Source: Rhizophagus irregularis (lineage: Eukaryota). From it: DNA of 64,000 nt. The position numbers and the translations under genes are program-made. Numbering within the stretch: position 1 is the first letter of the stretch; each line of letters starts with the position of its first letter. Where the stretch lies: positions 4,092,001 through 4,156,000 of the forward strand of contig NC_089433.1 in assembly GCF_026210795.1 (NCBI RefSeq), written 5' to 3'. Below the pieces are notes generated by a model. The model was not told the origin of the DNA. It searched no databases and worked only from the letters and a program-made list of their open reading frames with translations. Shown one piece after another: positions 1 through 64,000 of the stretch.

Positions 1-815
1 TTACATCGTTCAAATTTCATTAATAATATCAGACAATTTAATATTGAACTTTGCTCATATGATGAAACAATTAGTAATATAACCCTTTTATTAAAATTTT
101 TAAATTCTAATTGTAATTCGATTTCATTCCTTGGAAGAAAATATGGACTGAAAATTCATAAAAAATACTGTACTTGCATCAAGTAGAAGTATAAATAATG
201 TTCAATAAAAGCTAAAAAATTGTACTTTGAAGGTGAAATTAATATATTATATACTGCATGTATATTTCTGGAAAATAGTTTTGTCAAATCGGTAACAGAT
301 TTTTTTTTTAACGAACTGCAGCTTGTCATGTGATTTGGCGGAGCTGTGAAACGTTTTCATGATTTTTCTTTATTATTTAATAAATATTTTCTGACCAAAT
401 ATATCATGGAATTAGAAAAATTCAAAAGCGAGACGAGTAATAGGAGAAAGACAAATTATAAAAACTATACATTATTGCGTTATTAAAGTTTTTATATTAA
501 ACAATATTAGAAAAGAAATTACAAGTCACTTTTATCCACGATGAATTTGAAGACATATCAGAATTTAACGTCAAGATTGAAGGAATGAAGATAGACATCG
601 GGATTATCTGGAATAAAATGTTTGTTGATGAATTTAATTTATGTTGGAATAATTTTATAATTGAAGTTGCTATAGAAAATGGGCCAAAGAGCTTAGTTAT
701 CTTAACAAAAAAAGCAGAAATTATGTTATTAAAACAATTAGAACAATTATTCACTATTAACATAAGTTTTAATATTAATTGACTGATTTGTTCATGATTA
801 TACGTAACAAAATTA

Positions 816-1260
816 GTGTATCAAAATCAACAACTAATGCATTGGATACTCAAACTAGAGCTTTTAGAATCAAAAATTTTATTACCAACTTATGAAGTTT
901 TATATCAAAGAAAAGTTTATGAAACTTCTTCAGAAAAATGTGTAAGATGTAATGAAGAAACAGAAGCATGGGATCATATACGGAAGTGCATGAAAAACAA
1001 GTTCATTTTATTTGATTTATGGAAAGATGTAGTTAACGCATTAATAGAAGAAAAGGACAAATGAAAGAAATACTACGATTTGGTTGTGTCAAATCAAGAC
1101 TATTCCTATTAGAAAATTTATTATATGAATAATGCATGGAATTATTAATTTTAAGATTTGGAAATATAACCATTTTAAGGTAGAGTATACGTGGGCATTA
1201 AAAACTTGATATATATATAACACTTATTTATACCAAAATATGGAAACCGAGATATGATGA
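816..1260 (+). pseudogene. Relic of the C-terminal CCHC region of a non-LTR retrotransposon ORF2
   Basis: LPTYEVLYQRK...CVRC..EAWDHIRKC and a downstream IWKPR (~1238) parallel the end of the intact LINE ORF2 here (LPTLEHL...CRSC..HLFMCKC...IWLPR); the frame is broken. Confidence 0.6.
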
Positions 1261-1900
1261 AGCAGTAAATTTACAAGGTATCAGTAAATTGTAGTGATGG
1301 TGCCGCAATTGATTGATATTGCAGATGTTGGAGTTGAATTGCGGTTAGTGATCCGAAATCCGCAATTTACTTGATTTTTTGAAGTAATTCTATCTAATTA
1401 AAAAATTTTGCGTCCGACCTTCCTGACTACGATAACCTTTAAACTACTAATACATTTCCAGTTAATTGAAATTTTAACTGGATTTTTTTTTTATTCTGAT
1501 GAATTAATACTAACTATAATTTTTTCTTATTAATTGCATTTTATTTGCAGTCATTTCCGCTCTCTTAATTACCACGACTAATCATTTCTATAATAATATT
1601 TTTTTTATATTTTTCGGTTTTTACCGTAAAGACCAAAACTACCTTTTTAGTCTTTTTTTTTATTAATAATTTTTATCCCTGATAAAAATTTGGATAAATC
1701 TGGAATAAACATCAGATTTATCCATTAAGTAGCAACGTTTCTAATGATTAATCTATTCGTCAGTTCGAGGAGTGAAATTCCAAAATGGTTTGTTTAAGCA
1801 TTATTATATCAAATGGATACAATATATAGAGCAAATCACATTAGTATTAGACTACTATCAAAAGGCAAAAATCTTTTTATTATTGTCAACTGCGCAGTAT

Positions 1901-2161
1901 CATTGCGGCGGATTTATGAAATTTGGCAAAAACCCTGCTGCGCCTTCGGGAATTAAAATTGACTTACAGAAACATTAAGCTTTTTCCTAGAAAATGTCAA
2001 ATAATGACGCGCCTATAACACTGGAAAAATTGGTCAGATAATGGGAAAATTGGTTAGACGCAAGATTTCACTAATAAATTTGGGACTTAAATAGACTCAA
2101 ATATTTATTTAATTTGACATGACGGACAAATTTTGGGGTATTTCATAAATCCGCCATGATG
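1901..2161. mobile_element. MITE-like insertion upstream of BTB copy 1
   Basis: Inverted repeat GGCGGATTTATGAAA (1907-1921) / TTTCATAAATCCGCC (2141-2155); absent from paralogous upstream regions (~5960, ~9035, ~12095); TSD not clear. Confidence 0.55.
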
Positions 2162-2324
2162 TGTTGCACTAATCAACTATGACCAATGAAATTCCACAAA
2201 GTATAGCGTGGTAAAATTTTTATTTTAATTTGGAAAGAATCTGCGTCAGTCAGACATAAATAAATTCAAAATGGTTTAAACACTCTTTCTCCCACATTAA
2301 GTGTATTTTTTCTTTGCCTAAAAT

Positions 2325-3798
2325 ATGTCAACACAATTTCTTTCAAAATTAAGTAAAAACTATATTGAGTTATTAGATGACGATGAATATTATGATATTA
2401 CTATTGAAGTCGGCGAAGATCCTATAGTAAAAATCTTTCGTGCACACATGATCATTTTATGTTACCGTTCTCCATACTTGCGAAGAATTTTGGCTTCTAA
2501 TAAAAATCAAAATAAGGAGAATACATTATCTCATATTAAATTACCAAAGATATCGCCCGAAGTTTTCCAAATTATCTTAAAGTAAGTTTACATACAATAA
2601 ATTAAATACGAAATATCATAGCCTCAAATGTTCAAATTCGAACTTTAAACTTTCGTATTATAGGTATATCTACGGTGGTACTCTTTTATTGAATGAGCAA
2701 GACACTTTAGAAATTTTCGAAATTTTAATCGCTGCGGAAGAGTTGTTTCTTCAAGAATTAGTTGATTATTTACAAAAATATTTTATAGAGAATAAATCTG
2801 AATGGATGGAACAACATTTTGAACTTATTCATAGAACAAGTTTTCAATCAAATTCTTTATTAGAACTTCAACAATTTTGTACGAATTTTATGGCAAACTC
2901 TCCAGAGAAAATATTTAAATCATTTGATTTCACGTCGCTTCCTGAAAAATCCTTAGTACAACTTATTAAAAGAGATGATTTACAAATGAAAGAAATTGAA
3001 GTTTGGGAATATGTATTAAAATGGGGACTTGCACAGAACCCCACACTTCACCCAAATCCTAATACTTGGTCAGATGATAATTTCAAAACAATGGAAAATA
3101 CTTTACGGCATTTTTTATCTTTAATTAGATTTTTTAGTTTATCATCCAAAGAATTTTTGGAAAAAGTTCGTCCCTATAAAAGTCTCCTAAAACGTCAATT
3201 TTATGAAGATTTATTAAATTCTCATTTGGATCCTAATAGTGAACCAAATGACAATATTTTACCTCCTAGAAATATTAGAATTGAGAGCATTATTGATTCA
3301 AAAATTGTTAATAACTTGAATATCATTACAATTATTTCAAGATGGATTGATAAATTGGATGCTAAAAATAATTTTGCTTATTTAAAAGAACCATGCAGGT
3401 TTCAACTATTGTTAAGAGGGAGTCGAGATGGATTTACACCTGATAAATTTCATGAATTATGTGATGATAAATATAATACCATTACCTTTATTAAGGTAAA
3501 AGGAACGGAAGAAATTCTTGGTGGATATAATCCTTTAAAATGGGAATCCTCTGGTGCTTGGGGTGAAACTAAAGATAGTTTTATTTTTTCTTTTAAGATT
3601 AATAATATTAAAGATGCAATTATTAGTAATATAGAAAATACGGAATATGCATTTTATAATGGCTCTGATACTGGACCATATTTTGGAGAAGACCTTAATC
3701 TTAAATATTATAGAAGGTACTATTATGAAAAAAAGATAAGAGAAGCCGAAGGTATATTTTCTCTAGAAGATTATGAAGTATTTCAAATCACAAAATGA
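2325..3798 (+). CDS. BTB/POZ-BACK-TLDc protein, copy 1 (intron 2582-2663)
   Basis: Exon 1 BTB (YYDITIEVG..FRAH..ILCYRSPY); GTAAGT...TAG intron restores K-YIYGG; BACK (DDLQMKEIEVW); TLDc (LLLRGSRDGF, ILGGYNP, DSFIFSF, GPYFG, EDYEVF). Confidence 0.9.
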
Positions 3799-4958
3799 CA
3801 AATATACGATATCTTTTACATCAGCAGATTAAGTGTATTAATTTTATTCGAAAATTAAAATATAAAGTTTATAAATATTCAAGTTTAAAATATATACACG
3901 TTATTTTTGTTTGCAATTTCTAATTTGAAAATTTAAATGCGCCGCTTTATTTACAATATTAATACATTTATTAATCATTATTGTATTTTATCCAATAAAT
4001 TATTTTTAAAATTTTCAATTCATTTAATTTATCTCTAGTCGTCTTGCAATATAAAAGTATTTTAATGATTTTTTTTATATGTTTTTTAGCAAAATTAAAT
4101 TTCGTAAAACATAACTATTGTAATTATCTTAATATTTCTAATATATATTTCATGATCTCTAAAATTTACATACAAATTCCTTAAATGCTTAATCTAAAGT
4201 AAGTTATCATTGATTCTAAAAGCTGATTTATTGTCCGAATCATAGCATAGGATCGTTTACTTCTAGGCATTTCAGTTGCAATGTCGTTCTATCCCGCATG
4301 CTTATTATCGACCAATGGATTTTGTATTTAATTTACGTTTTCATATAGTACATGTCACGATGTAAATAAATTGATTATGCTTCGGACCTGAACGGTTTGC
4401 GTTCCCTAGTTTAAATATTTACAATAAAAGCCAAAATTAGTTATTTATAAATTTTAATAAATACTATATGTATTATATTTAACTGATATTACGCAAAGGA
4501 AATAATTAATTCGCAATCCATACAAGAATCGGTACAATGATGCTAAGGGCAAATCACTGTTAATTTTTCATTAATAAGTGGAAAACCGAAATGCTACTAA
4601 TAAATTCACTTTATCTTCTACTACTATCTCTAATTAAAAGAAAATTATTTTAAAAAGGAATATGAACACTATTATCATCAACTATAATTGATTTTAATAT
4701 TTCATTTTATTATGATATAAATTATGTTTTTATTATAAGAAATATTAGATACAAAATTGTGAAAATTATCATATTATACATATATCCCTTGATTTTATTA
4801 ATAATAAAACTGTCCGAATTTTTAAGCGGATTACTAATTAATTTTTTTTACTAGAACTACTAGTATTGATACAATTAGTAATAATAAAAAGGCCTACGAT
4901 ACATATTAAATTTTTCACTAGTTAATGATCATAATTTTTATTTTTAATATTACATATA

Positions 4959-5748
4959 TCCAAATTACAGTATATAAAAAATATATATACCCGAATTTAT
5001 TAAATTTATTTATTAAAAAACATTATATGAGTTTATTTATTAAAAAAAAAAGCATTATACAAATTTAGTAATCATTAAAAAACATTATACAAATTTAATT
5101 ATTAAAAAAAATTATATGAATTTACTTATTAAAATATATATTACATGAATTGATTTATTAAGAAAAATTATATACCCAAATTTATTAAATTTATTTATTA
5201 TAAAAATATTTGTTAGTAAAAAATTATAATTAAAAAACATAATACAAATTTAATTATTTAAAACATTATATGAATTTAATTATTAAAAAAAAAATTATAT
5301 GAATTTACTTATTAAAATATATATTAAATGAATTGATTTATTAAAAAAAAGTTATATATTACACAAATTGATTTATTAAAAACATATGTGAACATAAAAT
5401 CGTCCAAATTTGATTTGAAATATCCTACAATATTAAGTTTTTAATCATGTGAAATAATTTTTATTGAATTATTTTATTTTGGTTAGAAACGAAAAAATTT
5501 TTTTAAAAAAATTGTTTTTTAGAAATTCTTCTTTTAAGGCCAATTACAAGATTATTAAATCAAAATGTAAAAAACAAATTAAAATATTTTAGATGAAAAA
5601 AAAAATAAAATAAATTATTTATTTATTTCAAACAAAGTTTAAATTATATCTTATCAATACTTTTGTTTCTGCAAATAAGTGTTAAAATTTATGGTATATA
5701 TCATACTCTTAGAAAGGGCAGGTCACCGGCCCTAGGGTATGACTCTAG
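4959..5748 (+). mobile_element. Putative non-autonomous Helitron with internal AT-rich minisatellite
   Basis: Missing from paralogous spacers (~8785, ~11838); A|TC start, CTAG|T end, subterminal hairpin 5701-5742, no TSD; ~30-bp degenerate repeats at ~4975-5390. Confidence 0.55.
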
Positions 5749-6112
5749 TTTAAATATAATAAATCTTCTAAAGTACAAAACTAAATACCAAACTTAAGGT
5801 AAGAAAGTGTAACTTTATCCGAAATTTAATTAATTAAGAGTGTAGTAGCGCTTCAGTGACAATCCATAATGGTTCGGTCAGACGTTATTACATCAAATGG
5901 GGAGCAAATCGAGTACTATCAAATGACAAAAATCTTTTTGTTATTGTCAACTGCGCAATATGTCGCACTAGCCAATGAAAATCGCAAAGTATAGCGTGGT
6001 AAAATTTTTATTTTAATTTGGAAAGAATCTGCGTCAGTCAGACATAAATAAATTCAAAATGGTTTAAACACTCTTTTTCCCACATTAAGTTTATTTTTTC
6101 TTTGTCTAAAAT

Positions 6113-7623
6113 ATGCCAACACAATTTCTTTCAAAATTAAGTAAAAACTATATTGAGTTATTAATAGATGACGATGAATATTATGATATCACTATTGAAG
6201 TTGGCGAAGATCCTAATGTAAAAATCTTTCGTGCACACATGAGCATTTTGTGTTACCGTTCTCCATACTTGCGAAAAATTTTGGCTTCTAATAAAAATCG
6301 AAATAAGGAGAATATATCTCATATTAAATTATCAAAGATATCGCCCGAAGTTTTCCAAATTATCTTAAAGTAAGTTTACATACAATAAATTAAATACGAA
6401 ATATCAGTCTAAAATATTCAAATTCGAACTTTAAATTTTCGTATTACAGGTATATCTATGGTGGTACTCTTTCATTAAGTGGACAAGACGCTTTGGAAAT
6501 TCTTAAACTATTAATAGCTGCGGAAGAGATGCTTCTTCAAGAATTAGTTGATTATTTACAAAAATATTTTATTAAGAATAAATCTGAATGGATGGAACAA
6601 CATTTTGAACTTATTCATAGAACAAGTTTTCAATCAAATTCTTTGTTGGAACTTCAACAATTTTGTATGAATTTTATGGCAAATTCTCCAGAGAAAATAT
6701 TTAAATCATTTGATTTCACGTCGCTTCCTGAAAAATCTTTAGTAAAACTTATTAAAAGAGATGATTTACAAATGAAAGAAATTGAAGTTTGGGAACATGT
6801 ATTAAAATGGGGACTTGCACAAAACCCCACACTACTTCCAGATCCTGATACTTGGTCAGATGATGATTTTAAAAAAATGGAAAATACTTTACAACATTGT
6901 TTATCTTTAATTAGATTTTTTAGTTTATCATCCAAAGAATTTTTGGAAAAAGTTCGTCCCTATAAAAGTCTCTTAAAACGTCAATTTTATGAAGATTTAT
7001 TAAATTCTCATTTAAATCCTAATAGTGAACCAAATGACAACATTTTACCTCCTAGAAATATTAGAATTGAGAGCATTATTGATTCAAAAATTGTTAAAAA
7101 CTTGAATATTATTATAACTATCTCAAGATGGATTGATAAATTGGATATTAGAAATAATTTTACTATTTTTAAAGAACCATACAAGTTTCAACTATTGTTA
7201 AGAGGGAGCCGAGATGGATTTACACCTAAAAAATTTCATGAATTATGTGATGATAGATATAATACATTTACCTTTATTAAGGTAAAAGGAACGGAAGAAA
7301 TTCTTGGTGGATATAATCCTTTAAAATGGAAATCCTCTGGTGTTGTTCGGGGTGAAACTAAAGATAGTTTTATTTTTTCTTTTAAGATTAATAATATTAA
7401 AGATGCAATTATTAGTTATATAGAAAATCCAGAATATGCATTTTATAATGGCTCTAATAATGGACCATATTTTGGAGAAGACCTTACTATATTTTCAAGT
7501 AATGGTGAATTGAAAGATTATAATCATAGTTATTGTAGAAAGTACTATTATGAAAAAAAGATAAGAGATGCCGAAGGTATATTTTCTCTGGAAGATTATG
7601 AAGTATTTCAAATCACGAAATGA
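6113..7623 (+). CDS. BTB/POZ-BACK-TLDc protein, copy 2 (intron 6370-6449)
   Basis: Same motifs and intron position as copy 1; open frame. Confidence 0.9.
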
Positions 7624-8059
7624 TAAATATACGAGATCTTTTACATCAGCAGATTAAGTGTATTGATTTTATCCGAAATTTGAAATATAAAATTTATAAA
7701 TATTCAAGTTTAAAATATATAAACGTTATTTCTGTTATTTCTGTGCGCAATTTCTAATTTGAGTATTTAAATACGCCGCTTTGTTTGCAATATTAATACA
7801 TTTATTAATCTTATTGTATTTTATCCAATTAATTATTTTTAAAATTTTCAATTCATTAATTTAGTATCTCAATCAATAATAAAATTTACATATAAATAAA
7901 TTCCCTAAATGCTTAATCTAAACTTTTCATTGATTCTAAAATATGACTTCTATCCCGCATGTTCATCGACCAATAGATTTTGTATTTAGTTTACGTTTTC
8001 GAATGTACGTGTCACATGAGTTAAATAAATTGATTATACTTTGGACCTGAACAGTTTGC

Positions 8060-8276
8060 TAATAACTTTTTCTCTATCCTCTTCGTACCAATCTCGGGCA
8101 GCTTCCTTAAGAAATCCAGCGGCTAAAGCAATTTTTCGATTATCTGGCCATCCATTAGCCGCAAAGGCAGCTTCAAAGAGTCGACACCATTCGTATGGAT
8201 CTTCATCATCACGTCCATAGAAAAAGGGAACATCTACAACTTTAGATGTTGTACGATTTTGGTTGGCAGTTGCCAG
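8060..8276 (-). pseudogene. Isolated Ty3/gypsy gag N-terminal fragment
   Basis: PFFYGRDDEDPYEWCRLFE...FLKEAARDWY gag pattern; replaces a 58-bp segment present in the paralogous spacer (4401-4458). Confidence 0.7.
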
Positions 8277-9195
8277 AAATACTATATATATAATATATTT
8301 GTAACTGATATTACGCAAAGAAAAATAATTAATTCGCAATCCATACAAGAATCGCTGAAATACTAAGGGCCAATCACTGTTAATTTTTTATTAATAAATG
8401 GAAAACAAAAGTGCATAATAAATTTGCGAAATGAAACATTAAAAGAAAATTATATTAAAAAGAAGATGGACACTATATTTATCAACTATAATTGCTAATT
8501 TTACTATTACAATTTATTATATAAATGATGCCTTTATTAGAGGAAATATTAGATACAAAATTTTGAAAATTATCATATTATACATATATCCCTTGATTTC
8601 ATTAATAATAAAACTGTCCGATTTTTTATGCGGATTACTAATTAATTTTTTTACTAGAACTAGTATCAATACAACAAATAATAAAAAGGCCTACGATACA
8701 TGTTAAATTTTTCACTAAATTGTAGTAAAAACGATTCCTCGTTAATGATCCTAAATTTCCATAATTTTTAATTTTAATATTACATTTTAAATATAATAAA
8801 TCTTCTAAAGTCCAAGCTAAATACCAAACTTAAGGCCGGAAAGTGTAACTTATCTGAAATTTAATTAATTAAGAGTGTAGTAACGTTCCTAATGGTTCAT
8901 CCATTCGTCAGTTCGAGAAGTGACACTCAATAATGGTTCGGTCGGGAGTTATTTTATCAAATGGATATAATGTACAGAGTCGAGTACTATCAAAAGGAAA
9001 AAACATTTTTATTTTATTATTGTTAACTGCGCAGTATGTCGCACTAATCAACTAAATTCCACAAAGTATGGCGTTTATTTTAATTTGGAAAGAATCTGCG
9101 TCAGTCAACCATAAATAAATTCAAAATGGTTTAAACTTTAAACATAGTTTTATACTCTTTCTCCCACATTAAATTTATTTTTCTTTGCCTAAAAT

Positions 9196-10705
9196 ATGTC
9201 AACGCAATTTCTTTCAAATTTAAGTAAAAACTATATTGAGTTATTAGATGACGATGAATATTATGATATCACTATTGAAGTCTGCGAAGATCCTAATGTA
9301 AAAATCTTTCGTGCGCACATGAGCATTTTGTGTTACCGTTCTCCATACTTGCGAAGAATTTTGGCTTCTAATAAAAATCGAAATAAGGAGAATATATTAT
9401 CTCATATTAAATTATCAAAAATATCGCCCGAAGTTTTCCAAATTATCTTAAAGTAAGTTTGCATACAATAAATTAAATACGAAATATTATAGTCTCAAAT
9501 GTTCAAATTTGAACTTCAAATTTTCGTATTATAGGTATATCTATGGTGGTACTCTTTCATTGAATGAACAAGACACTTTAGTAATTCTCAAAATTTTAAT
9601 CGCTGCGGAAGAATTGCTTCTTCAAGAATTAGTTGATTATTTACAAAAATATTTTGTTGAGAATAAATCCGAATGGATGGAACAACATTTTGAACTTATT
9701 CATAGAACAAGTTTTCAATCAAATTCTTTGTTAGAACTTCAACAATTTTGTACGAAGTTTATGGCAAACTCTCCAGAGAAAATATTTAAATCACTTGATT
9801 TCACGTCACTTCCTGAAAAATCTTTGGTACAACTTATTAAAAGAGATGATTTACAAATGGAAGAAGTTGACGTTTGGGAACATGTATTAAAATGGGGACT
9901 TGCACAAAACCCCACACTTCTTCCAGATCCTAATACTTGGTCAGATGATGATTTTAAAAAAATGGAAAATACTTTACAGCATTGTTTATCTTTAATTAGA
10001 TTTTTTAGTTTATCATCCAAAGAATTTTTGGAAAAAGTTCGTCCCTATAAAAGTCTCTTAAAACGTCAATTTTATGAAGATTTATTAAATTCTCATTTGG
10101 ATCCTAATAGTAAACCAAATGACAACATTTTACCTCCTAGAAATATTAGAATTGAAAGCATTATTGATTCAAAAATTGTTAATAACTTAAATATCATTGT
10201 AACTATTTCAAGATGGATTGATAAATTGGATGCTAGAAATAATTTTGCTTATTTAAAAGAACCATATAAGTTTCAACTATTGTTAAGAGGGAGCCGAGAT
10301 GGATTTACACCTAAAATATTTCATGAATTATGTGATGGTAAATATAATACCATTACCTTTATTAAGGTAAAAGGAACGGAAGAAATTCTTGGTGGATATA
10401 ATCCTTTAAAATGGGAATCTTCTGATGGTTATGGTAAGGCTAATGATAGTTTTATTTTTTCTTTTAAAAATAATATTGCTAAAGATGCAATCATTAGTAA
10501 TATAGAAAATCCAGAATATGCACTTTATAATGGCTCTAATATTGGCCCATATTTTGGAAGTGACCTTATTATATATTCAACTCATGATGAATTTAAAGAT
10601 TATAATAAAAGATATTGTAGAAAGCGCTATAATGAAAAAAAGATAAGAGATGCCGAAGGTATATTTTCTCTAGAAGATTATGAAGTATTTCAAATCACCA
10701 AATGA
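9196..10705 (+). CDS. BTB/POZ-BACK-TLDc protein, copy 3 (intron 9453-9534)
   Basis: Same motifs and intron; open frame. Confidence 0.9.
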
Positions 10706-12247
10706 TAAATATACGATATCTTTTTACATCAGATTAAGTGTATTAATTTTATTCGAAAATTGTAGTATAAATTCAAGTTTAAAGTATATAAATGTTATTT
10801 TTTTGTGCAATTTCTAATATACTATTTATTAACCATTGAGTTATTATATTTTATCCAATAAATTATTTTTAAAATTTTCAATTCATTAATTTATCTCAAT
10901 CCATAATCTAATCGTCCTACATAACATTTGTCAATTAACTTCATATAAAAGTATGTTTTAGCAAAATTAATTTCGTAAAACATAACTATTGTAATTATCT
11001 TAATATTTTTAATTGAATATATATACCATGATCTCTATAATTTACATATAAATTCCTTAATTGCTTAATCTAAAGTTTTCATTGATTCTAAAGGCTGATT
11101 TATTGTCCGAAACGTAGCGTAGGACCGTTTACTTCTAAACATTTCAGATGCAATGTGCATGATTATCGACTAATAGATTTGTATTTAGTTTACGTTTTCA
11201 ATGTACTGTACATGTTACATGATGTAAATAATAAATTGATTATGCTTCGGACCTGCGTTCACTAGTCTAAAATATTTACAATAATTGAATAATTGAGAGA
11301 ATTAGTTATTCATATATGTAGTATATTTATAACTAATATTACCTGTTACGCAAAGAAAATAATTAATTCACAATTCATACAAGAATCGGTGAAATACTAA
11401 GGGCGAATCAGTCAAATCACTGTTAATTTTTTATTAGTAAGTAGAAAACCAGAGCGCATACTAATAAATTCACGAAGTGAAACTTTATCTTCTACTATCT
11501 CTAATTAAAAGAAAAATTATATTAAAAAGGAAGATGAACACTATATTTTTTAACCATAATTGCTAATTTTAATATTAAATTTTATTATATAAATGATGTC
11601 TTTATTAGAAGGAATATTAAATACAAATATCATATGATACATATATTTTTTGATTTTCATTAATAAAACTGTCCGATTTTTTATGCGGATTACTAATTAA
11701 TTTTTTTACTAGAACTAGTATCGATACAACTAATAATAAAAAAGGCCTACGATACATATTAAAATTTACACTAAATAATAAAAACGATTCCTCGTTAATG
11801 ATCCTAAATTACCATAATTTTTAATTTTAATATTACATTTTAAATATAATAAATCTTCTAAAGTCCAAGCTAAATACCAAACTTAAGGCCGGAAAGTGTA
11901 ACTTATCTGAAATTTAATTAATTAAAAGAGTGTAATAACATTCTTAATGGTCCATCCATTCGTCAGTTCGAGGCATAATGGTTCGGTCAGGCACTAGTAT
12001 TATATCAAATGGATACAATATACAGAGCAAATTTCATTAGTATTCGAGTACTATCAAAAGGAAAAATTCTTTTTATTATTGTCAACTGCGCAGTATGTCG
12101 CACTAATCAACTAAATTCCACAAAGTATGGCGTTTATTTTAATTTGGAAAGAATCTGCGTCAGTCAACCATAAATAAATTCAAAATGGTTTAAACATAAT
12201 TTTATACTCTTTCTCCCACATTAAATTTATTTTTTCTTTACCAAAAT

Positions 12248-13755
12248 ATGTCAACACAATTTCTTTCAAAATTAAGTCAAAACTATATTGAGTTATTAGA
12301 TGACGATGAATATTATGATATCACTATTGAAGTCGGCGAAGATCCTAATGTAAAAATCCTTCGTGCACATATGAGCATTTTGTGTTACCGTTCTCCATAC
12401 TTGCGAAGAATTTTGGCTTCTAATAAAAATCGAAATAAGGAGAATATATTATCTCATATTAAATTATCAAAAATATCGCCCGAAGTTTTCCAAATTATCT
12501 TGAAGTAAGTTTGCATACAATAAATTAAATGCGAAATATTATAGTCTCAAATGTTCAAATTCGAACTTTAAATTTTCGTATTATAGGTATATTTATGGTG
12601 GTACTCTTTCATTGAATGAACAAGACACTTTAGAAATTCTCAAAATTTTAATCGCTGCGGAAGAATTGCTTCTTCAAGAATTAGTTGATTATTTACAAAA
12701 ATATTTTATTGAGAATAAATCCGAATGGATGGAACAACATTTTGAACTTATTCATAGAACAAGTTTTCAATCAAATTCATTGTTAGAACTTCAACAATTT
12801 TGTACGAATTTTATGGCAAACTCTCCGGAGAAAATATTTAAATCACTTGATTTCACGTCGCTTCCTGAAAAATCCTTAGTACAACTTATTAAAAGAGATG
12901 ATTTACAAATGAAAGAAATCGAAGTTTGGGAACATGTATTAAAATGGGGACTTGCACAAAATCCCACAATTCTTCCAGATCCTAATACTTGGTCAGATGA
13001 TGATTTTAAAAAAATGGAAAATACTTTACAACATTGTTTATCTTTAATTAGATTTTTTAGTTTATCATCCAAAGATTTTTTACAAAGTATTCGTCCTTAT
13101 AAAAAACTCTTAAAACGTCAACTTTATGAAGATTTATTAAATTCTCATTTGGATCCTGATAGTAAACCAAGCGATAATATTTCACTTCCTAGAAATATTA
13201 AAATTGACACAATTATTAATTCGAAAATAGTTAATAATTTAAATATTATTTTAACTATTTCAAGACAAATTGATAAATTGGATATTAAAAATAATTTCGC
13301 TCGTTTAAAAGAACCATATAACTTTCGATTATTATTAAGAGGGAGCCGAGATGGATTTACACCTAAAAAATTTCATGAATTATGTGATGATATACCCCAT
13401 ACTGTTACATTTATTAAAGTAAAAGGAAAAGACGAAATACTTGGTGGATATAATCCGATAATATGGAAATCTTTTGGTGGTTGTGGAAAAACTATGGATA
13501 GTTTTATTTTTTCTTTTAAAAATGATAATGTCGAAGATGGAATAATTAGTTATGTGAAACATACAGATTATGCAATACGTTATAACTTTAGCATTGGTCC
13601 ATTTTTTGGTTATGACATTATTACATGTGCTCGAAATGGATCTGAAGTTTTCAATGATATTCGTTATAGTAAGAATTATTACGAAAAAAAGATGAGATAC
13701 CGAAGGTCAATTTTCTATGGAAGATTTTGAAGTATTTCAAGTTATAAAGAGATAG
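12248..13755 (+). CDS. BTB/POZ-BACK-TLDc protein, copy 4 (intron 12505-12586), frameshift near the C-terminus
   Basis: Apparent 2-nt loss near 13692 moves the terminal EDFEVFQ motif to another frame (stop 13753-13755); as written the ORF ends at 13730. Confidence 0.8.
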
Positions 13756-14991
13756 ATATATGAAATATTCTTACTAAAGAAACAAAAATATTGTTGTTGA
13801 TAAATTATCATGAGAGATCCCTTTTTAAGTAATTATGGCAATTATAGGCGTATTTAAAGATTCAATATTTTTGACTTTTTATATTTAATCTAGATTGAGT
13901 ACTATAAAATGATGATTTTTAACTTTCACAATTTTTAAAAAATCAAATAAGTATAGAAAGTTAAAAGTTTTCATCTATTTAAGTGTTGAGTTTGTAATTT
14001 GATCAAAAAGAAAAAACAATATTGTTTATAGAATACAAAACATAATCAATTTCTTTTATTGTGAAATTTCAATACTGCACTCTGGTTTGGAAATAAAATC
14101 AGTATATTTTATAAATATATTAAATCAAAATTATTTTTATGCTTCATCTTTTAGCTCATCGTTTTGTTTACATTTAAAATCCGTGATAATAATCTAAAGG
14201 TTAGGTTTGAGTTTGCGTGCAACCAAGCCAAAAAAAATCATGCAAAAATTCTTTTAATACCAGGTGACAGGTGGAAAGCTATTACAATAAATTTTTGGAC
14301 GCTGACTGAAATTATGATTCCAACCTCGAAAAAATGAATGCGTTTTACTAAATGGTTTTGACCACCTCAGAACTTTTATATATATTTTGGGTTGTCAATC
14401 CGTGTTTTATTTATATTTCATGTTTTTCCCGTAAATATTGAAATTTATAATATCCAACATGAAAATTATTCGGCTTGTAGCAGGTACACGTAATATTTAT
14501 AGATAAACAGAGTGTAACGTCTTTCTTATTCAAAAAAGACCATTCACATTTAAATCCTTTGGATACTTTTAATAATTAAAATCTTTTCTCGTGTTCTTTT
14601 TTTCAAAATAGCAAGGCATTAGTACTATATTAATTATTACGTTTAAATTTTTATTGAATTTAGGGTTTAGGGCTTTTAGTTAATGCAAGCTAGCTATACA
14701 CTAATTCTTAATCGCAATTCACAAAAAAAAAATAAAATAAATGAGTTATTTATGAAAGCAATCAGTATAAACCTTAATTAATATAAAAATTATCGTTAAA
14801 AAATTATTTTTAATTTTAGTACGTGAAAAATATTATATTGGAGTATACCAAACATTTCAAGCATTTCAGTAATACAAGCCACGCGCAAGATACTAATTTT
14901 GGCTATCTGGATCAATTATAAATCATGCGGAACTTCCATTTTTATAAAAATTTCAAATTTCTTTCCTTCTCTTTTTTTTTAAAAAAAAAAA

Positions 14992-16502
14992 ATGTCTGTT
15001 CAATTTTTTTCAAAATTAAGCCAAAACTATATTGGATTATTAAAAGACGATGAATATTATGACATAACGATTGAAGTGGGTAAAGATCCTAACGTAAAAA
15101 TATTTCGTGCTCATATGAATATTTTGTGTTACCGATCTCCATACTTGCGAAGAATTCTGGCTTCTAACAAAAATCGAAATAAGGAGAATATATTATCTCA
15201 TATTAAATTTTCAAATATATCATCGGAAAATTTTCAAATTATTTTAGAGTAAGTTATATATTTAAAATTTAGTATATTATAAATATTTATTTATTAAATT
15301 TTATAATCATATAGGTATATTTATGGTGGTATTCTTTCGTTGAATGGACAAGAAATTTTAGACATTATGAATATCTTGGTAGCTGCAGATGTGCTCCATC
15401 TTCAAGAACTTGTTGATTATTTACAAACATATTTAGTTGAAAATAATCCTGAGTGGATAGAACAACATTTCGGGTTTACTCAACAAATTGCTTCACGTTC
15501 TAATAATTTACTAGAACTCAAAGAATTTTGTACAAGATTAATGGCTAAATCTCCTGAAAAAATACTCAAATCAATCGATTTTACTTCACTTTCTGAAAAA
15601 TCTTTGATTTCACTTATTAAAAGAGATGATTTACAAATGAGAGAGGTTGAAGTATGGAAATATATATTAAAATGGGTCTCGCACAAAACCCCACACTTCT
15701 TCCTGATCCTAATATTTGGTCGTATGATGATTTTAAAACAATGAAGAATATTTTACAAAATTGTTTACCTTTGGTCAGATTTTTTAGTCTATCATCTAAA
15801 GAATTCTCACGTAAAGTCCGACCATATCAAAAGCTCTTAGACCATCAGCTCTATGAAAATTTGTTGAGTTATTATTTGGATCCTGAAATTGTTTCAACTC
15901 ACAAAATTTTACGTCCCAGAAAAACAGTCCTATTAGATAATGACACTCAGATTATTGAATCTCGAATTATTGATCTTAATATTGCTTCAACTATTTCAAA
16001 GTGGATTGATAAAATTGTTATTAATGATGATAATTTTAGAGAATTTTATTTACCATACAAATTTGAATTATTGTTGAGAGGTAGTAGAGATGGATTTACA
16101 CCTAAAAAATTTCACAAATTATGTGATAATGAATATAATACCATTACCTTTATTAAAGTAAAAGGAACAGAAGAAATTCTTGGTGGGTATAATCCATTAA
16201 AATGGGAATCTTCTAATTCTTGGGGTATAACTAAAGATAGCTTTATTTTTTCTTTTAAAAATAAGAATATTAAAGATGCAATTATTAGTAATGTAAATAA
16301 TATAAATCGTGCATTAAATTATGATCCTAGTCGAGGACCACAATTTGGCGTTGATATTGTATGTGGCACCTCCGATATGTCTACGTCTAAAGATTACAAT
16401 CACACTTACTGTAAAAAGAATTTTTATGAAAAAGCAATAAGAGATACTTCAGGTTATTTTACTATAGAAGATTACGAAGTATTTCAAATAATGAAGAGTT
16501 AG
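14992..16502 (+). pseudogene. Divergent BTB-BACK-TLDc copy 5 (intron 15249-15314), one frameshift
   Basis: TGGGTCTC at ~15673 lacks one G relative to paralogous TGG GGT/GGA CTT; otherwise open; may be an assembly error. Confidence 0.75.
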
Positions 16503-17285
16503 ATGTATTTTAAAGTATTGCTAGATTAAGTCTTTATAATAAATACATTTACATATATTTTACAATAAAATAAACTTCAGTTAACCATTATCAGTTATTT
16601 AACAGCTCATTAATGAATTTTCATAAAGTTTGTAATAAAGTTTGTGCTTTTAAAAACGTTGTACTAAATCTGACTAGTGCGAAAGTAAAATTGTTCTATA
16701 ATCTAGTAGTGTCTTAGCGACCTTGCATTATTCTTTTGATAAACTTTTGAAAGTGACTATATAAAGCTTTAATTAATAACTAACGATACAAGTTCTATTT
16801 TTTTTTGACAACCAACTATTCTTAAGTAAGACAATTTATATATTATCGTTCTCCATACTATTTACGATAGGCCTTGGTTTTAATAAAAAGGATAAGTAAC
16901 GTTATAACATGTATCAGGAGTTTTTCAAATTATTTTTAAGTACTGAAGAAATTCTTATCATCGAATATTCAGTAATTATAAAAATGAGAGTCATTTAATT
17001 CTTGAGTATAAATAAAAATGATTTTATTTTCTCTTTCAAAAATTAAAGATGTGATTTTATTATAAAAAAAAAAAAAGATGAGAGATATGATACTATTGAA
17101 TAATTTCGATAAAAATTATGAAGGTATTTAAATAAATATTCTAAATCTTTTGTTTGATAAATAAAAACAACTTAATTAAAAGAATAATCAAATTTTATAT
17201 CGACTTACTTTTTATAAATCTGAAATCTCTTTTTTAATCAACTAAAAATTTTATCATTGAAGTTTATCTAATTAATTATTATTTA

Positions 17286-17456
17286 CACTGGAAGTCTCGA
17301 TAACCGGAACTTCAATAAACCGGAACCTTCAAAGTTGAGCCGGGAACGGATTATCATAGTACAATAGATATATCGGATTAGTAATTTATTTTCGATATAT
17401 CGGATTTCTTGATATGTCGGATTTTTCTAAGGATTAGTTTATCGAGACTGTCTGTG
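17286..17456. mobile_element. Tc1/mariner-type MITE
   Basis: TA|CACTGGAAGTCTCGATAA ... TTATCGAGACTGTCTGTG|TA: imperfect 18-bp TIRs flanked by TA. Confidence 0.6.
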
Positions 17457-18657
17457 TAAAATAATTTATTATTGTAATCTATGTAATCCCTTGCTTCATA
17501 AATTTAAACAATTTATATTATTTGCATTATTTACATTATAGTAGAATTATTGTCTATTTTACGTGTCAACTTTCTTTTTTCGAAAATAAAAAAAATATAA
17601 TATATATTCAGGTTTCAAATAAGCCTTTTGATAATAAAAAATTTCTCTAGTATTCTCAAAAAAAAAGTGAGTTATTAAATTAATTTGAACTTTTAATATT
17701 GTTTGAATATTAATATAAAGAATTTTTCAGCGGTAAAGTATGAAAAAATTTTATCATATAAAAGATGTACAAGGGTATTTCAATTTATGAAATAATCGGT
17801 ATTAATACTTTAATAAAGATCTATGATAAACTTTTCCAGCTAAACGAAAAAAGGAAATATTGCTTGTCCCTTCATTAGTTCATTTTTGCTAAAGATTATT
17901 TTTTCATATTATAGATATATTTATAATTAACATTAAGATTACGAAAAAATGGTTTATAAAAACAAAAAAAATTGACATCTTTGTGTAAAAAATTTTATTT
18001 GTTTAATTATAGGTTTACATTTATATAAGATTATCATTTTTTTTTTAAAAAAAACAATGAATTTATATGATACAAAAAAATATTTTTAAATACTGAGCTG
18101 TTATCTTGGATTAAATAACTCAATAAGAAATTTCCCTACTTCCAAAGACGACCATTTTATTTAATTCATTATTTAGTATATTTGATAGTATTTTAAATCT
18201 ATTATATATAGTATAATCCATTTTGTATAATTATGTAATCTTTTTCTAGACTTAAATAATTAATAAAATGCTTTACTAATTTAAAAATATATGTATATAT
18301 ATAGTATAATCTTTTTAACTAATTCCATTAGTCTCCGTTAACGTTTACTTTGTTATTAATATCCATAAATAGTATACGAAATTGAAAGTTTAATTTAGTA
18401 TATATTGATATATATTTTTTCATTTAAGTTAAATGACGAAGCTTGAAAAAAATTCATGCGGTTATTTATAAATGATTAGCAACAATATGTGTTACGTCGT
18501 ATTTAAAAACTTAATTTTATTTTGGAAAGAATTTACATCAATGTTTTTCATATTGGTCACGATTGAATAGCTGTGTTACATGAGTAAAATATATAAATTT
18601 ACCCAATGATTAATGATTAATTGTATTTCTCTCCGGCATAAACTTGCATTTTAAGTT

Positions 18658-20171
18658 ATGTCAACACAATTTCTTTCAAAACTAAGCCAAAATTATATTG
18701 AAATATTGGCAGATGATGAATATTATGACGTCACAATTGAAATTGGCGAAGATCCTAATGTGAAAATTCTTCGTGCTCATATGAATATTTTGTGTTACCG
18801 TTCTCCATATTTACGACGAACTTTAGCGTCTAATAAAAAAAATAAAGCCAATATTTTGTCTCATATTAAATTACCAAATATATCACCTGAGGTCTTTCAA
18901 ATTATTTTAAAGTAAGTTTATAGGCAATAAATTAATATGTAATACCATAAATTTTCAAATATTCAAATAAGAAATTTAAATTTTTGTATAGGTATATTTA
19001 TGGTGGTATTCTCTCATTGAATGATCATGACACTTCAGAAAATTTCAAAATTTTATTGGCTGCGGATGAGCTGCTTCTTCAAGAGGTAGTTGATTATTTA
19101 CAGAAATATTTTATTGAGAATAAGTCTGAATGGATGGAACAACATTTTGAACTTGTTCATAGAACAAGCTTTCAATCAAATTCTTTGTTAGAACTTCAAC
19201 AATTTTGTACGAATTTTATGGCAAACTCTCCAGAGAAAATATTTAAGTCACTTGATTTCACATCACTTCCTGAAAAATCTTTAGTACAACTTATTAAAAG
19301 AGATGATTTACAAATGAAAGAAATTGAGGTTTGGGAACATATATTAAAATGGGGCCTTACACAAAACCCCACACTCCTTCCAGATCCTAATACTTGGTCG
19401 GACGATGATTTCAAAACAATGGAAAATACTTTACATAATTGTTTATCTTTAATCAGACTTTTTAGTTTATCATCTAAAGAGTTCTTGCAAAAAGTTCGTC
19501 CTTATAAAAAACTCTTAAAAGGTCAACTTTATGAAGATTTATTAAATTCTCATTTGGATCCTGATAGTGAACCAACCAATAATATTTCATTTCCTAGAAA
19601 TATTAAAAATGATAAAAGTATTGATTCAAAAATTATTAATAATTTAAATATTATTTCAACAATTTCAAGACGAATTGATAAAATGGTAATTAATAGCAAA
19701 TTTGATCATTTAAGAGATTTATATTTACCATATAAATTTCAATTATTGTTAAGAGGAAGTCGAGATGGATTTACTCCTAAAAAGTTTCATCAATTATGTA
19801 ATAATATACTTTATACTGTTACATTTATTAAAGTAAAAGGAACGGAAGAAATTCTTGGTGGATATAATCCTTTGAAATGGGAATCTTCTGGTGGTTATAA
19901 TAAGGCTAAAGATAGTTTTATTTTTTCTTTTAAGAATAATAATACTAAAGATGTAATTATTAGTAATATAGAAAATACAGAATATGCATTTTTTAATGAC
20001 CCTATTATTGGTCCATATTTTGGAGAAGACCTTATTATACATTCATATCAAGAATCTAAAGGTTATAGTCAAATATGTTGTAAAAAGAGTCATTATGAAA
20101 AAAAGATAAGAGATACCGAGGATCAATTTTCTATAGATGATTATGAAGTATTTCAGATCACAAAAAGATAA
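18658..20171 (+). CDS. BTB/POZ-BACK-TLDc protein, copy 6 (intron 18912-18991)
   Basis: Same motifs and intron; open frame. Confidence 0.9.
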
Positions 20172-21311
20172 AAAAAAATAAATATACAATATTTATTTTA
20201 CTTGAAATGTATAGTTTAATTTAGAAATATTCAAATTTTAGGATTTATACACGTTATTCTCATACAAATTCTTCAATAAAATTTTGAATATTACCTAAGT
20301 TGTTGTTTTATTTATGTTTTTATAAATTTAATTATTTTCGATAAATTAGTATTTAATTATTTTCAAATTTCATTTCATTAATTTTATCCCAGATCCTTAG
20401 TTTAATACGACATAATACGTACAATTTAGCTTCAAATAAATGTATTTTAATTATATTTTAATTTATTGTATTGCTAATCACCTCTCTGTTCCGGTACAAA
20501 TGAAGAATGGGAGAGCGTAACAGCATGACAAATTTTATTCTCCAATGCAACGATTAACATTAACTTTGAGTAACTTTTCTTTCAATCACCTAATCCTTTA
20601 CATTTAGGAAATGCGTGAAATACCAATAATTGTTCAATACAACTAAACTTAATAAGCCATAGTACTAACTATTGTATCAATTTTAATATCTCCTTCTAAT
20701 GAGTAAAAAATAAATTTCACAAACTTTATTAGCCTTACGTATAAATTCTTTAGTTGCTTAAAGTTTTCATCGATTTTAAAAAGCTAGTTTATATGCATCA
20801 AATAAAAACAAAATATCGAGAATGAGCATTAGTAACTTACAAATTTTAGTGAATACTCCATATAAACATATTTATTACTAAAAAATGATCGAATGATCAA
20901 ACCGTTAACTAAGACTAGTATCGATGCTACCGATAATATTAAAAATCTACGATATTAAGCAGTTATTAAATTTTTACTCATTTGACAAAAACCGAAAATA
21001 TGACTCTTCTTTTTTATTATTGATTCTCATGGCTTAATACTGTTAATAAATGTTGTTTATTTGTTTATTTTTTTATATTAGTGAAGATTTTGATTTTTTT
21101 TTATTGTCTATTGCATAGTGTATCATAATAATAAATGATTATCGACAAACTATGACGTAATGAAAACTTAAAATTTTAATTTGGAAACAATCTGCATCAA
21201 TATTTATATTTGAAATAAATTAAATAAATTAAAATAAATTATTTAAACTTTAAACTTTTGTAGTTTTATGCACTTTCTCCCACATTAAACTAATTTTTTT
21301 TTTACTAAAAT

Positions 21312-22836
21312 ATGTCAACGCAATTTCTTTCAAAGTTAAGTCAAAACTATATTGAATTATTAGATGATGATGAATATTATGATATTACAATTGAAGTTGG
21401 CGAAGATCCTAATGTAAAAATCTTTCGTGCGCACACGAGCATTTTGTGTTACCGATCTCCATACTTACGAAGAATTTTAGCTTCTAACAAAAATCGAAAT
21501 AAGCCGGAGAATATTTTAGCTCATATTGAATTATCAAATATTTCGCCCGAAGTCTTTCAAATTATTTTAAAGTAAGTTTATATACAATTAACCTTTTATG
21601 AAATATCATAGACTCAAAATTTTTAAATTCGAACTTTAAATTTTTTTGTATAGGTATATTTATGGTGGTATTCTTTCATTAAATGATCAAGACACTTCAG
21701 AGATTTTCAATACTTTATTGGCTGCGAGTGAGCTTCTTTTTCAAGAGATAGTTGATTATTTGCAGAAATATTTTATTGAGAGTAAATCTGAATGGATGGA
21801 ACAACATTTTGAACTTGTTCATAGAACAAGCTTTCAATCAAATTCTTTGTTGGAACTTCAACAATTTTGTACGAATTTTATGGCAAACTCTCCAGAAAAT
21901 ATATTTAAATCACTTGATTTCACATCACTTCCTGAAAAATCTTTAGTACAACTTATTAAAAACGATGATTTACAAATGAAAGAAATCGAAGTTTGGGAGC
22001 ATGTGTTAAAATGGGGTCTTGCCCAAAATCCCACGATTCTTCCAGATCCTAATACTTGGTCAGATGACGATTTCAAAACAATGGAAAATACTTTACAACA
22101 TTGTTTACCCTTGGTTAGATTTTTTAGTTTATCATCAAAAGAGTTCTTACAAAAAGTTCGTCCTTATAAAAAACTCTTAAAAGGTCAACTTTATGAAGAT
22201 TTATTAAATTCTCATTTGAATCCTGATAGTGAACCAATCAATAATATTTCACTTCCTAGAAATATTAAAAATGATGAAATCATTGATTCAAAAATTGTTA
22301 ATAATTTAAGTATTATCTCAACAATTTCAAGACGGATTGATAAAATGGTAATTAATAATAAATTTGATCATTTAAGAGAATTATATTTACCATATAAATT
22401 TCAATTATTGTTAAGAGGAAGTCGAGATGGATTTACTCCTAATAAGTTTCATGAATTATGTAATGATATACTTTATACTGTTACATTTATTAAAGTGAAA
22501 GAAACAGAAGAAATTCTTGGCGGATATAATCCTTTAAAATGGGAATCTTCTGGTGGTTGGTGTAAAACTAAGGATAGTTTTATTTTTTCTTTTAAGATTG
22601 ATAATATTAAAGATTCAATTATTAGTAATATAGAAAATACAGAATATGCATTTTATAATGGTTCTTATGTTGGTCCTTATTTTGGAAAAGACCTTATTAT
22701 ATATTCAAGTTCTAGTGATTTTGAAGATTATAGTCATAGATATTGTAGAAAGAATTATTATGAAAAAATAATAAGAGATACCGAAGATCTATTTTCTATA
22801 GAAGATTATGAAGTATTTCAAATCACAAAAATTTAA
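21312..22836 (+). CDS. BTB/POZ-BACK-TLDc protein, copy 7 (intron 21572-21653)
   Basis: Same motifs and intron; open frame. Confidence 0.9.
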
Positions 22837-23122
22837 ACATACAATATCTTTATTACATTGGATGAAATGTATTAATTTTATTTGAAACATAATATTTTAG
22901 AAATATTCAAAATACTAAGATCATATATTATTTTCATTTCATTAATTTTATCTCAGTTCCTTAGTCTAATTGTCTCTCATAATACAAGCTATTTAACTTC
23001 AAATAAAAGTATTTTAGTGATTTTCTTATATACTTTAATTTAAAGTATTGCCAGCTCACCTCTCTGTCATTGTATATATATGAAGAACGGGAGGGCGTGG
23101 CAGCGGGGCTCTCCAACACAAC

Positions 23123-23321
23123 CCCTATAAAAAATTTTTATCCGAATATTTCCATTATTTCTCCGTGTCTTCCGTAAAAATTCCGTGAAAATGATACATT
23201 CACGGATATCCGTGTTAGCGAGATGAAAATTTCCATAATTTAAGGCTATAAATTCCATTAAAATGATACATTCACGGAAAAAATATGGAAAGATAAAACA
23301 CGGATCAGATTTTTTACAGGG
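23123..23321. mobile_element. MITE with CCC...GGG ends and 3-bp TSD (CMC/EnSpm-like)
   Basis: TIR CCCTATAAAAAAT / ATTTTTTACAGGG, flanked by AAC on both sides; absent from the paralogous region at ~20550; internal CCGTG/CACGG motifs. Confidence 0.65.
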
Positions 23322-25125
23322 AACGGTCAACATAACTTTGGGTTGACTATAACCTTTTGCTTTATATTTATTCAGTTCTTTATTTTTTAGTGTATGCTTT
23401 GAATATCAATAATTGTTAAACACAATTAAATTTAATAAGCCATGACTGGGAATAATGTTCACTAAATTTCACAAACTTTTGGCTTTACGTATAAATTTCT
23501 TAGTCACTTAAAGTTTTTCATCGATTTTAAGAAGTTAGTTTATAAAATAATAAATATATTTAATAAAACCAAAATATCGAGAATAAACATTAGTAACTTG
23601 GAAATTACTTTATATATAAAGCATATTTATCACTAAAAAATGATCGATGATCAAATATTTTTCCACTGGTAACTAAATAACTAGTCATCTAATATAGAAG
23701 ACTAATATCGATACTATCGATAATATTAAGATTTATGATAACTATTAGACAGTTATTAAATTTGATAAAAACTGAAAATATGACTCTTCTTCTTAATACC
23801 GCTTATAAAAAAAATAAATCATAAAAAGTTGTTTATTTTTTAATATTAGAAAGGATTTTGAATTTTAATTTTTTTTTTTTTGAGGAAACTTAACCTAGAC
23901 GTTAGTTAACCTGAACAGAACCCTGAACCATACTAATATAGGTGATATCCAGCAAAAAAAATTAATATTAGCTGTACGCAACTATGGTAAGTACGCATTT
24001 ATAACTCCTTATTCCTAAAATTTTTATAAAATATGCATTTTTAATCCTCTAACTTTAAATTAATTTAAAATTTAATCGATTATTTATTCATTACTTTCAT
24101 TAACAACCTGTATTGTATACATCTCATCTAAACTCTCAATATTTTCTTTCGTAGCTGGCTTGAAAAAACTTCATATTTGCGATTTAATTTAATGTTTTTT
24201 CCACATATACAGTACATACTATTTTTTGCATGAACAACATGGGCAACATATTTTCTTAGAATATTTTCAACGAAACATTTTGTAGAATTTTTCAAAAAAA
24301 AAAAAGATTTATTTTTTTTGATTATCGTGGTATGCGTAACAGACTTCCATTTCTAAAAAAGGAAATTTATCTCCAAAAAATATATAAAATGAGCAAACCC
24401 AATATTTTACTATTAAAATTATGCAAAGTTAAAATCTAACTAGTATATTGAAATTTTTAACCAATTATACGCATTTTTAAATTCTAACTAAATAAAGGCT
24501 ACTAAGGTTGCGACGCCCACCCATATCAGTATAGTTCGGAGTCCTATAAAGACCTTGTGTAGAACTATTATAAAATTTTTGACCTTTCTTGTTACCTATA
24601 AATGTTCCTGGTTTTATCCCCAAAAAGACTTCAAGGATAGATCAAACGAATACAAGATCCGAAACTAGCTATTTATAAAGCATATGATACCATTTTAGGA
24701 TTTGATCGTCATGGACTTGTTTGCATAAAAACTTTGTATTCCGGGTGTGTTTCAAAACATGCATGTGCCGTAAATTATTTTCTAAACAATGAGTAACTTT
24801 GATACATGCATTATATTGTGTACCAAAAGTAAACTTTCTATTTGGATTTTAACGAGAACAATTAATAACATAATGCATAATGCACTTGCCACTGTAGTTT
24901 TTTGGAAATTATAGCGAGAACAATCAACAAAGTACGTAAAAGAATCGAATTAACTTAGATAATATTGATAAATGATGGGTTTTGAGTTCCTTATAAATTA
25001 ACCATAAAAAATTAATGCAACAGGAAGAAATAAAATATCAAAAAAAAGACAAAAATATACTCTCTATTCTTGTTTCACACAACCTAGAAGTATAAAAATA
25101 TTAGTAAAAAACTAAAAAATATAAT

Positions 25126-26317
25126 ATGGATCATAAATTGTATGAGATTTTCAATGGCATACCCGGCTTGTTCGCTATCGCTGTGTAACTATCATAATTC
25201 TTATATTCATCGTACGAATTTTTCAATTTCCACACCTCCGCCGACAAATTTTCGTCGCTGACAATACTCTAAGCGCCCACACAAGAATATTTAAGATAAT
25301 CGTTTTCTTGCTTCTAACTGCTGGCTTGATAGGAGTTATAGTATATAATATCTATAAAATGATCCATGATCCTCCCAAGTTTTCTTTGACGGTAGAATTG
25401 AACAAAAGTCCACCATCTATACTTGTCTGTTTAATACATAATGGACCAACACTTGTTACGGCCAAATATTATACCAATTTTAATAACTATATTAATAAAG
25501 TTGAGCTACCTGATGATTTAGTTGGTGACTTTAGTGATCTTATAGGGAGTAATGGCAAGTGCAGGTTTTTTAACGGTACATCATCTTCATCGTCAAAGCT
25601 GAGGGGTAACGCTGGAGGATTTTATGTCTTAGGTTTTGGTCAAGATGAAAATGCTAGTGGCATAAGCAGTATAGTTGGTGATAGTGATCGTGGTGCTTTT
25701 GTCTTCATTGGTGACACCAACAATGAAATGGACTGGACCCAACCTATATTCCTCAGGGAAACAAATTTAGTAATATAGGATTTCTATTTTTCAATGGTGT
25801 GGGTGGCTTATTCCAATATGCAGAAACTCACCATAAAGCTTTGAATGGAAGCTCTTATCGAAATTTTCAGCTATCTTCCGTAGGAACATTTGGTTTCATA
25901 GATTACTCTCGACCGGCAGCAGCATATGATGTCGGGATCATCGCACCCGAGAACATTGTAGCGCAGGTTGAAAATCCATCCCTCACTATAGCTGTCCTTC
26001 TTACTAATATCGGCGGTTATCTTGGTATTTGGGGAATTTTCGGCTTTCTCTTTGGTGAAAAAAAGGTGGATCCATTCGGGTTCATGTCACGTTTTATATT
26101 CATAAAGCAGGATAGGAAGAAACTTTTTGAGGAATTGGAGAAAATTAATGGTGAAAGAAGCACAAAGTTAAATATCTCGAAAGAAGAAGAAAAGGGTAGT
26201 GATAGTGTTACTAAAACGAGTAAAATAAGCAATCAAACTGAATTCAAGAACTTACTTGCAAAATACTATGTAGAAACGGATTTCTACGAACATGCTGTCG
26301 AGACGCCTGACGTGTAA
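25126..26317 (+). pseudogene. Membrane protein with large loop and ENaC/DEG-like GGxLG pre-TM motif; two frameshifts
   Basis: ATG 25126; hydrophobic N-terminal segments; C-terminal LLTNIGGYLGIWGIFGFLFG..DPFG; single-base shifts near 25185 and 25748 join the pieces. Confidence 0.55.
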
Positions 26318-28789
26318 TTATATGTTGATATAACACTAAGGTATAATAGATGCTTTTTAATTATTTAATATATCAAGCTTGTAATAATATATTACTATAA
26401 ATAATCATGTAAAATAAAACGTAACGCATACGATCGATAATAAAATAATAGGACAAACTTTTTAACGGTTCAAATCATTCTCATGTTATCTGCTGTTTTT
26501 ATCTATTATATCCTCTCCTATTGTTTCTTGTTTTCATTAACATAAAAGTATGGATAATTTTCGGGTGAATTCATAATTTATATGATAGAATCTGTAAGTG
26601 ATAAGTGATATATGAGTTGTTCGTTCCACTAATCATATGAAATTTCGCTAAATATCCTCAGTATCATCAATCAACAAACTTCTTCTTCCATGTGACCTTG
26701 GCGTACCGTTTTTTGGCTTATGTTTACATTGATATATATTACATTATTTTGTAATATATACAGTACATTTTACATCATTCGTTCCGGAAAGAAATTTTTT
26801 CCTCAAAATGACTTGTTTTCTTTGCAATCAAAAGAACGGAAAATATGATATTAGTGAGTAGTAACTAGTATGTAAATTTACTATATAAGACAAAATACGA
26901 TTTTATTATTTGCCAATAATTAAAAAACTGTTACACTTGTAATGGTTGTATTGAAATTACTATTTTTGAATTCATTGGCCTCTTCTTCAAGACCGGATCT
27001 TTTTTTTAATATATTATTTTTTTTGGTTTTTAAATCAAAATTTTAATAATTTTTCTTTCCATTTTTTTTTTTTTAAAAACTGAATTTTTAATACTTTTCA
27101 TTCCAGTTTTTTTCTCTTTATAATAATCTATAATAATATTTTTTTATGTAATATTTTATTTACTATTTATTTTTATACATTTTTTTTATTATCATATATC
27201 TTTATATTGGCCATATTTAGATTACCCCGTATAAATAATTTAAATTGTGTAACATTAAAAAGTGTGATATTCTTACGTCCGAGTCGTCCGATTTATTTCG
27301 TATTTATCATAAAATCTTAATTTTTTAACTGGATTTTTTTTATTCTAATGGATTTTAATACTAACAAAAAAAAATTTAATTTTTCTTATTGCCACAACTA
27401 ACCATTTCTATTAGATAAACAATAATAATTTTTTTATTTTTCAGTTTTTACCGTAAAAACTGAAACTACCTTTTTAGTCCTTTTTTTTATTGATTTTTTT
27501 TATGATTTTTTTTTTTAATCAGAATTTATCAAAATTTTCGGAATTTTTTTTTTTTAACCCAAAAAATATTGTTTATTCTTTTTTTGGTTTGGGTCAAGAC
27601 TATAATCGGATTAGAACTATGTCCTACGGCTTTTTCGATATTTAGTGGGATTTTTTTAGTTTATGATATTGTTTCTTACTAATTCGCGAGAAAATTTTTT
27701 TTTTAGTGAGAATTTTTTTGATTTAGTGAGAACTTTTTTTGTTTATTGAGATTGTTTTTTTCAATATTATTTCCGACTAATAAATTTGAGTGAAATTTTT
27801 TTTTTTTTGATATTAAGGATTTTTTTTTAGCGAGATTGTTTTTAATTATATAGATACATAACAATATTAATAATTTTGTAATTAAATCTATAATAAATTT
27901 TTTGATAAATCTATATAACAAAAAAATTTGTCTGGCGTTTGGCAAAATAATTTGAATTGTGTAACTTGAAATCCCATGCCATATAATTAAAATCCGTGAC
28001 ATGCCTGACATGCCTCGCATGCCTCTGCCTGATCTATTTATTCGATCCGTTGTACATTTCAATCAACTAATACAATTTCAAGTTAATGAAATTTTATCTT
28101 AATCAGAATTTTTTTTTTTTTGATTATTAATTTTAAATTTTTCGTTTTTTTTCAAACCGAAAAATTTGTTTTTTTATTATTCTTTTCCCGTTTTATAAGT
28201 TTAATTTTTTTTTCCAACTTTTTTTTATTAAATAATCCTATTATTATTTCGGTCTTTTAAGACCGATTTTTTTATCTTATTTTTTTCGATCTTTTTTTCT
28301 AGACTGTATTGTTATTTGTTTTTTTTAAAAATTTTTTTTTTCACTGTTTTTGGACCGAATTATTGTCAGAATTTTTTTTGGTACTTACTTTTTTTCAGAT
28401 TCCTTTTTTTTCAGAAATTTCCCTTTTTTGAACCGATTTCTTTCTTTATCCTTTTTCTTTCCCCCTAATTTTTTTTCTTTTTCTTTCAATTTTTTCTTAT
28501 TATTAAATAAAGAAATAAAATATTATTTACAAATCAATATAACATTTAAGAAAATTGACCGACGTTGATAGAAAGATGATTAAGATTTTCAATTAAATTG
28601 AACGCTGGATAAATAGTTTGATTTTTAAATTCAAAAAAAATTGATATTTTTACAATATTATATAATTAATTAATTAAAGAAATTGTTGATTTAATAATAA
28701 ACTACATTACAGAAACAGGTTAAATAGCGGCTTTGTGGCCACTACACATCTACTATATATATATTAAAAAGTAGTAGGCGTACCGCTAT

Positions 28790-29080
28790 TTTATAGTAAA
28801 TATAGTGTAGTGATGCAGTACTTCCATAGTTAGTATATAGAAAATTAGTATAAATGTAAATTTACCATAATGTAAACATATAGTAGCGATGTAACAAATT
28901 AACATAAATGTATGGTAATTATAAGTTCTAATAAAAGTAATTGTGCAGTAAATACAACTTTTATTTGTAGTAATTATGTAGTAAAATATAGTACATTTGC
29001 AGTAAGTATAGTACATTTGTGGTAAACATATAGTACATTTATGGTAAATATATAGTACATTTGCATTAAATATATACTCA
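28790..29080. repeat. Degenerate ~20-22-bp minisatellite (ATATAGTACATTTGYRGTAA)
   Basis: Clear tandem copies at 28981-29075, degenerate copies upstream. Confidence 0.65.
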
Positions 29081-29329
29081 ATTGTAGCAATTAAATAATT
29101 TTATCCTCAAATATAAGTAGTTCCGAGCGATAGCTCTTCCAATAATCACATGATGTGTTTTTACGACATACCAAAAAAATTATGAATTAAACACTGACAA
29201 CATTAAGCAAACCTTCAAGGATAAATTGCGCTTCAATCCTTTATGTTTCGAATTTTCAAATCGAAAATCGAAACTTACCATATCAGCATATCCAAGTCCC
29301 AAAGTCGAAAACCGATATCTACAAAAAAA

Positions 29330-30660
29330 AGAGAGAAATTAATGTCCTAAAAAATAAAAGAAAAAGAACGGTTAGTACCGTTCGTTAACGTTAATATTAA
29401 AAAAAAGAAAAAAAAACCAAGCTTACGAATCTTGTTCTTCGGAACTCAGAAGTCCACCTAAAAAAATAAAGAAAAGAACGGTTATTAGTAACCGTTCATA
29501 ATAAAAAAAAATTAAATAAAATTAAAGTTTCGTACCGTAATAGTACGAAACTTTGGTTTTCTGCTATTCGAAAGCCACCCAAAATACCCGAGACCTAAAA
29601 AAAGAATAAGAACGGTTAGTACCGTTCATATAATAAAAAAATAAAAAAAAACTCCAAAAAATTCGTACTTACGAATTTTTGGAGTTTCTGTATTTCAGAA
29701 GCCCGCCCGAGAGCCGAACCTACAAAAAAAAAAGAAAAAAAACGGTTAGTAACCGTTCTATTAAAAAAAATTAAAAAAGACTTCAAAGAATTCGTACTTA
29801 CGAATCTTTGGAGTTTCTATATTTCGGAAGCTCACCCGAGAGCCGAACCTAAAAAAGAAGAAAGAACGGTTATTAGTAATCGTTCATTAATAAAATTAAA
29901 AAAAAAACAAAAAAAAAACCAAGATTCGTACTTACTTACGAATCTTGGTTTTCCGTTCTTCGGAACTCGTAAGCCTTCCCGAACCTATAAAAAAAATATA
30001 AGAACGGTTAGTAAACCGTTCGTAATAATACAAAAATACAAAAATAAAAAAAAAGTAAAGATTCCTTACGAATCTTTGGGGTTTTCCGTTCTTCGTAACT
30101 CGGAAGCCAACCCGAACCTAAAATAATAAAGAAAAAAAACGGTTATTAGTAACCGTTCATTAATATCACAAAAAAAAATAAAAGAATAAAACCAAGATTC
30201 GTACTTACGAATCTTGGCTTTTTCCGTTCTTCGGAACTCGGAAGCCCACGATCCTAAAAAAAGAAGAAAAGAACGGTTATTAGTAACCGCTCATAATATT
30301 AAAAAAAAATAAAAAAAAAACCAAGATGAATCTTGGCTTTTTTCCATCCTTCGGAAGTTCATTCCCTTTCGTTTTCCCCTTTCGTTTTCCCCTTTCGTTT
30401 TCCCTTTCTTTTTCGTTTTCCTTTTCCTTATCATTTTTACCCTATCCCTTTCGTTTTCCCCTTTTCCTCTCGTTTTTCGCTTTCTTTCATTTTTCGCTTC
30501 TCCTTTTGTTTCTTTTCCCCTTTCATTTTTCGCTTCCCCTCTCGTTTTCACTTCCCCTTTCATTTTCACTTTCCCTTTCGTTTTCTCTTGCCCTTTATTT
30601 CCTGCGAAACCTATATGGAAAACAAGAACGGTTAGTAAACTGTTCATAATATTAAAAAAA
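29330..30660 (-). repeat. Tandem array of ~110-140-bp palindrome-containing units resembling intron plus microexon
   Basis: About nine GAACGGTTA..ACCGTTC hairpins, most paired with TTCGTACTTACGAA hairpins; minus strand reads GTAAGT...CTAA...TTTTAG; pyrimidine-rich low-complexity tract 30335-30600. Confidence 0.75.
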
Positions 30661-30667
30661 CTACTAC

Positions 30668-31288
30668 GTCGTCGGGCTGGTAGTGTGCCTCGCTACGCTC
30701 CTCCCACCTTGGCCTCGCGGCCTCACAGTACCTACATCCCCCCTCCGTGGGGCAGGTTTACCTGCCACAGTACCATGGTCTGCCACGGTATTTTTCCACT
30801 TATTTTTTTTCTACATTTTTTCTTATATATAACTTACTATGACAACTATGGCAACTATGGCAGACTACTTAAAAACGGAATAAAAACGCGAATAAAGCCG
30901 AAATCAGACAGAATCTCCTGCCATAGTACCTGCCATAGTACGAAAAACCTTATAATAATACTATGGCAGCCTTAGTCAGCCCCTTAGACCCCAAAACCCG
31001 ATTCACGCTATGATTACCCTTTATATACTCACCTAGACCCCCAAGTAACACCCCCTATGTCCTGAACTATGGCAGCCGAACTATGGCAGCTGAACTATGG
31101 CACCCGAATTATGGCACCTGAACTATGGCACCCGAATTATGGCAGCCGAACTATGACCCCAAGTATGACCCCCTATGTCCTGAACTATGGCACCCGAACT
31201 ATGACCATCAAACTATGACCACCGAACTATAACCACTTGCCCCCGTCAGAAAAAATACATTCGGCAATTGAAGATTAGGTAACTATAA
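30668..31288 (+). repeat. Left terminal inverted repeat (621 bp)
   Basis: Reverse complement of 53405-53965; starts GTCGTCGGGCTGGTAG; contains 14-bp GAAYTATGGCASCY repeats. Confidence 0.95.
31266..31275 (+). promoter_or_regulatory. Element-specific upstream motif AATTGAAGAT
   Basis: Identical 10-mer 23-41 nt before ATGs at 31299, 38729, 47757 and 53376; variants before 32189, 48328, 48902, 50849 and 37992. Confidence 0.6.
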
Positions 31289-31298
31289 GTAACATACA

Positions 31299-31814
31299 AT
31301 GATAAACTTACACGCCGCCACTTCTCTTGCCGAAGATCTTGGTCTCGATCTTGTAGACATCTATGGAATCCGTAAATGGATCCAAATGCAGGCTTCGCCC
31401 TTCAACGACCCAGACATAGTAAGAGAGATGGTCAGAAACCTTCCGATCAAAGAATTCGGAAAACATCTCAAGATAAACAGACTCTGGTACAACGGTTGTA
31501 AAGCCAAGTTGTGGAAGCGATATAAAGAAGCTGAGGAGGTATACAAACAGGCAGTAGACTACTACAGGGAGGCCATTGGCAATTTCAATGAAGCCGATCA
31601 GAAAAAATACACTAGGTTCGCAGGAATGGTGGCAGTAGAAAGAGCTCTCCTCAGATGTGGCTTTATAACGCAAGAGTCCGACTGGGAGAAATGGACTCAA
31701 ATAACGTACAACATCCAATTGCTTAAGGAAGGCCGCACTCTTGATGACTCGGACGATGAATCAGATGATGGAGAGGTATCTCTCGATGACTCAGATGATG
31801 AGGAATACTTTTAG
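31299..31814 (+). CDS. Hypothetical helical protein with acidic tail (element ORF)
   Basis: 171-aa ATG ORF directly inside the left TIR, after the shared motif; D/E-rich C-terminus. Confidence 0.75.
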   Translation: MINLHAATSLAEDLGLDLVDIYGIRKWIQMQASPFNDPDIVREMVRNLPIKEFGKHLKINRLWYNGCKAKLWKRYKEAEEVYKQAVDYYREAIGNFNEADQKKYTRFAGMVAVERALLRCGFITQESDWEKWTQITYNIQLLKEGRTLDDSDDESDDGEVSLDDSDDEEYF

Positions 31815-31823
31815 AAGGCGGTA

Positions 31824-32144
31824 CTAATCTGTCTTTCTCTTTTTTGCTTCCTTAAGGTATTTATCAATACACTGTTTACACGCGTCATCAGCCTCTAAAA
31901 TTTTTTGCCCAAGTTTTTTGCATTGCCGATTATACGCCGTCTGATGTCTTTTAGCCGCGGTTTCTTTTTTCTTCTCCTTGGTTTTCTTTTTGATAACCCA
32001 GTCTATCCCAGTAAAAGTATTCTTATGCATCCCACAAACTACACAGTCACCATGTAAACGATAGCAGCCATTTGTGGTCATATCTTGTATTTCACTAGCA
32101 GTCTCGGTTTCCTTCTTACACTTTAGGCAGTAAAATCGTGTCAT
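31824..32144 (-). CDS. Small basic Zn-ribbon protein (DUF5679-like)
   Basis: MTRFYCLKCKK...GDCVVCG, Lys-rich tail, further CxxC; probable ATG 32144, divergent from the integrase. Confidence 0.7.
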   Translation of the reverse strand: MTRFYCLKCKKETETASEIQDMTTNGCYRLHGDCVVCGMHKNTFTGIDWVIKKKTKEKKKETAAKRHQTAYNRQCKKLGQKILEADDACKQCIDKYLKEAKKRKTD

Positions 32145-32188
32145 CTTAAGATTTGAAGTCCGAAATCTTTCCTTTAATTTGTCGTAAT

Positions 32189-33280
32189 ATGTCGCATTTA
32201 GAGAATTATTACAAATACTACAATCTCTCCGGAGTACCGGCACGAATTCTAAAAGGTGAGGAGCACTACAACCTATACAAAAAGCCCTTAAAGGAAAAGT
32301 CATCAGAGCGTCCACGAGTAGTTGTATGGAAATCAAATGCGACGCATCAGGCAGATCTCGCAGAGATGCCAGTCGACCCCAAAGGATTCCACTATTTCCT
32401 CGTAGTGGTGGAAGTCGCGGGTAAACGAGTCGATGCAGAACCCCTAAAGGATAAGACTGCAAATAGGATTCTAAACGGGTTTGTCAAAATCTACAGAAGA
32501 AATCGTATTAAGCCACCAACACACAGACTGGAGACAGACTCCGGATCAGAATTCACCAATGATCAGGTACGTGATTTTTTCCTGAACAGCCTAGGGGTAA
32601 TGATGAGGTTCGGAGAGCCAGGAAGACACAAACAGCAGTCATATGCCGAACGAGCTATCCAAGCTATTCAAGAACCTCTTCTCAAACGAATGGTGGCACA
32701 GGAGTTGAAGACTGGGGTGACATCCGTGGAATGGTCAGAAGATTTCTGTGATGTAGTTAATAAAATAGATAAACTCTGGCAAAGAAATCCCCCAGACATT
32801 CCGACTGGGTCACCCAAGGTGTCAAAAAAGACGGAACTTCTCTCTGAAGGAACGCGTGTTCGAGTAAAGTTAGATGAACCTATCTCAGTACTCGGGAATA
32901 AACTCCATGGAAAATTTCGTACAGGTGATATAAGATGGAATCCCAATATCCGTGTCATCAAAAAAATGATCCTCTCACCCGAACAGCCTCCTACGTATCT
33001 TCTTGATGGACCACACGGGCGACTAGGTGTATCCAGATGTGCATACACCCGAAAAGAGTTGCAGATTGTTCCAGAAAATGAACATCCCCCACCTAACTCC
33101 GTGATAAGAGGGCAACCCGAAAGATTTGTACCTGAGCGGATACTCCGGCATCGCATCAGGAAGGGTCAAGACCAGTATCTAGTCAAGTGGGAACGATACC
33201 CAGATACCGAAGCCACTTGGGAACCCGCTGACCGGTTGGAGGAGGATGTCCCCGATTTAATCCGCAAGTTTTGGGAATAA
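32189..33280 (+). CDS. Retroviral-like (rve) DDE integrase with C-terminal chromodomain, Maverick type
   Basis: HQADL / ETDSGSEF / YAERAIQ catalytic triad; chromodomain ERILRHR...YLVKWERYPDTEATWEP; first ATG 32189. Confidence 0.92.
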   Translation: MSHLENYYKYYNLSGVPARILKGEEHYNLYKKPLKEKSSERPRVVVWKSNATHQADLAEMPVDPKGFHYFLVVVEVAGKRVDAEPLKDKTANRILNGFVKIYRRNRIKPPTHRLETDSGSEFTNDQVRDFFLNSLGVMMRFGEPGRHKQQSYAERAIQAIQEPLLKRMVAQELKTGVTSVEWSEDFCDVVNKIDKLWQRNPPDIPTGSPKVSKKTELLSEGTRVRVKLDEPISVLGNKLHGKFRTGDIRWNPNIRVIKKMILSPEQPPTYLLDGPHGRLGVSRCAYTRKELQIVPENEHPPPNSVIRGQPERFVPERILRHRIRKGQDQYLVKWERYPDTEATWEPADRLEEDVPDLIRKFWE

Positions 33281-33294
33281 AAAATAAATATTCC

Positions 33295-34026
33295 CTATTT
33301 TTTGTCTCCTCGATTCACGTCAGAAACTATCGGGATAAAACCATTCTTCTCATTACAAGTAAGGGCGATATGTTCACGTGATTCATGGACATCATAATTG
33401 TAACGTTTCAGACACGTCCGGCTCAATCCAATCTCCCTATGCTTGTAATCGCTTAAAACCGCGAGGTCCTCAGTGATAATACAATCAGGGGTTAGTTTGA
33501 TTGACACACCTTTTACCATGCCGAATGTCCTACCAGATCCCGGAGCGCCGGATATGTTATGTGTAATACTCTTGTCGATATCCAACCCTAATTCTTCAGC
33601 GGCTTCTCTCTGAATAAAAGACGCGTTAGCACAAGTGTCTGCTAAACACTGAATTGCTATCCCATTGACCTCCCCATCCAGCGCTAAAAGATCTTTAGTA
33701 TTCTCCAAACGAGCTATGTCAATATCCATCGGGTCATCTTCCCTGATATCCTCTTCTTGTTTTTCCTCAACTAGGTCTTCTGGAATCTCCGTACTTTTAC
33801 GAGCAGACTTTAATTCTTCCCGAAGAATCTCGCGGAGTAATTTCCTAAAATCTGCAGACCTTAATAAACTTAATGAATCATTTTTGGTGACGGCTTTTAT
33901 AAGTGTAGGCTTACTCCTAGTAACCTTCACAGGAATCTTAATAGGAGTCATTTTAACTGATTTTTTTGGAACAGATTTAAGAAGTTTCGAGATACTTACA
34001 CCCTTATCCGAGTTTACTTTTTTTTT
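33295..34026 (-). CDS. Retropepsin-like aspartic protease, -1 frame relative to Gag
   Basis: GEVNGIAIQCLADTCANASFIQREAAEELGL fits the LxDTGAxxSxI region; flap ISGAPG; PMDID motif; no ATG until well inside the ORF; overlaps the gag end at an A9 run (34018-34026). Confidence 0.75.
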   Translation of the reverse strand, partial: KKKVNSDKGVSISKLLKSVPKKSVKMTPIKIPVKVTRSKPTLIKAVTKNDSLSLLRSADFRKLLREILREELKSARKSTEIPEDLVEEKQEEDIREDDPMDIDIARLENTKDLLALDGEVNGIAIQCLADTCANASFIQREAAEELGLDIDKSITHNISGAPGSGRTFGMVKGVSIKLTPDCIITEDLAVLSDYKHREIGLSRTCLKRYNYDVHESREHIALTCNEKNGFIPIVSDVNRGDKK

Positions 34027-35507
34027 GTACTTCGAACCGCACAAATCCGAAAACCACCTTCCTCATCAGGAACAATTTTCAAGTCATCAAAACTCACGGT
34101 ATTAGTATCAATATCCATAGCATCATCATTAAGATCGAGGTTTCTCATTGCTTGGGCTAATTCCAAATCATCGCGTCTATCTTTAGCCTTCTGAAGTCGC
34201 TTTGGAAATCTTTTAGACGTCTCATATCCCATAATAAGATCAATAACATGTTGATCATCCTCACTAGTCCATTCAGGAGCATCAGGGTCATCACCAACAT
34301 CATGATCTACATAACCATCATCCCAATCAGGATCCTGATGATCCTGAACAACGCGTGGCCGTGGCTTCGGCCGAACAGGTTTAATCTGTTGTCTATAGAC
34401 CGGTGGTTTACGAACTGGCTTAGATGCTTGTAATTGTTTAAATTGCGCCTGAAAATTCTTGGTAAGTTCCTCGGCTTGTGCCTTGAGCAATTCTTGTAAT
34501 CGTTTTTGAGTAATAACGTCTGTCGACCTTTGTATTACAGCACCTTCGTGTGGAGTCACGGGATGAGTATAGCCAGCTAATTCCTCTTTTTTAGCCTTTT
34601 CAATACCCTGGCGCCTTTGTAATCTATAGAACATTTCGCCCTTTCGTCGTTCAAGATCACTCAATCTATCGATTAATATATTAAGAGGTGCCACCCCGAT
34701 TCTGGAAGCTTCAATAACATTTTCCGGCAAAAGTCCTCTATAGAACTGGTCAGTAACCATGATTTGATTATATCCTACAATATCCCCAGCCCTCTCAACT
34801 CGCTTATAGTAAGATCGAACAGGTTCACCTTGTTCCTGGTAAAGGTTACTAAATCGTATTTGAAGTCTTTCTTCCACGACGGTTGGAAAATTTGTGCGCA
34901 TATGCATAAATGCTTGATCCAGGAGAATCCCCTGTAAGACTATCGGTTGATTCTGAACAGCAGCATTGAATGGACCTCCATGATCTCCCAACCCATTAAC
35001 GGGTAGATGAGTAGGACGTCCGCTCGCACGCCTCCACTGCTCTTCAACTTTAAAATTTGTTCTAACGATATCAGCGCGTGATGGGAAAAATGCGTCTCCA
35101 ATAGTTACCGCCGCATTAACCCCAACTAGAGAATATGCATGAGCAGCAGATCCAGGCACATAAGTATTAGGATGTAGTCGTCCAGCACCAGCATTTTCAG
35201 GAACAACCAAAGCTCTGAATGCTCGGCGAGTGGCACCGGCTCCACCATTTGCAGCAGCCACTAACCGAATATTCGAGAGTTCCCAATTTTTTCCAGTAAG
35301 TTCCGCATCAAACCACCTCGCCGCTTCATCTCTCATACAGCTACGAAGAACCCCCATCGCTCGCATCCGACCAGGAGGCGCACCGGCATCGTCCAATGGA
35401 TCAATACCAACGGTATTAATATACCCTAAAAAGTTATCAATAAAAAGATTAAGATCTTCATCTTCCCGACCATGAAATATGGGGGCAGCTATACCAACAG
35501 CAGCCAT
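34014..35507 (-). CDS. Ty3/gypsy-like Gag capsid protein with Ala/Gly-rich insertion
   Basis: PIFHGREDED..FIDNF...MRDEAARWF (capsid NTD); LYQEQGEPVRSYYKRV...DQFYRGLLPE (major homology region, CTD); DAMDID; no CCHC knuckle. Confidence 0.75.
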   Translation of the reverse strand: MAAVGIAAPIFHGREDEDLNLFIDNFLGYINTVGIDPLDDAGAPPGRMRAMGVLRSCMRDEAARWFDAELTGKNWELSNIRLVAAANGGAGATRRAFRALVVPENAGAGRLHPNTYVPGSAAHAYSLVGVNAAVTIGDAFFPSRADIVRTNFKVEEQWRRASGRPTHLPVNGLGDHGGPFNAAVQNQPIVLQGILLDQAFMHMRTNFPTVVEERLQIRFSNLYQEQGEPVRSYYKRVERAGDIVGYNQIMVTDQFYRGLLPENVIEASRIGVAPLNILIDRLSDLERRKGEMFYRLQRRQGIEKAKKEELAGYTHPVTPHEGAVIQRSTDVITQKRLQELLKAQAEELTKNFQAQFKQLQASKPVRKPPVYRQQIKPVRPKPRPRVVQDHQDPDWDDGYVDHDVGDDPDAPEWTSEDDQHVIDLIMGYETSKRFPKRLQKAKDRRDDLELAQAMRNLDLNDDAMDIDTNTVSFDDLKIVPDEEGGFRICAVRSTKKK

Positions 35508-36193
35508 ATCGTATTTTGTGGATGGTTGAGAGGATGTGGAGGAGGGTTCAATTGTCTAATCCGAAACCATTGTACTTGGATACGCAGAGCGGCTATTTGT
35601 TGGAAAAGTCGATTCCTAAGACGTCCCAATGTCCGAATTCCAAAAAGAACCCGATTATTGGCATATACAAGCCGATTTCGTGCCGCATCACGCTCGCCTA
35701 TAGCTCTATTACGTTCACCTATAGCTCTATTACGTTCTCCTCTCATAAGATTATATTGCTGCTGAAAACGACGATTAGTCGTCCGCATACCACCAAACTC
35801 ACGTTCCAATTCAGCCAAATTAGCTTCTAAACCAGTAATAGTATCTTGTACGTTATTTAACTCATCTTGTGTAAGACCTAACAAACCCGTTTGAACCTCG
35901 AGTTCATCTTGTAATTCATCGCGTTCTTTTCGAGATCGATCGCGTTCCGCTTTTAATATATCGTGTTCTTCGTATGTTTCTCTACAGCGATGAATTAATA
36001 AATTAAGAGCATGTTTAAGACGATGGTTGGCATTTTGTACATCTCGATTAACAACCATGCGATCACTGACAGTTAAAAAATCTGTTAGATCCTTAATTAC
36101 CGCAACTAATGGTATATTATTCATATCACGCAAATCCCTAGGAGGCGGTCCAGTAGGCTCTGAAGGAGTATAAATTGCAATTGGTGTCGACAT
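35489..36193 (-). CDS. Coiled-coil protein, probably the N-terminal part of the Gag gene
   Basis: Heptad-rich, with GERNRAI repeats; overlaps the gag ATG; one extra A in the run at 35514-35517 fuses it in frame (PQKYDMAAVG). Confidence 0.7.
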   Translation of the reverse strand: MSTPIAIYTPSEPTGPPPRDLRDMNNIPLVAVIKDLTDFLTVSDRMVVNRDVQNANHRLKHALNLLIHRCRETYEEHDILKAERDRSRKERDELQDELEVQTGLLGLTQDELNNVQDTITGLEANLAELEREFGGMRTTNRRFQQQYNLMRGERNRAIGERNRAIGERDAARNRLVYANNRVLFGIRTLGRLRNRLFQQIAALRIQVQWFRIRQLNPPPHPLNHPQNTIWLLLV

Positions 36194-36224
36194 CGTATTT
36201 AAACTAAATTAGAATAAAATTCAA

Positions 36225-37448
36225 ATGGATCTTTATGTATACAATTTGGACGAGTACACGACCGACTCGAGACAGGGTAATGAGTTTGCCCCATCATGGC
36301 CTTTCCGTCTTGCCGTAGCAGGAAGTTCTGATTCGGGTAAAACAACTATGATCATTAATTTGTTAATGGGAGACAAGAAGGCAAAGGAGGATGGCGAAAG
36401 GTACATATTATGTGATGCGGTAATTCTAGTTGGCAGATACCTCGATGAACTGAAGTGGGCAGTCGTACGTGAATTTTTCAAAGAAGAAGAAATTCCGTTT
36501 ACCGCAGTATCCCATAGTGAGATTCCAAATGTTAAGGACTTCAACTCCACCCAGGCTACTGTGGTAATCTTCGAGGATTTGATGGATGCGCCTAAAAAAA
36601 CCCAGGATCTCATCACTGGATTTTTTACACACGGGCGTCATAAAAATATCTCGTGTATCTATGTGGCCCAAAGATTCTTTACCATTCCCAAGGCTATTCG
36701 TGAAAATGTGAATTATATTTCCCTATATGGAGGTCACGGAAGTTTGACCGATACTAAGAGGATCATCCGCCAGTATACAGAAGAATCGGAGTCACTAGCT
36801 CCAGTAATCGATGACCTTACTCTACAACGCGAATTTATAGTATTTGATCTTAGAAGATCCAAGAGCGATCCGTTATCCATTCGGGTTAGATGGGATACTA
36901 GTCTCAGTTCGATCACCGATCAATCTCAGTTCGATCCTAGTTCGATCTCAGTTCAATCTCCGTTCGATCCGAGTTTGAATCCAGTTCGATCCCCGTTCGA
37001 TCCGAGTTTGAACCCAGTTCGATCGAAGTTTAGTCCTTATGGCCAGAAGGCCGTAGCTGAAGCAAAAAAGTCCTCCCAGCTAATCGAGTTTGCTCGGGAA
37101 TATCCATTGCCTAAAGAGAGAAAACACCTTCTCGTATCTGGTGTTATAGCTAAGAACGCAGATACCTGGATTAAGTACGTCTTTCGGGAAGCCTACGGAC
37201 TATCTGGTAAGACCCTGGGATCAGACTTCCAAAACTTCTTAGCGAAAGTACGGGATAGGACCACGAAGACTGAAATTCCAAAACCTGAGACCGTAAAGGA
37301 GTTATTCTCCCGGTATGAAACCCTGAAGTCTAGTCACCCTTTGGATAATAAAAAAATAATAGAAGGCATTGGAGTCCTTTTACAGATCTTTTCTAAGGGC
37401 CACATGGACCGTCGAGCATTACGAGTAGGGATCAATAGTATTTTGTAA
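36225..37448 (+). CDS. A32-like (FtsK/HerA) DNA-packaging ATPase with C-terminal extension
   Basis: Walker A AVAGSSDSGKTT, Walker B VVIFEDL, GRHKNISCIYVAQ, AIRENVNY; 11-aa repeats SPFDPSLNPVR (~36925-37025). Confidence 0.88.
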   Translation: MDLYVYNLDEYTTDSRQGNEFAPSWPFRLAVAGSSDSGKTTMIINLLMGDKKAKEDGERYILCDAVILVGRYLDELKWAVVREFFKEEEIPFTAVSHSEIPNVKDFNSTQATVVIFEDLMDAPKKTQDLITGFFTHGRHKNISCIYVAQRFFTIPKAIRENVNYISLYGGHGSLTDTKRIIRQYTEESESLAPVIDDLTLQREFIVFDLRRSKSDPLSIRVRWDTSLSSITDQSQFDPSSISVQSPFDPSLNPVRSPFDPSLNPVRSKFSPYGQKAVAEAKKSSQLIEFAREYPLPKERKHLLVSGVIAKNADTWIKYVFREAYGLSGKTLGSDFQNFLAKVRDRTTKTEIPKPETVKELFSRYETLKSSHPLDNKKIIEGIGVLLQIFSKGHMDRRALRVGINSIL

Positions 37449-37992
37449 GAATCTCGCGAAGTTCTTCCGCAGAAGCCCTAAGAATCATGGCGCTTTTTTT
37501 ACGTCCTTCGAAGTCAATCCGTAACATCCTAGCTTTTAACCCAATAGCTCCTAAGGCTCGAGAAGCAAAGTTTTTAGTCATCGGATTACTTATATGACTT
37601 ACATAGTTCTCATAGAATGTAGTAAAGGGTTCATCAATACCATCCGGGTATGTATTCCGTAAGAACTGATATAAGGCAATTTCCCCACTGTCACATCCAA
37701 TGGCTATAAGCTGTTCAAGAAGCCACTTCCTAGTATCCTCGTATGAATCTCCATCCATAATTTTCATATCCAGTCTTTGTGTGAATAATTGCGTAAAATC
37801 CGCATTACTTGCCCGACGAATAATCTGGACCAACTTATCCCTGGCAAGTCCCAAGGCTTGTAAAGGTTCACTCTCGTCACCAATCTTCTTTATAATTTGT
37901 CTATACAACACGCTGGAAAATCCTCTATATGCCGCTTTTGCAGAGAATACTCCACAGTTTTGACACTGGTTTATTAAGATTGATGTTGACAT
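37432..37992 (-). CDS. Hypothetical protein, possible winged-helix C-terminus
   Basis: 186-aa ATG ORF; N-terminal CxxC; FTTFYENY...TKNFASRAL pattern resembles the post-ATPase domain of D5-like helicases. Confidence 0.65.
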   Translation of the reverse strand: MSTSILINQCQNCGVFSAKAAYRGFSSVLYRQIIKKIGDESEPLQALGLARDKLVQIIRRASNADFTQLFTQRLDMKIMDGDSYEDTRKWLLEQLIAIGCDSGEIALYQFLRNTYPDGIDEPFTTFYENYVSHISNPMTKNFASRALGAIGLKARMLRIDFEGRKKSAMILRASAEELREILTKYY

Positions 37993-38144
37993 GGCTATCT
38001 TTCTTTGATTATTCGCTCACTTAGTATCCTTCACAATCTTTTTTATATATTGTTATCTTTAAATACCTGTCATTTGTATAAAAAAAAATAACTGACATTA
38101 AGGGATCAACCGTTGGAAAGACCAGAGGACCGGAGGACTGACCA

Positions 38145-38729
38145 TTAGGAAGCGCAGTCCTTGCACAACTTGTCCGTTAAGTCACTTGGGCTTACAGGCA
38201 TGAGACATTCCCTACACAACTCAATATTAAGCTCTGCAAGTCTCGGGGCATGGTCCTCCAAAGTTCGTGGACGACCGGAAGGACCGGAGGAAGGTGTCCC
38301 GTTAGTCGTATCCTGCTGTAAGATAAAATCATCATATTCATCTTGGTCAGCCTGAATAGCGGCCCTGATTTGTTGTATAACATTGAAAGTTAACCGCTGG
38401 CCATCAAGATTTTCCTCATTATAGTGTGTTTCATTGATGATTTCCTTTATAAGCTCCTCCTCTTCAGAATGAACAAGGTAGTAGTCCTCAACTACCTCGT
38501 AGTCACTCTCAACCAATCTATGATACGTTCTAGTACCGTGTTGAATATAGCGTCCTGTATCTGTATTTAAATATACAGGTTGTTCCTGGTGTGGAGGCGG
38601 TGCGGTTTGTCTACGGACAAGCCTTCCATCGATATAATCATGGGATTCCATAACTATTCGATTAAAGGTATCTCCACCAACACGGATTGGACGTCCGGTT
38701 ATAGGATTAGTTATATAAGGGTATGACAT
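38145..38729 (-). CDS. Protein with two NPxTGRxI repeats (2-cysteine-adaptor-like) and C-terminal C4 Zn finger
   Basis: ITNPITGRPIRVGGDTFNRI and LNTDTGRYIQHGTRTYHRL; CREC...CKDC. Confidence 0.7.
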   Translation of the reverse strand: MSYPYITNPITGRPIRVGGDTFNRIVMESHDYIDGRLVRRQTAPPPHQEQPVYLNTDTGRYIQHGTRTYHRLVESDYEVVEDYYLVHSEEEELIKEIINETHYNEENLDGQRLTFNVIQQIRAAIQADQDEYDDFILQQDTTNGTPSSGPSGRPRTLEDHAPRLAELNIELCRECLMPVSPSDLTDKLCKDCAS

Positions 38730-39078
38730 GTCTTTTTTCTGTACGTGTCTACATACCTAATTGTTATCTTCAATTTACAATAACCAAGTGACATCGTCAT
38801 CAGTCCTTGTCACAGCAAATATGGCATAGTAGCCTTTATCTTTATTAAATTTATTTAACGAACTTACAAAAATAAAATAAAATTTTCAAAGTACAAAAAA
38901 GAAAAATAAAATTAACTAAAAACAAAACTATATAGTCTCCAAAACAGTAATAAAGCTATAAAATAATTCAAAAAGAAAAATCGCATAACACTAAAACTAT
39001 CCTGATCCCCCGCCTAAATATATTTCAACCTAAGAAGAGGCAACTATGCAAACAAACCAACGAACAATGCGCCCATTA

Positions 39079-42000
39079 TTAAAATCGACACACCACCCTG
39101 CTAAAGCTGTTAGTAAGTTGCACCGTTAGACGACCCATAAAACCCGAATAGTGATTAAACCAAGGCAAACCATATTTCATCGAGTTCAATAAATAATCAA
39201 CGTCGGAGTCACGTGCGGCGTCGGAAAGGGTCGGAGGAGGTAAAGTTGAGAAAGGTAAGTACGTGGACTTTGGCAAATTTGAAGGCCGAGAAAGTTTGAG
39301 TTTATGAGTAATATTCATCGCGTCTTCCCATTTAGATTTATCATAGGAGCGCGGTAACCAAATTCGTTTTCTGATCTTCTGGATAAAGTGATTGTGGATA
39401 GCAGAAATAACCTTCATCGCAGAGTTACGTGGAATAGAAAGTTCTTCAAAAAATTCGACAAAGGATTTCGGAAGGCAGCCACAGACGAGACTATATGAAG
39501 TCCAATTTGAAGAAGAAAAGGACCAACAAGGAAGAGATTTAAATTTGTTAATAATTAAAGAGGGATCTTTCTTGACGAGATCACCAGCTTCCTGAAGTTT
39601 GTTGATAAAATGATGTTGGTAGGAGAGGAGAATCTGTTCCATAGCGATTCGTCTACATTTGCACATAAACAAGTGCATGAAATCTTCCTTGGAGTCGAGA
39701 CATGAACGACACAATAAGATGTCGATATATAAGTCCGGGCGAATTCTTTTAAGATGTTCCAAAGTAGGTAAATCTTCCAAAAAGAGTTTGAATTTGAAGG
39801 TGCGATGAGAGGAAGCATGAGCACGAGTAAAAGAAGCGTCATGCTGAGGATCCGAATTTAAAGAGAACCAGGTAAGATCCCAATCAATCACGAAATCTGA
39901 AGTAGAAGATAAAGCAATGGTAAAGTTAAACCGCGATAAATGCGTTAATCTATGCATCCACAGCATTTGCGAATATTGCTTAAATAGGCGTCGTGGGTTA
40001 GATTCGCATAAAATATCATCATATTTTAATAAGAAATCGTGAGGAGATACTTGATCCAGATCAGAAAGAAGAATCGCTGAAGAAGAGGTATGCGCAGAGT
40101 TGGCCAAAGAGTCCGCGTAGTCGTTGTAGAAATTACCAGAGTGACCTTTCACTTTGACAGCCGTGACGGACAAAAATTTTGATGAAATGAGACGTTCAAT
40201 AATAGCCCAGAGTTCAAAATTAGTGGTCTTGTAATAAAGCCTACTGTTGGAATAAGAAAAGGTAGCACATAGACGAAGACCATCTATGGCAGATTGAGAG
40301 TCAGTATGAATAGTGACCGTTGAAAAGGGAGGAGTGACTGTAAGAGCAGCATGTATAGCGGCAATTTCAGCTCTTGTAGAAGAAGGCCAATTACGAATGA
40401 TTCCATGAGCGTGAGCAGCGATAGATTGGAAAAAACCAGCGCCATCGAGAACTTGAACCCAAGACCAACCCATAGAAACATCAGGAGTGCCAAGGTTAAT
40501 TAAAGAACCATCGGTATAAAAACAATAATGATTATCAGGAGGAGTCACTAACGGTGAGGCAGCAAAAGCAAGAGGAGCAACCGGACCCAAAAAGGAAGAA
40601 GGAGAAGGAGAAGGAAGAGTAACCACATCTTCAAGTGAAAAATTAGGTTGAACGTCCAAACGACCATAATAGGATCTTACAGATTCGTCAAGGTCCGCCC
40701 AAGTAAAAGGAGAAGTAATAGTGGTGGTGTCATGTCTAATACGCTCCTGCGTGGTTGGGAGAATTAAAGATCTAAGAGGAGAAAGTTTTGGGATGATACA
40801 TAGAGGAGTAACATCTGTTGGATTGCTTTTAGTATGGGTAACCGGTACATGTTTAGAACAACCAGGACAAGGAGTGAGCGTGATAACATCATTAGGTCGA
40901 GTCACACAATCAGAGGTCCAATGGACAATCTTGCAGGAATATTGTTGTTTACTAAGTTGTTTTCCAAAAAGAGGAGAGCCATCTTCATCCAAAGTCACGA
41001 TCCATTTCATGGATTTTCTAGAGGAACCAAAAGCTGGAACCAAGTCAATGTTTGAAGGAATAGCATCGGAAGAGAATTGATCCAAGAGTAGAGAATTGGA
41101 ATTTGGGACAGTGACACATTGGTGAATGTCGCTGAACCATTTGTGCGGGAGGACTCGATGACCTTTCCTACTTGATAAATTGGACAAATAAACATTCCAA
41201 GTGATCATATGGGTTCCATGAGGCGTAATAAATTGAGATAGGTAATAGAGTTGCAAACATCTTAGACGTCGGAAGTAAGATATAAAAATTTTTGGAGTCA
41301 TCACTTCAAATAAAGGCGTATGACCGTTGGATATGGTGAGGTCAGACAAGGTTGACAGTCGAGAACGTGACAACTTGAAAGGAGTGGTGGTCAGGAGAGC
41401 AATAGTGCAAGCGATATAATCCTGTTTAAAAGCAAAAAGTTTAGACCATATAGTCCAATCTTTAACTAACAAAGGGGAAATAGGAATCAAAAAGGAAAAT
41501 TGAATTAAACGTAATCTATATAAAAACAAAATTTTCATAAAGGAAGAAGAAGAATTAGCTAACAAAAATAGATTAGTTAAATGTGTTTGTGATTGGTGAA
41601 AAAATAAATTAATCAATCCCAAGCCTTGAGATAAAAATAAAATGGAATCCGGGAGTACACGTGAAAAATTGGCCTTGTGTTTAACCAAGGAACGGATACT
41701 GCTGGTTGCCGAGGCACATTCAGATTCAGACAGGTGAGTGACTTGCATGCGATATTCCAATTTCGGAATAAGGACGGTGTTGTGTAAATAAACTACTTGT
41801 TTAGCAGATAGTTTGGCAGGGCGAACGGTGGCAGCGAAAGAGTTACATTCTCTAGCAACTTGATTTCTGACAAAATCGCGAGATCTGGCGACATTGAACC
41901 AGACGCCCAAGAAGCGGAAGGAGCTATTCATGGAAATGGGCACAATAGAAATGGAAGGAACTTCGTTCAATCCAGATAATTGCAAGTCAAACACTACTGG

Positions 42001-44700
42001 AGAAGGCGAGGAAACTGAAGAGGAAGGCAACGAGTTAGTAATTAAAACATATTTGTTGTGATTAGCGGAAGTATTATTGATTTGATAAAATTCTTCCGTA
42101 ATAGAGAGCATCGATTCCATTCCAGATTTGGATGATGATATTAAAGTGGAATCATCCATAAAGACCAAGTTGTTGATTCGTAATCCATCTGAACTTGTCG
42201 CAGCCAAGGGATTAGATAAAGAAGGAGCATGAAGTATATATGGATCCATCATTTCATTCTTAAGAACAGTCAATAAAGGGTCTATATATATAACCCATAG
42301 TAAAGGAGAGATAACTTCGCCTTGATCTATACCAATACGAACGCGGTAAGGAGGTGTAATTCCATGAGCAGTAAAAACGCAATTAGAGCGTTTCATGAAA
42401 AAGGATAAAATAAACTTGGTGGCAGAAGCAGGAAGTTTAATGCGTTCTAAAGCAAAACGCAACATCTTGAGATCAACCGAGTCGAAAGCCTTCGAAATAT
42501 CTTGTGAAAGGATCCAAAGCGGCGATTTGTTGACTTGAGCATCATGAATAATAGATTCCAGGACGACAATAGGGTCGCGACAGGAACCACCAGGGAGACC
42601 GGCGAAGTTTCCTCCTTTGAGAACTTCATTCGAAGCCAAAATGGAGGCGAGACGATTATAAAAGAGCTTGACCAAAGATTTTCTAATTACTTCAAGTAAA
42701 GTAATAGGTCTTGTATTTTTGAGTTGACATTTCCATTCGTGAGGTTTAGGGATAGGGAAAACCATAGCTTGACGCCATAAATCAGGAATATCTGCAATGC
42801 GGAAGCATGATTGGACCAGGATTAGGACTAAAGCAGAAGTATTGGAACCTAGATGTTTAAGCATCTCATAAGTAATCATAGAGGGACCAGGAGCTTTGTC
42901 GTTAGGCATAGAAGAGACCGTAGACAACCATTCTTTAAGAGTAGGAGGATCCAATAGAGAATTATAAATAGAAGAATCTACATCGTCCATAGGGCGATAA
43001 GCAGAAGACCATCTTTCCGGAAGAGCGGAAATGTTATCAGGAGGAGATGATTTAATAGGGACGGAGTTCTGGAAGTGGTTGATGACAGCGTCATCAATAT
43101 CATGTGGGTCCGTTAAAAGTTTTGGCTGTGTGGGATGGTCAATAAAGACACGATCTAAAGTAATACGGCGTCGAGTCCGTGAGAGAGCAGAATTAATGAA
43201 TGAGGAAATATCTGTTTCAAAATTGTTGTCCCTATCAGCCAATTTGGCACGAATGGAAGAATCTTGAAAGTCTTTTTCTTTGAGAAGAAGGAGGCCATAA
43301 AGGGCACTAGAAATAGTCTTTAAGGAATCTAATAAAGAACTAAAATCGTCTTGCCTACATGTGGATAAAGAAGTAGGTAAAGTAGGGGGAGAGGGAAAAA
43401 TCTTCTTATAAAGATGAAGAATTTTTTGAAGTCGAATAAAATGAGTGGACCAAGTACGTTCATATCTATTATAATACGTGAAAGGATATTTTCGCAATAA
43501 GCGTATCGAATGCAAAAGTCGGCTAAGGAAACGATAGTGTTGAGTTAAGGCTTCCAAATCCTTGGGCACCGTAGGCGTGTGTTGATTTCCAACAAGAACA
43601 GACGGAAGGGAGGCATTAGCAGCTTTCACAATACGCGAATGTAAATATTCGCATTGTTGATTGATGTGCCATGTTGAGAAGGTTGAAGGGAGAACGTCGC
43701 ATAGGGAGTCAGTGTGAGTAGAAAAAGATTCCCATTGTTGAGTAGTGACTGAATCAAATTTGAATATTCGGCGAGTTCGACGTTGAAGTTGTTTGGCACG
43801 AGCAACCTTGATGGACGCAACCAAAAGTGAATCGTCAAAGTACGTGATGATAGGATTATGGTCAGAAGAGCAGGTATCTTGGGCGTCAAATATGTAAGAA
43901 GTAAGAGCAAAGCCTTTAAGCATGGGGCAAGACCACACATAGTCTATACGAGTGACTTGATCATCACGGTGAAAGGTGCCTAAGGAATCAGAAGCGTTAA
44001 CAGGAATGGTTTCTTCATAGCCATGTGATAAAAGATGATGTAACAAACGATAAGCTCGTTGAAAAGCAATAGCAGGGCGATTAAAATAAATAGGGTAATA
44101 AGTGTCAAGGTGCATATTAAAATCACCACAAATGGCGTGATAAAAATTTTGTTGTTTGGTTTGCACCAGAAGTTGTAAAAGAAGGTCAATAGTTTCCGAT
44201 CGTAATTTAGAATCAGAAATAGGGGGAATGTATATTACAAAAATGCGAAATTTAACGTTGCCTTTAAAATAAAGATCAACAGATAAAATACGCGAGGAAT
44301 GTGAAATAAAATCTTGTACATGAGAAGCAAGGGATTTTTCAATAAAAAGGGAAACGCCACCAGTAGATTTGACTTGTTTAGTTTTATCTATGTCAGAGGA
44401 AAAGACAGTATAATTAGGAAGGCGTTTAGATAAAAAATGGATTTGTTTGGGGGATAAATGGGTATCTACGATACCACCAAATGAAATATGTTTAAGATTG
44501 AAAAAGTTTGAAATCTGTTCCATTTTAACTTGACTATTTTGGCGAAGACCATTAACATTAAAGGATGAAATAGTAAAAGAATTGGGGATAGGGGATAAAT
44601 TCGAAGTAGTAAATAAAGATTCATGTTCAGAAAAATTAAAAATATCTTCAGAGTTGGGCGGGTTTCGAACAAACGTATCATAATCAAAATTGTCAGTCAT
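39079..44700 (-). CDS. LINE ORF2: APE endonuclease, reverse transcriptase, RNase H, CCHC
   Basis: SFNVNG, GDFN, RIDY, SDHNP; KAPGP, RPITLL, DISKAFD, QGEVISP, FMDD, FLG; YTDGS, RAEI, TDSQ, KVKGH, ADSLA; CRSC..H..C; 1873 aa uninterrupted. Confidence 0.95.
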   Translation of the reverse strand: MTDNFDYDTFVRNPPNSEDIFNFSEHESLFTTSNLSPIPNSFTISSFNVNGLRQNSQVKMEQISNFFNLKHISFGGIVDTHLSPKQIHFLSKRLPNYTVFSSDIDKTKQVKSTGGVSLFIEKSLASHVQDFISHSSRILSVDLYFKGNVKFRIFVIYIPPISDSKLRSETIDLLLQLLVQTKQQNFYHAICGDFNMHLDTYYPIYFNRPAIAFQRAYRLLHHLLSHGYEETIPVNASDSLGTFHRDDQVTRIDYVWSCPMLKGFALTSYIFDAQDTCSSDHNPIITYFDDSLLVASIKVARAKQLQRRTRRIFKFDSVTTQQWESFSTHTDSLCDVLPSTFSTWHINQQCEYLHSRIVKAANASLPSVLVGNQHTPTVPKDLEALTQHYRFLSRLLHSIRLLRKYPFTYYNRYERTWSTHFIRLQKILHLYKKIFPSPPTLPTSLSTCRQDDFSSLLDSLKTISSALYGLLLLKEKDFQDSSIRAKLADRDNNFETDISSFINSALSRTRRRITLDRVFIDHPTQPKLLTDPHDIDDAVINHFQNSVPIKSSPPDNISALPERWSSAYRPMDDVDSSIYNSLLDPPTLKEWLSTVSSMPNDKAPGPSMITYEMLKHLGSNTSALVLILVQSCFRIADIPDLWRQAMVFPIPKPHEWKCQLKNTRPITLLEVIRKSLVKLFYNRLASILASNEVLKGGNFAGLPGGSCRDPIVVLESIIHDAQVNKSPLWILSQDISKAFDSVDLKMLRFALERIKLPASATKFILSFFMKRSNCVFTAHGITPPYRVRIGIDQGEVISPLLWVIYIDPLLTVLKNEMMDPYILHAPSLSNPLAATSSDGLRINNLVFMDDSTLISSSKSGMESMLSITEEFYQINNTSANHNKYVLITNSLPSSSVSSPSPVVFDLQLSGLNEVPSISIVPISMNSSFRFLGVWFNVARSRDFVRNQVARECNSFAATVRPAKLSAKQVVYLHNTVLIPKLEYRMQVTHLSESECASATSSIRSLVKHKANFSRVLPDSILFLSQGLGLINLFFHQSQTHLTNLFLLANSSSSFMKILFLYRLRLIQFSFLIPISPLLVKDWTIWSKLFAFKQDYIACTIALLTTTPFKLSRSRLSTLSDLTISNGHTPLFEVMTPKIFISYFRRLRCLQLYYLSQFITPHGTHMITWNVYLSNLSSRKGHRVLPHKWFSDIHQCVTVPNSNSLLLDQFSSDAIPSNIDLVPAFGSSRKSMKWIVTLDEDGSPLFGKQLSKQQYSCKIVHWTSDCVTRPNDVITLTPCPGCSKHVPVTHTKSNPTDVTPLCIIPKLSPLRSLILPTTQERIRHDTTTITSPFTWADLDESVRSYYGRLDVQPNFSLEDVVTLPSPSPSSFLGPVAPLAFAASPLVTPPDNHYCFYTDGSLINLGTPDVSMGWSWVQVLDGAGFFQSIAAHAHGIIRNWPSSTRAEIAAIHAALTVTPPFSTVTIHTDSQSAIDGLRLCATFSYSNSRLYYKTTNFELWAIIERLISSKFLSVTAVKVKGHSGNFYNDYADSLANSAHTSSSAILLSDLDQVSPHDFLLKYDDILCESNPRRLFKQYSQMLWMHRLTHLSRFNFTIALSSTSDFVIDWDLTWFSLNSDPQHDASFTRAHASSHRTFKFKLFLEDLPTLEHLKRIRPDLYIDILLCRSCLDSKEDFMHLFMCKCRRIAMEQILLSYQHHFINKLQEAGDLVKKDPSLIINKFKSLPCWSFSSSNWTSYSLVCGCLPKSFVEFFEELSIPRNSAMKVISAIHNHFIQKIRKRIWLPRSYDKSKWEDAMNITHKLKLSRPSNLPKSTYLPFSTLPPPTLSDAARDSDVDYLLNSMKYGLPWFNHYSGFMGRLTVQLTNSFSRVVCRF

Positions 44701-44747
44701 TAGGACACAATGATAATTATAAACGGGGAGGAGAATTAAGAAGTCAA

Positions 44748-46878
44748 TTATTGCGAAGGAGCAGAAGCTCGATCGGAGGGAGAACCACCAAGAGAAGCAA
44801 TAAAACCTTGAATGGAACCAGTGAGCGATTGTAGAGTATCTTTAATCGCTTTTTGATCTTGGATAACCGAGTTCAATTCGTCTTGCGGGGAAGGGGTATA
44901 AGTGGATGTGAGAGCTGAGTGCGGAACAATGGTAGGTGCAGATTTGGGGGGAGTGGATTTCTTAGGACCAGAAGACAAAGGAGCATTAGGATGTGGGATT
45001 AAGGTACCAGTAATTTCAGGAGGGTCTTCTTCCATCCGATCAGGTTCAGAATTGACAACAGGAGCGGAAGGAGGATTGATGCCTAAATGGGCTTCAATAG
45101 CAGATAGCCGTTGATTGTTAAGTTCAAGATGGGAGATGCGGGATTCCACACGAGCAACATCTTGTTGAAGGGTTTGCAATACGTTAAGTATCTTAAGGGC
45201 AGCCTCAAGAGCATTAGAAGAATTCGGATCCGAGAGCGGAGCACGAGCATTGGACGAAAAAGAAACAGATCTATCTTTGCCTTTTCGATTATTGGAAGGC
45301 GTGCGTCCATAAGCAGTTGAGGAGGAGTTAACAGGACCAGAGGAGGAGGGTATAGTATTGTTAGAGTTATTATTATTATTATTAGGGCGGTTAGAGTGTG
45401 AATTCGGACGTTGAGCAGAGGCAGAACGATCTCGAGATTTAGAGCGAGAGCGAGACCTAGAATTATTACGTGGAGATCTTTGTTGAGCAGGTCTTTGGCC
45501 AATATTAAAACGGTCTTTAAGGGCGGCAACAGGATCACGTGTACGTGAGCGTCCACGACGTAGATTGAGCGGGCAAGAGGTAGGAGCACAGCCGAGTTTA
45601 CCACATCGGTGGCAAAGAGCTTTTGAATCGTTGGAAGAACCCCACCGAAGAGTACGACCTTGGAATCCGATTGTTTGTTCCATAGCGGCATCCATTGTCG
45701 CTTGTGAATTGAAGGTAACATAAGCCCATGGTTTAGGTTTATATGAGTTTAAGGAAAGAGGAATATTAATAGCTTTGGCTCCATGTTCTTTAACTAATGG
45801 AGCGAGATGGATATCTTTAGTGTTAGCAGGGAGTCCAGAAAGGACAGCAACAAATTCACGACGAGCAGCTTTTTGATCCACAGAATAGTGACAGGGAGTA
45901 ACACGCAAACAAGTGGAGAAACAATAGACTGCCCATTGGGTGGTGAAACGGGCGATGGCATCGGCATGATCATAGACGATGCGGGCTTGTTGCATCTTAG
46001 CACCTTTCCTTGAATAGAGATGGAGGGAGAGCAAATTGCCAAATTTTTTAAAGTAGGATTGTAGTTGAGGTTTCGTGATGAAGAACGGTATATCGGTGAC
46101 TTGGATAGCTCGGAGATCTTCATCAGATCGGAGCTGTTTGGGATCGTACAAGTGGAATTGAAGGTCCAGAAATTCAGAGTGCGTACTACCAACACACAAG
46201 TCACGAGCCTCCGCAGTGTGAAAATGAATGATAAGACGTTTAGCGTCCCCTGAACCAGTCATACGAGCTCGACCGGTATATGATTCATAAGTTTCTAAGA
46301 ATAGATTATTAACGGCATCAATGATTGCCTTATTAGTTTTAAGTTTCTCAAGAGTTTGGGGAGCGGAGTTGGGCGCAGCCGCAGCCAGAAAATCCTGACG
46401 ATTAATGGTAATGGTGGGGAGGGATCGACAGCCTGATCGGGCGATGTACCATCATTTACGTCCATATTAAGGGACGCGTTAGGGATGAGTTATTTTCTTT
46501 GTTTCTTGGTGCATGAATAGACGCGTTAGCTCCAGAGGACGCGTCTTGGCCAGGCGCAGTGGGCGCAGCAGAATTAATCAGGGCAGATGCTTGAGTATTT
46601 TCTAGGGGAGTGCTGCGGGAATTATTTTGTTGAGGAATAGCGGTCGAAGTTGAACCAACTAATCCACCGTCAGCCAGCGCGTCGGCAACGAAATCTTCAT
46701 AGTCTTCATCCATGGAGTCTTTTGTAATGATACGGGAACGTTTTTGGGAAGTGTTATCACTATTGGAACCAGAGTTGTCAGAGAGTTGTTTTTTATTATT
46801 TTTCTTTTCTTGACGAGCAGCCTTATTACTATTAGGATTAAAGCTGCCGCCACCTCTTTTAGCAAAGTTTCTAGACAT
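44748..46878 (-). CDS. LINE ORF1 (RRM-like domains, Cys knuckle, coiled coil), two single-base shifts near 5' end
   Basis: IQVTDIPF..YFKKFG, WAYVTF, CHRCGKLGC..C; joins ATG 46878 if one base is added to the G runs at 46482-46484 and 46416-46419. Confidence 0.8.
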
Positions 46879-47364
46879 GTTAAAAGGTATGAGTTGGGTA
46901 AAATATAAGAGTTGTTAGTACATCAGTCCTTGTCACGAAACACGAGGATACCTGATGATGAGGTTACATGGTCATCAGTCCTTGTCACAAAACACGAGGA
47001 TACCTGATGAATAAGTTATTGGATTATTGGCCTAAAAAGCATTCATGGAAAAACCGTGGAATTTTTTACAGTACAGTGTATAAAAAAAGTGCTAAACTTT
47101 GAGATCGGGACACGATGTCTCGATCTAATAATTTCGATGTCATGTGACTTCATGCGGGTACGTAGATCATTTCCTTATTGGGCGATACCCGTTCCACAAA
47201 AAATCGATTTTGGTAAAAATGCGTTTGGAATCTTGTGTAACATAAATTTCCCTTTTCGGTAATTCGGGATTACGCGGTAATGCCGGCCGGATCTAAATAA
47301 TATGACTCTGCAGGGTAATTCCTACGAAAGTCAAGTACAAAATGCTTACTTCTGTTGAGTCCAT

Positions 47365-47757
47365 TCATACCACTCCCAGTCCCCAAGGATCGCCTCCCCA
47401 TCTATGTTCACTTAATGCATGCTCTATGGTTTCCCTCTCTTGGGGGTCCACGACCATCCCATTCCTAAGCATTTTCTCCATAATATAAAGCTGATCCTCG
47501 GTGAGGCGGTCTATCCATCTTTTATAGAAGTCGTTTACATCTTCAAATGTTATCCAGTCAACATTCCCTTTTTCGAATGGCTTTCCAAGAGCTCGGACAT
47601 ACCCGATCATAGTGGCATAATTTTTCCACCTCTTATATGCCTCTTGACGAACTTCCTGCCACCACACTCTATCTACCTTACTCACTGCAATAAGGTCAGT
47701 ATCCGGGATCTTTGCGACAATGCGTTTGACTATTTCTACTGGTAATCGGTCCAACAT
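47365..47757 (-). CDS. F-box protein
   Basis: MLDRLPVEIVKRIVAKIPDTDLIAVSKVDRVW matches the F-box consensus LPxEIxxxI...L..VS.V.+.W. Confidence 0.8.
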   Translation of the reverse strand: MLDRLPVEIVKRIVAKIPDTDLIAVSKVDRVWWQEVRQEAYKRWKNYATMIGYVRALGKPFEKGNVDWITFEDVNDFYKRWIDRLTEDQLYIMEKMLRNGMVVDPQERETIEHALSEHRWGGDPWGLGVV

Positions 47758-47866
47758 GATGTTATGTTACTTATACTATAGCTATCTTCAATTACTGTAT
47801 GCCTATTACACATGGATAAAAAATATAGACTAAATTCGTACAGGATCGTAGGATCACAGGAGCCGC

Positions 47867-48328
47867 TTATGCAAGAAGTTCTGTTAAGGTTTTCTCAGCC
47901 TCGTTTTTAGTAATAGCTCGCTTTGGAGTACCGGTTGATGAGTCCTTAGTCGCATTATAATACAATTCGAAGAGGGCCTCAAGCTTATCTAGGAGAGCTT
48001 GTTTATTCTTGTATGATTCGCGGATTTTTGCTATCTTAGCAGTATATGCCGCATTATCTGGGAAGAGTTTTCTGGCCACGAACTTCACATATGATACAGG
48101 AGAATTTGCCGTCTGGATTCGCTTGATATACTTCACGTGGTCCTGGACGAGGTAACTGGTTTTGCTAAACCCAGATACTAATGCGACTACTATAGTATCT
48201 TTTAATGCGCGGATAATCTTGGGGACAGTTTCGTCAGAGACAACATTAGGCTGAATGCGCGATGCCTCGTAAATAACCTCCTCACTAGTGCTGTTAACAA
48301 TGCTTGCGAATTCGGTATATGTTGACAT
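47867..48328 (-). CDS. Hypothetical protein (element ORF)
   Basis: 153-aa ATG ORF preceded by AACTGAAGAT and followed by a T6 tract. Confidence 0.7.
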   Translation of the reverse strand: MSTYTEFASIVNSTSEEVIYEASRIQPNVVSDETVPKIIRALKDTIVVALVSGFSKTSYLVQDHVKYIKRIQTANSPVSYVKFVARKLFPDNAAYTAKIAKIRESYKNKQALLDKLEALFELYYNATKDSSTGTPKRAITKNEAEKTLTELLA

Positions 48329-48410
48329 GATTCTTTGTACTTTGTAATAAATATGAATCTTCAGTTACCTGTTCATTAAAACGAGAAAAAATAAATATGA
48401 ACCTCGGGGT

Positions 48411-48902
48411 TTACACTTGGGATACTGCAAGGCGGTAGAAGCGTTGCTCGGCCTTTTGCATCAATGGAGAGCCTGGTCTATACAACCAGGGGATAGCGAC
48501 TTTCTGGATAATCCTAGCCGCTTTATTGTTCCTTCTTTCTATATATCTCCTAAAGGCATTCTGGATCATTTCAGCATGATGAGTATAATAGTCGAAATTA
48601 AAATGCTTTGGGCAACTATATAAATGTAGTCGTACCGCTTGATCCATAGAAGCGTTGGCTTCCCATCCGCGATCAATAAAATATTTACAGTAGGTACAGT
48701 ACCACCTATTTGGTAGTCGTGATACTATTCTCCTAATGTGCACAATATAAGCATATACAGCTTGACGAGACCTTGGATAAGGTGGCCGCTTATAACCTAT
48801 TCTACTACAAGTATCATAATATTGCACAGCATTCTGAATGCGCCTAGCCCACGTGTGGAAACTTTCATCGTCTTGTCTACCTAATCCGTCAGTGTTTTGC
48901 AT
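48411..48902 (-). CDS. IQ-motif protein with possible Zn finger
   Basis: AEMIQNAFRRY and AARIIQKVAIPWLYRPG; CTYC...H...C; start at 48902 inferred from the upstream AATTGAATAA (alternative ATG 48932). Confidence 0.65.
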   Translation of the reverse strand: MQNTDGLGRQDDESFHTWARRIQNAVQYYDTCSRIGYKRPPYPRSRQAVYAYIVHIRRIVSRLPNRWYCTYCKYFIDRGWEANASMDQAVRLHLYSCPKHFNFDYYTHHAEMIQNAFRRYIERRNNKAARIIQKVAIPWLYRPGSPLMQKAEQRFYRLAVSQV

Positions 48903-48995
48903 TTGGGTATCTCGTAAGATTACATATCCCATAGGTTTATTCAATTATGCCATCACGGTATGTCAGTAAAAAATACACATACCGGTCCCTAGCAA

Positions 48996-50849
48996 TCATG
49001 TCCAGATAACTTTGTTCGCATTTTTCACATGGCAGTATCCCGCGGTTTCAAACTTGAAAGTCTTTAGAGTCGTATCTGCATTCTCTGAACAAGTGAAAAG
49101 CGCGGGGCTATCTGGCTGTTCTTCTAAAATAAATCCGTCTGTATGGATACGTCGTACTTTATCCTTGTATGGTTGAATTGCCTCAGATGTGATTTTGCGA
49201 CCACGTGCTAATAAGAATGGGGCGATCCTGGGATACTCACCTTTGAAGGGATTACCCGGGTTTGTAAACTGGAATCGCCACTGGTCGGATCCTACTGGTA
49301 TGATAGAGTCGAGTGTATGGCCCTCTGGAAATGTAAATGGGTCTGTTTGATCTGTGGTGAGTGTCTTATAATTACGCTTCCTCTGGCATAATGCTCCTCA
49401 TAATGTGTTGAGGACTCGCTTTGCCACGCGGCCAGCTACGCCACCCTGGTTTTTAATTTTGAAGAGGAAGTATACATACTCACCGAATATTACAGTTCCA
49501 GGAATTCTCGCTTCTCTATCATATATCAATGCATTTGGCTTCCCATCCTGTATTAACTGTATATTGAGACCAAGTTTTTTTGCTCGTTGTAAGTCGATGA
49601 ATGTATAGATTCCCCTTTTATTCTGTCGGAAGAGAATATTATTCCCACTTACCTTGGCACGGAATAATCCATACAAGGCATAACCCCTGTGGTCAACAAA
49701 GTTATTAAGTGTCTGGAATTTACCCCGTCTGATTGGAAAGTTCGCGTTCGATTGTTGGATACTCGGGTATAAACTTGTTGCGTCGTACTGTCTTCCATAG
49801 CCCTTCCACTCATTATCTGCCCAGATTAATCCTCCCATCATTGCATCACTTAACCACTCTGCTTCTATCGGGTCAAGAGGATCATTGGCTGGAATCCCTA
49901 CACTTAATCGTTCGAATAACCAGAGAGCCATTCTTTTGTAAGACCAGTTATGGTATGATAAGTCGATTCCTAAACCGAACTTCTTTGTAGTCTGTAAAAA
50001 GACATCCCGCTCCTCGTGGATTCTCTGATATGCTTCTTCAAGAGTTTCATATATTCCCGTTTTACGGTTTTTCTCAACAGAGATAAAGGAACTCTTGGAA
50101 TTCTTAGTTTTTTGAAACTGCGCAATTGTGCAAGACTTAACTGTTTTGCCGTTGTATATTGTGACTACATTGTTTACTCCATCTTCATGATACACAATGG
50201 GCAGATTACGCTTCCTATCTAATTTACTGGGGTGGAGTCTTCCGGGATTTAACGCGAGGGAGTAATGACCCTCAGACAGGATGAGAGTCGCACGTCTATC
50301 GGACTTACTCTTAGAGATTCGGGTAATGTCCCCCACAATATTAATTGTGAGACTTCCTGCGAGTTGTTCAACCTTGTCCATGCATGAAACTGGGATGGGA
50401 GCATCGCGATTGAGACCTAATGCCTTTTTGATATACTCAGGCTTTTCGATTGACTTTGGCATTTTAGAGAATGTGCCGTAGATATATTTCAGGCATTCAT
50501 ACAGGCAATCATTTAGCTCCCCGTTGCAACCTCCTGCGGCTGGTGGACTATCTCTCGCATAAATTATGAATTGTTCAAAATAATCAGGGTCTGCGTCATC
50601 CAGTAGTTGTGCTTCATCATAATGGTCTAATAGTGAAAAGAGGCTGGCTGGTTGGTTTCCTGATGTCCATCCACTGGGTTTCCAGTTTTCATAGGGAAGT
50701 AGGATCTGGAACTTTCTATCTGGAAATCGCGCCTGAAGAGTCTGACCGAGTCTGGTGATAGCTCCTCTGGAAAAGCGGGCACCAGAATATTGAAGTTCCT
50801 TGATGTCAGGTCATGTTGGTAAAGTGCGGGCGATTCTTGAGTATTGCAT
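48996..50849 (-). pseudogene. Compact family-B DNA polymerase (617 codons) with two in-frame TGA stops
   Basis: One frame from ATG 50849 to TGA 48996; MMGG, motif A YDATSLYPS, motif B KRVLNTL*GAL, motif C RIHTDG; stops at 50811-50813 and 49398-49400. Confidence 0.85.
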
Positions 50850-50932
50850 TTTTATGTATATGATTTGTCTTCAAATATAAATAATAACTTTCTATATATA
50901 CGAAAAAAAAAAGAAATAATCTCAAATAGTGC

Positions 50933-53376
50933 TTACAATATGTCGTTGATAACGCCCTCAGTATCCTCTTCGTTCCAGTCATCGATGATTCCATTGGCGG
51001 CCTCCCATTCACGTTCCATATCAGTTTTTGGACGTTCCTCGGGGATCTCTCGCGCTTTTCCCTTATCTGCCCTCATAGTTTCATACCCAGAGGGGGTGGG
51101 AATAATCTTGGCATTACGATTCTCCTTGTATACTCTTATTAAATCCGCGAGTTCTTTACGGCTAGGTGTTTTAGATAAGTATCCATTATATTCGATCCAG
51201 TCCTTGAAGCGGTCTACTACTTCCATAAGGTAGTACTGGTACTCATCCTCAATACGCGTTGTGGGACATTCCTCTACTTCAAACGCGAGTATTTCCCAGT
51301 CATAGTCATCTGACGCATCTTGATACTTGGCCCATAATTCCTTACCTGTATTGTAGAGATCATTGAAGACCTGGTCCTTTAAATTTTTAACCCACGGTTT
51401 GCGATCCCATCGGTGTCTTTCATGCCAAGCCCAGTGCGCTCGAGTGCCTTCCTTTGGTTCAGGATCCCGGTCGACTTCTGGTTCTGTGTCAGGTTCTGGG
51501 ATAAGTTGCTCTTTGGGAGCCGGTACTACTACAGGTTCTGTAGAAAATTTAGAATCTGCGAGGGATTCAGATTTTGTGGAAGATTCTGCGGGTTGTTGCT
51601 CAAGAACTGGGTCCACGGTTGTAGAATCCGAGTCTGATAACAAGTCGTCTAAAACGTCATAGTCATCTGGCTCGGGGGTGGGTTCTTCTTGGTCAGGTTC
51701 CTCGTCAGATAGATAACAATCTGAGAAGCTATCTATAGGTTCATCGGTGTTTGACTCACTAGTGTTTACATCGGGATCCGGTTGTTCTTCCCTTAACCCT
51801 TGTGGACGTTCTTTTAAGTGGTCAGGCTTGGGTGGAAGCGGTGGAGGAGTCTTGCGAATTACAGGTGCGGGTTTTTCTTCAGCGGGTTCGGGTTTTTCCT
51901 CTGTGGGTTCGGGTTTTTTCTCAGCGGGTTTATCCTCTGCAGGTTTCTCGGCAACTAACTCTACTTCCTCTACTGGTGCTTCCTGTACGTCTTGTACATC
52001 TTGGATTACTTTACTAAAATTCTCCGCGATTTTTGCTTTATCTAGTATGTAATAGTTTATTCGGGTACCTGAGCGGCTTACACGCATTTTGGGGGCGAAT
52101 TGTTTAATCTCCATACCGAATTTATTGTCACTTAGTGTTTTGTTTTCACCCTTCTCACTGCACCAGTTTTGGTAAGTACTATAGAAATTTGTACACGGGA
52201 TTTCAAGTGTATCACAATTGTCGGGCCACATTATTTCAAGGTAATATTGTATAAAACGCTGGGGATTCGGGATACTTGCTTCGATTAACTCCCGTTTCAT
52301 TTGAATATCAGGAATAGATCGGGGATTGAAGCCAGTTAAGTCTCGGCTAAGTAGATAGGACATGAAGGAACTGGCTGTATCCAGATTTTCTAATACTTTT
52401 ACGAGAGAACTGAAGTATTCTCTATTGCCCTTATATTTGGCTGAGACGTTGAGAGCTACAAATCTTTCATCCCCCATTTCTATACGGATTGGCATAGCAT
52501 GATTACTGAGGATCATGTAGCCAGCAAAGTCATCAATAACCTTCACATCTATCCCCTTTTCCTCGATAGAGATGTAAGGCTCGGTGATTAAACTCTTGAG
52601 TCGGTTGTTTGCCCCATGCCATTCCTTGCCTGACATATCGCATTCATTGAGGATGATAAGTTTTTTGGCATGAACAGCCGCATTGAACCTTCCCATTACA
52701 TCTTCAAGACGCGTAGTGGAAAGGAAGTTTTCACGGCCGAGAATACGTTCTCTGATAAAATCGGTTAAGATATTCTTACCACATCTGGGGGGACTGCGCA
52801 TGATAATTGCTGTACCGGGTTTTTTGTCTGGATTTTGAATAAGGAATGCGAGCCAGTTGAGGATGTATGTGGTTAACTGCTTGTCCTCCGCACACCATAC
52901 CTCATGAACGTGTCGGATGATTGGATTAACTAGATTTAGTTTGATGCGCTCAGCGGGTTGGGCCCTGAAACCTAGGAAGAGATTGAAGAATTCAGGATTA
53001 TACTTTGGTGCGTTTGGGGGATAAGGCATGAAGTTTACATCTGTATAACAGATCTTTGCAATTGAGGCTTGGAGAAGAAGATCCTTTAATTTGGTGGATG
53101 TGGTCGCATCACTGTCTTCTCCGGTATCTGACCGAATAATTACCTTGTGCTTAGTAGAAATCCCCTTGAGATCTGCGGCGAACTCGAAGTATATACTTCC
53201 ATTGTAAGCCTTCTTTTTCTAATCCACATGCCGGATTTTGTGGTGATGAAAGCCACAGAAGCCGAGATTGCTGAATTGACGCTTTCTTTCGTGTGTGTAC
53301 CTACACATTTTTTAAGAAGGTCATCGTAGAAGAAACGGTTGTTGGGGTTAAAGATTGCTGGAACTTGAGCGGCCAT
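50933..53376 (-). CDS. SF3/D5-like helicase with long acidic/Pro-rich tail; one frameshift near 53215
   Basis: FNLFLGF, YILNWLAFLIQNP, Walker A SPPRCGKN, Walker B IILNE, motif C ILSNH, RFVAL; adding one base to T5 (53214-53218) joins ATG 53376. Confidence 0.85.
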
Positions 53377-53404
53377 TTTTTGTTCTATTAAATCGAGTAC
53401 TAAT

Positions 53405-53965
53405 TTATAGTTACCTAATCTTCAATTGCCGAATGTATTTTTTCTGACGGGGGCAAGTGGTTATAGTTCGGTGGTCATAGTTTGATGGTCATAATTCGGG
53501 TGCCATAGTTCAGGTGCCATAATTCGGGTGCCATAGTTCAGCTGCCATAGTTCGGCTGCCATAGTTCAGGACATAGGGGGTCATACTTGGGGGGTCTAGG
53601 TGAGTATATAAAGGGTAATCATAGCGTGAATCAGGTTTTGGGGTCTAAGGGGCTGACTAAGGCTGCCATAGTATTATTATAAGGTTTTTCGTACTATGGC
53701 AGGTACTATGGCAGGAGATTCTGTCTGATTTCGGCTTTATTCGCGTTTTTATTCCGTTTTTAAGTAGTCTGCCATAGTTGCCATAGTTGTCATAGTAAGT
53801 TATATATAAGAAAAAATGTAGAAAAAAAAATAAGTGGAAAAATACCGTGGCAGACCATGGTACTGTGGCAGGTAAACCTGCACCACGGAGGGGGGATGTA
53901 GGTACTGTGAGGCCGCGAGGCCGAGGTGGGAGGAGCATAGCGAGGCACACTACCAGCCCGACGAC
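53405..53965 (-). repeat. Right terminal inverted repeat (561 bp)
   Basis: Ends CCAGCCCGACGAC; about 60 bp fewer internal repeats than the left TIR. Confidence 0.95.
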
Positions 53966-54959
53966 ACTACGAAGAAGATTACACCATCATTTGATACACT
54001 CAACTTTCGGTATAATAACCATATTCCATATATCCGTTATTTGTTTTTCTGTTACATTCTTTTGCTTCATTATTCTCGTTGCGTCATTTATATTTCTTTT
54101 ATTTTTTTCACATAAATACCTGCAAGTAAAAGAAAGAAAAGAAACGTTAAAACATTTCTAAAATAAAAAAAAAACTGACTTCCCCTCCCATTTACCTTAT
54201 TATCCAAAGTCCGGTGCGTAGTTTTGACCGGCATTCTGGGAAGGGAAAGATGAAGCCACACTAAAATTTTAAAAAAAAATAAAAAAAAAATTTTTTTTTC
54301 CGCGCCTATAGAGCCAAAGGACGAGGATAAAAGTTTAAAACAGAATGCATAAGATTCTTTTTTAAACTTTTGATACGTGTAACGGCTATAACGCGTGACG
54401 TAGATATTCGACCAGCATGAACTGGCAGTTTTATTGTTAATATCACGTGATAAATGATATACAATTGATCGTACAATTGGAGAATACAGTATGTATGATC
54501 TTAAAAATTTTTTTTAGTTAAAATTTTTTTTCCAATATAGATGCAATTAAAAGTCTAATATAATATTTTATTTATATATTGTACAAGACAATTTACAATG
54601 AAATTAATAAAATTATACTTTAAAAATAAAATATTGAATATTACGTGATCAATTCATTACTATTTACTACTGCCAGTTTGATTTTAAAAATTTAAACTAA
54701 ACTTTTTTAAGCAACTCCCTTTATTCGCCCTTTCTCATTTCTTTGTTTTATCCTTCTTCCCTTCCTTCATTCTTATAAAAAAAATTTTTTTTTATTTATT
54801 TTTTTTACGGTTTTTAACTGTCATATTTTTATTTATAAAAAAATAAACCATTTTTCTTCCTTTATCCTTTCCTCCTCTCGTATTTATCGTATTTATTTAA
54901 AAAAGCCCATGAAAAAAAAATTTCAAATTCTATAATGAAACGCTATAACATTTCAATTT

Positions 54960-56300
54960 TTTCTTCTTTTGCTAGGTGTATTTCATTTTCTGGGTGTACA
55001 TTTTGTAAGTTTTCAAAAAAAATTTTTTCTTTAATTTATTTTAATAAATGGTCACCACTAACAGTTCATTTTTTCCTTTTTTTTTTAGACAAACTTTTGA
55101 GTCTTTGGATGCGTTGGAATTCAGTACTAGGCAAGGGTTTTTTTATTATCTTTTTTATTTATAGTCATAGTATTAAGGCTAATGGAATTTTTATCTTTTT
55201 TTTAGACAGGTCTGGATGCGTAAATCTCAGTAAAATTCAGAAAATTTTTTTTAGACAGGTCTAGAATGTGGATTTTGGTAGGAAATGGTGAAATTGAAAA
55301 TTTTCTTAGATGAGTATAGAACATGGATTTCAAGATTTGAACATTTTCTAATGTTCATCTTTTCTTTTTCTTTCAGTAAACAGTCCTAGACGCGTGAATT
55401 TGTTATAAGAATTCTTTTAGAATGATCTGGACATAGAATTATGGTGAGAAATTAAATTTTTTTTTAAATTTTATTTATTCAAATTTTCTAATGTTACATC
55501 TTTTCTTTCTTTAGACAGGTCTGGACACGTGAATTTTGGGTTTTGGATTTTGAATTTTAACTTTGGATACGAGATTTAGGCAAGTAAATCAGATTTTTTT
55601 CTTTATTTTTTTTTAACAAACTTTGCTAACAGTTCGTTTCTTAGGCAATTTTTCAGATTTTTGGATGTGTGGGATAGATTTTGATAGGGAGGTTTTTTGT
55701 TAAATGATTTCTTTACGAAACATTTACTAACATTTTGTTTTTTTTTCTTTTTTATTTTAAGATTCGATGAGGTAGGTACCTTTGGAACATCGTAAAGTTA
55801 TGTGAGAGTTGATTTAAGTCAAGTCAACCTGTTGATTGTATTGAAGATAAGTACTGTCATTCAAGATCAAGACCAAATTCAATAATCTATCTTTGACATA
55901 TCAAGTATGACCTGAGTAATGGTCTGACACATTAAGTGCATAGGATTTTGGTGAGAAATTGGCTGATTTGTTCTCTTAATGAAATGTTTTCTAACATTTT
56001 GTACTTTCTATATTTTTATATGGTTGTCTTTAGATTTCTTTGATGTGCAAGAATTTGCTATTCTTTGAACTATTTATTTTAATGAAACATTCATTAATGT
56101 TTCAATTTTTTCTTTTTAGATGTGGGATAGGTAAGTTTCAAAAAAAAAAAAAATCAAACTTTAAAAAATTGATTTTAACTTTTTTTTTGTAGGAACTTCA
56201 GCTATAACTCTGAATGGCTGAATCGGGTAAGTTTTTGAAAATAATTTGAGACTCTTAAAAAATGTTCTTATTAACACTTTTCTGCAATTATATAGGTCCT
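54960..56300 (+). repeat. Degenerate intron/microexon-like repeat array
   Basis: Recurrent CTAA(C/T)...T-rich...TTTAG|ACAGGTCTGGA...GT units; no coherent ORF. Confidence 0.5.
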
Positions 56301-58524
56301 GGCTTTAAAATTTTGAAACTTTATCTTCTGCAGGACTTCATTCTTTTTTCTTAGCTTAAATTCAGATTTCAGATCAATCAGGTGATACTATAGATTCCCA
56401 CCTTGTTATGGTTGTGTCACCAGGGGCGCTATGTCAACGGAAATTTAGTACGTTGATCGCTTAAAAATCCGCGGCTATCCAATTATAACAAGAGGAAAAG
56501 GAAGAAGATTGTTGGCATAAATCATCTTCAACATCATTCTACATGTCAGATTATAGTATATATGATAGAATTATTTTTAGAATTTAGACATAGACAATGT
56601 ATTTGATGTATTTGTAAATTGTAATGTAATTTTATTATTAAAATTGCACAATAAATTTTACGATGAATTTATAGGTATTTTTTAATATGATCATATAATT
56701 TTTTCAAATTATTAGATTAATAATACATTATAATAAAAAATTAAAGAAATACTGCATTATAAAAATTTATCAAAAATTCATTAAATTCTTTATAGCATCT
56801 ATATAGCTGATGTGAAGTAATGAGAAAGAAACTATATAGTCAAAACAAAAAATTGCCGCTAGCACTTGATCATATAGTCATGTGACAGTAACATGCAAGC
56901 GGTGCTAAAGTCGCCAAATCATAAGTTTCAGCAATGTATTATAATCAAATCCATATCCAAAATTCTCTAAATCAGATTTTTGAATAAAAATTTTAATTCA
57001 AATGGTTTTAGTTAAATTAATAATTTATCGAATAAAATGAGTATCAAAAGAATAATAATAATAAATGAAAATTTAACAGATTCTAAGACATTTAATTGTT
57101 AAAATATTTTTCCTAAGTTGATTATAAGTTTAAAATTGACATAATATAAAATAATAATAAGAAATAATTATAAAATTTATAATTAATTAATAAAAATATT
57201 TGTAGTATTTTCATAATATTAAAATTTTTTCGAAATTACTTTTTAAAAAATTAATCGATTTTTATTGATAATTATTTTTTCACAATTTCTTAATTAATCC
57301 GAATTTCATTCTACACTCAAACGTTAAATCATTAATATAAGATACATTATTTAAATATAATTTATATCATTCTAATTTATAAATATAATTTAATACATAT
57401 TATTTTATTATTTTTTGTTAACTAATTATTACCTATATTAAATTCCTAATTATAAACAAAACTACTATAACCATCTTTAATTTACTTGGTATTACATTAT
57501 AATACTAAATTTTTCTATTTAAACAAACTCATTGGTTCTGGTGCGAAGCAATGGGTAACTGCTAGTGGTGTATTATTATTTATTTCGTCTTTTAGGCTTA
57601 GATCTAGATCAGTGAGATTTTACGATAAGCGCAATTTTTGTTTTTAATAATTTTTTTCTTATTATTTTACTAATTTTTTTTCTATTTTTTTTTCATGGTT
57701 CCAGCCCTTAAGTTTGGATTGTTGATATAATCAAAATAAATATATATTTTTTTATTGAATAAATATGTTTTTTAGTTAGAATAAGTATATTGTTTACTTA
57801 ATAACAAAAACACATAATTTATTTAAATTTAAATGAAAAATTTTATTGATATATTGATTTAAACTGTTGCAACGCAACTATTTTATACTAATATGTATCC
57901 TATACGTAAAAGCAAAGGATCGAGAATGAATATTAGTAATTTGTAAATTTAATAAATACTAAATGTACACAAAATATATCATTAATTAGTCCGAAATGTA
58001 ACGAAGGACTATATATATCTACGCAAGTTGAAGTGTCATTCTGATATATAAAAATAAAAATAAATATATGTTTATCAAGAATCATACTATAAACATGTTA
58101 AGAATGATATTTTGGCTTTGCATGATGTGATATTGTGCAACAAAAAAACTTTAAATGGTACTTCGGACTTAATAGCGGATTCCGTTTCGTATTATTCGAA
58201 AAATATCGATGATTAGAAAATTTTTTCACTTTAACACTCTGTTAACCAGTCATCTCTATGTATCAATACTCATAAATAGTAAATTTTGTTTGCCTTTTAA
58301 TATTAGCAAAGATTTTTTTTTTATTGATAATATCATACTAATAAATAATACTTTACAGAATATGACGACTATGGCGTAGTTAAAACTTAATTTTTAATTT
58401 GGAAAGAATCTGCATCATTTAACCATATTTAAATAAAATAAACTTACAGGGACTTGAACTTTTATAGTTTTATACACTTTCTCCTCACACATATTAAAAC
58501 TATTTTTTTTTTATCTAAAATAAT

Positions 58525-60042
58525 ATGTCAACACAATTTCTTTCAAAATTAAGTCAAAACTATATTGAGTTATTAGAAGATGATGAATATTATGATATTA
58601 CAATTGAAGTTGGCGAAGATCCTAATGTAAAAATCCTTCGTGCGCACATGAGCATTTTGTGTTACCGTTCTCCATACTTGCGAAGAATTTTAGCTTCTAA
58701 CAAAAATCGAAGTAAGGAGAATATTTTAGCTCATATTAAATTATCAAATATTTCTCCCGAAGTCTTTCAAATTATTTTGAAGTAAGTTTATACATTAACC
58801 TGTTACGAAATATCATAGACTCAAATTTTTAAATTTTTAAATTCGAACTTTAAATTTTTCGTATAGATATATTTATGGTGGTATTCTTTCATTAACTGAT
58901 GACACTTTAGAAAATTTCAAAATTTTATTGACTGCCGATGAGCTGCTTCTTCAAGAGGTAGTTGATTATTTACAGAAATATTTTCTTGAGAGTAAATCTG
59001 AATGGATGGAACAACATTTGAACTTGTTCATAGAACAAGCTTTCAATCAAATTCATTGTTAGAACTTCAACAATTTTGTACGAATTTTATGGCAAACTCT
59101 CCAGAGAAAATATTTAAATCACTTGATTTCACATCACTTCCCGAAAAATCTTTATTTCAACTTATTAAAAGAGATGATTTACAAATGAAAGAAATCGAAG
59201 TTTGGGAGCATGTATTAAAATGGGGTCTTGCACAAAATCCCACACTCCTTCCAGATCCTAATACTTGGTCAGATGACGATTTCAAAACAATGGAAAATAC
59301 TTTACAACATTGTTTACCCTTGGTTAGATTTTTTAGTTTATCATCAAAAGAGTTCTTACAAAAAGTTCGTCCTTATAAAAAACTCTTAAAAGGTCAACTT
59401 TATGAAGATTTATTAAATTCTCATTTGGATCCTGATAGTGAATCAATTAATAATATTTCACTTCCTAGAAATATTAAAAATGATGAAATCATTGATTCAA
59501 AAATTGTTAATAATTTAAGTATTATCTCAACAATTTCAAGACGGATTGATAAAATAGTAATTAATAATAAATTTGATCATTTAAGAGAATTATATTTACC
59601 ATATAAATTTCAATTATTGTTAAGAGGAAGTCGAGATGGATTTTCTCCTAAAAAATTTCATGAGATTTGTGATGGTTTGCATAATACTGTTACTTTTATT
59701 AAGGTAAGTGGAACAGAAGAAATTCTTGGTGGATATAATCCTATAAAATGGGAATCTACTGGTTGGGGTAAAACAAAGGATAGTTTTATTTTTTCTTTTA
59801 AAAATAACTTTATTAAAGATGCAATTTTTAGTAATGTGGTAAATACAGATTATGCATTGAGATTTTACGTCCAGTGTGGTCCAAATTTTGGTAAAGATAT
59901 TATTTTATGTTCTAAAAATGATGAGACCGCAAATTATGATCATTGTTATTATCAAAGATGTTTTTATGAAAAAATGATAAGAGATATCAGTAGTAATTTT
60001 TCTATAAAAGATTATGAAGTATTTCAAATTAAAGTAAGATAA
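58525..60042 (+). CDS. BTB/POZ-BACK-TLDc protein, copy 8 (intron 58782-58866), one frameshift
   Basis: CATTTGAA at ~59015 lacks one T relative to paralogous CAT TTT GAA; otherwise open. Confidence 0.8.
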
Positions 60043-61057
60043 ATGTACAATATTTTTTACATCAGATGAAGTATACTAATTTTATTTGAACATGAATTTA
60101 ATTTAGAAATATTCAAATTTAAGATTTATACATGCAAATTCTTTAAGGAAATTTTAATGCATGTTAATTGTTGTTTTATTTATATTTTTATACATTTATT
60201 CATTTTCGTATATTATTTTCGAAATTTCATTTCATTAATTTATCTCAGCCTTTTAGTTAAGAGCGGTAAGTCAACGGTCAACAATAACTTTGGGTTGCTT
60301 ATAATTTTTTCCTTTAATCTATCCATTCTTTTATATTTTAATGGATGCATGAAACTGACATTCTAAAAAGCTAATATGCAAATCATATACAGGGTCTATC
60401 CTAAATCTAATAAAGAAATGCGTTACAATTTTTTTTTTTTAAAAAAAAATCCTATACAGGATCGATAACGAACATAATAATTTGTAAATTTAATAAATAT
60501 TAAATGTATACAAAATATAAACAATTTATCACCGATGATATATAAAAATGAATGTCAATGATCAAAAATTTTTCACCGTTAACTAATATACAGTAAATAC
60601 TACCGTACAATATCTATATTATCGTATGGCTAATGCACGAATAAACTATCGATATTTGATATTTTACGCTATTGTACGATAATGAAAATATCGGTCAAAT
60701 AAAATCCACATGATCCTGGGCCGTGAGATAATAAAGGATTTATTAGACTTTCACTTGAATACTTGATAAAATCAAAAATATGACTCGTTTTTTTTATTTT
60801 TGTTAACATTGATCCACTGGCTTAATGATGCGTAAAATTTGTTTATTTTTTAATATTAGCTAGGATTTTATTTTTTTATTGGGTATATCATACTAATAAA
60901 TAATAATATTCTACAGACTATGACGTAATATAAACTTAATTTTTCAATTTGGAAAGAATCTGCGTCAATATTCCATTTAATTCATAATGAGTTAAACTTT
61001 TATAGTTTTATACACTTTCTCCTCACACACATTAAAATTATATTTTTTATCTAAAAT

Positions 61058-62568
61058 ATGTCAACACAATTTCTTTCAAAATTAAGTCAAAACTATATTG
61101 AGTTATTAGAGGATGATGAATATTACGATATTACAATTGAAGTTGGCGAAGATCCTAATGTAAAAATCTTTCGTGCGCAAACGAGCATTTTGTGTTACCG
61201 TTCTCCATATTTACGAAGAATTTTGGCTTCTAATAAAAATCGAAATAATGAGAATATTTCAGCTCATATTAAATTGTCAAATATTTCTCCCGAAGTCTTT
61301 CAAATTATTTTAAAGTAAGTATATAGTATACAATAAACCTGACCTGTTATGAAATATCATAATCCCAATTATTCAAATTCGAACTTTAAATTTTCGTTTT
61401 AGATATATTTATGGTGGTATTCTTTCATTGGATGAGCAAGACACTTTAGAAATTTTCAAATTATTAATCGCTGCGGAAGAATTGCTTCTTCAAGAATTAG
61501 TCGATTATTTACAAAAATATTTCATTGAAAATAAATCTGAATGGATGGAACAACATTTTGAATTTATACATAGAACAAGTTTTCAATCAAATTCTTTGTT
61601 AGAACTTCAACAATTTTGTACAAATTTTATGGCAAACTCTCCGGAGAAAATATTTAAATCACTTGATTTCACGTCGTTTCCAGAAAAATCTTTAGTTCAA
61701 CTTATTAAAAGAGATGATTTACAAATGAAAGAAATCGAAGTTTGGGAATATTTATTAAAATGGGGACTTGCACAAAATCCTACACTTCTTCCAGATCCTA
61801 ATACTTGGTCAGATGATGATTTCAAAACAATGGAAAGTACTTTACAACATTATTTACCCTTGGTTAGATTTTTTAGTTTATCATCAAAAGAATTCTTAAA
61901 AAAAGTTCGCCCTTATAAAGAACTCTTAAGACGTCAACTTTATGAAGATTTATTAAATTCTCATTTGGATCCTGATAGTAAACCAACCAACAATGTTTTA
62001 CTTCCTAGAAATATTAAAAATGATGAAATTATTGATTCAAAAATTATTATTAATTTAAATATTATTTCAATAATTTCAAGACGAATTGATAAAATGGGAA
62101 TTAATGACATTTAAGAGAATTATATTTACCATATAAATTTCAATTATTGTTGAGAGGAAGTCGAGATGGATTTACTCCTAAAATATTTCATGAATTTTGT
62201 AATGATAAGCATAATACTGTTACTTTTATTAAAGTAAGTGGAACGGAGGAAATTCTTGGTGGATATAATCCTGTAAAATGGGAATCTCTTGGTTGGGTAG
62301 AACTAAGAATAGTTTTATTTTTTCTTTTAAAAATAACTTTATTAAAGATGCAATTATTAGTAATGTGGTAAATACAGAATGTGCATTGCCATTTTACACT
62401 TCACATGGTCCATATTTTGGTAGAGATATTAATATATATTCTAGTGATGGTGAGACCGCAAATTTTAATTATTGTAATTATAAAAAGTGTTTTTATGAAA
62501 AAATGATAAGAGATACCGAGGGTCAATTTTCTATAGAAGATTATGAAATATTTCAAATTATAAAGTGA
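61058..62568 (+). pseudogene. BTB-BACK-TLDc copy 9 (intron 61315-61402), disrupted
   Basis: ~10-nt loss near 62105 relative to copies 7 and 8 gives a stop at 62114; second shift in a G run at ~62295. Confidence 0.8.
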
Positions 62569-62896
62569 TAAGTTTGGTATCATTGTATTTGTTTATTTGG
62601 ATTTTTTTTCATCATTTATTAAAATATTAAATTTATTTTAAAAAAGGGATTTGTTTTATGTTTATTAATAATGTACAATATTCATACACATATCCTTTTT
62701 TCGATTAACATACGCTAATTTATTTGCAAATCGCATTTAAATTTATTTTTAGAAGTTCATCCATCATTTGAAAAAACGTATTTATATTTCATTTCAACTT
62801 AAACTAATAATTTGTAAAATTATGTTCTATTTATTGCTATTTTTTTTATATTTAATATAACTACCAAAGAGGTATCATTCGAATTTTCTTCATATA

Positions 62897-63822
62897 TAAG
62901 GATGGTCATCGGTCCTACCGATCCTACTCAGTCCTGGACCGGTCGGTCCCAGGACTTGTAGGACCGGACCGCGGTCTTGCATTTTTTTGTGGCGCAGTAG
63001 GACCGGTCCTGAGGACCGACCAGTCCTCATACCGGTCTTCATATAATAAATGATTTTTATATTGAATAAACCTATTAATCTGACAAAGGTCATCATAAAA
63101 TAATATAAAGACCGGCCATTTCCAAACCAATAAATAATTCCCACTTGTAGAGTTGCTTGTCAAAACGCTGAAACTCCGAAACTCCAAAAAAGCGTTTAAG
63201 CGGAATATCTCGTCATCCAGTGATCATAAAAGGATGAAACCACCACCATTCGAATCGTCTCAGCGAGACGCGTCGAATGGTGACTAAATCATGTTTCTAG
63301 GATCGATAGATAGTCGGTAATTATTGAATTTATTATCAAATAGTTTTGCCGATGTAATTTTTTTTTATCGATTCTAAAATCATGATTTTGATACCATTCG
63401 ACGCGCCGCAGCGAGAAGATTCGAATGGTGGTAAAATCATCCTTTTATAATCACTGGATAGCGAGATATTACGTTTTGAAGTATTTTTTCTCAAAGCTTT
63501 AAATTTTGCATGACGTTGTGATGATATCCAGGTGATTTGTAAAAAAAAAATTTATATTAAAAATCATCATCCCAATTAGTGTTCATTTATAAAACAAGGC
63601 TATTCCTAATAAAGTTAGGGAAGAAAATCTTTTTTTATTTGCAAAAAAAAGAAAAAAGACCGATCGGTCTTAAAAAGACTGCGGTCCTTAAAAAGACCGA
63701 CGGTCTTAATATATGTGATACAGGACCGAAAGACCGCGGTCCTACACTAAGACGGACTGGTCCGTCTTTTTATGGTGTAGGACCGTAGGACCGCGGTCTT
63801 CTAGGACTGATGACCATCTTTA
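62897..63822. mobile_element. Non-autonomous hAT-type DNA transposon
   Basis: 21-bp TIR TAAGGATGGTCATCGGTCCTA / TAGGACTGATGACCATCTTTA; 8-bp TSD TTCATATA (62889-62896, 63823-63830); subterminal GGACC/GGTCC repeats. Confidence 0.85.
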
Positions 63823-64000
63823 TTCATATATGACTGATAATGTTAATTATTATTTTGTTTATGATCATGTTATTGATGTTATTTCTGACCAAATTTAAAA
63901 TAAATAATATTAAATCAATTTTAAAAAAGTGGCAATTTTAAATTCTGCATAATTAATTATTCACATTAAAAAAAACTGGGTAACTATTATCCTAATGGCA

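Follow-up and report, generated by a model that had tools for sequence, protein, structure and literature searches.

A mavirus-like DNA element of Rhizophagus irregularis with a retrotransposon-type Gag and protease beside its predicted packaging ATPase

The window analysed here, 64,000 nucleotides of the Rhizophagus irregularis contig NC_089433.1, contains a mobile DNA unit at 30668..53965 that measures 23.3 kb, or 15.2 kb once an inserted LINE is subtracted. The unit is flanked by a 5-bp target site duplication (TSD), ACTAC, at 30663..30667 and 53966..53970, and bounded by terminal inverted repeats (TIRs) at 30668..31288 (plus strand) and 53405..53965 (minus strand). These arms of about 600 bp are 94-100% identical in four blocks and 88% identical overall, because an internal array of 14-bp repeats differs in length between them. 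The element begins with GT and ends with AC; the corresponding termini of animal Polintons are AG and CT. Direct repeats within the unit do not exceed 49 nt, so that it has no LTRs, and the sole reverse transcriptase (RT) within it is that of the LINE, both as described in the initial annotation. The LINE (38798..46936, minus strand) encodes an RRM-containing ORF1 and an EN-RT ORF2 of 1873 aa (Pfam domains at 44748-46262 and 39079-44700, respectively). It is a secondary insertion and not part of the family: it has its own 16-bp TSD (38798/46921) and is not present between the corresponding genes of the related soil loci L015 and L038.

The left part of the unit encodes an intact 363-aa rve integrase with a C-terminal chromodomain (32189..33280, plus strand; Pfam), 58-80% identical to its soil relatives. 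Head-to-head with it lies a small Cys-rich DUF5679 protein that is kept in relatives (31824..32303, minus strand, likely start 32144). An ORF of 171 aa with no assigned function (31299..31814, plus strand) was not seen in the 55 soil loci. The A32-like packaging ATPase (36225..37448, plus strand, 407 aa; Pfam Pox_A32) has intact Walker A, Walker B and GRH motifs, all kept in 48/48 ATPases, and a conserved C-terminal extension of about 180 aa; its dN/dS is mostly 0.07-0.3. The remaining small genes all lie on the minus strand: conserved ORFs of 186 aa (37432..37992) and 153 aa (47867..48328) with no assigned function, a conserved ORF of 194 aa with a weak 2-cysteine adaptor match (38145..38729), an F-box-like ORF of 130 aa (47365..47757) and a partly conserved ORF of 173 aa with an IQ-like C-terminus (48411..48932). 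The closest homologues carry the name Rhizophagus irregularis.

At the right end, a short protein-primed PolB with vOTU Cys/His and palm motifs (48996..50849, minus strand) lies beside a D5-like SF3 helicase (50933..53376, minus strand; Pfam DUF5906/Pox_D5 over 50933-53029). The set of PolB, helicase, chromodomain integrase and A32 ATPase within one TIR- and TSD-bounded unit had been recognized before; that this copy is dead had not. The PolB reading frame shifts near 50810-50830 and is interrupted by a stop at 49398-49400, and the helicase is frameshifted near its start, at about 53143-53218. In soil loci L015, L038 and L048 PolB is intact (624-628 aa). These intact proteins bear NDCLY and GHYS motifs in addition to the palm motifs (Atlas, 0.99 to a 617-aa cluster); single-sequence structure prediction gave no usable model (pLDDT 35.6).

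Long TIRs with a 5-6-bp TSD, a protein-primed PolB, an rve integrase and an A32-like packaging ATPase are Polinton/Maverick hallmarks, all found here, and fungal A32 ATPases group with those of Maverick-Polintons (bioRxiv 2026.06.19.733378, available text). The label 'Polinton-like' thus holds for the TIRs, TSD, PolB, integrase and ATPase; the replication module, a short PolB with a separate helicase, appears mavirus-like and not animal-Maverick-like. According to the available text of PMC11071308, mavirus likewise combines TIRs, rve, a packaging ATPase and a separate SF3 helicase; it has a short TP-vOTU-palm PolB without exonuclease, which the PolB of the present family appears to resemble. 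The capsid proteins of mavirus, major and minor, are of jelly-roll type and its protease is a cysteine protease, where the present family has a capsid domain (CA), a coiled coil and a retropepsin. The separate DUF5906 SF3 helicase, rve, chromodomain and DUF5679 are those of the mavirus-related pMVRE group 1. Matched by gene set and not by coordinates, the element very probably belongs to the fungal lineage of this group, which is similarly TIR-bounded and encodes pPolB, DUF5906 helicase, rve, chromodomain, DUF5679 and Pox_A32 (Wei et al., 2026; PMC13215967, available text). That lineage comprises 128 complete Glomeromycota elements, 110 of them from Rhizophagus and 6 from R. irregularis, many of 13-16 kb, and was described as being without structural proteins and 'likely plasmids'.

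Between the integrase and the ATPase lies a block of three minus-strand genes. A coiled-coil ORF of 234 aa (35489..36193) overlaps the start of a 497-aa Gag (34014..35507), which is followed by a retropepsin (33295..34062) with a DTC active-site variant. The retropepsin has its own ATG at 33951, and its frame is open to 34062, in -1 relative to Gag behind an A-run. Gag residues 1-307 are predicted to form a two-lobed CA with an insertion of about 110 aa, followed by a basic/acidic tail. The structure model, built from 53 sequences, reached a pLDDT of 89.8. In VIA, structural rows 1-36 consisted entirely of capsids from retroviruses, Ty3/copia, Arc or PNMA, with MLV at Z 8.7 over residues 4-307; the first unrelated row had Z 4.7, and all Z were below 9. 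The top Foldseek match was the CA-CTD of PEG10, with no Foldseek match to the model reaching E <= 0.001. The claim that 34014-35507 has a capsid fold is thus confidently borne out by modelling for 34587-35507, predicted to be a two-lobed retroviral CA.

The frame arrangement is constant: an A-run at the end of gag was found in 14/14 cases, with the protease frame at -1 and open across it in 13/13, representing about 7 independent lineages; no stimulatory RNA structure was detected behind the A-run in the 8 tested. The protease active site reads D-T/S-C/A in place of D-T/S-G in 9/12. A two-lobed CA with a retropepsin downstream, behind a -1 A-run, is shared with Ty3/gypsy (Metaviridae) Gag-Pro, Arc, PEG10 and the caulimovirus coat protein. 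In contrast to Ty3/gypsy, the family lacks RT and RNase H, LTRs and a CCHC knuckle, and its integrase is on the opposite strand. The CCHC nucleocapsid knuckle is common, not universal, in Ty3/gypsy; it is present in 0/12 full element Gags, whereas the nearest outside relatives of the block, Gag polyproteins of Glomeromycota, have a zinc knuckle and a protease. In these relatives the coiled coil is fused in frame to CA, in a matrix-like position. One branch (SH-aLRT 90) separates 13 element Gags from 7 knuckle-bearing relatives in a quick tree that was midpoint-rooted, so that the direction of transfer cannot be read from it. No RT domain is listed for the 120 near and 2 longer homologues. A check gave no support to the suggestion of an integrase fragment at the end of P0388.

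The block is an integral part of the family, as had been proposed from the window. In 27/55 soil loci gag is found on the upstream side of the ATPase and on the other strand. Wherever a soil contig extends 1.5 kb or more upstream of a related ATPase (20/20), gag-pro is head-to-head with that ATPase, at identities as low as 32%. The 31 bp between the ATG at 36193 and that of the ATPase were measured correctly in the initial annotation, although this ATG opens the coiled-coil ORF; that of the capsid begins at 35507, in a different frame. Across relatives, the spacer between the two genes is 31-78 bp and weakly palindromic (z >2 in 4/19). At the other end, the protease converges on the integrase in 8 loci, with stop codons 24-49 bp apart in the 7 measured and, as first noted, 14 bp apart in the window; in the exceptional locus L034 the protease faces another ORF. 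Gag and PolB occur on one contig in L015 and L048. For Gag itself, the two non-identical pairs with the least saturation give a dN/dS of 0.23-0.27. All 30 bins are covered by four DNA contig sets; none of the 15 joints listed skips the gag block, and with 511 further joints gag-less copies are thus possible.

Congruence of the gag and ATPase phylogenies had been suggested as a check; it did not hold at depth. Gag and ATPase identities are uncorrelated (Mantel r 0.03, p 0.41, 13 loci; rho 0.09 in 9 non-redundant loci), and the two trees are in supported conflict, L008 grouping with L034 for gag and with L012 for the ATPase. Both findings are awkward for a tightly co-evolved pair of motor and shell. 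Since the deep distances do not correlate, these modules have probably been swapped.

The genes of the element also appear to carry promoter and 3' motifs of giant-virus type. AATTGA is found in both TIRs, at 31266 and at 53427, the latter upstream of the helicase. Both AATTGA and TATTTTTT are AT-rich and were first chosen by eye in the window; in soil loci, AATTGA lies 20-55 nt upstream of 8/27 non-redundant replication and accessory genes (0.9 expected; missing from the other 19/27), and TATTTTTT lies within 80 nt behind the stops of 18/62 genes (1.8 expected). No enrichment of a late-promoter motif was seen before the coiled-coil or ATPase genes. In the window, the retropepsin gene is followed by TATTTATTTTTTATT at 33290. 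The 3' tract said to be common to the block and another element gene is indeed present at 33279 and 48386, with a single further occurrence at 20173, in AT-rich host flank sequence. Pacmanvirus has a AAAATTGA motif together with a WWTTTATTTTTTAWW 3' motif (PMC11788076, available text). An asfarvirus-like insertion in R. irregularis makes such a virus a candidate helper, and we regard dependence on a helper virus as an even chance.

From the gene set, synteny, predicted fold, intact motifs, purifying selection, knuckle loss and motif enrichment observed here, we propose that the unit is a decayed copy of an integrating, mavirus-like DNA family of arbuscular mycorrhizal fungi that probably carries its own DNA in a Gag shell, with the likely aid of the adjacent ATPase. 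This agrees with the original idea of a chimeric element in which a Gag shell replaces the DNA-virus module, DNA packaging being the inferred part of it. Formation of Gag particles is the likeliest step; that element DNA is their cargo is somewhat less so, though still probable; and packaging driven by the ATPase is possible, with the balance leaning slightly against it. The short PolB and the SF3 helicase would copy a linear, TIR-ended genome via protein priming, early genes likely being transcribed by RNA polymerase that a co-infecting asfarvirus-like giant virus supplies. Gag would be produced in large amounts, and -1 slippage at the A-run would add low levels of a Gag-protease whose protease could mature the shell, like adenain in Polintons. 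The particle would then carry the DNA, together with the integrase, along the coenocytic hyphae or from one mycelium to another. The integrase would insert the element with a 5-bp TSD.

Two alternatives deserve attention. Gag could co-assemble around a DNA-protein complex without any motor, a purely intracellular particle bringing DNA and integrase to nuclei while the ATPase serves genome segregation or resolution. This overlaps with our proposal, since the shell carries DNA in both, and differs only in the motor. CA lattices are not known to have a portal, motor and shell do not co-vary, and basic stretches of the Gag tail could bind DNA. Nevertheless, none of the packaging motifs of the ATPase is lost, its C-terminal extension is specific to the family, and its gene shares the short divergent spacer with the Gag block; we consider a motorless particle a tentative option. 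Slightly less plausible is that the element spreads as a transpoviron or plasmid, in helper particles or as naked DNA, and that Gag-protease has another job, either as an Arc/PEG10-like container of RNA or protein or as a dominant-negative factor that protects against retrotransposons or the helper virus. Giant-virus-type motifs would suit a helper-dependent passenger, the variation of gag is uncoupled from that of the ATPase, as could be the case for a gene in conflict, and the interpretation as likely plasmids by Wei et al. (2026; PMC13215967, available text) points the same way. Against this, a full cassette with a conserved frameshift signal beside an intact ATPase in about 7-13 lineages exceeds the needs of a restriction factor, and the RNA-binding knuckle is gone. 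Moreover, capsid-losing elements usually lose the ATPase too: nine Polintons without a major capsid protein (MCP) had also lost ATPase and protease (PMC4028283, available text), unlike this family, which retains its ATPase.

It is improbable that a true jelly-roll capsid gene was missed or sits on a helper element. The recovered loci include no complete, intact TIR-to-TIR relative, the small conserved ORFs were judged by sequence, and divergent MCPs have been overlooked in 'capsid-less' Polintons (PMC7805220, available text). However, neither the window nor L015 or L048 has an unassigned ORF above 200 aa, and the largest unannotated gap in the window is 428 bp, so that the unit appears to leave no room for such a gene. 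No Pfam capsid model was matched, though the same scan does detect capsids in virophage loci; L015 and L048, the longest relatives, contain no jelly-roll ORF. Likewise, no adenain/Ulp1 cysteine protease was matched in 16 ORFs at E 0.1, a retropepsin being present instead. The early statement that no remaining ORF looks like a jelly-roll capsid or adenain stands. Published MCP searches of R. irregularis were negative in the available texts (PMC7805220; PMC10640383); the latter covers five genomes, and the host therefore has no MCP to supply in trans. Finally, that gag-pro is a passively carried fossil LTR-retrotransposon is very hard to sustain, for although its closest outside relatives are Glomeromycota Gag polyproteins and retroelements do nest in these elements, as the LINE does here, LTR, RT and RNase H are all absent, the homologues searched included neither an RT-fused nor an LTR-bounded form, position and frame signals are constant throughout, and divergent copies whose ORFs stay open at 32-47% identity with dN/dS <1 already contradict it.

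Parts of this picture have precedents. In the available main text of Wei et al. (2026; PMC13215967), 'gag' occurs 0 times, and Retropepsin and Retrotrans_gag appear solely as rows of a domain co-occurrence table, with Dataset 5 giving 57 for PolB/retropepsin_like, 1 for retropepsin_like/MCP and 5 for retropepsin_like/RT_LTR. Gag and retropepsin labels stand uncommented on one element in the legend of Fig. 5 of Starrett et al. (2021; PMC8502044), our comparison being with the legend; the available text neither discusses them, nor tests integrality, nor proposes capsid replacement. A published element from the same host species, also without MCP, was read as a capsid-less transposon, Gag going unmentioned in the available text. 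The family, and even the Gag label, thus have partial prior art; among the openly available paper texts searched, we found none proposing Gag as the capsid of these elements. Among other systems, Bidnaviridae similarly combine a Polinton-type pPolB with the capsid of an unrelated virus lineage, according to the available sources, but they have ssDNA, a parvovirus-derived capsid, no integrase and no retroelement shell. Caulimoviruses hold dsDNA in a Gag-derived shell; in their case RT, not PolB, synthesizes the DNA within the shell.

If the shell does carry DNA, a capsid of retroelement origin has come to serve a DNA genome whose synthesis involves no reverse transcription, and a packaging motor has moved to a different shell; virus taxonomy places the two modules in separate realms. 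This would offer a candidate answer to the standing puzzle of the capsid missing from Glomeromycota Polintons. It is tempting, if doubtful, to go further and see a living dsDNA virus lineage of mycorrhizal fungi, a jelly-roll/reverse-transcribing chimera with no known equal, whose A32 motor pumps a protein-primed genome of 14-15 kb into a retropepsin-matured retrotransposon CA shell and which parasitizes an asfarvirus-like giant virus. According to the available text of a 2023 paper, no dsDNA virus of fungi was known. Scans of IMG/VR with Gag, the ATPase, PolB and knuckle-bearing Gag recovered no family member, and a GTDB scan gave no match; the ATPase-profile scan of IMG/VR retrieved 6 distant loci, three with Sputnik-type capsids. 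RNA reads on the element number 45-66 of 11 million per RNA run and are mostly partial. The four RNA runs contain no splice joints, and introns placed by gene callers in homologues are therefore unsupported. The family has recently expanded in R. irregularis, a major plant symbiont (PMC8647823, available text), and could move DNA among the nuclei of its host fungus. A Gag shell loading about 15 kb of DNA would also interest vector builders; by a rough volume estimate, it would need an inner diameter of 38-45 nm.

Our analysis gives good support to the view that, in the Polinton-like element at 30668-53965, a conserved Gag-protease module stands in place of the jelly-roll module. The TIR- and TSD-bounded unit proposed in the initial annotation is real, with inverted arms at 30668-31288 and 53405-53965 and ACTAC on both sides, and its GC content is about 0.42 versus about 0.25 in the flanking array of BTB/TLDc-type genes. 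Pfam matches within it comprise an rve-chromodomain integrase, a retropepsin, a Pox_A32 ATPase and a D5 helicase. Pfam and TSD agree that the sole RT belongs to a LINE with its own TSD, and the absence of direct repeats longer than 49 nt from the element bears out the reported lack of LTRs; the gene spacings and T-tract described earlier are also correct. Without the LINE the element measures 15,175 bp, and its longest gap is at most 428 bp. PolB and SF3 helicase genes are present as claimed, but both are broken, and this copy is therefore dead. The LINE (38798-46936) encodes an RRM ORF1 and a 1873-aa EN-RT ORF2, which, judging by a motif, appears to have an RNase H-like domain as well; the 5' end of the LINE carries a short duplication, and with it another TSD-like copy at 46971.

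The ATPase profile scan of soil metagenomes yielded 240 matched stretches, corresponding to 55 loci. A gag gene lies upstream of the ATPase on the opposite strand in 27 of the 55, and in all 20 loci with at least 1.5 kb of upstream sequence; among the 27 with at least 1.2 kb, the three that lack gag break off within or close to the coiled-coil ORF. The Gag block is thus integral to the element, as had been proposed. The order DUF5679, integrase, protease, gag, coiled coil, ATPase, small ORFs, PolB, helicase (read from L015, L022, L023, L035, L048 and L038) is kept while Gag identity to the window copy drops to 32-38%, so that gag-pro sits between integrase and ATPase in other copies too. The integrase faces the protease in eight loci; in L034 another ORF takes its place. 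As the loci include near-copies, they represent about seven independent lineages with gag and protease, and 13 were put into the tree.

A run of at least eight A ends gag in 14/14 examined cases, and the protease lies in frame -1, open across the A-run, in all 13 loci that have it; no stimulatory structure was found behind the run in eight tested, so a putative -1 slippage could be ribosomal or transcriptional. In 24/27, 13-16 nt separate the gag ATG from the coiled-coil stop that follows it. Walker A, Walker B and GRH motifs of the ATPase are intact in 48/48. L004, where a truncated family ATPase runs into an ABC transporter ORF of bacterial type (2041-3009), probably through misassembly, was excluded from the motif tests. 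The catalytic Asp of the protease is present in 12/12, the following Gly being replaced by Cys or Ala in nine. For the ATPase, most dN/dS values lie at 0.07-0.3; for Gag the ratio is 0.23-0.27 in the two least saturated pairs, 0.23-0.67 in near-saturated pairs and 0.95 in one near-identical pair. In L025 (2154-5681), a family member with the same coiled-coil start and ATPase, the next ORF encodes 1176 aa and has an endonuclease VII domain, as does the 1136-aa ORF of L056, a viral locus; it may be another replication gene brought in by exchange. Isolated pieces of the C-terminal lobe of Gag occur among accessory genes at L027:2505-2747, behind an F-box-like start, and at L023:128-445; they are possible dominant-negative or adaptor derivatives.

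Structural modelling identifies the 497-aa ORF (34014-35507, minus strand) as a capsid, in agreement with the initial annotation. Pfam does not match this ORF, its Atlas score to the Retrotrans_gag family is 0.94, and 11 of 34 scanned proteins weakly match Retrotrans_gag in Pfam. AlphaFold with 53 sequences gave a pLDDT of 89.8 for residues 1-307. The top Foldseek match was the C-terminal domain of PEG10 CA, ahead of HIV CA, with no match reaching E <= 0.001, and in a viral structure library Gag, metavirus and caulimovirus coat proteins ranked top, again weakly. In a wide VIA search rows 1-36 were all CA-type, with MLV, RSV, dArc1 and copia aligned over both lobes (best Z 8.8; first unrelated row, 4.7). 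An N-lobe insertion of about 110 residues was unmatched in that search. This confidently modelled insertion with beta-strands (34940-35285, residues ~75-190) is common to knuckle-bearing relatives, unmatched in solved capsids, and a candidate surface spike.

We consider it most likely, at somewhat better than even odds, that Gag would build a shell which the protease matures and which carries the element DNA with the integrase. The main argument is that the ATPase stays intact beside the capsid-protease cassette, with which it shares a 31-78-bp spacer, whereas Polintons without a capsid have usually lost both ATPase and protease (PMC4028283, in part). For a 13.5-15.2-kb genome filling 35-50% of the shell, the computed inner diameter is 38-45 nm. 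That the ATPase pumps DNA into the shell is a more tentative proposal, which we hold rather less probable than its negation; alternatively, Gag could assemble round the DNA. The chief rival to a DNA-carrying Gag shell is a helper-borne plasmid in which Gag has some other job.

Several observations together point to a possible virophage-like dependence. Intact PolBs (624-628 aa) have palm motifs as well as Cys and His motifs of the vOTU type and, judging by length, would lack an exonuclease; in the mavirus design a separate SF3 helicase accompanies a short TP-vOTU-palm PolB (PMC11071308, in part). At 33290 the T-tract matches WWTTTATTTTTTAWW, which is reported to mark gene ends in pacmanvirus; the early promoter of that virus is AAAATTGA (PMC11788076, in part). 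AATTGA, chosen by eye in the window and then tested on the soil loci (20-55 nt upstream), precedes 8/27 non-redundant replication and accessory genes and 2/33 coiled-coil and ATPase genes, versus 0.9 expected for each; TATTTTTT lies within 80 nt behind 18/62 stops (1.8 expected), including 6/6 integrases. Strain 4401 of R. irregularis carries an asfarvirus-like insertion of 1.5 Mb, and five genomes of the species yielded no MCP gene (accessible text of PMC10640383). Four RNA runs gave 45-66 reads each, mostly partial.

The family is known but misread. In the available parts of Wei et al. (2026), pMVRE group 1 holds 128 complete Glomeromycota elements, and the fungal lineage is described as free of structural proteins and likely plasmids; in their Dataset 5, PolB co-occurs 57 times with retropepsin_like, 29 times with pepsin_retropepsin_like and 8 times with Retrotrans_gag, on which the authors do not comment. 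The legend of Fig. 5 in Starrett et al. (2021) labels Matrix/Capsid/NC/Pro, with no discussion in sections 10 and 12; that figure and the supplement tables may show the same family. A Glomus Polinton without a detected MCP appears in the accessible portion of Bellas and Sommaruga (2021). Nothing on Gag in these elements was found in the available text of PMC11296320, bioRxiv 697771, PMC5751038, PMC8647823, PMC6431247, PMC11075540 or bioRxiv 2026.06.19.733378, and the literature searched holds no printed argument for Gag-protease replacing the jelly-roll module. Particles carrying DNA, if real, would be categorically new.

Searched with a profile, 1.84 billion representatives yielded 301 matches, the distant ones being Glomeromycota polyproteins with coiled coil, CA, CCHC knuckle and protease in a single frame; the knuckle occurs in 0/12 full element Gags. 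In a quick tree (63 rows, 43 unlabelled), one branch (SH-aLRT 90) parts 13 element Gags from seven knuckle Gags. This fits a single capture after which the RNA-binding domain was lost, a direction that the midpoint-rooted tree does not itself give. The expected congruence of gag and ATPase phylogenies failed, as their distances are uncorrelated beyond close clusters; the gag slot is kept, and its occupant is probably exchanged among family members. The sister-clade polyproteins (P0309, P0312, P0350, P0388, P0392 and P0395, from Glomeromycota) end after the protease where complete, and may represent a second Gag-bearing element family.

With the 497-aa ORF as query, 186 proteins matched among 7997 scored candidates. 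The best 120 of these are all named Rhizophagus irregularis and join coiled coil, Gag and protease (59), Gag and protease (47) or coiled coil and Gag (9), or have Gag alone (5); none of these 120 lists an RT domain, and a longer-protein search gave two matches of 5658 candidates, both without RT. R. clarus has relatives of the ATPase, and Entrophospora candida a close Gag. Around the insertion, at least nine host genes 2.5-3.8 kb apart (2581-22836 and 58400-62400), presumably BTB/BACK/TLDc genes from their motifs, form a tandem array that the element region interrupts. At the left insertion site (29600-30650) lies repeat DNA of low complexity with a strand skew, possibly another element that received this insertion.

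What the first reader, a model, noticed from the sequence alone, without database searches (positions are those of the whole stretch)
31266..53427. Shared element-specific promoter-like motif AWTTGAAGAT before most genes
AATTGAAGAT occurs at 31266 (+) and at 38766, 47784 and 53418 (-), 23-41 nt before ATGs; 31266 and 53418 are the same TIR position. Variants: AACTGAAGAT (48357), ATTTGAAGAC (50867, PolB), ATTTGAAGTC (32151, integrase), AATTGAATAA (48937), ATTTAAAGAT (38055). Three sites extend to ACAG(G)TAWYTRAAGAT. Short UTRs, no introns and a fixed motif look like a viral transcription programme. The AATTGA core resembles the mimivirus early promoter AAAATTGA. Inference: transcription by a helper giant-virus polymerase, as in virophages, is possible.
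Basis: partly seen in the sequence, partly recalled or inferred. Interest (0 to 1): 0.7.

Follow-up and report, generated by a model that had tools for sequence, protein, structure and literature searches.

The report
Giant-virus-style promoters in a fungal Maverick
A virus-like jumping DNA element in a plant-root fungus has the same short signal just before almost every gene and a run of T after most genes, a layout conserved in distant relatives that likely serves as start and stop signals for a giant-virus-type RNA polymerase, which the element would have to borrow from a helper virus that nobody has yet isolated.

Summary
The motif is real and more extensive than reported. It lies in a 23.3-kb Rhizophagus Maverick/Polinton (30668-53965). 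The core AWYTRAA precedes 13 of 14 element genes (shuffles 2.4). The exception is the protease, which sits in the -1 frame behind Gag. In 46 metagenomic relatives (16 lineages) WWTTRAA ends 19-37 nt before the ATG in 35 of 59 starts (shuffles 7.3). The GAT tail is lineage-specific, and exact AAAATTGA is absent.

Two further signals appeared:
- A TA dinucleotide at a fixed place, 17 nt after the core (24 of 45; shuffles 7.4), where poxvirus spacing predicts the start site.
- T6 runs after stops (48 of 72; shuffles 9.6), avoided inside the relatives' coding strands, like asfarvirus terminators.

No RNA polymerase was detected in the element, and it is nearly silent in poly(A) RNA. Best reading (0.62): a giant-virus-type transcription programme read by a helper, plausibly the asfar-like virus endogenised in R. 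irregularis. This is not shown. No start site was mapped, the G is not invariant, a held-out test in that endogenous virus failed, and host promoters were barely sampled. New variant of a known kind.

The parts
30668..53965 (.). Maverick/Polinton-like element, about 40% GC in a 25% GC host region; TIRs about 620 nt starting GTCGTC; 5-bp target-site duplication ACTAC
31266..31275 (+). promoter core in left TIR, 23 nt before ORF 31299-31814 (171 aa, unknown)
32151..32160 (+). core, 28 nt before rve integrase-chromodomain gene 32189-33280
33279..33303 (.). back-to-back T6 runs on both strands at the junction of the convergent integrase and protease genes (putative terminators)
33295..33951 (-). 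retropepsin-type protease ORF; only gene without the core; lies in the -1 frame behind Gag at an A-run
34014..35507 (-). Gag-like protein with retroviral CA fold; core at 35544-35553 inside the upstream ORF, 36 nt before ATG
35489..36193 (-). coiled-coil ORF; core at 36217-36226, 23 nt before ATG; relatives mostly use a TTAGA variant
36197..36206 (+). core variant ATTTAAA, 18 nt before A32 packaging ATPase gene 36225-37448; both divergent cores fit in or at the edge of a 31-bp intergenic gap
37432..37992 (-). CxxC plus D5-C-terminal-like (winged-helix region) protein; core at 38055-38064, 62 nt before ATG
38766..38775 (-). core, 36 nt before ORF 38145-38729 (weak 2C_adapt hit); T9 run after this ORF at 38080-38088
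38814..46920 (-). nested non-LTR retroelement (EN-RT ORF, RRM ORF) between 16-bp target-site duplications; its two starts checked lack the core; excluded from motif counts
47784..47793 (-). core, 26 nt before F-box-like ORF 47365-47757
48357..48366 (-). core AACTGAA, 28 nt before ORF 47867-48328; T6 after it at 47818-47823
48937..48946 (-). core, 4 nt before first ATG of ORF 48411-48932 (a second in-frame ATG follows 30 nt on); T6 after it at 48386-48391
50867..50876 (-). core, 17 nt before PolB-like gene (ATG 50849 to 48996, interrupted in this copy); T6 after it at 48968-48973
53418..53427 (-). core in right TIR, 41 nt before D5-like helicase gene (53376-50933, in two frames in this copy); T10 after it at 50903-50912

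Best explanation
The motif is the upstream half of a conserved two-part signal (WWTTRAA, then TA 17 nt later) that precedes the genes of Glomerales Mavericks, paired with T-runs after the genes; together they likely act as promoter, initiator and terminator for a nucleocytovirus-type RNA polymerase that the element would borrow from a co-infecting helper, plausibly an asfar-like virus. Mechanism, with status. Shown: the core at 19-37 nt, the fixed-spaced TA, T6 after stops and its avoidance in the relatives' coding strands, no polymerase domain detected in the element, near-silence in host poly(A) RNA. Inferred: a viral initiation factor binds the core; transcription starts at the TA about 19-20 nt after the TGA (or TAA), giving 5' leaders of about 12 nt; it ends at the T-run; each gene gets its own mRNA except protease, made by -1 frameshift from Gag. 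Inferred: integrated copies stay quiet until the helper infects, as with mavirus and Gezel-14T.
For: Conservation: 46 loci with ATPases 36-88% identical to the window's. The window-derived AWYTRAA is in 45 of 73 dereplicated starts (shuffles 18.1+-3.5, antisense 21). De novo EM on the relatives alone returns WATTRAA (log-likelihood 105 vs 34-37 for two shuffles). With one start per gene and lineage, 35 of 59 have WWTTRAA at 19-37 nt (7.3+-2.5), in 16 of 16 lineages. Internal control: protease and overlapped gag starts 1 of 12. Initiator: TA at position 24 from the core start in 24 of 45 sites from 11 gene families (7.4+-2.5; host-flank sites 11%). Vaccinia UCE geometry puts the start about 19 nt after TGA (PMC6211774). 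The implied leader is median 12 nt vs 14 for ASFV early genes (PMC7163114). Terminators: T6 after 10 of 12 window ends (1.1+-1.0) and 48 of 72 relative ends (9.6+-2.7; antisense 18), but after 1 of 20 gag/coiled-coil ends. T6 in coding strands is 11 vs 25.5+-3.7 under synonymous shuffling, with no such depletion in the LINE or host ORFs. ASFV ends about two thirds of genes at 6-7 T (PMC7458399); pacmanvirus has AAAATTGA before and WWTTTATTTTTTAWW after genes (PMC11788076). A helper candidate exists: the asfar-like GEVE with RNA polymerase and capping genes in R. irregularis (PMC10640383). Poly(A) reads: depth at most about 2 over the element bins vs 98-312 at the LINE 3' end.
Against: No transcription start or end was mapped. 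The G that is invariant in poxviral early promoters is present in only 19 of 58 relative sites (30 TTAAA, 8 TTAGA, 1 TTGGA; 15 of 73 starts had none), and the 5' A-run is missing. GEVE check by eye: discovery rows gave ATG at 19-26 nt in 9 of 22 vs 1 of 22 controls, but held-out rows gave 2 of 17 vs 2 of 8; pooled p=0.057. AAAATTGAAT counts (33) are not above same-composition words (10, 29, 11, 30). One of two GEVE hits read in full heads a tandem family that looks host-derived. Window coding sequences alone show no T6 depletion (3 vs 3.2). Silence is equally explained by host silencing, and only the left half of the element was examined. The host control is one gene family.
Confidence: 0.62

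Rival explanations
1. The signal is a general Glomeromycotan RNA polymerase II core promoter (AT-rich TBP-like box plus initiator) that the compact element uses like host genes, and the T-runs are host 3'-processing elements.
For: TTAAA variants resemble TATA-like boxes (recalled). TATAWAW is modestly enriched upstream (31 of 73 vs 18.3+-3.2). A tandem family inside the GEVE that looks host-derived (SAM-like, recalled; possible splice donor at its end) has AAATTGAA before its ATG. No paper on R. irregularis core promoters was found.
Against: 1 of 7 host BTB-BACK-TLD paralogs has the core at 19-37 nt, the chance rate in host DNA being 13%. The nested, well-transcribed LINE lacks it. The TATA words at 17-22 lie about 12 nt from the ATG, too close for a TATA box (25-30 nt spacing recalled). 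Element coding strands avoid T6 but not AATAAA; the LINE shows the reverse trend (AATAAA 0 vs 2.4+-1.0).
Confidence: 0.15
2. An element-encoded DNA-binding protein recognises the core and recruits host polymerase II in the nucleus, as a private regulon without a helper.
For: ORF 37432-37992 is conserved in relatives and is a stand-alone paralog of the D5 C-terminal winged-helix region with an N-terminal CxxC (hhalign E 5.5e-5, probability 66). Mavericks expanded recently in R. irregularis (PMC8647823), while the full GEVE was found in 1 of 5 strains.
Against: It does not explain the fixed initiator spacing, the very short implied leaders (10 of 45 at 5 nt or less) or the T-run avoidance. The protein's own gene carries the core, so something else must start the cycle. 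Asfar-like polB genes occur in all five strains.
Confidence: 0.13
3. The signals are inherited from a viral ancestor and are now vestigial or weakly read; the element spreads without a helper or is dying.
For: This copy has interrupted PolB and helicase genes and a LINE insertion; near-silent in RNA; the core is degenerate at the G.
Against: Core, spacing and T-run avoidance persist across 16 lineages whose Gag-like proteins are only 31-46% identical to the window's, which implies selection in the recent past.
Confidence: 0.08
4. The motif is a chance AT-rich word or acts at the RNA or translation level.
For: Intergenic DNA is AT-rich, and WWTTRAA is common in host DNA (14 per kb).
Against: Composition-preserving shuffles, antisense controls, positional peak and independent relatives all reject chance. 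The core lies upstream of the predicted start, so it would not be in the mRNA.
Confidence: 0.02

Closest known systems
Gezel-14T (PgVV) polinton-like virophage of Phaeocystis globosa virus (bioRxiv 10.1101/2022.07.28.501842, passages)
   Same: Polinton-related element using a giant-virus early-type promoter core before replication genes; monocistronic genes with AT-rich spacers; depends on the helper for transcription.
   Different: Gezel has the AAAATTGA core at five genes, jelly-roll capsids and a tyrosine recombinase, with helper dependence shown. Here nearly all genes carry a degenerate core, the capsid candidate is Gag, and no helper is shown.
ASFV EPM/Inr/poly(T) and vaccinia UCE; pacmanvirus promoters and its transpoviron (PMC7163114, PMC7458399, PMC6211774, PMC11788076, passages)
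   Same: AT-rich core with TGA, TA initiator at fixed short distance, very short leaders, T6-7 after about two thirds of genes.
   Different: No 5' A-run; G not invariant; those viruses encode their own polymerase.
Mavirus / EMALEs (PMC8547959, passages)
   Same: Integrated rve-integrase elements with shared upstream motifs taken as a helper signature; retrotransposons nested in them.
   Different: Mavirus uses the late TCTA promoter of CroV and has jelly-roll capsids.
Yeast virus-like elements, UCS ATNTGA (PMC6211774, passages)
   Same: Fungal linear DNA elements with a short conserved motif 20-40 nt before every ATG.
   Different: ATNTGA itself is not enriched here (3 of 14; 9 of 73); VLEs are cytoplasmic and encode their own polymerase.
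Glomerales Mavericks/Polintons (PMC11952901, PMC8647823, passages; PMC8502044 section 3.4)
   Same: The element family is known, and a MELD element with Gag/retropepsin and D5-like helicase is labelled in Fig. 5 of PMC8502044 (legend only; organism not visible).
   Different: No promoter, initiator or terminator analysis and no helper hypothesis appeared in the passages read or in searches.

Membership tests
Polinton/Maverick | long terminal inverted repeats and short target-site duplication | tested here: met
   TIR about 620 nt; 5-bp duplication
Polinton/Maverick | rve integrase | tested here: met
   Pfam rve 33.3 bits (cutoff 32.6) plus chromodomain
Polinton/Maverick | protein-primed PolB | tested here: inconclusive
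   PF03175 E 0.001, below cutoff, in 1 of 2 relatives scanned; model pLDDT 51, phi29 polymerase only at E 0.28; no PDB sequence hit
Polinton/Maverick | A32-type packaging ATPase | tested here: met
   Pox_A32 E 5.8e-11
Polinton/Maverick (polintovirus form) | double jelly-roll major capsid protein | tested here: inconclusive
   No Pfam hit in 18 element ORFs; the 497-aa candidate has a retroviral CA fold; the other unknown ORFs were not folded
Polinton/Maverick (polintovirus form) | adenain-type cysteine maturation protease | tested here: not met
   The protease ORF is an aspartyl (retropepsin) protease
NCLDV early promoter (UCE/EPM/AAAATTGA) | A-run before TGA (AAAATTGA) | tested here: not met
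   0 of 73 relatives, none in 13 window genes
NCLDV early promoter (UCE/EPM/AAAATTGA) | invariant G of TGA | tested here: not met
   G in 10 of 13 window sites but TTGAA in 19 of 58 relative sites
NCLDV early promoter (UCE/EPM/AAAATTGA) | fixed spacing to a TA initiator about 19 nt after TGA | tested here: met
   TA at position 24 in 24 of 45 vs 7.4+-2.5; sequence only
NCLDV early promoter (UCE/EPM/AAAATTGA) | mapped start site and binding by viral early transcription factor | not testable with these tools
   Too few reads
Asfarvirus-type poly(T) terminator | T6-7 shortly after stops, avoided in coding strand | tested here: met
   the window's own coding sequences show no depletion; 3' ends not mapped
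Virophage-like helper-dependent element | no own RNA polymerase | tested here: met
   No polymerase or capping domain in 18 element ORFs by Pfam
Virophage-like helper-dependent element | promoter shared with the helper | tested here: inconclusive
   GEVE rows by eye: discovery positive, held-out negative, counts not enriched
Virophage-like helper-dependent element | activation upon helper infection | not testable with these tools
   No infected sample available
Yeast VLE UCS | ATNTGA before each ORF | tested here: not met
   3 of 14 vs 1.9; 9 of 73 vs 10.1

The most novel reading that the evidence does not exclude
Glomerales Mavericks are satellites of a still-unisolated asfar-like giant virus of mycorrhizal fungi. 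They are transcribed by its polymerase from a graded promoter code (TTGAA, TTAAA, TTAGA by gene class) and package a PolB-replicated DNA genome in a retroviral-type Gag capsid made with a frameshifted retropepsin. They would be virophages with a retrovirus shell, and their recent expansion would record ongoing giant-virus infection of these fungi.
Probability: 0.25. Interest if true: 0.88.

Novelty: new variant of a known kind. Interest (0 to 1): 0.62.

Why it matters
PMC10640383 states that no dsDNA virus infecting fungi was known as of 2023, yet R. irregularis carries asfar-like sequences. If these abundant, recently expanded Mavericks need a giant-virus polymerase, their spread is indirect evidence of current infections. 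Induction of their genes would then be a sensitive marker for finding the helper in cultures or root metatranscriptomes. It would also extend helper-dependent transcription from virophages and polinton-like viruses of protists to a classical integrase-bearing Polinton in a fungus. It gives exact start and stop predictions that one RACE experiment can test.

Tried and rejected
No whole genome is held for this window, so other copies and host promoters could not be scanned.

Four IMG/VR scans found no relatives (ATPase twice, PolB, Gag).

RNA run search: no RNA holder listed. Four raw-read runs laid on the left half gave too few reads for start sites. The right half has no read data.

Yeast UCS ATNTGA and exact mimivirus AAAATTGA were rejected as the motif. 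The GAT tail was rejected as part of the family consensus. The antisense run of the EM is uninformative, as it returns the reverse complement.

Whole-sequence counts of a G word against its C control do not detect the motif even in the relatives (60 vs 64), so the flat 8-mer count in the GEVE (119 vs 124) says nothing. A seeming 33 vs 10 excess of the 10-mer vanished with three more control pairs. Two attempts to locate the GEVE RNA polymerase gene by short words failed.

PolB fold and PDB searches were uninformative. The ESM Atlas gave no usable hit for ORF 38145-38729 and only weak leads for ORF 37432-37992; Pfam and PDB gave none for that family.

The original Polinton paper could not be opened, so it may hold details unseen here. 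Earlier-finding look-ups were empty.
Full report
Setting. The window is 21-31% GC host-type DNA with a 39-44% GC block from about 30.7 to 54 kb. The block is bounded by inverted repeats of about 620 nt, from 30668 to 53965, with a 5-bp duplication. It encodes an rve integrase with chromodomain, an aspartyl protease, a Pox_A32 ATPase, a D5-like helicase, an F-box-like protein and several unknown proteins, and carries a nested EN-RT retroelement. The best ATPase homologues are Rhizophagus irregularis proteins at up to 98% identity, on many different contigs. The PolB-like gene is supported only weakly: PF03175 below cutoff in 1 of 2 relatives scanned and a low-confidence model. It is interrupted in this copy, as is the helicase. 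This is a Glomerales Maverick/Polinton, a known and recently expanded family (PMC11952901 and PMC8647823, passages).

The observation. Without the LINE the element has 14 genes. AWYTRAAGAY is upstream of 7 of 14 (shuffles 0.08) and the 7-mer AWYTRAA of 13 of 14 (shuffles 2.4, antisense 3). These patterns were chosen with the data in view, and two sites are the same TIR position. The one gene without the core is the protease. It overlaps the end of the Gag-like ORF in the -1 frame at an A8-9 run in 9 of 9 junctions examined, so it probably needs no promoter.

Independent test. A metagenome scan with an ATPase alignment returned 46 loci with the same gene set. Of 177 candidate ORFs, 142 had supported N-termini and enough upstream DNA. 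After removing near-identical upstream regions 85 remained: 73 test starts and 12 controls (protease, gag starts buried in the upstream ORF). AWYTRAA was in 45 of 73 (shuffles 18.1+-3.5), WWTTRAA in 54 of 73 (26.1+-3.7) and in 1 of 12 controls; AWYTRAAGAY in 3 of 73, AAAATTGA in 0 of 73, ATNTGA in 9 of 73, at chance. De novo EM on the relatives alone gave WATTRAA. With the loci clustered at 80% nucleotide identity into 16 lineages and one start kept per gene and lineage, 35 of 59 had WWTTRAA ending 19-37 nt before the ATG (7.3+-2.5, maximum 16), in all 16 lineages. The 19-37 window was set after seeing the histogram. The variant tracks the gene: ATPase mostly TTAAA (11 of 16), PolB and F-box mostly TTGAA (3 of 4 each), the coiled-coil gene TTAGA (8 of 15). 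Shared ancestry alone could produce that, so temporal classes are a guess.

A second element. Among the 59 starts, 45 had a core (WWTTRRA, 19-48 nt). Aligned on it, TA begins at position 24 in 24 of 45 (7.4+-2.5; 11 gene families; 11% of 719 host-flank sites), and TATA starts at 17-22 in 24 of 45 (6.3+-2.3). The position was found in these data; the window's 12 sites show TA at 24 in 4 and TAT at 15-20 in 7 (2.3+-1.3). The vaccinia early element is 15 nt with TGA after position 5 and a start 12 nt past its end, and 11 nt in yeast VLEs (PMC6211774, passages). That puts the start at core position 23-24, within a base or two of the A of the TA. The ASFV early initiator is TA (PMC7458399, passages). 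The implied leaders have a median of 12 nt against 14 for ASFV early genes (PMC7163114, passages).

3' signals. T6 follows 10 of 12 true gene ends in the window (1.1+-1.0). In relatives, 134 ends were reduced to 92: T6 follows 48 of 72 ends (9.6+-2.7; antisense 18) but 1 of 20 gag or coiled-coil ends. These ends were not curated for frameshifted fragments. The convergent integrase and protease genes have T-runs on both strands of their short gap. Under synonymous shuffling T6 is depleted from the relatives' coding strands (14 vs 34.3+-4.6; 11 vs 25.5+-3.7 at lineage level). It is not depleted in the LINE (4 vs 5.4), host ORFs (17 vs 13.8) or the window's own 14 ORFs (3 vs 3.2, low power). AATAAA is not avoided in element genes. 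ASFV ends about two thirds of its genes at 6-7 T, and pacmanvirus has a T-run motif at 221 gene ends (PMC11788076, passages).

Who reads it. Pfam finds no polymerase or capping domain in 18 element ORFs. In three poly(A) runs and one further run, depth over 31200-38591 was at most about 2, against 98-312 at the LINE 3' end in the poly(A) runs. No start could be mapped, and silence fits host silencing as well. R. irregularis strain 4401 holds a 1.5-Mb asfar-like endogenous virus with both large polymerase subunits and a capping enzyme, and asfar-like polB genes occur in all five strains studied (PMC10640383, passages, discussion and supplement). I searched its sequence in the supplement with short words and scored 60-nt rows by eye, keeping rows with at least 22 nt visible. 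Discovery: ATG 19-26 nt after AAATTGAA in 9 of 22 rows vs 1 of 22 for a control word. Held-out: 2 of 17 vs 2 of 8; pooled 11 of 39 vs 3 of 30, p=0.057. Word counts were not enriched. Of two hits read in context, one opens an uninterrupted ORF of about 207 codons with T-runs on both sides. The other opens a 98-codon ORF of a tandem family that looks host-derived (family label recalled). The shared-promoter test is therefore inconclusive. The only host control was one paralog family: 1 of 7 starts with the core at 19-37 nt, chance 13%.

Mechanism and rivals. Best reading (0.62): core, initiator and T-run form a nucleocytovirus-type transcription unit read by a borrowed polymerase. Helper-type promoters are documented for Gezel-14T (bioRxiv 2022.07.28.501842, passages), mavirus/EMALEs (PMC8547959, passages) and the pacmanvirus transpoviron. 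The layout works like an early promoter but fails two defining features, the A-run and the invariant G, so it is not filed as one. Rivals: a general host core promoter (0.15); a private activator, for which ORF 37432-37992, a paralog of the D5 C-terminal region, is a candidate (0.13); vestigial signals (0.08); chance (0.02).

Side result. The 497-aa ORF has a retroviral capsid fold. The top 37 VIA-align rows are all Gag/CA-type chains, best Z 10.5, rmsd 2.4 over 84 residues; Foldseek probability 1.0, E 0.016 to the PEG10 CA domain; model mean pLDDT 59. No RT match was found in the 46 loci. A Gag/retropepsin MELD element is already labelled in the Fig. 5 legend of PMC8502044 (section 3.4 read, figure not visible), so this architecture is probably known.

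Novelty. Searches found no description of promoters or terminators in fungal Mavericks. The library lacks most subscription papers, and the original Polinton paper could not be opened. Also seen as passages only: bioRxiv 2026.06.19.733378, PMC11296320, PMC5294985, PMC4028283, PMC11075540. Supplements of the other papers were not read and may list such motifs. Verdict: real feature, new variant of a known kind, interest 0.62.

Noticed in passing
window 33295-36193 (-) and loci such as L010, L015, L016, L026, L041: Conserved coiled-coil ORF, Gag with retroviral CA fold, and retropepsin in the -1 frame at an A-run sit beside the A32 ATPase in place of jelly-roll capsid and adenain; no RT match in any of 46 loci. 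Probably the element type in Fig. 5 of PMC8502044.
   Followed up: partly
window 38814-46920 (-): Non-LTR retroelement with 16-bp target-site duplication inserted in a short tandem repeat about 40 nt upstream of a promoter core; its 3' end is heavily represented in poly(A) RNA from other copies.
   Followed up: partly
window 37432-37992 (-): Conserved stand-alone paralog of the D5 helicase C-terminal region with an N-terminal CxxC; candidate DNA-binding regulator or origin-binding protein.
   Followed up: partly
L022 2151-5681 (-), L021 3152-3670 (-): A different, 1176-aa ORF with an endonuclease VII domain and a PolB-like C-terminus (recalled likeness) lies next to the same ATPase type, suggesting polymerase exchange within the family.
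   Followed up: no
window 49398-50849 (-), L011 8626-10512: The PolB-like protein is only about 630 aa, has an N-terminal Cys/His motif pair that recalls OTU proteases (recalled; weak Foldseek rows only) and little room for a proofreading domain.
   Followed up: partly
window 31040-31235 and 53459-53593: Tandem 14-bp repeats inside both TIRs, just upstream of the TIR promoter core; possible origin or protein-binding array.
   Followed up: no
window 36194-36224: Coiled-coil and ATPase genes diverge from a 31-bp gap (42-79 bp in most relatives) that holds both cores on opposite strands, each near the other gene's start.
   Followed up: yes
window 2300-22840 and 58500-62570: Host tandem array of at least nine BTB-BACK-TLDc paralogs that lies on both sides of the element.
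   Followed up: no
window 63186-63488: 123-nt inverted repeat pair 57 nt apart, possibly a MITE.
   Followed up: no
proteins P0121-P0240: Many public R. irregularis gene models fuse the Gag-like ORF and the protease (up to 870 aa), likely through predicted introns across a frameshift site.
   Followed up: no

Follow-up and report, generated by a model that had tools for sequence, protein, structure and literature searches.

The window, by which we mean the whole stretch of 64,000 nucleotides of Rhizophagus irregularis DNA that was analysed, contains a mobile element of 23.3 kb (positions 30668-53965; about 15 kb without a nested LINE), whose GC content is ~42% as compared with ~25% in the host DNA. 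The element ends in terminal inverted repeats (TIRs) that match over 507 bp at 96.6% identity and over a further 89 bp at 100%, and thus displays the long TIRs and the 5-bp flanking repeat, here ACTAC, that are characteristic of Mavericks/Polintons. Tandem repeats with a unit of ~14 nt are found inside both TIRs (31038-31235 and 53459-53593). The insertion lies within a host tandem array of about 10 genes encoding BACK and TLDc domains, some of which are broken (2581-26317 and 58781-62568, plus strand).

Table 1. Features of the element and of the Gag-protease junction (positions in the window; a point in the strand column marks a feature without strand)
Feature	Position	Strand	Remarks
Left TIR	30668..31288	.	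repeat pair; ACTAC outside at 30663-30667
DUF5679 ORF	31824-32150	-	E 6.5e-15; syntenic in locus L002
rve integrase with chromodomain	32150..33280	+	retroviral-type; convergent with protease
-1-frame protease ORF	33295..34062	-	96-codon linker, MDID spacer, putative aspartic protease domain
Second invariant 13-nt block (codons KLLK)	33975..33987	-	6/6 in alignment; 26 nt 3' of the stop
Recoding site C-A9-G-TAA	34014..34027	-	two overlapping heptamers, Gag stop immediately after
Gag-like ORF	34014..35507	-	497 aa from ATG 35507; retro-type capsid predicted from clusters and model
Coiled-coil ORF	35489..36208	-	overlaps Gag ATG; second -1 offset
A32-like packaging ATPase	36213..37448	+	Pox_A32, E 5.9e-11
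2-cysteine adaptor ORF	38145-38756	-	E 0.001
Nested LINE	38814..46920	-	~8.1 kb, approximate ends; between direct repeats
Weak F-box ORF	47365-47766	-	E 0.019
Protein-primed PolB-like gene	48996..50849	-	ESM Atlas clusters; two in-frame TGA
D5-like superfamily 3 helicase/primase	50933..53218	-	DUF5906, E 4e-19; Pox_D5; PHROG primases
Right TIR	53405..53965	.	ACTAC outside at 53966-53970

The genes of the element are listed in Table 1. The polymerase gene was assigned through ESM Atlas clusters (scores 0.96-0.97), 18-26% of whose members carry DNA_pol_B_2, and has no Pfam, PDB-sequence or informative PHROG match. At the sequence level, no Pfam or PHROG match to a double-jelly-roll capsid, a penton or a cysteine protease was found in the element, the remaining small ORFs of which encode 133-239 aa. 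No reverse transcriptase (RT) of the element's own was recognised; the one RT that was found is that of the nested LINE, which comprises an RRM-containing ORF1 and an endonuclease-RT ORF2 of 1920 aa, is apparently intact and is separate from the Gag-protease cassette. Since the polymerase carries two in-frame stops, the copy in the window is inactive; with the LINE inserted into it as well, it is dead.

The cassette was compared with five JGI metagenome loci which, together with the window, form the aligned DNA set (n=6, about 3 lineages). The protease and the integrase converge at 4 of the 5 metagenome loci, the fifth of which ends inside the protease, and locus L002 carries the same two small genes past the cassette, so that the cassette is integral to the element rather than part of an inserted LTR element. 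A nested LTR retrotransposon was considered and rejected, since the window and 4 of the 5 loci have the convergent integrase, and no pol with RT or RNase H, beyond the end of the protease ORF (33295 in the window). No LTR pair was present among the repeat families listed (20 of at least 60).

Gag-like and protease reading frames

The Gag ORF (34014-35555, minus strand) encodes a capsid region (aa ~5-310) followed by a coiled coil, an acidic spacer and the C-terminus STKKK*; no CCHC knuckle was seen in the Gag of the window's clade. The Gag region matches Retrotrans_gag clusters with scores of 0.93-0.94, and in relatives the Pfam Retrotrans_gag profile is matched at sub-threshold level only. 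An AlphaFold model built from 14 sequences has a mean pLDDT of 62, with values of about 75-95 in the CA helices and a low-confidence insertion between the two capsid lobes. The best 37 structure matches to this model are all capsids of retroviruses and retrotransposons or of Arc, PEG10 and PNMA, that is, retro-type or domesticated capsids, headed by Rous sarcoma virus (RSV) CA (Z 10.1, 132 aligned residues, rmsd 4.5); the RSV C-terminal domain gave Z 9.8 over 71 aligned residues with an rmsd of 1.8. The best Foldseek match was weak (E 5.7e-3), and all Foldseek matches listed were of the CA type. The upstream ORF is thus predicted, from the model, to encode a retro-type Gag/capsid with CA N- and C-terminal helical domains. 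The initial annotation, which had described a Gag-protease cassette residing in a DNA element, agrees with these cluster and capsid-fold matches as well as with the TIRs, the ACTAC repeat, the pPolB-like gene, the rve integrase and the A32 ATPase, which together identify the host of the cassette, as judged from its sequence, as a TIR-bounded Maverick/Polinton-like DNA element.

A coiled-coil ORF precedes Gag and overlaps it (35489-35555, minus strand), stopping 5 codons past the Gag ATG, and contigs cross this overlap ungapped. In ten distant relatives, the coiled coil and Gag form one continuous frame, and six of these carry a CCHC knuckle. Because no slippery heptamer is present in the overlap, this second offset may be handled by initiation at Gag's own ATG, by re-initiation or by a 95-nt intron.

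The protease ORF (33295-34062, minus strand) matches Pfam Asp_protease_2 with an E-value of 6.5e-8, above the cut-off. Its triad is DTC instead of DTG (approximately 33631-33639, minus strand), and in 20 distant protease ORFs the corresponding motif is DSC in 14, DSG in 4 and absent in 2. Since the triad is DTC here and DSC or DSG in relatives, the proteolytic activity is putative. In the alternation between DTC/DSC and DSG, the residue that changes is the triad glycine, an unusual but tolerated substitution. In locus L004, the protease is interrupted by a stop.

Sequence and conservation of the junction

On the minus strand the slip site reads AGT ACA AAA AAA AAG TAA (within 34033-34014), with a C at 34027, nine As at 34026-34018, a G at 34017 and the Gag stop at 34016-34014; the protease ORF runs through the same stretch in the -1 frame (...KYKKKVNSDK). 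The initial annotation had reported exactly this arrangement, a -1 offset at A9-G-stop with A_AAA_AAG/A_AAA_AAA heptamers, and the letters and ORF frames confirm it: A_AAA_AAA starts in frame at 34026 and A_AAA_AAG at 34023, with the stop adjoining. Five in-frame XXX-YYY-Z sites are present in the Gag ORF, and only from the two in the A run does a -1 frame extend far (243 and 242 aa, as opposed to 2-31 aa elsewhere in this ORF). The element contains 267 generic heptamer sites on both strands, so a heptamer by itself is weak evidence; it is conservation rather than the presence of a heptamer that lifts the slip site above chance.

A tenth A, which would turn the junction into a plain in-frame fusion, had been named as the alternative. 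The length of the run was checked in Logan contigs from 4 runs of 4 studies (4 of 24 runs listed), one of which may be the window's own source; the summed contig depth over the site in these runs ranges from 383 to 85,378. Among the indel variants listed (12 of 16, at a 5% threshold), there is no +1 variant (A10) at 34018, A9 is the majority form in the contigs of all 4 studies, and one contig covers 33728-34095 ungapped. A -2 variant (A7), which produces an in-frame fusion, occurs in 1 of the 4 runs, at a depth of 300 of 3287 (9%). The initial annotation had cautioned that the window has many one-base homopolymer shortfalls; in a noisy alignment of host paralogues, 3 of 36 gaps that break the frame consist of one base within a run of at least 4. 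Because the contigs show no +1 form among the variants listed and all 5 metagenome loci have exactly nine As and a -1 protease, it is very unlikely that A9 is an assembly error, and the ten-A alternative finds no support.

All 5 metagenome loci show C-A9-G-TA(A/G) as well, and at each of them the protease lies in -1. The junction block CAAAAAAAAAGTA is unchanged in all six sequences next to a variable Gag tail (ICAVRSTKKK, YVVRAGAKKK), and the 13 nt up to the TA of the stop are invariant, the stop itself being TAA or TAG. These sequences are well diverged: Gag identity between L002 and the window is 34% (125 of 363 residues), and dS between the two clades, in the 20 codons past the site, is 0.95-2.6. 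In the -1 frame, the same codon has been kept in only 17 of 45 amino-acid-invariant columns, and in 6 of 14 columns of K, E or Q, so that an A run would not be expected to stay invariant by default.

From the site, 96-106 codons (96 in the window) lead up to the first Met that all six sequences share. In 6/6 sequences, only the -1 frame runs through this linker uninterrupted, the other frames containing 5-16 stops; its dN/dS is 0.13-0.39 in all 15 pairs, showing purifying selection, and each of the 23 internal gaps in the alignment near the site has a length divisible by 3. No Met is common to all six linkers; the first shared one, that of the MDID motif, follows the linker in each of them. 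Given the purifying selection and the lack of a shared Met, the linker is likely entered from upstream; on this sequence evidence, access to the -1 frame must be gained within the A run, ahead of it, or through splicing.

At the protein level, lysine-rich endings were counted in 27 further Gags that carry the C-terminal spacer motif, many of them metagenome ORF calls read as protein and not as DNA; the other 136 of 163 proteins do not enter this count, having no such motif in the last 50 residues (fragments, fused models or members of a distant knuckle-bearing clade). KK occurs within the last 6 residues in 24 of the 27, compared to 1.4% of background windows, and the 17 full-length Gags of the set are 27-93% identical. 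The three misses are a truncated model (P0133), a protease-side motif match (P0146) and a chance motif (P0205). Endings such as KKK, KKR and KKN would fit A-rich heptamers at the DNA level. One JGI ORF call from the distant knuckle-bearing clade, P0189, is a continuous Gag-protease fusion, and P0131 continues past the junction as though one A were missing. The closest named proteins are from Rhizophagus irregularis, of which P0001 and P0002 (99%) may represent the window locus itself; for Gag, named relatives come from Entrophospora, Diversispora and Acaulospora, and a scan of viral_contigs with the protease and with the Gag alignment yielded no relative. Several Gags are mosaic, with similar C-terminal tails on different capsid halves (P0126/P0121; P0123 and the window; the set P0121-P0138), which suggests, from sequence comparison, recombination between subfamilies.

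The site had also been described as canonical, which in eukaryotes would call for a stem-loop or pseudoknot 5-9 nt downstream. This description is not supported: folding without pseudoknots revealed no stem-loop 3' of the site beyond shuffled controls in six sequences (z -0.9 to +1.3), and no fold is conserved among them, the covariation term of the consensus fold (+1.31) being a penalty and the consensus hairpin being disrupted in 2 of 6 sequences at four of seven pairs. Besides, A_AAA_AAG is named as the strong site of E. coli, and it is A_AAA_AAC, not A_AAA_AAG, that is listed among the sites most shifty for mammalian ribosomes (PMC5009743). The downstream region does contain the second invariant block, with four wobble positions fixed in 6/6 sequences; no conserved pairing was found for it, and it is a candidate for an unstructured stimulator or a protein-binding site.

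Routes from Gag to the protease

Because the slip site and the -1 offset are conserved across relatives, they have very likely been selected, and we consider it highly probable that the site is an expression signal of some kind. The interpretation given in the initial annotation is in part supported. The site is real and conserved and, by its sequence record, very likely functional. As to how the signal works, low-level, unassisted -1 ribosomal frameshifting at A9-G-stop is the best reading, and one that we regard as moderately probable. It is supported by the conserved site and offset, by the selection on the linker, by the proper tandem heptamer, by retroelement precedent, by the lysine-run endings across the family and by the public gene models listed, 107 of 120 of which get from Gag to the protease by 8 different skips and none by reading straight on. 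Against it speak the in-frame forms (the A7 variant in 1 of 4 runs and the P0189 fusion), P0131, the negative search for a stimulatory structure, the bacterial association of A_AAA_AAG, the scant sliding on A9 in E. coli extract, the run of exactly nine As, which suits polymerase slippage too, and the DTC triad.

If the nine As were instead a site of transcriptional slippage, RNA polymerase would add an A in the run in some transcripts, and the A10 mRNA would be translated normally into Gag-protease, with the same products as ribosomal slippage but by another step. This explanation, which we hold to be rather unlikely, is in keeping with a run of exactly nine As in 6/6 sequences, with the absence of an RNA stimulator and with the productive use of runs of nine As or Ts in Thermus dnaX (PMC5009743); however, two overlapping heptamers likewise explain all nine As, the cited precedent is bacterial and does not concern RNA polymerase II, and distant endings such as FKKK* or SKKK*, seen as protein only, need not contain nine As. 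Alternative splicing, by which the stop would be taken out and the protease fused to Gag, as public gene models have it, is less probable still. Of 120 gene models listed among 188 matches, 107 bridge the break and none is a straight read-through, and the region offers 61 frame-joining GT..AG pairs, one of them weak but kept in 6/6 sequences (GTTCGA..AAG, 101-134 nt) and three kept in 5/6, including one that opens at the G just past the A run. Yet the bridging models use 8 different joins, their commonest donor GT is present in 2/6 sequences and the acceptor AG in 4/6, the would-be intron is open in the -1 frame with gaps only in multiples of three, and splicing leaves both the A9 run and the KK endings unexplained. 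At least 107 public Rhizophagus gene models, which cross the break with inconsistent introns, are probably mis-annotated.

Two further explanations do away with a recoding event and appear very improbable to us. The protease could be made independently from the downstream Met of MDID or from a transcript of its own, the overlap being incidental; that Met is present in 6/6 sequences, and 4 of 20 distant protease ORF calls open with a similar ME(S/N)KP. This is countered by the ~100 codons upstream of MDID, which are under purifying selection and share no Met, by the starts of the 20 distant calls, which lie anywhere between 0 and 149 aa ahead of the motif, and by the recurrence of the same motif at the end of Gag, which makes it look like a repeated spacer. 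Equally improbable is a non-functional frameshift lesion or homopolymer error amplified together with dead copies, the functional form being the in-frame fusion. The decay of the window copy, the stop in the L004 protease and the known in-frame forms (A7, P0189) are what this would lead one to expect, but it is already largely refuted by the identical run length and offset in 6/6 sequences across 34% Gag identity, by the KK endings of 24 of 27 further Gags and by the A9 majority in 4 studies.

Under ribosomal frameshifting, tandem Lys-tRNAs would slip one base back on A_AAA_AAA or A_AAA_AAG in a small share of ribosomes, yielding much Gag capsid and little Gag-protease fusion. The slip would probably be helped by a pause at the adjoining stop rather than by RNA structure; an umbravirus -1 site dependent on a nearby stop has been described (PMC5009743). 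Its efficiency is expected to be low, since no downstream fold is found and A_AAA_AAG is a strong site in E. coli; in an E. coli cell-free system, A9 yielded little sliding product (PMC4363877). The fusion would carry the protease into the Gag assembly, where Gag would be cleaved; such protease-driven particle maturation is proposed by analogy with retroelement biology. The dead copy in the window would have inherited the signal from active ancestors.

In a wider and more tentative scenario, which we think possible but less than likely, the Mavericks of arbuscular mycorrhizal fungi swapped the jelly-roll virion module for a retrotransposon Gag-protease cassette, retained the recoding control of that cassette throughout the family and use the A32 ATPase to package their linear DNA into a retro-type capsid matured by the protease. 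If true, a DNA virus-like element would reside inside a retroviral shell. Control of the Gag to Gag-protease ratio that is kept in deeply diverged copies would indirectly indicate that Gag is working machinery and not cargo, which bears on the use of a retroviral capsid by an RT-less element and on how Glomerales Mavericks move. The slip site would, moreover, be a compact recoding signal without structure.

Comparison with known elements

The arrangement resembles gag-pro/pol of retroviruses and LTR retrotransposons in that an A-rich heptamer stands between a CA-fold Gag and a -1-frame aspartic protease; A_AAA_AAC is the MMTV-type representative of such heptamers. It differs from them in that no 3' stem was found and the stop directly follows the heptamer, and in that there are no RT or LTRs, the integrase is on the opposite strand and, in the window's clade, the zinc knuckle is missing. 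The slip site would work like a retroviral gag-pro switch, yet no canonical stimulator was found. The gag-pro order with a protease in -1 agrees with what retroelements use, pol being in the -1 frame in 28 of 51 animal retroelements (PMC5009743). The site also contains both motifs known from dnaX, where A_AAA_AAG acts on the ribosome in E. coli and A9 on transcription in Thermus; unlike it, dnaX is bacterial and has its own tRNA set and stimulators. In adintoviruses, Hexon-Adenain -1 fusions have been put forward by software prediction only (PMC11071296); these are similar as capsid-protease fusions by a predicted -1 shift in a Polinton-type genome, and dissimilar in capsid fold and protease class.

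A Gag-bearing element has probably already been sketched in print. The Fig. 5 legend of Starrett et al. 2021 mentions a MELD-related element with a retroviral Gag, a retropepsin and an S3H helicase (PMC8502044; bioRxiv 10.1101/697771), and this element, as compared by its legend, is probably of the same kind. In the accessible text of that study, section 3.4 does not discuss the Gag-retropepsin cassette, and the word 'frameshift' occurs once in the preprint, for another locus, and is absent from one supplementary file. Within the full-text literature covered, which does not extend to subscription journals, Repbase reports and bioRxiv supplements, no published report of a Gag-protease A9 junction was found, and the available portions of PMC5751038 and 10.1101/2025.04.19.649669 add nothing on the junction.

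Mavericks have been reported to be expanded only in Glomerales (PMC11952901) and to have recently expanded in R. irregularis (PMC8647823); in the text available for these papers, 'gag' is absent from the former and appears once, in a filter list, in the latter. The present element shares with the Glomerales Mavericks the TIRs, the 5-bp flanking repeat, pPolB, the rve-chromo integrase and the A32 ATPase, and differs from them in its Gag-aspartic protease cassette and the recoding site within it; neither a jelly-roll capsid nor a cysteine protease was recognised. What is new relative to the known Glomerales Mavericks, with no earlier report found in the literature covered, is the conserved A9-G-stop recoding site between Gag and the protease.
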